Source: Bdellovibrionales bacterium (GTDB lineage Bacteria; Bdellovibrionota; UBA1018; JADZFF01). From it: 32,000 bases of DNA. The notes under the pieces are model-generated. The model ran no database searches. It was not told the DNA's origin and saw nothing but the letters and a program-made list of their open reading frames with translations. The DNA lies in contig JADZFF010000033.1 in assembly GCA_020850015.1 (NCBI GenBank), positions 1-32,000 on the forward strand, written 5' to 3'. Positions 1-32,000 of this stretch are shown in pieces; position 1 is the stretch's first letter; each line of letters begins with the position of its first letter. A program made the translations under genes and the position numbers.

Positions 1-44
1 GGAACCCTGGCGGAGCTTGCGGACGATCTGTTAGGCTAAGCCGC

Positions 45-824
45 ATGCTGGGTTGGATTTTAGGTTTCAGCATGTTGGGCAGCGCGGGCGCGCTCGGCGT
101 GGCGTCGATTTTCCTCAAGCTCGACCCGCAGGGGCGCGAGCAGGCCGTGCCCCCGCTCCTGAGTTTCGCCACGGGGACGCTGCTCGGCGCGGCCTTCCTG
201 GGTCTTTTGCCCGAGGCGCTGGAGCTCGCACGGCCCGACGGCGTGTTCAGCGCGCTCCTGGCGGGCTTCGTGGCTTTTTTCGTACTCGAGAAAGCCGTGC
301 TCTGGCACCATTGCCAGCACGACGCAGGCTGCGTCGAGCACCTGGACCATCACCTGGATCCGCATCGTGGGCACGCGGCCGCGGGCCCTTTGATCCTCAT
401 CGGCGACGCGATCCACAAGTTCGTCGACGGCGTGGTGATCGCCACGAGCTTCATGGTGTCGGTGCCGATGGGAGTGGCCACCTCGCTCGCGATCGTGGCC
501 CACGAGATCCCGCATCAGGTGGGCGATTTCGCCATCCTTCTCAAGAGCGGATTCACGGCAGGGCGCGCGCTCCGTTTGAGCCTGCTCTCCGCGCTTGTGG
601 CGGTGGTCGGCGCCGTGGCGGCCTATTTCTTCCTTTCGTCCGTGCAGCCGGCGGTGCCCTACCTAATGGCCTTCGCGGCCTCGGGATTCATCTACATCGC
701 CGTGTCGGACCTCGTGCCCGGCCTGCACAAGTTCACGAACTTCTGGCACAGCGCCCTTCAGGTGGCTCTGATCGTGGCCGGCATGGTGACGATCGCGCTG
801 CTCAAGGGCGGCCACGCCCACTGA
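45..824 (+). CDS. ZIP-family divalent metal (Zn/Fe) transporter
   Basis: 259-aa ORF with multiple hydrophobic segments. It has a His-rich loop (HHCQHDAGCVEHLDHHLDPHRGH) and the ZIP signature HEIPHQVGDFAIL. Third codon positions are strongly G/C-biased in this frame. Confidence 0.85.
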   Translation: MLGWILGFSMLGSAGALGVASIFLKLDPQGREQAVPPLLSFATGTLLGAAFLGLLPEALELARPDGVFSALLAGFVAFFVLEKAVLWHHCQHDAGCVEHLDHHLDPHRGHAAAGPLILIGDAIHKFVDGVVIATSFMVSVPMGVATSLAIVAHEIPHQVGDFAILLKSGFTAGRALRLSLLSALVAVVGAVAAYFFLSSVQPAVPYLMAFAASGFIYIAVSDLVPGLHKFTNFWHSALQVALIVAGMVTIALLKGGHAH

Positions 825-2055
825 GGGCCGGCGCCACGCGCCCGAACCACAGGAGCGACATCAGGCTGAAGGCGAGCAGCAGCCCAAGCGTCACGGGCGA
901 AGCCGGCACCGCCGTGCCTGTCGCGATACGGCCGAGGGTGAGCGCGAGCCCCGTCGCCGCGCCCGCGAGCCGCGCCCATTCGAGCCGGATCGCCCAGGCT
1001 TTCCTCTCGAGCAGGCCACCCCAGGAGGCCACGCTGAGCAGGATGCAGGCGCAGAGCCCCGCGCGCAGGGGGGCCGGGATGACGTCCGGGTTCCACATGA
1101 GCGTGGTGAGGCCCGTGGCGAGCGCGGCGAACTGGATGAGAAGGTAGGGCTGGAGGGCGCGGGCGTAGGGTGGGTCCCACTTCTTGGCGCGTTTGTCGGG
1201 CACGGGGATCTCGTGGTGCTTCAGGCCCGTTCCGCGCCACTCGGGCGGCATCACCCAGAGCAGGAGCCCGTCCTTGAGGTTTCGCGCCTGGCGCGACTCG
1301 TTCCACAGGTGTGCGAAGGGCTCGATGTTGGCCCAGAGCGGGTTCCAGCTCTTGAAGGCGCGAACCGTGCCGTACACGGGCTCCTCGCGCTCTTCTTCGA
1401 AGGAGCGGAAGAGTCGGTCCCAAATGATGCTGATGCCGCCGTAGTTCTTGTCGATGTACTTCGGGTTCACGCCGTGGTGCACGCGGTGGTGCGAGGCCGT
1501 GTTGAACACCCATTCCAGGGGGCCGAGCTTGCCCACGAGCCGCGTGTGGATCCAGAACTGGTACAGGGTGTTGAGCGCGATCGAGATGAGCGTGACCTGC
1601 GGGGGCACGCCCACGAGCGCGAGCATCCCGTAGAAGGGGAAGGAGGTGAAGTTCGAGAACATCGCCTGCCGAAGCGCCACGCTGAGGTTGTACTCCTGGC
1701 TCTGGTGGTGCACGACGTGCACCGCCCAGAGCGCGTTCACGCGGTGGCTGAGCCGGTGCCACCAGTAGTAGGCGAGATCCACGCCCACCATCGCGATCAC
1801 CCAGGTGCTCCAGCGCGAGGGGTCGAGCTTCCAGATCGAGAAACGGTCGTAGACCAGGGTGTAAGCCGCCGCGATCCAGAGCGTGGTGAAGATCTGGAGG
1901 GTTTGCTGGCCGATGCCGCAGCCCAGGTCGGCGATGGAATCGTTGAGTCGGTACACATCCCGTCGTTTCCTCAGGGACATCACCCATTCGAAGGCGATCA
2001 GGGCGAAGAATCCGGGGATGGCCAGGGCGATGGCTTGGGAGGAGCTGGTAAGCAT
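802..2055 (-). CDS. fatty acid hydroxylase / sterol desaturase family membrane enzyme with an extra C-terminal multi-TM extension
   Basis: Three His boxes typical of the family are present (WWHRLSHRV, VHVVHHQSQ, HHRVHHG). ATG at 2055 (MLTSSSQAIALAIPGFF...) is preferred over the TTG at 2091 used by the ORF track. The 3' end overlaps the convergent ZIP gene by 23 nt. Confidence 0.85.
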   Translation of the reverse strand: MLTSSSQAIALAIPGFFALIAFEWVMSLRKRRDVYRLNDSIADLGCGIGQQTLQIFTTLWIAAAYTLVYDRFSIWKLDPSRWSTWVIAMVGVDLAYYWWHRLSHRVNALWAVHVVHHQSQEYNLSVALRQAMFSNFTSFPFYGMLALVGVPPQVTLISIALNTLYQFWIHTRLVGKLGPLEWVFNTASHHRVHHGVNPKYIDKNYGGISIIWDRLFRSFEEEREEPVYGTVRAFKSWNPLWANIEPFAHLWNESRQARNLKDGLLLWVMPPEWRGTGLKHHEIPVPDKRAKKWDPPYARALQPYLLIQFAALATGLTTLMWNPDVIPAPLRAGLCACILLSVASWGGLLERKAWAIRLEWARLAGAATGLALTLGRIATGTAVPASPVTLGLLLAFSLMSLLWFGRVAPALSGRGRP

Positions 2056-2265
2056 GATTTCACAGTAATCCCGCACTCCTAGGCGGGGCAATGAGTCGGA
2101 AAACTATTGCCTGACATGATATATCGGCTTTTGGTTTGACTGAATAAGTCGGGATTGGTAACCCCCGCCCATTGGACCGGGTCGTCTGCCGCCAGAACGA
2201 CTCACAAATGGGAGAGCACCCTGGGATTCAGGACGATGAGTCCCATCGGGTTTGCCGGAGGTATC

Positions 2266-3120
2266 ATGTCGTTCTTTTCAAAGATTCTTACGGCTTTGGG
2301 TCTGGCGTTGGCCTTTGGGATCGCGGCGCAACCCGCGGCGGCCTTGCCCCCGGGCACGGGCTTCCAGATGCAGCCCGACGGCGTGCACGTGCCGATGATT
2401 GAAGTCTCCACCGGCGTGGAGGTGGCCTCCTCTGAAGAAGCGGCCGTTCAAGTGCTTCTGGGCTTCGAGTACCGCGGCGTGGAAGGCGTGAAAGAGGGCA
2501 CCTACTGGGCCCGCGTTTACGTGGAAGGCGGGATGGATGTCATCGACGGCTCCGTGGGTAGCTTCCGCGTGGAGTTCACCCCCTACCGCGCGATCGGCGA
2601 ATCGAATCCGGTGCCGATTTCCTGGGAGACGCGCCTTTTCAATACCGTGATCGCGCACGACGAGCGAACCGGCCAGGATCTCGACGGCACGATCAAGCTC
2701 TTCGGCTTCCGCGGCGGGCTCTTTCTGCCCGCCTCCGATCCGGGCGACTTCGAAGCCATGATCGTCGTGGCGCTCGAGGCCTTGGGCGGCCACATCCGCC
2801 AGTTCGCCGAGCACGAGCTCGAAACTTTCTACGGCGCTTACGTGGCCGGGGCCTCGCTCGAAGCCACCTTCGGTTGGCAGCTCAACGAGGACTTCAAGAT
2901 CACGGGCACCTTCGGCGTGGGCGGCGATCTCTCGATGGGCTCTTCGGGCGGCGACTTCACGGCGCTCGTCGACTCCGAGATGCACCTGAACTTCGTGCTC
3001 AGCTGGCGCAACATGATCGACTTCATCATCGGCGGATCGCTCGAGAACTACGCCGACACGGGCAACGACCGCTCGGTGGGCGTGGCGAAGTTCCTCGCGA
3101 GCCTGCGGTTCCGGTTCTGA
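2266..3120 (+). CDS. exported protein, putative outer-membrane beta-barrel-type protein
   Basis: ATG at 2266 is preceded by GGAGG (2257-2261). The signal-peptide-like N-terminus is MSFFSKILTALGLALAFGIAAQPAAA. The C-terminal region has alternating hydrophobic residues and ends LASLRFRF, a terminal aromatic as in OMP beta-signals. The stop lies 13 nt before the PLD gene at 3134. Confidence 0.6.
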   Translation: MSFFSKILTALGLALAFGIAAQPAAALPPGTGFQMQPDGVHVPMIEVSTGVEVASSEEAAVQVLLGFEYRGVEGVKEGTYWARVYVEGGMDVIDGSVGSFRVEFTPYRAIGESNPVPISWETRLFNTVIAHDERTGQDLDGTIKLFGFRGGLFLPASDPGDFEAMIVVALEALGGHIRQFAEHELETFYGAYVAGASLEATFGWQLNEDFKITGTFGVGGDLSMGSSGGDFTALVDSEMHLNFVLSWRNMIDFIIGGSLENYADTGNDRSVGVAKFLASLRFRF

Positions 3121-3133
3121 GGGGGCGGCTCAG

Positions 3134-4969
3134 ATGATCCCCCTTCGCTCAGCGCTTCTGGTGTCAGTGGTCCTGGCCTCCGCTTTCGCCGGCCAGGCTC
3201 AGGCGGGCGGCCGCAGAGCGCCCCGGATCGATCTCAATGAGCTTGCCCGCTACTATGCGGAACAGTCCGGCGGCCTCGTGCCGCTGGCGCCCGGCGCCCA
3301 TGGCCGCGGCGGGCACCTGCGTTTCACCTGGGACGAGCGCAAGCGGCCGAAGCGCATTCGCACGGTGCAGCCTTTGGACTACCACCTGAACCAGGGCCTG
3401 TTCGGCTTCGACGAGGAGCGGTTCCTCCGCGCCGAGGGCGCGGCCGATCTCGTGGATGCGCATTGGAGCTGGTACTCGCGCAAGGACTTCAACCTCTCCA
3501 CCCAGCATCACGACCAGGACTACTACTACCTCGAAGGCTGGGAGCACCTCTTCCACCCTCCGGTGAAAGAGATGACGCTCCCGAAGGAGCGCTACTTCAA
3601 GGAGTTCACGCCCGAGGTTCCGCACCTGGCGAACTGGGCCGACGGTCACGAGTACTTCAGCCCCGAGTTCCAGAAGAACATCGACCGGCTCACGGGCACG
3701 CAGCTCACCTACGGCAACCGTCTAACGATGCTCCCGAACAGCCAGGCTTACGCGGCTAAGATGGATCTCGTGAAGCGTGCCCGGCGCTCGCTCTACGTCG
3801 GCGTGATGTTCTGGGCTTGCGACGCCACCTCGAGCGCGCTTCGCGACGAGCTCGTGAAGAAGATGCGCGAGGGCGTGGAGGTCCGCCTGGTCACCGAACG
3901 CTTCTATCGTGAGTTCCTGGGCCGCCGCTGCATCGACCGGATCGAGCAGCTGGGCATCCCCGTGCTCGTGATCGGCGACTCCTTCAACTCCGAAACCTCC
4001 ACCTCCGCCTATCACCAGAAGTTCTGGATCCGCGACGGCGAGGAAGTGATCCTGGGCGGCATGAACATCCTGGACTACGAGAACGAGGCCTCGGGCTTCA
4101 ACGGGATGAACCGCGACACCGACGTGCGCGTGGTGGGCCCCTCCGCGAAGGACGCGCAGGCCTCTTTCATGCGCATGTGGAAGCGCTACTCCACGGCGCA
4201 GGCTCAGCGCGACTGGGCCGACGAGCGCCTGCGCGAGACCGAAGCCGAGCAGGCCGCGGAGGCCGCGCGCGGCGTACGCGGCCAAGCGAACTACGCCACC
4301 TGGTTGGGTTCGCCCGAGACGCGGATGAACGGCATCTGCCGCACGAACTTCCAGGGCACCATGGCCCGCGTGGAGCCGATCGCCCCGGTGGTGGAGGAGC
4401 ACCTGCGCGCCGCGCGCAAGCTCACCGTGTTCTCCACTCCCGACATCACCTTCAGCCTGGATGACCCCGCGAACGCCGAGCACCTCGATTCGCGCATCGC
4501 GCGCATCATGCGCCTCCTCACGGAGCGCAACTCGTCCACCGATCCGGTGCTCCGCATGCTCACGAACGGCGAGGCCGGGGGGGCGGGCGAGGTGTCGATC
4601 TGGATGCAGTACCGCACCATGGAGGCTCAGCAACACGGCAGCGCCTTCGCTGAGCAGTTCATGCGCCAGTGGAAGACCGTGGTGAGCCGCCGCGCCGCCG
4701 CCGGGAACCGGAAGCACTCCACCGAGGTGATGCACCAGAACCCGCAGTTCCGCGCCTACACGCACATGAACTACGTGCACGAGAAGGTGTTCCTCTTCGA
4801 CCGGATCGCCTCGTTCATCAGTTCCTGGAACCTCGACCTGAACTCGGCCGACATCAACCACGAGGTCTCCGTGACCTGCCTGGACGAGAGCCTGCGCCAG
4901 CAGCTCGAGCATGAGCTGGCGCTCGATCTGGCGAACGCCGTGCCGATGGTGAGCAGGAACGGGAAATAG
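3134..4969 (+). CDS. exported phospholipase D superfamily protein with two HKD motifs (PLD-1)
   Basis: The signal-like N-terminus is MIPLRSALLVSVVLASAFAGQAQA. HKD1 is HQKFWIRDGEEVILGGMN and HKD2 is HEKVFLFDRIASFISSWN. It is a clear paralogue of the 6077-7975 product. Confidence 0.85.
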   Translation: MIPLRSALLVSVVLASAFAGQAQAGGRRAPRIDLNELARYYAEQSGGLVPLAPGAHGRGGHLRFTWDERKRPKRIRTVQPLDYHLNQGLFGFDEERFLRAEGAADLVDAHWSWYSRKDFNLSTQHHDQDYYYLEGWEHLFHPPVKEMTLPKERYFKEFTPEVPHLANWADGHEYFSPEFQKNIDRLTGTQLTYGNRLTMLPNSQAYAAKMDLVKRARRSLYVGVMFWACDATSSALRDELVKKMREGVEVRLVTERFYREFLGRRCIDRIEQLGIPVLVIGDSFNSETSTSAYHQKFWIRDGEEVILGGMNILDYENEASGFNGMNRDTDVRVVGPSAKDAQASFMRMWKRYSTAQAQRDWADERLRETEAEQAAEAARGVRGQANYATWLGSPETRMNGICRTNFQGTMARVEPIAPVVEEHLRAARKLTVFSTPDITFSLDDPANAEHLDSRIARIMRLLTERNSSTDPVLRMLTNGEAGGAGEVSIWMQYRTMEAQQHGSAFAEQFMRQWKTVVSRRAAAGNRKHSTEVMHQNPQFRAYTHMNYVHEKVFLFDRIASFISSWNLDLNSADINHEVSVTCLDESLRQQLEHELALDLANAVPMVSRNGK

Positions 4970-5007
4970 ATAGACCGGGCTCCCGGACCCTTGGCCCTGG
5001 GCTCGCG

Positions 5008-5030
5008 CACGAGAAAATCTCGTGTTTTTT
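5008..5030 (+). terminator. candidate Rho-independent terminator downstream of PLD-1
   Basis: The stem is cacgag (5008-5013) paired with ctcgtg (5019-5024), with loop aaaat, followed by T6 (5025-5030). It lies about 40 nt after the stop at 4969. The stem is short (6 bp), so confidence is only moderate. Confidence 0.5.
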
Positions 5031-5107
5031 CCTTCGAGCGCGCTCTCGGCGGGATTTTCACCAGAAAACCTCGTGCGGCGCGCGGGTGGCGTTGATAGGG
5101 TCGGGGC

Positions 5108-5872
5108 GTGAGCAAGCAAGCCCCGAGTAAGGCCAGAGGCCGTTTAAGCGCGCGATCCTCCGCGCCCGCGCCGGCGTCTCGGCCCGCGCCCGCCGCTTCC
5201 GGCGCATTTCTGGCCGTCTCCGCCGGTCTGGGCTTCCTCGGCGCGGCGGTGAGCTCCTTTTACGCCGACCCGGCGGGGCATCTGCTGATCTGCAGGCTCG
5301 CGCTCGCCGCGCTCGCGGCCCGCGTGCTGCTCGCCGCGGCGATCCCGGGGCTCCGGCCCCGCCTCGCGAGCTCCGCCTGGCTGCTCGCGGGCGCGGGATT
5401 GGGCACGCTCGTGGCGCACCCCGCGATCTGGAACTGGGTGTTTCTGGCGCCCGCGGTGGTGCTGGCCGGAGTGGCCGCGCCTTTCGTGGCGCGCTCGCCC
5501 AGCGGCCCTGACGGGAACCAACTCCCCTTCGTACCGGAACGCGCGGCCGGGCGGGTGGGGGCCCTGTTCGTGGGCGCGGCGCTTTTGATCGGCAACGCCA
5601 ACCATCTCCTCGACTTTAGCGAAGCACCGCTCGTGCGGGCGGAGTGGCTGGGCGTGGAGCCGGGCGGGTTCGGTGGGCACCTGATTCGGCTCACTCCGCG
5701 CGAACCCGTGGACCGGTTTTCCCCGGTGTGGCGCGCGCGCGGCCTGGGCGCGCTCGCGGAGCTCAGGCCCGGAGCGCCCGTGCTGGTGCGGCAGGGTGCC
5801 GGGCTCTTCGGCGCCGCCTGGCTTCGGGAGCTTCGGCCCGACGCCGGCCGCTCGGCGCCGTCAGGCTCCTGA
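5108..5872 (+). CDS. hypothetical polytopic membrane protein (4-5 hydrophobic segments)
   Basis: GTG-start ORF with strong G/C third-position bias in this frame. It has a basic Ala/Pro-rich N-terminus, then hydrophobic stretches (GAFLAVSAGLGFLGAAVSSFY, LALAALAARVLLAAAIPGL, SAWLLAGAGLGTLVA, WVFLAPAVVLAGVAAPFVA, VGALFVGAALLIG), then a roughly 90-aa soluble tail. I recognised no family. Confidence 0.6.
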   Translation: MSKQAPSKARGRLSARSSAPAPASRPAPAASGAFLAVSAGLGFLGAAVSSFYADPAGHLLICRLALAALAARVLLAAAIPGLRPRLASSAWLLAGAGLGTLVAHPAIWNWVFLAPAVVLAGVAAPFVARSPSGPDGNQLPFVPERAAGRVGALFVGAALLIGNANHLLDFSEAPLVRAEWLGVEPGGFGGHLIRLTPREPVDRFSPVWRARGLGALAELRPGAPVLVRQGAGLFGAAWLRELRPDAGRSAPSGS

Positions 5873-6076
5873 CGATTGCGGGGCTCGCGCGCAAGACCTG
5901 TGAGCGGCGTGAGTTCTCTGTCAGAATTTGCCCCGCACGCCCTTGCCGGCTTGCATCGCTCATCTCTTCTCCCGCACACTTGAGGCAATACATCGGGGGG
6001 ATGAATGGTTCCTTTTCACGGACGGATGGGAACCGGTCGGGCACGGGTGTCCGCACTGGTTGGAAGAAAGTACGCC

Positions 6077-7975
6077 ATGGCTCTGGCGGCCACGATGGCC
6101 GCGCTCCTGGCGAACGCCGGTTCGCCCGCGCTCGCGGCCGGGAAGAAGCGGCCCGAGCCCCCCGCGGGCTCAGGCCCGGTGACGATCATCCCCACGCCCC
6201 CGGGCGACACGCCGGCTCAGTCGGCCGCCCGCCCCGCGGTCACCGCCGCGATGGACGCGATGTGGATGAAGGCCGACCCGCCCAGCCCCATCGAGGGCCC
6301 GGGCGGCGAGGCCTGGACGGAGGAGACGGACCCTCCCATGGAGTGGCTGATCCCCTACTACGACGCCGTGACCGGGGGCCTGATCTCGCCCGCGCCGGCC
6401 GCCGCCCCGGACACGCCCGCGCAGGATTACTTCCAGCTCGACGTGGAGGGCTTCCTGGGTCGCACCCGTCACGCCGACTTCGCCGAGGCCAAACGGGCCT
6501 TCTACGGCAACCTGGATTTCGATACCAAGCGCCAGAAGCACGAGGAGCCGTACTATTACATGGTGCCCTGGAAGCTCCTCTTCCACCCGCCCATCAAGCG
6601 GCTCTCACTCCCGCGCGCCCGCTACCATTCGGGCATGCAGGCCTGGGATCCCGCGGCCCACGAGTCGCCCTACTTCGAGCCGCGCCTCCAGTGGGACATC
6701 GACTTCAAGACCGGCACTGAGATGACCTACGGGAACGAGCTGGAGCTCCGCCCCAACCAGAGCTCCTACCGCGAGCGCCTGCGCATGCTGCGCGAGGCGA
6801 AGAAGTACTTCTTCGGCACCGTGATGTTCTACACCTGCGACACCACGGGCAACGAGTTCCTCGAGGAGCTGATCCGCCGGAAGAAGGAAGGCATCGACGT
6901 GCGCATGATCGTGGAGGGGCTCTACGCCTACACGATCAATCGCAAGTGCATCGACCGCATGATCAAGGGCGGCGTGGACGTGATCCGGGTGGACGACTTC
7001 TGGAAGCCCACCTCCTTCATCTCCGTGCTGCACAACAAGTTCTGGATCCGGGACGGCGAGGAGGCCGTGATCGGCGGGCAGAACTTCCACGATTTCGCCA
7101 ACACCTCCGACGGCTTCCACCTCACGCGCGATACCGACGTGTGGGTCAAGCGCGGCCCCTCGGTGACGGATCTCGAGTACGAGTACCTGCGCCTCTGGAA
7201 GCGCTACGCCAAGAAGCGCAAGAACCAGCCCGCCGAGCCCTACCTTTCGGCCGTGGCCGCGAGGATCGAAAAGGAGCGCCAGACCCGCGTCCGCGGGCGC
7301 CTGAGCTACTCCTACTGGCTCTCTGACCCCGCGAAGCGCATGAACGGCATCTGCCGCGTGATGGTGCAGGATCGCATGGCTTCCCGCCAGGCCATAGCGC
7401 CCCTCCTGATCGACTACATCAACGCGGCGAAGAGCCACGTGTTCATGACCACGCCGAGCGTGAAGTTCAACAAGAAGGACAAGGTGAAGAAGCCCAAGCT
7501 CGAGGACGAGCTTTTCTTCGCCTACCAGCGCGCCGCGAACGAGCGGGGCGTGAAGCTCGATCTCGTCTCCAACGGACTGGCCGGCGGCATGGGCGACATG
7601 CAGAACTTCTTCGAGAAGTTCCTCGACTCGGACAGCCTCAAGAACAAGAAGCTCATCAAGAAGCTGATCCGGAGCCTGGGCGTGTCCATGAGCGAGAACG
7701 GCGCCGAGAAGGACCGCGACCACATGCTCAAGGTGCTGGAGAAGGTGCCGGGCTCGCGAGCCTGGGGCTACTTCCAGTTCCTGCACGCCAAGACCCAGCT
7801 CTTCGACCGCACGCTCGCCGGCGTGACGAGCTTCAACTGGGACGGGCACTCCTCGCGCACGAACCACGAATCCGGGATTTTCTGTCTGGACCGCAAGCTC
7901 GTGAACCAGCTTGAGGAGCAGATGGTCATGGACCTCATCAACTCCGTGCCCATCGTGAGCCGCAACGGGTTTTAG
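6077..7975 (+). CDS. exported phospholipase D superfamily protein with two HKD motifs (PLD-2)
   Basis: HKD1 is HNKFWIRDGEEAVIGGQN and HKD2 is HAKTQLFDRTLAGVTSFN. The preferred start is ATG 6077 (MALAATMAALLANAGSPALAAG, signal-like) with ggaag upstream. In-frame alternatives exist at 6005 and 6026. Confidence 0.85.
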   Translation: MALAATMAALLANAGSPALAAGKKRPEPPAGSGPVTIIPTPPGDTPAQSAARPAVTAAMDAMWMKADPPSPIEGPGGEAWTEETDPPMEWLIPYYDAVTGGLISPAPAAAPDTPAQDYFQLDVEGFLGRTRHADFAEAKRAFYGNLDFDTKRQKHEEPYYYMVPWKLLFHPPIKRLSLPRARYHSGMQAWDPAAHESPYFEPRLQWDIDFKTGTEMTYGNELELRPNQSSYRERLRMLREAKKYFFGTVMFYTCDTTGNEFLEELIRRKKEGIDVRMIVEGLYAYTINRKCIDRMIKGGVDVIRVDDFWKPTSFISVLHNKFWIRDGEEAVIGGQNFHDFANTSDGFHLTRDTDVWVKRGPSVTDLEYEYLRLWKRYAKKRKNQPAEPYLSAVAARIEKERQTRVRGRLSYSYWLSDPAKRMNGICRVMVQDRMASRQAIAPLLIDYINAAKSHVFMTTPSVKFNKKDKVKKPKLEDELFFAYQRAANERGVKLDLVSNGLAGGMGDMQNFFEKFLDSDSLKNKKLIKKLIRSLGVSMSENGAEKDRDHMLKVLEKVPGSRAWGYFQFLHAKTQLFDRTLAGVTSFNWDGHSSRTNHESGIFCLDRKLVNQLEEQMVMDLINSVPIVSRNGF

Positions 7976-8071
7976 GGGGTTTCAGCAGGGGCGACGACAC
8001 CAGCGGCCAGCTCGGCGACGGCAGGACATCCACTGCTCACCGTCGCCGGTCGGAGTGGACCTCACCGGGAT

Positions 8072-9121
8072 CTAGAGCAGGCTCGCCTGCACGCCCAGAG
8101 TCGCCGTGTTGAGCACGAGCGAGTTGCCTTGCAGCTCCGACTCGTAACGCGCGTCCGTGAGATCGAGCGTGATCGCCCAGCCCCACCTATTGGGTTTCGA
8201 GAGCAGCTGCACCCCGCCCCCGATCGCGAGCTCGCGATGGGAGAGCGAGATGCCTTCGCGAATGTCGCCGATCGGGGCGTACTTGAGGTAACCGAACCAG
8301 CCCCGCCCCTCCTTGGGAAACTTCGCGGCCGAGAGAAAGAGCTGCGGCCCGGAAAGCAGGTCCACGCCGTACGCGCGGCCCTCGGTGCGCATCGTCCAGA
8401 GGTACCAGCCCGTGAGGAGTTTCCAGGTGGCCCCGGCCCACCTCGCGGGCAGGGTGAACCCGAAGCGGCCGTTGACACCCAGAAAGCGGACGCTGTTGAT
8501 GGTGCTAGGCGAGTGTGTCAGGGACACGACGTTGAAAAAGATGTTGGCGCCGAGGTCGATCTTTCCGGGCAGGAGCGGATACGCGGCCACGAACTTCGGC
8601 GTGAGCGCCACCTCGGAGAGCCGGATGTTCCCGGGATCCTCGCGGTAGGCGAGGTAAGTCCACCCGAGGCCCGCGCTCAGGGTCAGGCGCCGCGCTCCGG
8701 GCTTCCGCTCCTTCTCGGGCGCGTTTTTCCGCCATGCGCCCTCGTGCGAGCGAACGAGCACGACCTCGGTCTGGATCTCGCCAAGGGGGCTCACGGCCAC
8801 GAAGGTCACCTTCGTGATCTCGGAGCGCACGGGCACGACGATGTCGAACTGCCCCGTGCTCATGAGCTCGATGCGCTGCCGAGGAGCCGATAGGAGCCAG
8901 TTTTTCCTCTCGAAACGGCCCTGAAGCCTGATCTTGAGCGGGGCTTCGCCCGGTTTCTCGCCGGGCTCACGGAGGTACGAAAGCCCCTTCGAAATCCAGG
9001 TCAGTCCCTGGATGCGGCTCCGGGTCTCGGGCGGCCGAATCAGCACGGCGTCGGTGGGCTCTTCGGCCGCGCGCGCATCGGCGCAGAAGAGAGCCAGAGC
9101 CGCGAGCAGGAGCGCGCTCAT
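8072..9121 (-). CDS. exported protein with C-terminal beta-barrel-like domain (putative outer-membrane protein)
   Basis: ATG at 9121 gives MSALLLAALALFCADARAAEE, a signal-like N-terminus. This start overlaps the stop of the upstream gene as ATGA (9121-9118). The C-terminal roughly 220 aa show amphipathic strand-like patterning beginning RRLTLSAGLGWTYLAY. The track's longer ORF (to 9568) adds only low-complexity Arg/Ala/Pro sequence. Confidence 0.65.
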   Translation of the reverse strand: MSALLLAALALFCADARAAEEPTDAVLIRPPETRSRIQGLTWISKGLSYLREPGEKPGEAPLKIRLQGRFERKNWLLSAPRQRIELMSTGQFDIVVPVRSEITKVTFVAVSPLGEIQTEVVLVRSHEGAWRKNAPEKERKPGARRLTLSAGLGWTYLAYREDPGNIRLSEVALTPKFVAAYPLLPGKIDLGANIFFNVVSLTHSPSTINSVRFLGVNGRFGFTLPARWAGATWKLLTGWYLWTMRTEGRAYGVDLLSGPQLFLSAAKFPKEGRGWFGYLKYAPIGDIREGISLSHRELAIGGGVQLLSKPNRWGWAITLDLTDARYESELQGNSLVLNTATLGVQASLL

Positions 9122-10218
9122 CGCAGGTTTCCCTGAGGCGCCGCCGCCTCGCGCAGCGCTGGGTGGTTCTTGAGCTGGGGGTGTTTCTCGAGGAAAGCCT
9201 TTCTGACGAGCTCGCGCTCCCGCTCGCGCCTGAGCTCGCGCAGGAGCTGCAGCTCCAGGAGCCAGGGCTGCACCTGAGTCGGATCGAGCTTGCGGCTCTG
9301 GCGGAAGTGCTCGAGCGCGTCGGGCTTCCGCCCGGCCCGAAGCGCCGCCTCGCCTTGCGCGAAGCGCCGCTCTGAGGGGTTCTGATCTCCGGGCTCGGCC
9401 GCTTCCATCGCCTCGAGATCCAGGAGCGCCTCGTAGTAGGGGCCCATCCCCCGATACAGGAGGCCGCGGTAATCGGCCGTGCCTTCGAGCTCCCGCACCA
9501 GGATCTCGTCGAAAGGAGTGGGAGTTTTGTGGCGAGGAGGCCTGAGCGCGGTTGCGTAACGGACCCAATGCACGCCGGGCGCGCTCCCTTGCCCTCTGGT
9601 TTTCACCCGCCGAAGCGACTCGAAGGCCGCATCCGCCGACCTCAGCACATCGATGTGAAGCTCATCGGCGTCTTCCGAGCAGGCCAGCGCGGAGAAAAGA
9701 AACTTCGGGTCGCCCCGGACTGCCCGGTTCGCCGCGCCCACTCCGAACTCCTGGCAGCGCGGGCTTACCCAGAAGAAGGGGCGCGCGACCTGGGTCTTGA
9801 ATCGGATGCGCACGTTCGCGGGCAGGGCCTTGCCCACGCGGACGGCGAAGGCCGGCGCGTCGAAGGGGCCGTTCGCGCTGACCACCACCGTGTCCTTGCT
9901 CTCCTGCCTGTGGGACACGAAAACAGCGGGCCGGGCCGCGGGAGGAACCGGCGCCACCACCTCTGTCACCTCCGGGGGCAGGGTGATCCGGATCGAGGCC
10001 ATGGGGCTCTCGAGCGTGCCGCCCCGACCGGGCAGGGGAACGGCGCCCCAGCCCCAGGTCACCGAGCTCTTCCAGGGCCGAGGCAGCCACTGCTTCCCGG
10101 CCTGAACCTGGATCGAGACCTCGGTGGGAGGAGGAACCGGGGAGGTGAGCGCGGCCGGGTCTTCCTCAGCCAGCGCGCGCAGGGGCGCCGATGCTCCGAG
10201 CACTAGAGCGCAAACCAA
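9118..10218 (-). CDS. exported hypothetical protein with C-terminal TPR-like helical tail
   Basis: The hydrophobic N-terminus is (L)VCALVLGASAPLRALAEE. The track start is TTG, and the true start may lie a few codons upstream (..RRLKLSSLSAS.. is in frame). The C-terminus reads FAQGEAALRAGRKPDALEHFRQSRKLDP, which is TPR-like. The gene is translationally coupled (ATGA) to the downstream barrel-like gene. Confidence 0.6.
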   Translation of the reverse strand: MVCALVLGASAPLRALAEEDPAALTSPVPPPTEVSIQVQAGKQWLPRPWKSSVTWGWGAVPLPGRGGTLESPMASIRITLPPEVTEVVAPVPPAARPAVFVSHRQESKDTVVVSANGPFDAPAFAVRVGKALPANVRIRFKTQVARPFFWVSPRCQEFGVGAANRAVRGDPKFLFSALACSEDADELHIDVLRSADAAFESLRRVKTRGQGSAPGVHWVRYATALRPPRHKTPTPFDEILVRELEGTADYRGLLYRGMGPYYEALLDLEAMEAAEPGDQNPSERRFAQGEAALRAGRKPDALEHFRQSRKLDPTQVQPWLLELQLLRELRRERERELVRKAFLEKHPQLKNHPALREAAAPQGNLR

Positions 10219-10310
10219 GGAGGCGGATAGTGAGCTGAGCTTCAGGCGCCGAATATTTCCCCCAGGTCCCAGGATCGCATGAAAAGGGCACTAACGCATC
10301 GGAACTTCAG

Positions 10311-10607
10311 GTGAATCTTGCCTATTGGTCACATGAGGAACGCGGGCTAGTGTGCCCCCATATGGGTGCTTACTTTCCGGCGGCGTTTTTCATCCTCCTG
10401 GGCTGGGCTTTTTGGTCGTTCCCGAAGATCGTGGCGGCTTTCGCCGCCGCGGGCTGTATCGGCTTCGGCCTGGCCTATGGGCTGATCGTCTGGCGGCTTC
10501 GGGGGGCGGCCCGCCGAACCCCATCCTTTCGAAACGTCACGTTGGTGATGAGTCGGCGGGGCGACGTTTGGACCCACGGTGGCGGGGCCTCAGGCCCTCA
10601 GTCCTGA
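10311..10607 (+). CDS. small hypothetical membrane protein (two hydrophobic helices)
   Basis: The 98-aa ORF starts at GTG 10311, with an alternative ATG at 10362. It has two hydrophobic segments (AYFPAAFFILLGWAFWSF and IVAAFAAAGCIGFGLAYGLIVW) and moderate G/C third-position bias. It ends 38 nt upstream of mnmA. No convincing SD was seen. Confidence 0.4.
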   Translation: MNLAYWSHEERGLVCPHMGAYFPAAFFILLGWAFWSFPKIVAAFAAAGCIGFGLAYGLIVWRLRGAARRTPSFRNVTLVMSRRGDVWTHGGGASGPQS

Positions 10608-10645
10608 CTTGATGAGTCAAGCATCCCTGGGGTAAGACCCGGGGG

Positions 10646-11812
10646 ATGTCCGCGACCCTGTCCGAGAGTTACGCCCATATCCCCAAAGACGCCCTCGTCG
10701 TCGTCGGCATGTCAGGCGGCGTGGACTCCTCCGTGGCGGCACTCCTCCTCCATCGGGCCGGCCTTCGCGTGGCCGGGCTCTTCATGCGCAACTGGGACGA
10801 AGCTGACGAGAACGGCGTCTGCGCCGCGACCGAAGACTACGAGGACGTGGCGCGCGTCTGTGAGAAGATCGGCATCCCGTACTACGCCGTGGATTTCGTG
10901 GAGGAGTACCGCGACCGCGTGTTCGAGGAGTTCCTGAGCGCCTACCGCGCGGGTTACACGCCGAACCCCGACGTGCTCTGCAACCGCGAGATCAAGTTCG
11001 ACGCCTTCTGGGCGCGGGCGCGCGCTTTGGGCGCGGAGTATCTGGCCACGGGCCACTACTGCCAGTCCGAGTCGGGTAGCCTTCTCAAAGGCGCCGATCC
11101 GGCCAAGGACCAGAGCTACTTCCTGTACGCCGTGCGCCCGCGCGCGCTCGAGCGTGTGCTCTTCCCGATCGGCCACCTGCCGAAGCCCGAGGTGCGGCGG
11201 ATCGCCGAAGCAGCCGGCCTTCCCACGCACGACAAAAAAGACAGCACCGGCATCTGCTTCATCGGCGAGCGCAAATTCCGCCCCTTCCTGAGCCAGTACC
11301 TGAAGCCTCGCTTGGGCGAGTTCCGCACGCTCGCGGGCGAGGTGCTGGGCACGCACCAGGGCGCGCATCTCTTCACGCTCGGTCAGCGCAAGGGCACCGG
11401 CATCGGCGGCCCAGGCGAATCGCCCTACGTGGTGGCGAAGGACGTGGAGAAGAACCTGGTCTACGTGGAGCGGGGCGACCGCCATCCGGCCCTCTACACG
11501 GACGATCTTCAGGCCGAGTCCCTGAGCTGGATTCGGGGTCAGTCCCCCGAGCTGCCCTTCCGCTGTACGGCCAAGGTGCGCTACCGCCAGAGCGATCAAG
11601 AGGCGACGGTGGAGCTTCTCGAGTGTGATCCCGTGACCGGCGCCCCGGGCCAGCTTCGGGTGGTGTTCGACTTGCCTCAGCGCGCCGTGACCCCCGGTCA
11701 GCACGTTGTTTTCTATAAAGAAAACGAATGCTTAGGGGGTGGGGTGATCCGCGCCACCGGGCCCTCCTACTGGCATCAGGGCAAGGCCCTTCCGACAAAC
11801 CTCTCTCTCTAG
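10646..11812 (+). CDS. mnmA: tRNA-specific 2-thiouridylase MnmA
   Basis: The PP-loop VVVGMSGGVDSSVAALLL is present. Family-typical stretches YTPNPDVLCNREIKF, ATGHY, DQSYFL and GICFIGE are also present. The 388-aa length is typical. Confidence 0.95.
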   Translation: MSATLSESYAHIPKDALVVVGMSGGVDSSVAALLLHRAGLRVAGLFMRNWDEADENGVCAATEDYEDVARVCEKIGIPYYAVDFVEEYRDRVFEEFLSAYRAGYTPNPDVLCNREIKFDAFWARARALGAEYLATGHYCQSESGSLLKGADPAKDQSYFLYAVRPRALERVLFPIGHLPKPEVRRIAEAAGLPTHDKKDSTGICFIGERKFRPFLSQYLKPRLGEFRTLAGEVLGTHQGAHLFTLGQRKGTGIGGPGESPYVVAKDVEKNLVYVERGDRHPALYTDDLQAESLSWIRGQSPELPFRCTAKVRYRQSDQEATVELLECDPVTGAPGQLRVVFDLPQRAVTPGQHVVFYKENECLGGGVIRATGPSYWHQGKALPTNLSL

Positions 11813-11962
11813 ATCGTCGCAGCCCTCCTCAACTGAATCACTGGAGGTGGTTCCAAAATGGTGCTCTGCGGCGATTCTACTCTTGAGTACTTAGGTACGC
11901 CGCGTTAACTCCAGGGCCTCATTCCGTTCCGTTTTGTTTTTCTGGTTCGAGGGGAGTTTCGT

Positions 11963-13573
11963 GTGAAGCATCGTGGATTTCTGCGTCTTGGAGCCGCCGC
12001 GCTAGCGCTCGCTTTCTTCGCTCTTGCGCCCTTAGTGGCCGAGGCCGAACTGCTCCAGATCATCCATACCAACGACCTGCATTCCTACTTCGAGCACTCG
12101 CAGAACGCCGACCGTGGAGGCTACCCGGCGGTGAAGGCCGAGATCGATCGGCTGAAGGCCGAAGCCCAGGCCCAGGGCATCGAGACTTTGGTGCTCGACG
12201 CCGGCGATTTCGGCGACGGCGCTCCCCTTTATTTCGCCGACCGCGGAGAGAGCAGTTGGAACCTCCTCAACGCCATCGGCTACGACGCCGTGGTCTTCGG
12301 AAACCACGACTACCTGCCAGGCCAGCCGGACCTCGACCGGATCGTGAGCAACATCCAGCCGAAGTTCTCGCTCCTGGCCGCGAACTTCGACGTCTCGGCG
12401 GAGCAGCCCAACCTGCGCCGCCATGTGAAACCCTACCTGGAGCTCCGGAAGGCGGGCCTCCGGATCGGCATCCTCGGCATCACGAACACCGAGTGGGCCT
12501 ACAGCTGGCGCGTGGGCCCTACCGCGATTCGCCCGATGCGCGAAACCTGGATGCGCTTCGCGCCCGAGCTCAAACGCCGCAACGATCTCGTGATCGCGCT
12601 GACCCATCTGGGCATCGATACGGACAAGCGCATGGTGGCGAAGACGCACGGAGCGGATCTGGTGGTGGGCGGCCATTCGCACGACTTCCTCGAGGACGCC
12701 GTGTGGGTGAACGACGCGCGCGGCAATCCCGTGCCGATCGTCCAGGCGGGCGAGCACGGCGAGGCCGTGGGCGACCTGCTCATCGATGTCACTCCGGGCA
12801 AACCGGTGCAGGTGCTGCGCTACCGCCTGGTGCCCGTGTACTCAGCCGGGCCGAAGAACCCGGTCGTCCAGCAGGCCGTGGAATCCGCGCGCGCGAGCTT
12901 CGAGACTCAGTACGGGCACCACTGGCTCCATGAGTCCGTGGGGCACACGGCGGTCCAGCTCCATGGGCCCAACACCGGGAACTGCCGGCCCGGGACTGAT
13001 CTCGTGGTGCGCGCGTTCGCGAACGCGGCTGGCGTGGAGATCGGCCTCGACAACGAGGAGTTCTACGGGATGGCGATCCCGCCCGGCGACATCACCCGCG
13101 AGCAGATTATCGGCCTCTATCCGCGGATCTACAGCTTCCGCAATACGATGGGTTGGACCGTGTGGAAGGCGCGCGTGCATGGGGCGGTGCTGAAGTCGCT
13201 CATGGATCTCGTCTTGCAGGCCGGGTACGTCGCGAACGTATGGGGCGTGACCTTCGACGTGGAGGCGGGCTCGGGCGGCAAGCCTCAGATCGTGAACCTC
13301 AAGGTGGGCGGCGAGCCCCTGAGGGCCGCGAAGCGCTACAGCGTGGCGCTACCCGAGGGCATGGCGCTCTGGATGCGCGACGCCACGACGCTCATGCAGT
13401 TTTTCGTCACCCAAGGGCTCACCGATACGCACATTCCCGTCTGGACGGCGGTGGAGCGTGAGCTCAAGCGCATGGGCGGCCGCGTGGCCCACCCGCGCGA
13501 GCAGCCGTCGCCGAACGTCGGCGTTCAGCTTCCGGGCATGAGCGACTGCCTGGGCGGCTCGTCGAACAGATAG
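11963..13573 (+). CDS. exported bifunctional metallophosphatase / 5'-nucleotidase (UshA-like)
   Basis: GTG start is preceded by gaggggag. The signal-like N-terminus is MKHRGFLRLGAAALALAFFALAPLVAEA. Metallophosphoesterase motifs HTNDLH, DAGDFGDG, GNHDY and GGHSHD are present, followed by a C-terminal 5'-nucleotidase-sized domain. Confidence 0.85.
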   Translation: MKHRGFLRLGAAALALAFFALAPLVAEAELLQIIHTNDLHSYFEHSQNADRGGYPAVKAEIDRLKAEAQAQGIETLVLDAGDFGDGAPLYFADRGESSWNLLNAIGYDAVVFGNHDYLPGQPDLDRIVSNIQPKFSLLAANFDVSAEQPNLRRHVKPYLELRKAGLRIGILGITNTEWAYSWRVGPTAIRPMRETWMRFAPELKRRNDLVIALTHLGIDTDKRMVAKTHGADLVVGGHSHDFLEDAVWVNDARGNPVPIVQAGEHGEAVGDLLIDVTPGKPVQVLRYRLVPVYSAGPKNPVVQQAVESARASFETQYGHHWLHESVGHTAVQLHGPNTGNCRPGTDLVVRAFANAAGVEIGLDNEEFYGMAIPPGDITREQIIGLYPRIYSFRNTMGWTVWKARVHGAVLKSLMDLVLQAGYVANVWGVTFDVEAGSGGKPQIVNLKVGGEPLRAAKRYSVALPEGMALWMRDATTLMQFFVTQGLTDTHIPVWTAVERELKRMGGRVAHPREQPSPNVGVQLPGMSDCLGGSSNR

Positions 13574-14400
13574 TGCCTCGGGCGGTCCACCTCCAGGAAG
13601 CCCAGGCGCAGGTAAAGCGCGATCGAGGCGGGGCTCGCCGCGTCGGCGTAGAGGAAACAGGACTTTCGGCCATGCGCGAGCTGCTGGGAGACCAGTGAGC
13701 CGACGCAGGCCGTGGAATAGCCCTTCCTCCGGTTCTCATGGGGCGTGTACACGGCGTTGATGCGGATCCCGTTGCGCGTGGGCTCGGCCAGGCCAGCCAT
13801 GGAAACCGGCGCGCCGCCCACCTCGAGCACGAAAAGCTCGTGGCTCCGGATGCGCTTCTGCGCCGCTTCGCGGAGCTGTTCCGGCGAATGCACCTCATGG
13901 GGCAGCGCCTCCGCCGCGAATCGGCCCAGCCACTCCGCCGCGACCGGGAGCTCGTTGTCATGCATCATGCGGAAGGAGCCTTCCTTCGGGCGTTCGGCCC
14001 GGATGCGCGAGATCTCGAAAATGATCTGCTGCTGCGCCAGCGCGGCCCCGCTGCCCGTATGGCGTTTCCACTCCTGCGCGAAAAACTCCGCCTCGTCGCC
14101 GGGGCCCACCACGCCCGGGAGCTTCGCCTTCCGGGTGGCCAGCTCCTGCGCGATCAACCCGATCGACTCCTGATCCCCCGCCGTGATGATCAGGGGGTTC
14201 GGAGGCGTCTGGAGCGCCACGGTGTGCACCGTGCGCTCCTTCACCACGGTGCCGAAAAAGGCGCCGGCGCATTCAGCCCGGCCATCCGCGAGCGCGAGCG
14301 CCAGGCCGAGGGCCAGGTGGTTTTTCCCCTCCTGAGCCTCGAGATGCACGAGCGCCTTGGAGAGGAAGTCCTCGGCGCGCTCGTCGGTCAGGATCATCAC
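13525..14400 (-). CDS. GNAT-family N-acetyltransferase-like protein
   Basis: The C-terminal region carries an acetyl-CoA-site-like stretch ENRRKGYSTACVGSLVSQ followed by ASPASIALYLRLGFLEV. GTG at 14400 and ATG at 14397 are adjacent candidate starts. The 3' end overlaps the convergent nucleotidase gene by 49 nt. Confidence 0.6.
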   Translation of the reverse strand: MMILTDERAEDFLSKALVHLEAQEGKNHLALGLALALADGRAECAGAFFGTVVKERTVHTVALQTPPNPLIITAGDQESIGLIAQELATRKAKLPGVVGPGDEAEFFAQEWKRHTGSGAALAQQQIIFEISRIRAERPKEGSFRMMHDNELPVAAEWLGRFAAEALPHEVHSPEQLREAAQKRIRSHELFVLEVGGAPVSMAGLAEPTRNGIRINAVYTPHENRRKGYSTACVGSLVSQQLAHGRKSCFLYADAASPASIALYLRLGFLEVDRPRHYLFDEPPRQSLMPGS

Positions 14401-14466
14401 CGAGCGATGATACCGGCGGAGGCCAGGGGGCGTCCAGCCTGGGTTGGTGGTAGTATCTCAGTCCTG

Positions 14467-15282
14467 ATGGTCTTCCCTGAGAGTCGTATCTCGGCCGGGG
14501 CGCTCGCGGGTGCCGCTTCAATCTACCTGGGGTTCTCCTTGCTTCTGGTGTTCTGGAAGGAGGGCTTCGAGGCCGCCGTCGACGAGGACGCATTCGCGGA
14601 GTGGGCCACCTGTCTGGCTCTTTTCGTCACCTCGGGGTTTCTCGCAGCCTCGGGATGGGCTTGCCGGAGCAAGGGCCAGGCGTGGCCGCTCTTTCTTGCC
14701 TCCATCGCCTTCTTCTGGGCGGCCGGCGAGGAGATCAGCTGGGGGCAGCGCATCTTCTCGATTCCGACGCCCGAGGCCTTGCTCGCGATCAACGATCAAG
14801 GCGAGCTGAATCTCCACAACGTGGACAAACAGTTCTTCGACCGCGTGCTCGAACGTGCGTGCGTGTTGCTCGCCGTAGGCCCCGCCCTTCTCCACCTGGC
14901 GGGCCGGGAGCGGCTTTTCGGGTATCGGCTACCCGATGCCTATCTGGTCTGTGCCTTTACCTTGGCTTCAATCTATTACCGGGCGGGCCATCTCAAGCTC
15001 CAGTTCTACTACCTGAGCTTCCTCGTCCTGGCTGTCTACGGGGTTGCGGCTTTCGTCGCGCGCCGCTGGCGGGTGGCATGGGCTTCGGTTGGCGTCTTCG
15101 TGCTGAGCTTCGGCTTGGTGGCCGTGAATCGCGCCTTTCGCGGCTCGTTTCCCGCGCACAACAACGGCGACAACGAGGTCCGCGAGCTGGTGTTCTGCCT
15201 GCTCTGCCTGGCCTACGCCGTGATCCTCTGGAGGGATGCGGTCTCGAGTCTCAACGTTTCGCGGCGTCCAGCGCCCGGTTGA
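14467..15282 (+). CDS. hypothetical polytopic membrane protein
   Basis: ATG 14467 (MVFPESRISAGALAGAASIYLGFSLLLVFW) is followed by 6-7 hydrophobic segments. The part of the track ORF upstream of 14467 is antisense to the GNAT gene and is not counted. An extended -10-like TGGTAGTAT sits at 14446-14454. Confidence 0.65.
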   Translation: MVFPESRISAGALAGAASIYLGFSLLLVFWKEGFEAAVDEDAFAEWATCLALFVTSGFLAASGWACRSKGQAWPLFLASIAFFWAAGEEISWGQRIFSIPTPEALLAINDQGELNLHNVDKQFFDRVLERACVLLAVGPALLHLAGRERLFGYRLPDAYLVCAFTLASIYYRAGHLKLQFYYLSFLVLAVYGVAAFVARRWRVAWASVGVFVLSFGLVAVNRAFRGSFPAHNNGDNEVRELVFCLLCLAYAVILWRDAVSSLNVSRRPAPG

Positions 15283-15748
15283 TCTCCGTGGCGATTACGC
15301 GGGCCAGCTCGGAGGCGGCGTCCTCGGAGCGATTTTCGCACTTTTTTCCCGAGGATTCGCAGGTTCTGAGCGGTGAGAAATCCGCCATCCACGAGTAGTT
15401 GTTCGACCTGAGCCGGGCCTGAGGCGCGGTGTCGGAGAGCACGGGCGTATCATTCCACCGAGAGTCCGGGATCGCCGTTTCTCCCAATTCCTTGCACCTG
15501 GCCCGAATCACCTTGGCTATCGCCCTGCAACCGGACTCGCCAAGAGGACTGAACTCCTTTGCGCCGCCCACGGTGGAACGCGTGGCGGTACAGGACGGCG
15601 TCTTCGTATTGCTCTCTTTTGGTCCGAGCAGCCGGTATCTTTCGCCGACCGTCCATTCGTTCAGCGCGGAGCACTCGGCGAAGGAGGCAGCTCGCGCCGA
15701 CGGCACGATCAGAAGCAGAGCGAGAAGGCCGAGGATCCCCGCTCTCAT
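15251..15748 (-). CDS. small exported Cys-containing hypothetical protein
   Basis: The signal-like N-terminus is MRAGILGLLALLLIVPSARAAS. The mature part contains 6 Cys. The start overlaps the stop of the upstream HExxH gene as ATGA (15748-15745). Confidence 0.65.
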   Translation of the reverse strand: MRAGILGLLALLLIVPSARAASFAECSALNEWTVGERYRLLGPKESNTKTPSCTATRSTVGGAKEFSPLGESGCRAIAKVIRARCKELGETAIPDSRWNDTPVLSDTAPQARLRSNNYSWMADFSPLRTCESSGKKCENRSEDAASELARVIATEINRALDAAKR

Positions 15749-17112
15749 GAGGTGGGCTCCCCGCCAGAGCCGCCTTCGCAGCCCGTGGCCTCGCGGATTC
15801 GGTCCTGGAACGAGGGCGACTCGAAGGCGCAGCGCATGACATCGGCGCCGAGCGGGTGGGAGAGGTCTTTCACGTACCGGCAGGCTCCCGGGATGACCTC
15901 AGGAACCCATCGTTCGGTGGGCGTGGTGCGGATGCGCATCAGCTCGGCGTAGCCTTCCTCCAGGAACTTTCGCGGACAACCTTTGGCGCAGGGGCCATCG
16001 ACGAAGCGAAGCCGGTCAGCCCCGCGCGCCACCTCCGCCATGCAGCGCTCGGCGCGCGGCCCGATCCGGAGCGCGGAGTAGAGTTGCTGGTAAGCGTCGC
16101 TGGTTTCCTCCGAGATCCTGCACCTTGTCCCGGGGTAAAAGCTCTGGCGGAGAGATTCCATCACGCGCGCATTGCCGCGGCGGATTTCCACCTGCCTCCG
16201 GATGTAGCTGCAGGCGTGGGCGATCTCGTGCCGGAGCACGTCGTCTGCGAGGCTCGAATCCAGTTTGCGAGCGGGGCCGAACACGTAAGGCGGAAGGAGG
16301 ATCGAGCCCGAGGCCATGGGCCAGCGGCGCGGCGAGCGGCGCTCTACCGCATGGTTGCGCCACTGGGTGGACGTGGGCTCGCCCAGGATGTACTTCGCGC
16401 CGTCGGTGCAGGGATCGGGAGCGTGGGGGTCGGTGGGCGGCTCGCACCAGGTTACGCTCACATTCATGATCATCCGGCGGCACATCCGGTCTCTCAGCCC
16501 CAAACCAGTATTGCAGCAGGAGCCCGACATCTGCTCGATGAGCCCGCGCACCCGGCCCTCCACCTCGCCGCGTTCGGAGGTCGACGCGGGCTGGGCGCTG
16601 ATCGATGCCGCGCTCGCCGGCACATACCCTTCGGCGCCGCGCGGCGCGGAATTCCCGGGCGCGCAAAGGTCGCGGCCGCGCTGATAAGTGACATAAGAGG
16701 AGAGGTTTCCCGGGGACCCCAGGGACTCACCCGAGCCGCCCGCGCGGCGGGCCTGGAGCGCGAGGGGGGTGCAGACGGGGAACCAGGGTTCGCCCGAGGG
16801 CCAGGGCCAAGTCGCCGGGGGGGCGCCGGCCACCAGGGTGGAACAGGAAATGGGCTCGAAGGGGCGCGGCCCGCTCCCCATGGGGGCCATCGCGCGCTCA
16901 TGCGTGTGCGGATCATCCACATCGCAGTAGGCGGTGGCGGGGCCGTCGAGCACCCCCAAGGGAACTCGCGCGGGGGAGGCGATGGCGACTCCCATATCCA
17001 GTCCCTCCAGCGAGTGATCGCCGTGCGGTCCGTGTGCCCAGACGGGCGCCGCGAAGGCGATGAGCCCCAGCCCGAAGAACGTCATTGAAAGTGAAGCGGC
17101 CCCCGAAACCAC
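15745..17112 (-). CDS. exported Cys-rich protein with an HExxH motif (putative zinc metallopeptidase-like)
   Basis: A hydrophobic signal-like segment MTFFGLGLIAFAAPVWAHG starts at ATG 17085, while the track start is GTG 17112. A single HExxH is present (LRHEIAHACSY). There are many Cys residues. I recognised no further family signature. Confidence 0.5.
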   Translation of the reverse strand: MVSGAASLSMTFFGLGLIAFAAPVWAHGPHGDHSLEGLDMGVAIASPARVPLGVLDGPATAYCDVDDPHTHERAMAPMGSGPRPFEPISCSTLVAGAPPATWPWPSGEPWFPVCTPLALQARRAGGSGESLGSPGNLSSYVTYQRGRDLCAPGNSAPRGAEGYVPASAASISAQPASTSERGEVEGRVRGLIEQMSGSCCNTGLGLRDRMCRRMIMNVSVTWCEPPTDPHAPDPCTDGAKYILGEPTSTQWRNHAVERRSPRRWPMASGSILLPPYVFGPARKLDSSLADDVLRHEIAHACSYIRRQVEIRRGNARVMESLRQSFYPGTRCRISEETSDAYQQLYSALRIGPRAERCMAEVARGADRLRFVDGPCAKGCPRKFLEEGYAELMRIRTTPTERWVPEVIPGACRYVKDLSHPLGADVMRCAFESPSFQDRIREATGCEGGSGGEPTS

Positions 17113-17211
17113 GCACTTACAGTTTAGCGGGTCTCGGGGGCCGAGTCTTGTTGAATATTTTGGTCAATTAACGAGAAAACGACCGAAAAATCATATAGTT
17201 AGAAAACCATT

Positions 17212-17769
17212 CTAGCCAGAGAAGGCTTCGATCTTGATGCTCTGGATGGTCATCTCGCTCAGGGGCTTGTCGTTGCCGTCGGTCTTCGTGGTCGCGATCT
17301 TGTCGAGCACGTCGAGGCCTTCGAAGACCTGACCGAAGACGGTGTAGCCGTCGGCCGGGCCCCCGTTCGCCGGGTGGTCGAGGAAGTGAGCGCCCTTCTC
17401 CGGATGCACGACGTAAAACTGCGAGCCGATGCTCTTCGGCCGCGCCGTCTTGGCGTAGGAGAGCGCGCCGCGGAGGTGCTTCAGCTCCGGGTGGTACTCA
17501 TCGCCGATCGTGGTGCCGGGGCCGCCCGCGGCGTGGCCGCCGGTGCCGTTGCGGGCCGTGAAGTCGCCGCCCTGGATCATGAAGTCCTTGATCACGCGGT
17601 GGAAGGGCACGTTCACGTACTTCCCCGCGTTCGCGAGGTCGACGAAGTTTTTCACCGCGCCGGGCACGAGCTCACCGAAGAGCCGCGCCTTCATGACGCC
17701 CTGGTTGGTGGTGATGACGGCGATGGGTTCGCCGGCCTTGGGTGCTTGGAGCTGCTGGGGTTTGTTCAT
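17212..17769 (-). CDS. ppiB: cyclophilin-type peptidyl-prolyl cis-trans isomerase (cytoplasmic type)
   Basis: The cyclophilin core FHRVIKDFMIQGGDF and the stretch SQFYVV are present, and the product is about 185 aa. ATG 17769 (MNKPQQLQ...) is preferred over the longer track start. There is no signal peptide. Confidence 0.9.
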   Translation of the reverse strand: MNKPQQLQAPKAGEPIAVITTNQGVMKARLFGELVPGAVKNFVDLANAGKYVNVPFHRVIKDFMIQGGDFTARNGTGGHAAGGPGTTIGDEYHPELKHLRGALSYAKTARPKSIGSQFYVVHPEKGAHFLDHPANGGPADGYTVFGQVFEGLDVLDKIATTKTDGNDKPLSEMTIQSIKIEAFSG

Positions 17770-17863
17770 GCGCGCGAAAGTAGCGCGGGCCGGGAACGGG
17801 CGCAAGGGGGAGCGCGGAGGCCCCCTGTGCTAGGCTTTTTGGCATGGCCTAGGCCGCGATGAA

Positions 17864-20476
17864 TCACTCCACCGCCTGGTCTTCTTCGAGCTCGTAGGCG
17901 CCGTGGATCAGGCTTCGCGCGAACAGGAGGAACTCGGCCGGCGTCATGTCGCGCCTGAGCACCTTCGTGAACACCTGCTGCAGCTCCGGCGGAACCTGGA
18001 AGCGGAAGGCGTCGGCGTCTTTCGATCCGCCGCCGGCCTCCAGGTCGAGCTGGTTGTTCCAGCGCGCCCAGAAGATGCGGTCAGCCTCGGCCACCGCGCC
18101 ACAACGCGCGGCGGGCCCGGTGCCCGCGCAGCCCCGCCCGTCCCAGATCTCGAGCTGGGTTTCGCGGAAGGCGCCGTGCATGGTCATGTGGTCCTTGTTC
18201 GCTGATCCGGAGATCAGGAGCGCCGGACCCGAGGCCACGCGCGCGCCCTGGGCGTTGAAGCCGTCCACAGTGATGGTTTTCATGTGGTACTCCATGTGGA
18301 ACTCGTCGCTGTGCGGGACGTGTTTCCACTTGAAGCGGATATTCGGCCAGGCCACGCGGCGGGCGATCTGCCCGGCGTCGTTGACTTCGAGCTCCTTGTA
18401 CATGAGCAGATCGGCGTAAAGCGTGTTCGGGAAGCCCCCGAGCGGCTCGGCCGTCACACCCGAGCTCTTCGAGATCGGCTCGAGCATGACGTAGATCATC
18501 ACCTCGGGCGAGGTGCGGGCCTTGTCCAGAAGCTCCTCCACCACTCGGCGATCGTAAAGGAACTGGTCGTTCACCACGATCTGCTTCTTTGCCATCCGGA
18601 TCGCGGCGATGTTCTGGTCGAGCGCGCTCGTCTCCGAGCCGTCGATGTTGTTCTGGCCGATCCTCACGCTCAGGTTCGGTTCAATGGCCGACACGAAGGC
18701 GAGCTCGGCGCGGGTGGGCACCACGCGGTTCTTCGAGGCGTCCCACTTGCGCGCTAGGGGATCGAACGCGGCCAGGGCCGTTTCGATCGCGGCGGGGTCC
18801 ATGGGCTCACGTCCATGGCCGCCGGCCTTGAGCGCGTACCAGAAGTCCCAGTAGTAGCTGTCCTGCGTGGCCACGGCCGCCGGACCGGTGACTTTCGCCA
18901 CCTCGTCGAAGGTCATGGCGCCCGAGCTGTCGGTCCAGTTCTTCGAGCCCACGAAGGCCACGGGCACGGAGTCCGTCCAGGCGCCCGCGCCGTCGATGAC
19001 CATCACCTTGGAGTGGTCGCTCTTGGCCTTCGGGAACAGCGGAGGCAGGAAGCTGAACACCTGAGTGCCCCGGCGCATGAGGGACTCCACGACGTGGTCG
19101 GGGATCAGCGCGTCGAAGTAGGCCGGAAGGCCCGTGCGGTGCGCGAACACGTACGAGCCCGCGGCCACCATCTTCGTGGGGTTTTGCCTGGAGTACGCCA
19201 TCAACCAGTTGAACACGGGCCGGATCTCGGGGCCGTAGTTGAAGGGGTTGTAGGGGTCGTGCAGGAGGTACACCTTCACGCCGCGATCCGCGGCGGCGAT
19301 GAGCTCCTGGCCAAGCACCACGCCCACGGTGCCGCCGATGAAGAACATGTCCATGAACACCGTGTGTTTTGCGGTGCGGATGGCCTGTACCATCTGCGGG
19401 AAGATGGCCTGGTGGGCGCCGATCGAGTCGTTCAAGGCGAAGGTGGGGTGGTTCTCAGCCCTCGGGAAGAGGGTGCCGGTGAAGGGCAGTCGTCCTGAGT
19501 TGATGAGGGCCACGATCTGGTCCACGGTCTGGGCACCCGGCACCTGGGCCACGGGGTCTTTGGTGCCGGCATAGAGCGATTCGAAGTGCTCGACGTAGTC
19601 GGAGTCCTGGCGGTTACGCGTGAGGTAAGTCACGTCGTTGCCGCCCAGGAATCCTATTCCGGCCGCGGCGTGAGCTGGGCCCGGCCAGCGGGCGGCCTCG
19701 GCGAGATCCTTCCAGCCGGAGGTGAAGGCGATCTGGCCCTTGAGGCAGGCCGCGAGGTTCGAGACCGAAGAGATGCCGGTGTAGGAGGCCGAGCAGTCCG
19801 CGAAACCCTTCAAGGCCGCGTTTTGCGCGTTCCAGGCCAGGCACTCACCCTTGGCGCCGAGCGCGCTCTGGGTCTGGCACTGCTTGTAGCGGGAGATGTC
19901 GCCGTCCAGGAGGGCGGCCGCGCGTTGCAGGGCCTGCGTCGCGGCGGCGGGGGCGCCCAGAGAGGGGTAACGCGGATCTTGCAGGATCTCGCGCGCCCAA
20001 AGCGCGAACTCCTGGGCGTAGATGCGCAAGAGCGAGCGGGCTTTGTCTTTCTGGCCCGTGCGGAGGAAGTACGCCAGGTAGATCTGGGCCTTTTCCGAGG
20101 GGATGGCCGCGTTCATGTGTTGAGCGAAGGCAAGGCGCAGGTTGTACTGGTCGTTGGCCGTGCGTTGCAGGTTCGAGCGCTGCGCGAAGGCGCGGTTTTC
20201 CGCGGCCTCGGGGATGTTTTCGTCGTCGTACTGACCGCGGACGGCGTCTTCGATGTAGAGCGGGTTCACCGCGAGCCACCACTTGCGGAGGTCGTCCTCG
20301 AAGTTCGAGTCGTTCAGCATTCGGCGCACGTCGGCGTCGATCCCGAAGAAGGCCATCTCACGCTGGTGCATCGCGAGGAGCGTGTAGTCTTCCCAGCTTC
20401 CCGCCTGCGAGGCGGGGGAGCCGAGAAGGGAGGCCGAGACGGCGAGGGTCAGAAACAGCGTGTGAATCGTTTTCAT
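17864..20476 (-). CDS. large exported phospholipase D superfamily protein with two HKD motifs and a novel N-terminal helical domain (PLD-3)
   Basis: ATG 20476 is preceded by GAGGTG. The signal-like N-terminus is MKTIHTLFLTLAVSASLLGSPASQAGS. HKD1 is HSKVMVIDG...GSKN and HKD2 is HMKTITVDG...GSAN. The roughly 330-aa N-terminal region is helix-like, carries 4 clustered Cys, and matches no motif I recognise. Confidence 0.85.
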   Translation of the reverse strand: MKTIHTLFLTLAVSASLLGSPASQAGSWEDYTLLAMHQREMAFFGIDADVRRMLNDSNFEDDLRKWWLAVNPLYIEDAVRGQYDDENIPEAAENRAFAQRSNLQRTANDQYNLRLAFAQHMNAAIPSEKAQIYLAYFLRTGQKDKARSLLRIYAQEFALWAREILQDPRYPSLGAPAAATQALQRAAALLDGDISRYKQCQTQSALGAKGECLAWNAQNAALKGFADCSASYTGISSVSNLAACLKGQIAFTSGWKDLAEAARWPGPAHAAAGIGFLGGNDVTYLTRNRQDSDYVEHFESLYAGTKDPVAQVPGAQTVDQIVALINSGRLPFTGTLFPRAENHPTFALNDSIGAHQAIFPQMVQAIRTAKHTVFMDMFFIGGTVGVVLGQELIAAADRGVKVYLLHDPYNPFNYGPEIRPVFNWLMAYSRQNPTKMVAAGSYVFAHRTGLPAYFDALIPDHVVESLMRRGTQVFSFLPPLFPKAKSDHSKVMVIDGAGAWTDSVPVAFVGSKNWTDSSGAMTFDEVAKVTGPAAVATQDSYYWDFWYALKAGGHGREPMDPAAIETALAAFDPLARKWDASKNRVVPTRAELAFVSAIEPNLSVRIGQNNIDGSETSALDQNIAAIRMAKKQIVVNDQFLYDRRVVEELLDKARTSPEVMIYVMLEPISKSSGVTAEPLGGFPNTLYADLLMYKELEVNDAGQIARRVAWPNIRFKWKHVPHSDEFHMEYHMKTITVDGFNAQGARVASGPALLISGSANKDHMTMHGAFRETQLEIWDGRGCAGTGPAARCGAVAEADRIFWARWNNQLDLEAGGGSKDADAFRFQVPPELQQVFTKVLRRDMTPAEFLLFARSLIHGAYELEEDQAVE

Positions 20477-20486
20477 CGTCGTCACC

Positions 20487-21989
20487 TCAGCGGTCAATGA
20501 AGAGCGCCGCGAGCGGGAACTTCTTCAGGGCTTGGTCCTTCGCACCGCGTTTGGCGTCCGCGAAGGCTTTGGCGATCATCTGGTTCGCCGTGTTTTGAAC
20601 TTCCTGGGCGGCCTGCTGCGTGGGCTGGCCGTCCGTGAGCCCGATCTGCACGTTCGTGGCGAAGGGCACGAGCGCGCCGGCCCGGCGGTCGAAGACCTCG
20701 ATGGAGGTTTTCAGGTTCTCCATCTTCGCGGTCTGAGCCGTCAGGTTCGTCACGATATCGAAGCTCGTCATGTGCACGCGGATCGGAACCCGCAGGTGCG
20801 TCCAGTACGAGGCCGTGCTGCCCTTGATCGCGTCGCCGCCCAGGTAGGGCGTGAGGCGCCAGGCCGAGTTGGCGGTATTGAGCTTCATGCGGCGTCTGAA
20901 GGGGTGGTAGCCCTCCCAGGTGCCGAAGTTGAAGTTCAGGCGCATGTCCCGAAGCTCGTTCTTGAGCAGGTGCTCGAAGCTCACGAGCATCATCGGGTAG
21001 TTCGTCGACGTGTCGTTGGCCGTGAAGCCGCCGGGCTGGGGCACACCGGCGTGGGTGATCTCGGCCGTGGGCGAGGTCGTGGCGGGCTCCAGGCGCTGAA
21101 GCAGGGGCTGCATGCCCAGGAGCGCCTGCAGGCGGATCGTGCTCGCGCCCGGCTTCACCGTCAGGTTGATCAGGAAGGCCACGGGGTAAACGTAGGGCGG
21201 CACGAGGTGCGGCGTTTCGTCGTAAGCGTTTTGGAGGACGATGGCCGTATTGTGCTGAGCCACGTCGTTCACGCGGTTTCCGAGGTTCCCCTTGAGGCCG
21301 GTGACGATGGGGTAACCCTCTTCGTCGTAGAGCCAGTGCTTCACGCCCCAGTCGCGCACGGGCGTGCGGCGTTTGGTGCTGAAGCCCATGCGGCGCGGGG
21401 AGTAGCGCGAGCCACGTTCCCAGGCGGCCTTCGCGGCCGCGTCGGTGGCGGGCGCCTTGTCCCAGGGCGCGATCAGGAAGGTCAGGTGACGGGGGCCGGC
21501 GTTCGTGGCGAGCGCGGCCTCGATCTTCGGCAGCGCTTCCTTCAGGTGGCCCGCGGCGGTGCGGAGCACGCGCTCGAGCAGGTTCACCGGGGCCGAGGCG
21601 CCGTCGAGGTCCATGCGCATCAGTTCCGAGAAGGCCGGGATGAACTGCTGCGAGAGGATCTCGTCGATCGTCTGCCCGTACACCGCGGCGAGCTGGCCGC
21701 TCTGGGGTTTCACCTGATCGCGCAGCAGGTAGAGGCGCGGATCGGTGGGCGCGGACGCGCCCACGGCCGGCTTCTGCGAAGGCAGAGCGCGGGAGCGGTC
21801 GAGCGCCTCCCAGGCATTGTCATCGACGAACAGGTGAGGTCTGACCGGCGACTGCGTCATCCGGTACCGGAGGACTTCCGCCCGAGCTGAGTGAAGCCCG
21901 GCGAATACCCCCGACAAGACCGCAAAACACCCCAATGCCGCAAGCGGCCGAACGCGGTTGAATAAGGACATAATGCGGCGAGCTATCAT
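20487..21989 (-). CDS. exported hypothetical protein (500 aa), tightly linked upstream partner of PLD-3
   Basis: The N-terminus is MIARRIMSLFNRVRPLAALGCFAVLSGVFAGLHSARA, which is signal-like. There is strong G/C third-position bias through the body. The stop (20489-20487) lies 10 nt before the PLD-3 ATG. I recognised no family motif. Confidence 0.7.
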   Translation of the reverse strand: MIARRIMSLFNRVRPLAALGCFAVLSGVFAGLHSARAEVLRYRMTQSPVRPHLFVDDNAWEALDRSRALPSQKPAVGASAPTDPRLYLLRDQVKPQSGQLAAVYGQTIDEILSQQFIPAFSELMRMDLDGASAPVNLLERVLRTAAGHLKEALPKIEAALATNAGPRHLTFLIAPWDKAPATDAAAKAAWERGSRYSPRRMGFSTKRRTPVRDWGVKHWLYDEEGYPIVTGLKGNLGNRVNDVAQHNTAIVLQNAYDETPHLVPPYVYPVAFLINLTVKPGASTIRLQALLGMQPLLQRLEPATTSPTAEITHAGVPQPGGFTANDTSTNYPMMLVSFEHLLKNELRDMRLNFNFGTWEGYHPFRRRMKLNTANSAWRLTPYLGGDAIKGSTASYWTHLRVPIRVHMTSFDIVTNLTAQTAKMENLKTSIEVFDRRAGALVPFATNVQIGLTDGQPTQQAAQEVQNTANQMIAKAFADAKRGAKDQALKKFPLAALFIDR

Positions 21990-22068
21990 GGCGCGTCATG
22001 ACCTGCAACCGACGCTCTGACCTGATTTAGTCGTTGAAAGCTCCTCAGGACGCGGCATCGTGTAACAC

Positions 22069-23466
22069 ATGGAAATAAGAGATGAACGGGGCATGCGAGC
22101 AGGTCGCGCGGGGGCGATCGCGTGCGCGGGTCTGAGTCTGTTCCTGAGTTTGAGCCTGGCTCCGGCCCAGGCTTTGATGATGGAGCTCCCCCCGAGCCTG
22201 GCCCCCGTGATGCTTTCGGAGACCGTTCCCTTCACGTTCACGCCGAATGCCTACTCCGCCGCCGATTACCGCCTGGAGTGGGTGGGCGAGGCGTTGCCCG
22301 GCGTGACGGTCCGCCTGGGCGAGAAGAGCCTGGAATGGGTGCGCGTGCGCGAGGTCCTGGATCTGCCGCGGGCCACCGCCGTGGTGGAGGTGCGCGACGC
22401 CGAGGGCGCCCAGGTGCTCCACGCGGGATATGTGCAGCCTCTCGCACGCGTATCGGGCGGGACTTGGAGCGCCCATGTCCCCGTGGCCCTGCTCAGTGGT
22501 TCTGACAATCCCATCGAGTTGCGCGTGCGGCGCGGAGGGCGCGAGCTCAAGGGCACGCTCGTTTCGAAGCTCGTGCCGCGGCCGGGAAACGAGACGCAGC
22601 TCCTGTTCGACGCCACCTGCTCCCACCCGCGCGTGCGCGCCGAGACCGTGAGCGGCCTCAGGCCCGACACCTTCGTCTACGTGGGCTGCCGTTTCGTGCA
22701 CACGAAGGGCGATTCGCACCCGCACCCCTCGTTCGAGCTCTACGTCTACTGGGACGGGGCGGGGCGTTCGATCCGGGTGGACGGAGTGCCCACGCCTTCC
22801 TCTTCAGTGGGCGTCTGGGCGCTCAAGCTCGGCCCGAAGCCCGGCTACGTGGATCTCCAATCGGGCGAGCAGAAGATCCGCGTCGCTTATTCGGTTCCGG
22901 AGCGCCTGCGGCGGCTCACCCTGGGGCTGGGCGTCGGGCCCTACGGATACGCGTTCCAGGACAAGGGCGAGTCGCTCGAGACCTTCGCCCCGCTCGCCAC
23001 CTTGTACGGCTCCTATTTCCTCTCGGAGTCCATGCGGGTGACGATGTTCAATGCCACCGCGCTTCACCGGCTCTGGTACACGAACCAGGGCTTCTACCTT
23101 TGGAGCGAGCAGATGCGCGTGTTCGACTCGCGCTTCTCCATGGTGCTGCTCTTCGGTCTGGATGTGCTCGTATTCCGCACCCGAGGCGCGGGAGGCGACG
23201 TGCACTGGCGCATCGGAGGCCCACAGGGTATCGAGTTCGCGTTCCGCGACTTCCCGATCCGGCGGCACGACGTGAGCTTCGGCGCCTTCATCGCGCCCAA
23301 GCTCGTGAGCGAACACTTCTACTACAACGCCTGGGTGCGCTGGGGCCCGCCTGAGTGGTTCGTGGAGTTCAATTACCTCTCGTGGCAGGAAGAGCTCCCG
23401 GACCAGCTCGTCTACTCGCGGTCGATCGGCCTGAGCGTCGGGATGCCGCTCATTCGGCTGCTCTGA
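22069..23466 (+). CDS. exported protein with C-terminal beta-barrel-like domain, paralogous in architecture to the 8072-9121 product
   Basis: The signal-like segment is MRAGRAGAIACAGLSLFLSLSLAPAQA, with ATG candidates at 22069 and 22093. The junction LRRLTLGLGVGPYGYAF resembles ARRLTLSAGLGWTYLAY in the 8072-9121 product. An amphipathic strand-like C-terminal half follows. Confidence 0.65.
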   Translation: MEIRDERGMRAGRAGAIACAGLSLFLSLSLAPAQALMMELPPSLAPVMLSETVPFTFTPNAYSAADYRLEWVGEALPGVTVRLGEKSLEWVRVREVLDLPRATAVVEVRDAEGAQVLHAGYVQPLARVSGGTWSAHVPVALLSGSDNPIELRVRRGGRELKGTLVSKLVPRPGNETQLLFDATCSHPRVRAETVSGLRPDTFVYVGCRFVHTKGDSHPHPSFELYVYWDGAGRSIRVDGVPTPSSSVGVWALKLGPKPGYVDLQSGEQKIRVAYSVPERLRRLTLGLGVGPYGYAFQDKGESLETFAPLATLYGSYFLSESMRVTMFNATALHRLWYTNQGFYLWSEQMRVFDSRFSMVLLFGLDVLVFRTRGAGGDVHWRIGGPQGIEFAFRDFPIRRHDVSFGAFIAPKLVSEHFYYNAWVRWGPPEWFVEFNYLSWQEELPDQLVYSRSIGLSVGMPLIRLL

Positions 23467-23472
23467 CGGGGT

Positions 23473-23922
23473 TCAGTCCGCCGAATAGCCGGTGAAGCCC
23501 GAGCCGTCCTCGGTGACGCCGGTGTAACCGCCGCTTTCGCCTTGGTCTTGGCCCTCGGCGGCCTGGGCGTGGTCCACGCAAACGGGCTGCAGGTCGCGCT
23601 CGTAGCCGCAGTAGCCGTCGCCGGAAGGGGTTACGCCGCAGTAGCCGTAGCTCAGGTCGTCTGATTCAGTATTCACGGCCGCTGGTTCGGGCCGGCGGCT
23701 GCGGTCGCGCCTCGAGGAGCCGCCCAAACGCGAAACGCCGTCGGCCAGAAGGAGCAGACTGAGCAGGAAACCATCGCCCTCGCTGGCGCGGCCGGCGCGC
23801 AGGCGAACGGCCGTCTCGTCGCTCGACTGCTGGGCTTCCGCCGTGGAGGGCAGGGAAAGCGTCAGCATTGAAAGGGCGAGGGGCGCCACTAGAGCCCAGC
23901 GGAGGCGGAGGATTTGATTCAT
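23473..23922 (-). CDS. small exported acidic Gly/Tyr-repeat protein
   Basis: ATG 23922 gives MNQILRLRWALVAPLALSMLTLSLPSTAEA, a signal-like N-terminus. The C-terminus holds two copies of a 15-aa unit (GYCGVTPSGDGYCGY and GYTGVTEDGSGFTGY). The longer track ORF (to 24129) runs into the inverted-repeat arm and has weaker codon bias. Confidence 0.6.
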   Translation of the reverse strand: MNQILRLRWALVAPLALSMLTLSLPSTAEAQQSSDETAVRLRAGRASEGDGFLLSLLLLADGVSRLGGSSRRDRSRRPEPAAVNTESDDLSYGYCGVTPSGDGYCGYERDLQPVCVDHAQAAEGQDQGESGGYTGVTEDGSGFTGYSAD

Positions 23923-24082
23923 CCCGTTAACGATTGCAAAGGCGTGGCCAATCTCGTTCGTCCCTGGGGCGGACGAGGCTGACGTGGCCCGGGCAGAGCT
24001 GTCTATCGGGTGGGCACCTGCTGGAGCGGGCTCGAGTGTCGTGGGTGACACGGCGCCGCCGGGGTATCTGCGCTCCTCCGCG

Positions 24083-24319
24083 CCGACGTAGTCAAATGTC
24101 GCCTTTGAAAGCGACATTCGGGTCTCCATTTCGAACGTCGGAGGGCGTGCCCCGCACGAGATTGAAGTCGGCCTGACGCAATCGTATCGCCGTGAGTTTT
24201 AAAGGCGGAGTCGAGCCTGGCGTTATTGCGCTAAAAGCGTCGCAAAAAGCATGGTAACCGTAGACGTCCTGACCTCGGACCCGAATGTGGCTTTCAAAGG
24301 CGACATTTGACTACGTCGG
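24083..24319. repeat. 42-bp near-perfect inverted repeat pair bracketing a 153-bp segment (inverton-like, MITE-like or long-stem RNA element)
   Basis: The left arm 24083-24124 (ccgacgtagtcaaatgtcgcctttgaaagcgacattcgggtc) is the reverse complement of the right arm 24278-24319 with one mismatch. Each arm also contains its own 8-bp stem hairpin (aatgtcgc...gcgacatt). Confidence 0.85.
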
Positions 24320-24394
24320 GAGTTGCGGACGTCGAGGCGACCCTGCCTGGGGCGATGGCCTGGAGTGCCCCAGGGGGCCGGCAATCAGCCGGGA

Positions 24395-24811
24395 TCAGTG
24401 AACGGTTTCGGTTCCGCCGAGCGTATCGGCCATCAGGGCGCGGAGCATCTCCTGGATGTGGGGCGTGGTCTTTCCGGCGCCGCCCGCCAGCATGCGGAAG
24501 AGCTCGGCGTCCAGACTCAGGAGTTGGCAGAATTCGTCCCGGGTGTAGGGCAGAGACTTGAGCAGGAACTGAACTTCCTTCGCGCTGAGCTCGTCCGTCT
24601 TCCGGGAGAGGTGGGTCATGATCAGGCGGTTCCATTGCTCCACGAGGAGTCCCGGAAGGAAGATCTCGTTGCAGCTTGGGCATTCCTCGATCGGCGTCTC
24701 GCCCTCGATCGTGACGAGGCCCATGGGGGTAGGGTAGGCGAAGTCCTTCACGGTCTTCGAAACCACGCCCGGCTTTCCACAGGCTTCGCAGGTGTTCGGC
24801 TGCACCGACAT
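24395..24811 (-). CDS. MqsA/YgiT-like zinc-finger plus HTH (XRE-type) regulator/antitoxin-like protein
   Basis: The N-terminal CxxC...CxxC zinc ribbon reads CEACGKPG...ECPSCNE. It is followed by an HTH-like segment LSAKEVQFLLKSLPYTRDEFCQLLSLD. The product is 138 aa, and no adjacent toxin-sized ORF was found. Confidence 0.6.
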   Translation of the reverse strand: MSVQPNTCEACGKPGVVSKTVKDFAYPTPMGLVTIEGETPIEECPSCNEIFLPGLLVEQWNRLIMTHLSRKTDELSAKEVQFLLKSLPYTRDEFCQLLSLDAELFRMLAGGAGKTTPHIQEMLRALMADTLGGTETVH

Positions 24812-24952
24812 GAGTCCGAGCCTAGCACAGCCTCGCGGGATGCTTGGACTTTCCCCAGGGATGGGATGATTTGACTCATTTGGTTGCCTGGTGGTAGACG
24901 CATAGCGTCATCTCAAGGGGTGAGGCGACCGAAAGCAAAAAGGGGTTAGTCC

Positions 24953-26944
24953 GTGAAGCACCGTCGGGCATTTTTTTGGACCGCGTTCGCCGCAGCTTTC
25001 ATCGGCTCCGTTCATTCGCAAGAGGCGTTGGCACGCGCCGGCGCCCGGCTTCGGCCCCATGCCTCCGCGCCCGCAGTGGAGCGCTGGATCTCGGGCCCCT
25101 TTCTGCTGCGCCTTCCCGCGCAACTTCGCCGGGCCGTCCAGAACGTGAAGGTCCAGGTGGGCGACTTCCGCGAGAGCGGAAACCCGCGCTGCGCGCGATG
25201 GGAGGAAGGCGGTCGGACCCTCCAGGTGAACGCGGCCTGCGCGGGTGCCGAGGACTTGAGTTGGTTCGCCAGTGCGGCCGGCGCGGAAGGGCAGCCCGCG
25301 CCCACGCGGCTCCAGGGCAGACTGGTGCAGGCCGCCGTGGAGGCCTGGGGGCGCACCGCCCCCCGATTCCGCGATCGGGCGGCGCGTCGGGAGGTCTCCG
25401 ATCAGGATTTCTTCCAGTCCCCCATCACCTTGGGCGTGAACATCGATCAGCATCCGGACGCTGTGTTTCTCGATTTCTGGTACCGCGCCACCTGGGCGGT
25501 GCTCACCGACCCGCAGGTCCATCTGAAGCATCCGGGCCTGACGCGATATCTGATGAACGGTTTCCTGGAGTGGGGCGAGCTTCGCCAGGCCGAGCGCGTG
25601 GATCTCGATGCCCTCGCGGCGCAGGAGGCGGCTGAGTCCGGCACCCGGGGCCGCGTGCGCCACCTTGTCGATCCGGCCGAGGCCCTTTACGCCCGTATGG
25701 ACCTCATCCGCCAGGCCCGCAAGACGATCCACACCGGGTACTTCACCGTCTGGAACAACGACGTCTTCGGCCGCCAGTTCCTGGGGCTCCTTCTCCAGAA
25801 AGCCCGCGCGGGCGTGAAGGTGAAGCTCATCGTCGACGGGCGCGGGTTCCTTCATACCCGCAACGACTGGCTCCAGGAGCTCGTGGAAGCCGGCGCCGAG
25901 GTGAAGGTGTGGAACCCGGTGCTCAACTCGCGCCTCTCCATCCTGGGCTCGCTCGTGGCCTATCACGACAAGATCCTGCTCGTGGACGGCAAGTCCTTCA
26001 TCACCGGCGGCCGCAACATCGGCGATCGCTACTTCCTCCGCCAAGGCGAGAAGGACGGGCGCGTGTTCTGGGACACGGACGTGGCCGTGGAATTCGATCG
26101 TATGCCGATCGCGCTTCTCCAAGCCTTCAACTCGGAGTTCTACGCCGGGGTGGCGAAATCCGTTCCGAAGGAGATGTTCGGCAACTGGCGCTCGCGCGAG
26201 CCCGAGATGATGCGTGCCATCCGCGCGCTCGACGACCGCGTGGCGAACGAGACGCTTTCGCCCGAGACCCTGCGCTGGCACCCCGAGGTGGACCGCATGA
26301 AGAGCCTGGTGGGCAAGCCCGCCTATACGCTCTGGACCTCGGATGAGCAGGTGCCCGTGCGCGTGCTCGATAACTTCACCCGATTCGGCGCTCAGAAGCA
26401 GCTCTCGAACGAGCTCTTCCGGATGATGGACGAGGCCGAGAGCGAGATCCTGATCCAGAACCCCTACCTGGTGCTCACGCCCGAATGCGGCGACCGCCTG
26501 GAGGCCGCGGCCCGCCGGGGCGTGAAGGTGCGCTTCAGCGTGACCTCGCCCACAAGCACGGACAGCTTTCTCACCCAGAGCGTGCTGACCTTCGAGTGGC
26601 AGAAGATCGCGGCGAAGGTGCCGGGTTCGGAGATCCACGCCGCGCTGGGGCCCGAGCAGCTCCACGCGAAGATCTTCGTGTTCGACCGCAAGGTGGCGGT
26701 GGTGGGCAGCTACAACATGGACGCCATGTCGCAGGACCGCAACTCGGAGATCGCGCTCGAGGTGAATTCGCCCGCCTACGCAGGCGAGGTGGCCGCCGAG
26801 ATCGACCGCTTCATCCGCGAGCAGAGCGTGCATTTTGATCCCGTCACGGGCAAGGGGCCCGAGCAGATCCCGAACAGCGACGAGGAGATCGAGCGCCTGG
26901 AGTTCTACTACTCCATCGCGCGTTGGGTGCGTCCGCTGCTATGA
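24953..26944 (+). CDS. exported phospholipase D / cardiolipin-synthase-like protein with two HKD motifs (PLD-4)
   Basis: GTG start is preceded by aagggg. The signal-like N-terminus is MKHRRAFFWTAFAAAFIGSVHSQEA. HKD1 is HDKILLVDGKSFITGGRN and HKD2 is HAKIFVFDRKVAVVGSYN. Confidence 0.85.
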   Translation: MKHRRAFFWTAFAAAFIGSVHSQEALARAGARLRPHASAPAVERWISGPFLLRLPAQLRRAVQNVKVQVGDFRESGNPRCARWEEGGRTLQVNAACAGAEDLSWFASAAGAEGQPAPTRLQGRLVQAAVEAWGRTAPRFRDRAARREVSDQDFFQSPITLGVNIDQHPDAVFLDFWYRATWAVLTDPQVHLKHPGLTRYLMNGFLEWGELRQAERVDLDALAAQEAAESGTRGRVRHLVDPAEALYARMDLIRQARKTIHTGYFTVWNNDVFGRQFLGLLLQKARAGVKVKLIVDGRGFLHTRNDWLQELVEAGAEVKVWNPVLNSRLSILGSLVAYHDKILLVDGKSFITGGRNIGDRYFLRQGEKDGRVFWDTDVAVEFDRMPIALLQAFNSEFYAGVAKSVPKEMFGNWRSREPEMMRAIRALDDRVANETLSPETLRWHPEVDRMKSLVGKPAYTLWTSDEQVPVRVLDNFTRFGAQKQLSNELFRMMDEAESEILIQNPYLVLTPECGDRLEAAARRGVKVRFSVTSPTSTDSFLTQSVLTFEWQKIAAKVPGSEIHAALGPEQLHAKIFVFDRKVAVVGSYNMDAMSQDRNSEIALEVNSPAYAGEVAAEIDRFIREQSVHFDPVTGKGPEQIPNSDEEIERLEFYYSIARWVRPLL

Positions 26945-26951
26945 TGGCGAG

Positions 26952-27773
26952 GTGAACCCCGCCTCCGCTCCCATCGGCGTTTTCGACTCCGGCCTCGGCG
27001 GCCTGACAGTGCTCAAGGCGCTCCTCGACCGTCTTCCGGACGAGCGCTTCGTCTACGTGGGCGACACCGCGCGTCTGCCCTACGGCACGAAGTCGCGCTC
27101 CACGATCCGGCGCTACCTCCAGCAGAACGTGGAGTTCCTGCTCAAGAGAGGGGTGAAGGCGATCGTGGTCGCCTGCAATTCAGCGTCCTCCGCCCTGGAG
27201 CCGGGCGACTCCTGGAGCGTGCCCCTCTACGAGGTCATCGGCCCAGGCTCGCGATCCGCGCTCGCGGTCACGAAGAACCGGAGGGTAGCGGTGCTCGCCA
27301 CGCGCGCGACGGTGGCGGGTGGAGCGTACCCAAGCAAGCTGCAGGAGCTGTCTCCGGGCCTGACGGTATTCCAGGAGGCCTGCCCGCTGCTCGTGCCCAT
27401 CGTGGAAGAGGGCATGGAGGCTGATCCTCTTGCGCGCGAGCTCGTGAGGCGCCACTCCAGCGTGGTCGTGGACCAGGCCGCCGACACGGTGATCCTGGGC
27501 TGCACGCATTACCCAGTGCTCGGGGAGGTTTTCCGCCGCATGCTCGGCGACGCCGTGACGATCGTGGATTCCTCTCGGACGCTCGCGGATGAGCTACAGG
27601 GCGATTTGCGCTCGGGTCGGGTCGCAGCGGCCGCGGACGGCCGGGTTGGGGCGGGCGCGAGCCCCCGGGTGGAGCTGCTGGTCACGGACCTCGGCCCCAG
27701 GGCGGACGAACTTGCCGCTCGTTTTTTGGCGCCCCACGGCGCCGAGCCTGCCCGCCTCGTGGACTTGGGCTAG
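26952..27773 (+). CDS. murI: glutamate racemase
   Basis: Family motifs IGVFDSGLGGLTV, VVACNSASS and ILGCTHYP are present. GTG 26952 gives a typical N-terminus. The only upstream in-frame start (TTG 26835) would overlap PLD-4 by 110 nt. Confidence 0.9.
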   Translation: MNPASAPIGVFDSGLGGLTVLKALLDRLPDERFVYVGDTARLPYGTKSRSTIRRYLQQNVEFLLKRGVKAIVVACNSASSALEPGDSWSVPLYEVIGPGSRSALAVTKNRRVAVLATRATVAGGAYPSKLQELSPGLTVFQEACPLLVPIVEEGMEADPLARELVRRHSSVVVDQAADTVILGCTHYPVLGEVFRRMLGDAVTIVDSSRTLADELQGDLRSGRVAAAADGRVGAGASPRVELLVTDLGPRADELAARFLAPHGAEPARLVDLG

Positions 27774-27795
27774 ACCCGGCCCTATTCTAAAAGGG

Positions 27796-28359
27796 ATGCT
27801 GCAAGGCTGTGTTTTCTTACGCCTGCTCGCGGCCCTGGCGGTGGCGTTCGCTTGCGTGGCGCCCGCGGGTCCGGCCCTCGCCGCCGCGGGCAAGGGTTTC
27901 CTGGGGGTGCAGGGCGGGATCGCCATGCCCACCAATGCCAGCGCGGTCTTCGCCTTCGGTTTGAACGGCCTTTGGCAGAGATCGCCACGCTACGGCATCG
28001 GGGCCTTCCTGCTCATGTACGGCGCGCGCCTGGAAAGCAGCACCGAGGCGGGGCAGGTGATCTCGGATTACTCGGTGTCCCTCTGGGGCGTCGAGGCGAA
28101 CTACTTTTTCGGGGGTGGGCTGCGCGGCGGCGCGAGGCTCGGAATCATGAACTCTTCTGGCGACTACAGCGCGAGCGACGCTTCCTCGGAGATCAACATC
28201 GCGGAGAACCAGGATCCGCTGTTCCTCATGCCGCTCGTGGCCTACGACTACCGCTTCGGGAAGGTCTCGATCGGCGGCGAGATGGGCTACTTCCTGGGCA
28301 TGGGCTCGGGCGCGCCGTCCGGGTTCCTCTTCATGATCGCGCCGAAGTTCTGGTTCTGA
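27796..28359 (+). CDS. small outer-membrane beta-barrel protein (OmpX/OmpA-TM-like, roughly 8 strands)
   Basis: The signal-like N-terminus is MLQGCVFLRLLAALAVAFACVAPAGPALAAA. The sequence then begins GFLGVQGGIAMP and shows alternating strand patterns. It ends APKFWF, with a terminal Phe as in OMP beta-signals. It starts 22 nt after murI. Confidence 0.7.
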   Translation: MLQGCVFLRLLAALAVAFACVAPAGPALAAAGKGFLGVQGGIAMPTNASAVFAFGLNGLWQRSPRYGIGAFLLMYGARLESSTEAGQVISDYSVSLWGVEANYFFGGGLRGGARLGIMNSSGDYSASDASSEINIAENQDPLFLMPLVAYDYRFGKVSIGGEMGYFLGMGSGAPSGFLFMIAPKFWF

Positions 28360-28364
28360 GGGCG

Positions 28365-28565
28365 GGAGTCCTGGCGCTCTTGCTACCGGCTTCATCTCCC
28401 TAATCTCGCTTGGGGTCAGGCGGAACAGGCCTCCTGCCTTCGACGCGTCCCCTCGCCTGGGGGCTCGGGGCTCGCCGCGCCTTCGCGCGGCGGCCTTCCT
28501 GGCCGCAGTGTCCGCTGACCCCAAGCGAGATCAGGGAGCGCCGGCAGCAAGAGCGCCAGGACTCC
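28365..28565. repeat. roughly 200-nt long-stem imperfect inverted repeat (candidate structured RNA, MITE or bidirectional terminator)
   Basis: Arms 28365-28424 (60 nt) and 28511-28565 (55 nt) pair at 52 positions, with a 20-bp perfect basal stem ggagtcctggcgctcttgct. The pairing has two mismatches and two bulges. The 86-nt centre contains a perfect 8-bp hairpin, cgccgcgc-cttc-gcgcggcg (28473-28492). Confidence 0.8.
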
Positions 28566-28663
28566 AGCCGGCACCGAGAATTTCTCCCGGCTCTCGAGAC
28601 CTCAGTGCGACGACCGTCCCACCTTACCCTTCATCCCTCCGGGAGACAGATCCCGAGTCGCGC

Positions 28664-31519
28664 TCAGAGCCCGGTCACGGGCGCGAGCCATACGCCGCCC
28701 TGGCCGGCGCCGGCGTGGGTGAAGCTCAGGGCGCCGTCGTCCCAGTGGTCGTCGGCGGCGAGCCACTCGGCGGCGTGCGCGCGGAGGCTTCCCACGGGCC
28801 GAGGATCGAAGGCGAAAGGCGTGCGCGACCGGTAGAGCACGGTGAGATCCCAGCTCTCGGGGTAGCTCGTCACGCTGAGATAGTAGAATCCGTTGCGGCG
28901 GAACACGAAGGGCGACTCCGTGTGCCCGGAGTTGAACATCTGGGGGTGGTCGTTCAGCGTGAGCGCCATGCGGGGCTCGGACCAGCTCAGGCCGTCGCGC
29001 GACACACGCACGGCCACTCCGCTTCGGCGTCCGCTCACGGAGTCGCAGCGCGTGTAGTACATGGCCAGAACGTCGCCGAGTGGCAAGATCATCGGGTCGC
29101 GGGCCACGCAGAGGTCTTCGAAGAGAGGTGCCTCGGGCGCGCGCTCCCAGACCACCCCCCAGCCGGGGCCCTCGACGGGGCGGGAGACGGCGCGCTGCAT
29201 GCGCGCGCGGTCGTTTCCGGCCGGGTGCCCACCGTGGAAGAACATCTCCATCAGGCCGCCGCGCAGGATCACGTGCGGCGCCCAGAGATTCGTTTCGCCG
29301 TTCGCGGCGTCAGCGGAGAGCGCGATGCCGTTGGCATGAGTGGAGAGCCGGAAGGCGCCCGCGTTCCAGTTCGTCGGGTCGGCCGGGAGCTCGTCGGCCG
29401 CTGCGTGCACGAACTCCTTTTCGTCATAGGGCGTGAAGGGTTCCGCGCGGAAGATGCCGTAGAGGTGCCAGCGGCCGTCGGGGTCGCGCACCAGGCTGTG
29501 GTCGTTCACGTAGGTGCGGTAGGGGCGCGCGCCATCGGTGGGGAAGATCAACCGTCGCGCACCCGCGACCGGCTCGGGCAGCCCGGTGCTCGTTGAGTAG
29601 TAGGCGGCCTCGTAGCGGCCTTCGGAGAAGGGCGCGGGGCTCGCCGTGGCGTCCACCTGAAGGCGGAGGGTTCCGCCCTGGCAGTCGTCGGCTCTGAGCG
29701 TAAGCCACACGGCGTCTTCGGCACGCCTGCGGTGCGGGTTGGCGTAGGCCTCATGAAATCGGCCGAGCTCACGCCCGTGCACGCCAACGCGGATCACCGC
29801 TTCCTGGCCGCCTTCGCGGGCGTCGTACTCGCGGGTGAGCAGGAGCCCGTCGGCCGAGCCGCGCCCATCGGCGGCCTGCGGGCAGCGAAACGCGATCTCG
29901 CGCGAGTCGCGGCGCATGCGCGCGCGGAAAGGGGCGGGCTGTAGCCCCGCCTCGGCGTCCCAGGCCGACACTCGCTCCAGCGTGTCGGCGGGCGCGAAGG
30001 TGGCGCGCTCCAGGAGTTTCACGCGGTCTTCAAAGGTGTAGCCGAGCGCGAGCGTGCGCAGCCTGAGCGGCGAGTACGCGCCGTCCGGGCCGGGTTCGAA
30101 GCCGAAACGCAGGCCCCGGCGGCTCACGATCGGGTCCATGACGTGGTGGCGATAGAGCGAGTGCTCGTAGCGCGCGCGCGCCCAGCCGTCTTCTGGATCG
30201 TTCACCACGAAGCGCGGTTGGCCCGCGAGCGGGTTGCCGTGGGCGCCTAGGAAGTACCAGCCGCCGTTGTAGTAGTCCTCCGTGCCGGTGCCGAGCTGTA
30301 CGGGGTAGCGCATGCCGTCCGTGCGGATCATCTCGTCGCCTTCGAGGTAGAGGCGGTCGCCGGGTTTTCCGTCGATGAGCTCCTGCACGAAGGAGAGCAG
30401 CTGTACGGGCTTTTCGGTCTCGGCGACCGGCAGGGTAGTGGCTTCGCCCGCGCCCTGCTGGTCGCGGTACTGCAGGAAGAGGCGCGCGCCCGTGTCGGGG
30501 AGCCGCTCCTCGCTGACCTGCGCTTCGAAGCGAAGCGCCGTCGGGAGGCCCTCGGTCGGCGTCGTGCGCGGAAGGTGCAGGAACACGAGCGCCTCGTCTC
30601 GCTGCAGGGGCAGAGGCGTGCGCGAATGCAAACGCGCCTCGGCCTCGTCGGCCGCGGTGAGGGCGCTCCGGTAGGTGGCCCAGCCGCGGTCGGCGCCGTG
30701 CCCTCCGCGGGTGCCGAGGCCGAAGAAGAACGAGGCCGGCACGGCTTTCGCCGCAAGGGTTTCGGCCGAGTCGCCCGAGCGCTCCACGGCCACCCAAAGT
30801 TCGGGCAGGCGCGAACCGCTTTCGAGATCCACCGAGAGGCGAGAGATCAGCGTCGGGCCCTGGGCCACGACGCGCGCCTCCTGAGCCGCGAGCGCGAGCG
30901 GGTAGCTCTGCGTTTCGGCGGTGGGCGTGGCTGCCACCCAGTCTTCCGCGAGGAAGCGCGTGAGCTCCTCGGCGGTGGGGCCGTGCGCGGCTCCGTCGCC
31001 TTCTCTGTAGGTGATCTGGAAGTAGTGGGGCGCGCCCTTGAAGAGCACCTTCGCCTCGCCCAAGTAGGGCACCGGGAGCTGGCTCAAGAACGCGCCCGAG
31101 CTCTCCTGCTGTCCCATCACGAGCGGCGAGCGCCAGCCCGCACGGCCTTCAAACAAGTCGAGCGGCTTGCCGCGGAACACGGTGATCCCGTCGGCGATGA
31201 TCCAAAGCTCCTGATAGTCGGTGGGCACCTGCGTCTCGGCGTTCGCCGTCATCCAGAGGCGAAGGATCCGGCCCTCGCCCTTGCCGTGGAACAGCACGCG
31301 GTAGCCGTCTTCCATCGCAAAGCCGCCGCTCTGGTTGTCGCCGTTGCCGCCGCGCGGATCGTGCGAGGTGATCGAGCGCGTGATCCAGCCGGGTTGAAAC
31401 TCCAGCGTCGTGCGGAGGATCGGGTCGAGCGCCTGGGCCTCCGAGGCGCCCAGAGTAGAAAGAAGGATGACGCAAAGCGCAACAAGCGGACGCCACACCA
31501 GGGAAATGCATGATGACAT
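28664..31519 (-). CDS. exported two-domain glycoside hydrolase-like protein: N-terminal DUF2961 (GH172-like) fused to a C-terminal 5-bladed beta-propeller GH43/GH32-clan-like domain
   Basis: ATG 31519 gives MSSCISLVWRPLVALCVILLSTLGASEAQA, a signal-like N-terminus. DUF2961-like stretches are GEGRILRLWMTA, YLEGDEMIRTDG, GTGTEDYYNGGWYF and YRHHVMDPI. The C-terminal part has VRDPDGRWHLYG, NLWAPHV, ARDPMIL and GHTESPFVFRRNGFYYL, typical of beta-propeller hydrolases. Domain calls are from memory of family signatures. Confidence 0.65.
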   Translation of the reverse strand: MSSCISLVWRPLVALCVILLSTLGASEAQALDPILRTTLEFQPGWITRSITSHDPRGGNGDNQSGGFAMEDGYRVLFHGKGEGRILRLWMTANAETQVPTDYQELWIIADGITVFRGKPLDLFEGRAGWRSPLVMGQQESSGAFLSQLPVPYLGEAKVLFKGAPHYFQITYREGDGAAHGPTAEELTRFLAEDWVAATPTAETQSYPLALAAQEARVVAQGPTLISRLSVDLESGSRLPELWVAVERSGDSAETLAAKAVPASFFFGLGTRGGHGADRGWATYRSALTAADEAEARLHSRTPLPLQRDEALVFLHLPRTTPTEGLPTALRFEAQVSEERLPDTGARLFLQYRDQQGAGEATTLPVAETEKPVQLLSFVQELIDGKPGDRLYLEGDEMIRTDGMRYPVQLGTGTEDYYNGGWYFLGAHGNPLAGQPRFVVNDPEDGWARARYEHSLYRHHVMDPIVSRRGLRFGFEPGPDGAYSPLRLRTLALGYTFEDRVKLLERATFAPADTLERVSAWDAEAGLQPAPFRARMRRDSREIAFRCPQAADGRGSADGLLLTREYDAREGGQEAVIRVGVHGRELGRFHEAYANPHRRRAEDAVWLTLRADDCQGGTLRLQVDATASPAPFSEGRYEAAYYSTSTGLPEPVAGARRLIFPTDGARPYRTYVNDHSLVRDPDGRWHLYGIFRAEPFTPYDEKEFVHAAADELPADPTNWNAGAFRLSTHANGIALSADAANGETNLWAPHVILRGGLMEMFFHGGHPAGNDRARMQRAVSRPVEGPGWGVVWERAPEAPLFEDLCVARDPMILPLGDVLAMYYTRCDSVSGRRSGVAVRVSRDGLSWSEPRMALTLNDHPQMFNSGHTESPFVFRRNGFYYLSVTSYPESWDLTVLYRSRTPFAFDPRPVGSLRAHAAEWLAADDHWDDGALSFTHAGAGQGGVWLAPVTGL

Positions 31520-31671
31520 GCCTCGGCTGTTAACCCAGGGACTCGAAGCTGAAAAGGCGCGCCGCCGGCGGGGCGTTACAATCTGTTTCAAATTGGCCTC
31601 AGATCCCCCCGTTTGACCTCGTTTTGAAACAATCTGTAACTCCCCTGGCGGTGATGTGATAGCCGCGGGCC

Positions 31672-32000
31672 ATGGGGATCCGGTGGCGAGCCTGGGTGGG
31701 AATCGTAGTGGCGGCGCTACTGGCCGCGGTGTCGACGCTGGGGGCGGAAGCGGCCCTCCCGCGCCTGCCGCTACCGCTCGTGAGGCAGGCCAATACCTGG
31801 AGCTGCGGTGCCGCAGCACTCATGAGCGTACTGATGTACTTCGTGAAGTTCGACGGCCCCGAGACCCGCCTTTATCCGGCGCTCGGCACGAACCCGGATG
31901 AGGGCACGCATCCGCTGAAGATCGTGGAGGGCGCTCGCCGCTACGGCTTGAGCGCCCAGCTTCGCCAAGGGCTGACGCTTGAAGACCTCGAGGCCGCCCT
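31672..32000 (+). CDS. exported C39-like (papain-fold) cysteine peptidase domain protein, 5' partial (runs off window)
   Basis: The open frame runs from ATG 31672 to the window end and is not in the ORF track because it has no stop. It reads MGIRWRAWVGIVVAALLAAVSTLGAEA..VRQANTWSCGAAALMSVLMYF, with Q..CG resembling the C39/C39-like catalytic region. Confidence 0.5.
   Translation, partial: MGIRWRAWVGIVVAALLAAVSTLGAEAALPRLPLPLVRQANTWSCGAAALMSVLMYFVKFDGPETRLYPALGTNPDEGTHPLKIVEGARRYGLSAQLRQGLTLEDLEAA

Follow-up and report, generated by a model that had tools for sequence, protein, structure and literature searches.

A putative outer-membrane barrel and phospholipase D module recurrent over several phyla, in a Bdellovibrionota genome segment with four exported PLD-superfamily genes

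Introduction

The stretch of DNA analyzed here (32,000 nucleotides, hereafter the window) comes from a Bdellovibrionota/Bdellovibrionales metagenome-assembled genome (MAG) and carries four exported genes of the phospholipase D (PLD) superfamily, each with two HKD motifs, within about 24 kb. This raises the question of whether the four genes form one system. A preliminary description took them for divergent paralogues, each beside a barrel-like gene, that would serve as a membrane-attack arsenal or as an outer-membrane (OM) lipid-remodeling system with dedicated OM partners. The explanation that seems probable on balance is that the PLDs represent three lineages, and that one of them, PLD1, forms with the upstream gene N1 a barrel and PLD module for envelope phospholipid remodeling. 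Such a module, undescribed and recurrent over several phyla, may act on OM lipids.

3134 to 4969, plus strand: PLD1, Sec-exported dual-HKD enzyme, putative catalytic half of the module; PLDc_2 E 2.8e-17; 13 nt after the end of N1, same strand
6005 to 7975, plus strand: PLD2, exported dual-HKD paralogue of PLD1, start revised; PLDc_2 E 1.9e-23
17864 to 20476, minus strand: PLD3, exported 870-aa dual-HKD protein with an N-terminal extension of about 350 aa; PLDc_2 E 5.2e-15, one lobe only
24953 to 26944, plus strand: PLD4, exported dual-HKD enzyme with an N-terminal extension of about 230 aa; PLDc_2 E 5.1e-35

Four PLD Genes of Three Lineages

All four genes match the Pfam family PLDc_2, and each encodes two HxKxxxxD motifs where the preliminary description had placed them; eight such motifs in about 2,800 residues are far beyond chance. 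The fuller pattern HxKxxxxD...G(G/S)xN holds only in part, as the second motif of PLD1 reads SSWN and the spacers from D to GSxN in PLD3 (motifs at residues 495 and 738) are unusually long, at 13 and 18 residues compared with 6 in PLD1. Signal-peptide-like starts are borne out for all four by a heuristic call (positive n-region, hydrophobic core of 8-15 residues, AxA-like cleavage site), and the first 55 residues of each contain no cysteine, which points to Sec-type signals without a lipobox. Internal transmembrane (TM)-like segments are absent from PLD1, PLD2, and PLD4, and PLD3 has one marginal hydrophobic window, within its first catalytic lobe. The start of PLD2, first placed at 6077, is most likely at 6005, because the N-terminus MVP...GR...ARV is kept in the orthologue at locus L005 and supplies the charged n-region.

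That these are not housekeeping cls genes holds up well: their scores against the NCBIfam ClsA and ClsB models reach at most 105 bits against cut-offs of 281-787, and they carry export signals instead of the two N-terminal TM helices of ClsA. A lineage-specific expansion, however, is contradicted by the sequence comparisons. PLD2 shares 34-35% identity with PLD1 and 69% with its L005 orthologue (L005b), and clusters with homologues from Oligoflexia, Bdellovibrionia, and Myxococcota in a clade separate from that of PLD1, so that the two are, by sequence, ancient paralogues. PLD4 is placed as a distant relative of the ClsC/ClsO clade, with 25% identity to Escherichia coli ClsC over 424 aa (E 3e-19) and 28-29% to proteobacterial ClsC-like lipoproteins (E 1e-30 to 1e-32). 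PLD3, which NCBI names a hypothetical protein and which forms a singleton cluster, has no PDB, plasmid, or PADLOC matches and appears as an orphan, to which none of the sequences compared is detectably related. On these comparisons the four PLDs fall into three lineages and are neither one expansion nor one four-fold system.

The Barrel Gene Upstream of PLD1

802 to 2055, minus strand: membrane enzyme of the sterol-desaturase/fatty-acid-hydroxylase family, divergent from N1-PLD1; FA_hydroxylase E 1.7e-29
2266 to 3120, plus strand: N1, exported predicted OM beta-barrel, divergent member of the N1/f343 family, with a signal peptide and C-terminal RFRF
5007 to 5025, plus strand: terminator-like hairpin and T-run (pattern match), directly after PLD1

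Homologues of N1 lie directly upstream of PLD1-type genes at L005 (67% identity), L040 (E 2e-21), and L042 (E 3e-41), and the L042 protein also matches the HMM of a second family, f343 (E 5e-12), thereby bridging the two. N1 and f343 align in hhalign at E 2e-4 and have the motif GGxxxPxS in common; a conserved N-terminal segment of about 60 aa in f343 is missing from N1, and f343 proteins end in RR, without an aromatic beta-signal residue. No Pfam model exists for f343. Its AlphaFold2 (AF2) model is a predicted all-beta barrel of 14-16 long strands (pLDDT 82), and the best 50 PDB matches listed by Foldseek are all OM barrels, with low TM-scores of 0.2-0.38 to the solved structures. That N1 is an OM barrel is well supported as a prediction, made via homology to the modeled f343.

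The pairing extends far beyond the window. A predicted OM barrel gene directly precedes the PLD1-type gene in all 18 informative loci, which come from Bacteroidota, Ignavibacteriota, Calditrichota, Bdellovibrionota, and unassigned high-GC contigs; the barrel is of the f343 type in 13, of the N1 type in four (the window, L005, L040, and L042), and of the N2 type, described below, in one (L001). In each of the 13 distinct FCB loci (13/13), the gene directly before the PLD gene, on its strand, is f343 (gap about -43 to -253 nt), the only family conserved in these neighborhoods. In addition, 23 pairs of PLD and f343 clusters appear to lie on the same contigs, the longest contigs being of equal size in each pair. 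Conservation across phyla strongly supports a dedicated OM partner for PLD1, and the same comparisons make N1-PLD1 one copy of a two-gene module, conserved, self-contained, and not described so far, that occurs in several phyla. The hairpin after PLD1 probably marks the end of the N1-PLD1 transcript, in a region whose count of terminator-like hairpins is not above the shuffled expectation. The gene at 802 to 2055 is named "sterol desaturase family protein" by NCBI, and L005 has an ORF in the same position with an N-terminus that is near-identical by eye (unaligned).

The PLD1 Family and the Proposed Action of the Module

PLD1 belongs, by sequence, to an uncharacterized family of exported PLDs of about 600 aa, with 78 members at E<=1e-74 in which H294/K296/D301/N311 and H549/K551/D556/N566 are invariant. 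A lipobox-like cysteine was found in 63 of 68 full-length members (pattern plus inspection); those from Bacteroidota, Ignavibacteriota, and Calditrichota (the FCB phyla) are lipoproteins, whereas the window copy has an ordinary signal peptide. The AF2 model of PLD1 (pLDDT 90, pTM 0.89) has the bilobed PLD fold and resembles other bilobed PLD enzymes (PssA, F13, Streptomyces PLD, and an enzyme also called PLD2) at 10-15% identity.

The analysis shows the gene identities, the export signals (heuristically), the conserved pairing, and the predicted folds; the OM localization of the module, its lipid substrate, the physical interaction of its two proteins, and all of its physiology are inferred. 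PLD1 would work at the cell's own OM, where it would transfer or hydrolyze phospholipid head groups. The N1/f343 barrel would be its obligatory partner, which would either dock or thread the PLD at this membrane or open the way to OM phospholipids for it. Proposed analogues are pairs of a lipoprotein and a barrel, namely MlaA-OmpC, LptE-LptD, and RcsF-OmpA. ClsO, an exported OM dual-HKD cardiolipin synthase (2026; PMC12846801), offers a precedent for an OM-type PLD enzyme, as is proposed for PLD1, but a dedicated barrel would be particular to the N1-PLD1 module; no barrel partner is mentioned in the ClsO papers, and the analogy is therefore conceptual.

The sequence matches also bear on another substrate. 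Against the PDB, the PLD1-family profile has its top matches among nucleases and nicking enzymes, at E 1e-5 to 1e-4 with a virion nicking-joining enzyme and with the Nuc endonuclease, and the family is only marginally similar to Cls enzymes (E 1e-6 to 1e-8), so its substrate may be something other than a lipid. Under this reading the family would scavenge phosphorus or nucleotides by cleaving nucleic acids or other phosphodiesters, as do Nuc and the enzymes that share the names PLD3 and PLD4, and the barrel would import the products. An exported 5'-nucleotidase in the window and scattered neighbors elsewhere, including a gene for a 5'-nucleotidase C-terminal domain (L042), a weak nucleoside-hydrolase match (L002), and a nucleobase permease (L001), fit this idea. 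However, a Pfam survey of 104 neighboring ORFs over 17 loci found no recurrent nucleotide or phosphate theme, the fold is equally close to the lipid-acting PLD, PssA, and F13, and a lipoprotein anchor with an OM barrel partner suits a membrane substrate better, which makes this alternative distinctly improbable.

A role outside the cell must also be weighed. Bdellovibrionota is a phylum rich in predators, and action of the window PLDs against prey membranes is therefore possible. Since they have no lipid anchor, they may be secreted, or soluble in the periplasm, instead of being associated with the OM. Four secreted phospholipases could degrade prey or environmental membranes, with the N1/f343 barrel as a dedicated OM secretion pore for its PLD, of a two-partner or FapF-like kind. 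The Foldseek matches of f343 include FapF, CymA, and autotransporter barrels, and besides the 5'-nucleotidase the region has genes for a 1051-aa DUF2961/GH43-like protein and for an exported protein that is rich in Cys and carries an HEIAH motif. Nevertheless, this scenario is judged unlikely: most PLD1-family members are FCB lipoproteins, from MAGs that are presumably non-predatory and give no indication of predation, and a folded bilobed enzyme of 600 aa is too big for a barrel of 14-16 strands unless unfolded. Secretion-system genes, those of a T6SS included, are absent from the window, as the preliminary description had observed, and none is conserved across related loci; murI also follows PLD4 by 7 nt on the same strand. 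The proposed membrane-attack arsenal finds no positive support, given that the window contains no T6SS, VgrG, or immunity genes, that the PLDs carry Sec-type signals, which Tle5 effectors lack, that the FCB relatives are lipoproteins, and that PLD4 lies in an apparent operon with murI.

The Neighbors of PLD2, PLD3, and PLD4

5108 to 5872, plus strand: g5108, multi-pass membrane protein with three TM-like segments beyond an N-terminal hydrophobic stretch, upstream of PLD2
8072 to 9121, minus strand: N2, exported, with an OMP-like C-terminal domain of about 200 aa, convergent with PLD2
9118 to 10218, minus strand: g9118, exported, counterpart of the N-terminal domain in long proteins of the N2 family
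20487 to 21989, minus strand: g20487, exported 500-aa protein with a signal peptide, 10 nt upstream of PLD3, same strand
22069 to 23466, plus strand: N3, exported 465-aa protein, divergent from the g20487-PLD3 pair
26952 to 27773, plus strand: murI-like glutamate racemase, GTG start at 26952; Asp_Glu_race E 6e-18, IGVFDSGLGG motif
27796 to 28359, plus strand: N4, small exported protein ending FWF, with a signal peptide, C-terminal aromatic, and dense amphipathic beta windows

The coordinates of PLD3, N2, N4, and the fatty-acid-hydroxylase gene are identical to the NCBI gene calls. A barrel-like neighbor, claimed for each PLD, is firm for N1-PLD1 and not for the other three: N2 is likely to be a barrel on its family features, N4 plausibly is one, and N3 has a weak link.

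The family of N2 comprises 829 cluster representatives at E<=1e-3 with no Pfam model; of 150 C-terminal residues, 72 are F, 44 L, and 11 W. N2 looks co-transcribed with g9118 rather than with PLD2, because it overlaps g9118 by 4 nt and converges with PLD2. g9118 matches the profile of long N2-family proteins (hhalign probability 97.6%, E 3e-12), and its C-terminal TPR_2 match is weak (E 1e-4, under the Pfam cut-off). N2-family genes adjoin sucAB-lpd-like genes in two loci. g5108 has no Pfam match, and a homologue sits between two PLD genes in L005 as well (E 1e-24).

Next to PLD3, the preliminary description had overlooked g20487, which has no Pfam, NCBIfam, PDB, or PADLOC match and appears from its position to be operonic with PLD3. 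N3 has no Pfam match, and a crude count of strands gives it an intermediate score; it aligns with the long N2-family profile (hhalign probability 87.5%, E 4e-6) over the N-terminal domain and the start of the barrel region only, and its HMM E-value is 4e-4 in the set of 14 window proteins and 0.027 in the full set of ORFs compared. N2 is placed in this large OMP-like family and N3 probably belongs there, possibly as a very distant relative of the long type.

These neighbors bear on the unified reading, in which the four PLDs are paralogues with one OM barrel apiece and make up one membrane-attack or lipid-remodeling system. Four PLD genes in 24 kb are a non-random clustering, each has a gene for an exported OMP-like protein no more than two genes away, and the N2-type barrel in the partner position at L001 suggests that barrel types may be interchangeable. 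With four OMP-like genes among about 22, however, the probability that every PLD lies within two genes of one is about 0.13 (the author's hypergeometric estimate), which makes such proximity unremarkable in itself. No recent common origin of the three lineages is detectable; PLD2 and N2 converge, N3 and PLD3 diverge, and the gene directly upstream of PLD3 is g20487. Adjacency to a barrel, conserved for PLD1, is absent around PLD2-clade relatives, and none of 12 other N2-family loci sampled has a PLD gene, and their contexts are unrelated. Together with the absence of T6SS and immunity genes, this renders a single system very unlikely, and N2/g9118 and N3 probably lie near PLD2 and PLD3 by coincidence. 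OM lipid remodeling with a dedicated partner thus survives for N1-PLD1 and not for all four.

Under the favored explanation, a barrel and PLD module within a set of three PLD lineages, PLD2 would be an old paralogue that lost its barrel or never had one, PLD3 would be co-transcribed with g20487, and PLD4 with murI and a small OMP, N4. PLD4, murI, and N4, in this order on one strand and 7 and 22 nt apart, with N4 two genes downstream of PLD4, appear to be an operon. N4 matches no Pfam or NCBIfam model and is plausibly an 8-stranded OM barrel, and PLD4 is a candidate periplasmic or OM cardiolipin-synthase-like enzyme.

Gene Content of the Window

Genes in the window were picked by third-position GC, since the G+C content is about 66%, together with Pfam and NCBIfam matches. 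The resulting map is listed below, and we hold this descriptive anatomy with high confidence. PLD1 to PLD4 denote the four exported phospholipase D (PLD)-superfamily proteins with paired HKD motifs, and N1 to N4 the exported, outer membrane protein (OMP)-like products encoded near them.

Genes of the window (position, strand, product)
45-824, +, ZIP transporter
802-2055, -, sterol-desaturase / fatty-acid (FA) hydroxylase
2266-3120, +, N1
3134-4969, +, PLD1
5108-5872, +, g5108, membrane protein
6005-7975, +, PLD2
8072-9121, -, N2
9118-10218, -, g9118
10646-11812, +, mnmA
11963-13573, +, exported 5'-nucleotidase
13525-14400, -, GNAT
about 14431-15282, +, membrane protein
15745-17112, -, g15745, exported, HEIAH motif
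17212-17805, -, cyclophilin without signal peptide
17864-20476, -, PLD3
20487-21989, -, g20487
22069-23466, +, N3
23473-24129, -, g23473
24953-26944, +, PLD4
26952-27773, +, murI-like racemase
27796-28359, +, N4
28664-31819, -, DUF2961/GH43-like protein, 1051 aa

The coordinates reported in the preliminary description for PLD3, N2, N4, and the hydroxylase are those of the NCBI gene calls. The start of PLD2, placed there at 6077, is better supported at 6005, as the longer N-terminus is kept in the orthologue from L005, a locus of a related metagenome-assembled genome (MAG). No tRNA or Rfam features were found across the window. The first half of the plus-strand ORF at 13738-15282 is probably an artefact, with a GNAT acetyltransferase gene of third-position GC 0.88 lying on the minus strand at 13525-14400; likeness to a multi-pass membrane protein is limited to the last ~280 aa encoded by the ORF. 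The product of g15745 (455 aa) is Cys-rich, with a signal-like N-terminus, the HExxH-type motif HEIAH, and no Pfam match, and may be a secreted zinc protease. The 1051-aa ORF combines a DUF2961 domain with a weak GH43-like C-terminal region, and its start is uncertain because the N-terminal ~100 residues are of low complexity and rich in Pro and Ala.

Four Exported Dual-HKD Proteins

Assignment of all four ORFs to the PLD superfamily holds, with PLDc_2 matches at E-values of 2.8e-17, 1.9e-23, 5.2e-15, and 5.1e-35 for PLD1 to PLD4, respectively. Each polypeptide carries two HxKxxxxD(x)nG(G/S)xN motifs, the second of PLD1 reading SSWN, and the HKD octamers first read from the sequence (HQKFWIRD/HEKVFLFD, HNKFWIRD/HAKTQLFD, HSKVMVID/HMKTITVD, and HDKILLVD/HAKIFVFD) are present exactly in all four. 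The signal-like N-termini noted earlier were also recovered by a heuristic call, each comprising a charged n-region, a hydrophobic core, and an AxA-like cleavage site (AQA↓GG, ALA↓AG, SQA↓GS, and either VHS↓QE or ALA↓RA). Cys is absent from the first 55 residues of all four, so the lipobox pattern does not occur. By the same kind of heuristic, PLD1, PLD2, and PLD4 have no further transmembrane (TM)-like segment, and PLD3 has one marginal hydrophobic window at residues 377-395, inside the first catalytic lobe. PLD1 and PLD2 share 34-35% identity (E 1e-111) and PLD4 is related to them only distantly, while none of these three is matched significantly by PLD3 in BLAST.

The view that these proteins are not housekeeping cardiolipin synthase (Cls) equivalogs is borne out, as every NCBIfam Cls cut-off is missed (TIGR04265, 290 bits; PRK12452, 787 bits; PRK11263, 281 bits): PLD4 reaches 105 bits, PLD1 and PLD2 do not exceed 60 bits, and PLD3 stays within 30 bits. 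Like E. coli ClsA, ClsB, and ClsC, the window proteins have paired HKD motifs and the catalytic fold of those enzymes, but they differ from them in scoring far under these cut-offs, in their export signals, and in lacking the ClsA-type pair of N-terminal TM helices, in place of which the heuristic finds a single signal-like segment with an AxA site. Their gene partners also differ from those of ClsC (ymdB) and ClsB (ybhP/ybhN).

Antibacterial effectors of the Tle5/PldA/PldB type lack a Sec signal and are encoded with vgrG/T6SS genes and cognate Tli5 immunity genes. The window proteins share the dual-HKD superfamily with these effectors, and the substrates of Tle5 are bacterial envelope phospholipids. 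However, the absence of T6SS genes was confirmed, no main ORF of the window having a vgrG, hcp, PAAR, or Tli5 Pfam domain, and with signal peptides on all four PLDs a T6SS effector identity was rejected. Defense-system PLDs were likewise set aside: similarity to DISARM DrmC and defense PLD nucleases is generic and single-lobed (at most 54 bits against an NCBIfam cut-off of 133; weak PADLOC matches), no defense genes lie nearby, and the window PLDs are exported.

A Predicted Barrel Gene Paired With PLD1-Type Genes

PLD1 has 78 full-length relatives of ~600 aa, all named just "PS/PGP/cardiolipin synthase family," in which both HKD motifs and many residues of the N-terminal domain are invariant. 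A sequence scan plus inspection found a lipobox-like Cys in about 63 of 68 full-length members, the Cys-free signal being confined to the subclade containing PLD1 (P0001-P0004). The AlphaFold2 (AF2) model of PLD1, the one protein of the four that was modeled (pLDDT 90, pTM 0.89), has a bilobed alpha/beta PLD fold. Foldseek matches it at probability 1.0 to the solved PLD2, PssA, F13, and Streptomyces PLD, and more broadly to bilobed PLD enzymes (human PLD1/2, PssA, vaccinia F13, 7e0m, Streptomyces PLD, and the solved PLD3/4 enzymes), although at 10-15% identity no solved structure is close. In a neighbor-joining tree, PLD1 groups with L005a, one of the two PLD genes of L005, and with the homolog from locus L001, beside a clade from Bacteroidota, Ignavibacteriota, and Calditrichota (hereafter FCB phyla). 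PLD2 groups instead with the second PLD gene of L005 (L005b) and with Oligoflexia, Bdellovibrionia, and Myxococcota homologs. Given these separate groups, PLD1 and PLD2 are old paralogs and not the outcome of a recent tandem duplication.

Scanning genomes with the PLD1-family alignment yielded 18 loci from Ignavibacteriota, Bacteroidota, Calditrichota, Myxococcota, Oligoflexia, and Bdellovibrionota. In all 13 distinct FCB-phyla loci having upstream sequence, a gene for a ~345-aa protein, termed f343, lies directly upstream on the same strand, often overlapping or almost touching the PLD start. It is the sole conserved neighbor of PLD1-type genes in these loci, and f343 proteins are 50-67% identical between loci, a better conservation than that of the PLD enzyme in the pair (about 37%). 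N1 holds the f343 position in the window, and homologs of N1 hold it in L005 (67% identity), L040 (31%, E 2e-21), and L042 (37%, E 3e-41). The L042 protein matches the f343 HMM at E 5e-12, bridging the two groups, and N1 and f343 are also linked directly (phmmer E 3e-7; hhalign E 2e-4; common GGxxxPxS and FxGA motifs). A profile search recovered 75 f343 proteins in addition to two N1-type proteins already known, and 23 pairs of PLD and barrel clusters have a longest contig of equal size, from which we infer that the two genes share a contig.

The preliminary description had placed each of the four PLD genes beside a barrel-type gene. For PLD1 this adjacency stands and extends beyond the window, a predicted OM barrel gene lying directly upstream in all 18 informative PLD1-type loci (13 f343, 4 N1-type, and 1 N2-type), whereas the adjacencies of PLD2, PLD3, and PLD4 are without comparative support. 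With four OMP-like genes among ~22, we estimate the probability of chance adjacency at about 0.13. A single organized system of four PLD-barrel pairs is thus an improbable account of the window, the barrel neighbors of PLD2, PLD3, and PLD4 being probably incidental.

f343 has no Pfam or NCBI name and no sequence match in the PDB. The AF2 model of one member (pLDDT 82, pTM 0.76) is all-beta, its ~75-residue N-terminal segment being followed by 14-16 long antiparallel strands, and its best 50 listed Foldseek matches in the PDB are all OM barrels, among them Pla/OmpT, OmpF, CymA, OpcA, FapF, OmpG, and autotransporters, with probabilities of ~1 and TM-scores of only 0.2-0.38. These matches indicate a new type of barrel. 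Hydrophobic N-termini are present in all 65 full-length f343 members, and N1 is a predicted OM barrel by homology to them. The C-terminal ends vary, reading RFRF in N1, YYTN in L042, STW in L040, and (F/L/I/V)RR in f343. A terminator-like hairpin lies 3' of PLD1 at 5007-5025.

Further observations concern individual loci. In several Bacteroidota loci, an additional lipoprotein gene precedes the f343-PLD pair (L002, 4000-4953; L004, 3899-4876; L010; L021); its product is weakly alpha/beta-hydrolase-like in L002 (E 1e-4) and belongs to another family, of ~325 aa, in L004, L010, and L021, and the gene is not kept across the whole locus set. The f343 gene of L014 (6876-7944) and the PLD gene of L017 (7902-9726) each appear split into two ORFs, which suggests a frameshift or assembly error in those MAGs. 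In the window, the FA-hydroxylase gene is divergent from N1-PLD1, and by eye, without alignment, the corresponding place in L005 (2-1072, minus strand) holds an ORF whose N-terminus is near-identical. The hydroxylase could be a lipid-modifying companion of N1-PLD1, L005 being too close a relative for this synteny to weigh much.

Proposed Role of the Barrel-PLD Module

The reading we favor, and consider somewhat better than an even chance, is that N1 and PLD1 remodel lipids of the producer's own envelope, with the barrel as partner of the enzyme. It draws on the strictly conserved active-site residues of the PLD1 family, on its export signals and, in most lineages, its lipid anchor, and on a gene pairing that is invariant in informative loci, tightly coupled, and self-contained. 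The PLD would act on phospholipid head groups at the outer membrane, as transphosphatidylase or hydrolase, and the barrel would serve in docking, threading, or substrate access. A predatory or digestive secretome, in which the barrel would act as exporter, is judged unlikely. A non-lipid phosphodiesterase or scavenging module is less likely still: a Pfam search of 104 flanking ORFs at 17 loci found no recurrent theme, and a nucleotide-scavenging context was rejected on this ground.

Within the favored own-envelope reading, a more specific proposal is offered tentatively, as less likely than not. The N1/f343 barrel and the PLD may form a dedicated lipoprotein-barrel machine for OM phospholipid homeostasis, widespread in FCB phyla and Bdellovibrionota, in which the barrel threads the PLD to the surface or hands it outer-leaflet phospholipids for conversion, for example, to cardiolipin or phosphatidic acid. 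If true, the module would be a non-proteobacterial counterpart of ClsO or Mla, built from two families without a described member.

OM barrels that work with a lipoprotein in acting on or sensing OM lipids include MlaA-OmpC/F, LptE-LptD, and RcsF-OmpA/C/F. The likeness of the module to these pairs is one of architecture, with no sequence relationship, and whereas their barrels are general porins or LptD, that of the module would be dedicated and co-transcribed. OMPLA/PldA and PagP are OM barrels that deal with mislocalized phospholipids, the barrel itself being the enzyme. In the module, catalysis would sit in the separate PLD, so that the analogy is functional and applies to the module as a whole. 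Neither OMPLA/PldA nor PagP is among the best 50 Foldseek matches of f343, and PopA-type lipid-trapping OMPs (PMC12228718), also absent from these 50, were rejected as relatives.

The closest described enzyme is ClsO from Acinetobacter baumannii and other Proteobacteria, a cardiolipin synthase that is an OM lipoprotein exposed at the surface, has two HKD motifs, and consumes mislocalized PE/PG (Herrera et al., PNAS 2026, PMC12846801). By the heuristic signal call, the module PLD is likewise a Sec-exported dual-HKD enzyme that would act outside the inner membrane; most FCB-phyla members of the PLD1 family are lipoproteins, as is ClsO; and PLD4 appears distantly related to the ClsC/ClsO clade, sharing 28-29% identity with ClsC-like lipoproteins at E about 1e-30. 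Unlike ClsO, the four window PLDs lack a lipobox and bear family-specific N-terminal extensions of about 190-350 aa, and the similarity of PLD1, PLD2, and PLD3 to ClsC is marginal (E>=1e-7 against ClsC and ClsC-like lipoproteins). No barrel partner has been reported for ClsO and none is present in two ClsO-type loci inspected; ClsO has been described just in Proteobacteria, whereas the module occurs in FCB phyla and Bdellovibrionota. A barrel partner, FCB phyla, and Bdellovibrionota all go unmentioned in the ClsO paper (PMC12846801) and in its commentary, and a literature search found no description of a barrel-PLD pair.

Exported OM PLD/Cls enzymes are now known, OM phospholipid chemistry having been recognized only in 2026, with ClsO, and with no example known outside Proteobacteria. 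What appears new here is a dedicated, co-encoded predicted barrel of an undescribed family, together with a distinct PLD family that has its own N-terminal domain and is distributed over FCB phyla and Bdellovibrionota. Found across several phyla, the pair is a concrete and testable candidate for an enzyme that gains access to OM lipids with the help of a partner. The pairing also gives genomic context to two families now named "hypothetical" or, generically, "PLD/Cls family." The window itself holds one real module and three other exported PLDs whose barrel neighbors are probably incidental.

PLD2, PLD3, and PLD4

No barrel gene lies upstream of the PLD2-clade genes in the window, L005, L016, or L018; the upstream gene is of g5108 type in the window and L005, a GH6 gene in L016, and in L018 a gene for a soluble protein rich in Cys.

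Both HKD motifs of PLD3 have unusually long D-to-GSxN spacers, of 13 and 18 residues compared with 6 in PLD1. Pfam recognizes its first lobe alone, its NCBI name is "hypothetical," and no matches were found in plasmids, the PDB, or PADLOC. Ten nt upstream lies g20487, omitted from the preliminary description, which encodes an exported 500-aa protein unmatched in Pfam, NCBIfam, the PDB, and PADLOC and seems to be the actual operon partner of PLD3. N3 is divergent from this g20487-PLD3 pair.

The best E. coli match of PLD4 is ClsC (25% over 424 aa, E 3e-19), and among annotated proteins it best matches proteobacterial "phospholipase D family" members of 513-517 aa (28-29% identity, E 1e-30 to 1e-32). 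These carry lipoboxes (TGC, TAC) and are 41% identical to ClsC; with a lipoprotein signal, two HKD motifs, and ClsC likeness, they are ClsO-type by the criteria of Herrera et al. (PMC12846801). A gap of 7 nt separates the PLD4 stop from a gene for a murI-like glutamate racemase (IGVFDSGLGG motif), and one of 22 nt separates the latter from N4, which suggests a PLD4-murI-N4 operon mixing a PLD with a cell-wall housekeeping gene. This apparent co-transcription and the ClsC/ClsO affinity fit a role in envelope maintenance. N4 has a signal peptide, an FWF end, and, by a crude count, a barrel-like density of amphipathic strands, a measure given little weight because its power to tell barrels from soluble proteins is weak. 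N4 has not been assigned to any family.

The N2 Family

N2 belongs to an OMP-like family of 829 cluster representatives (full HMMER search, E<=1e-3) that is matched by neither Pfam nor the PDB. Its members have a short architecture of about 345 aa or a long one of 450-560 aa, both with a C-terminal domain of ~200 aa whose last residue is F, L, or W in 127 of 150 cases; family motifs include GWYxWGM, YGxxxLxGPQxF, YxKxAPI, and NRELAxGG. In the window, g9118 is the counterpart of the N-terminal domain found in long members (hhalign 97.6%) and overlaps N2 by 4 nt, so that the long form appears split into g9118, with the N-terminal domain and a weak TPR match, and N2. This below-cut-off match is the single TPR-like match in the window, and g9118 is itself a member of the OMP-like N2 family. 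N3 resembles the long N2 type in part (hhalign 87.5%, E 4e-6; HMM E 4e-4 to 0.03) and is at best a very distant relative of it. The possibility that N1, N2, and N3 form one barrel family was discarded, as hhalign and HMM searches tie N1 only to f343 and N3 weakly to long N2, with no link between N1 and N2.

An association of N2 with PLD genes as a general rule was also rejected: none of 12 metagenomic loci found by family motif, all true members, carries a PLD gene on contigs of 1-12 kb. The single exception is L001, in which the partner gene upstream of a PLD1-type gene is of the long N2 type. Two N2-family loci adjoin 2-oxoglutarate dehydrogenase-like genes, as judged by eye from N-termini, and tandem N2-family genes occur in L031 and L033.
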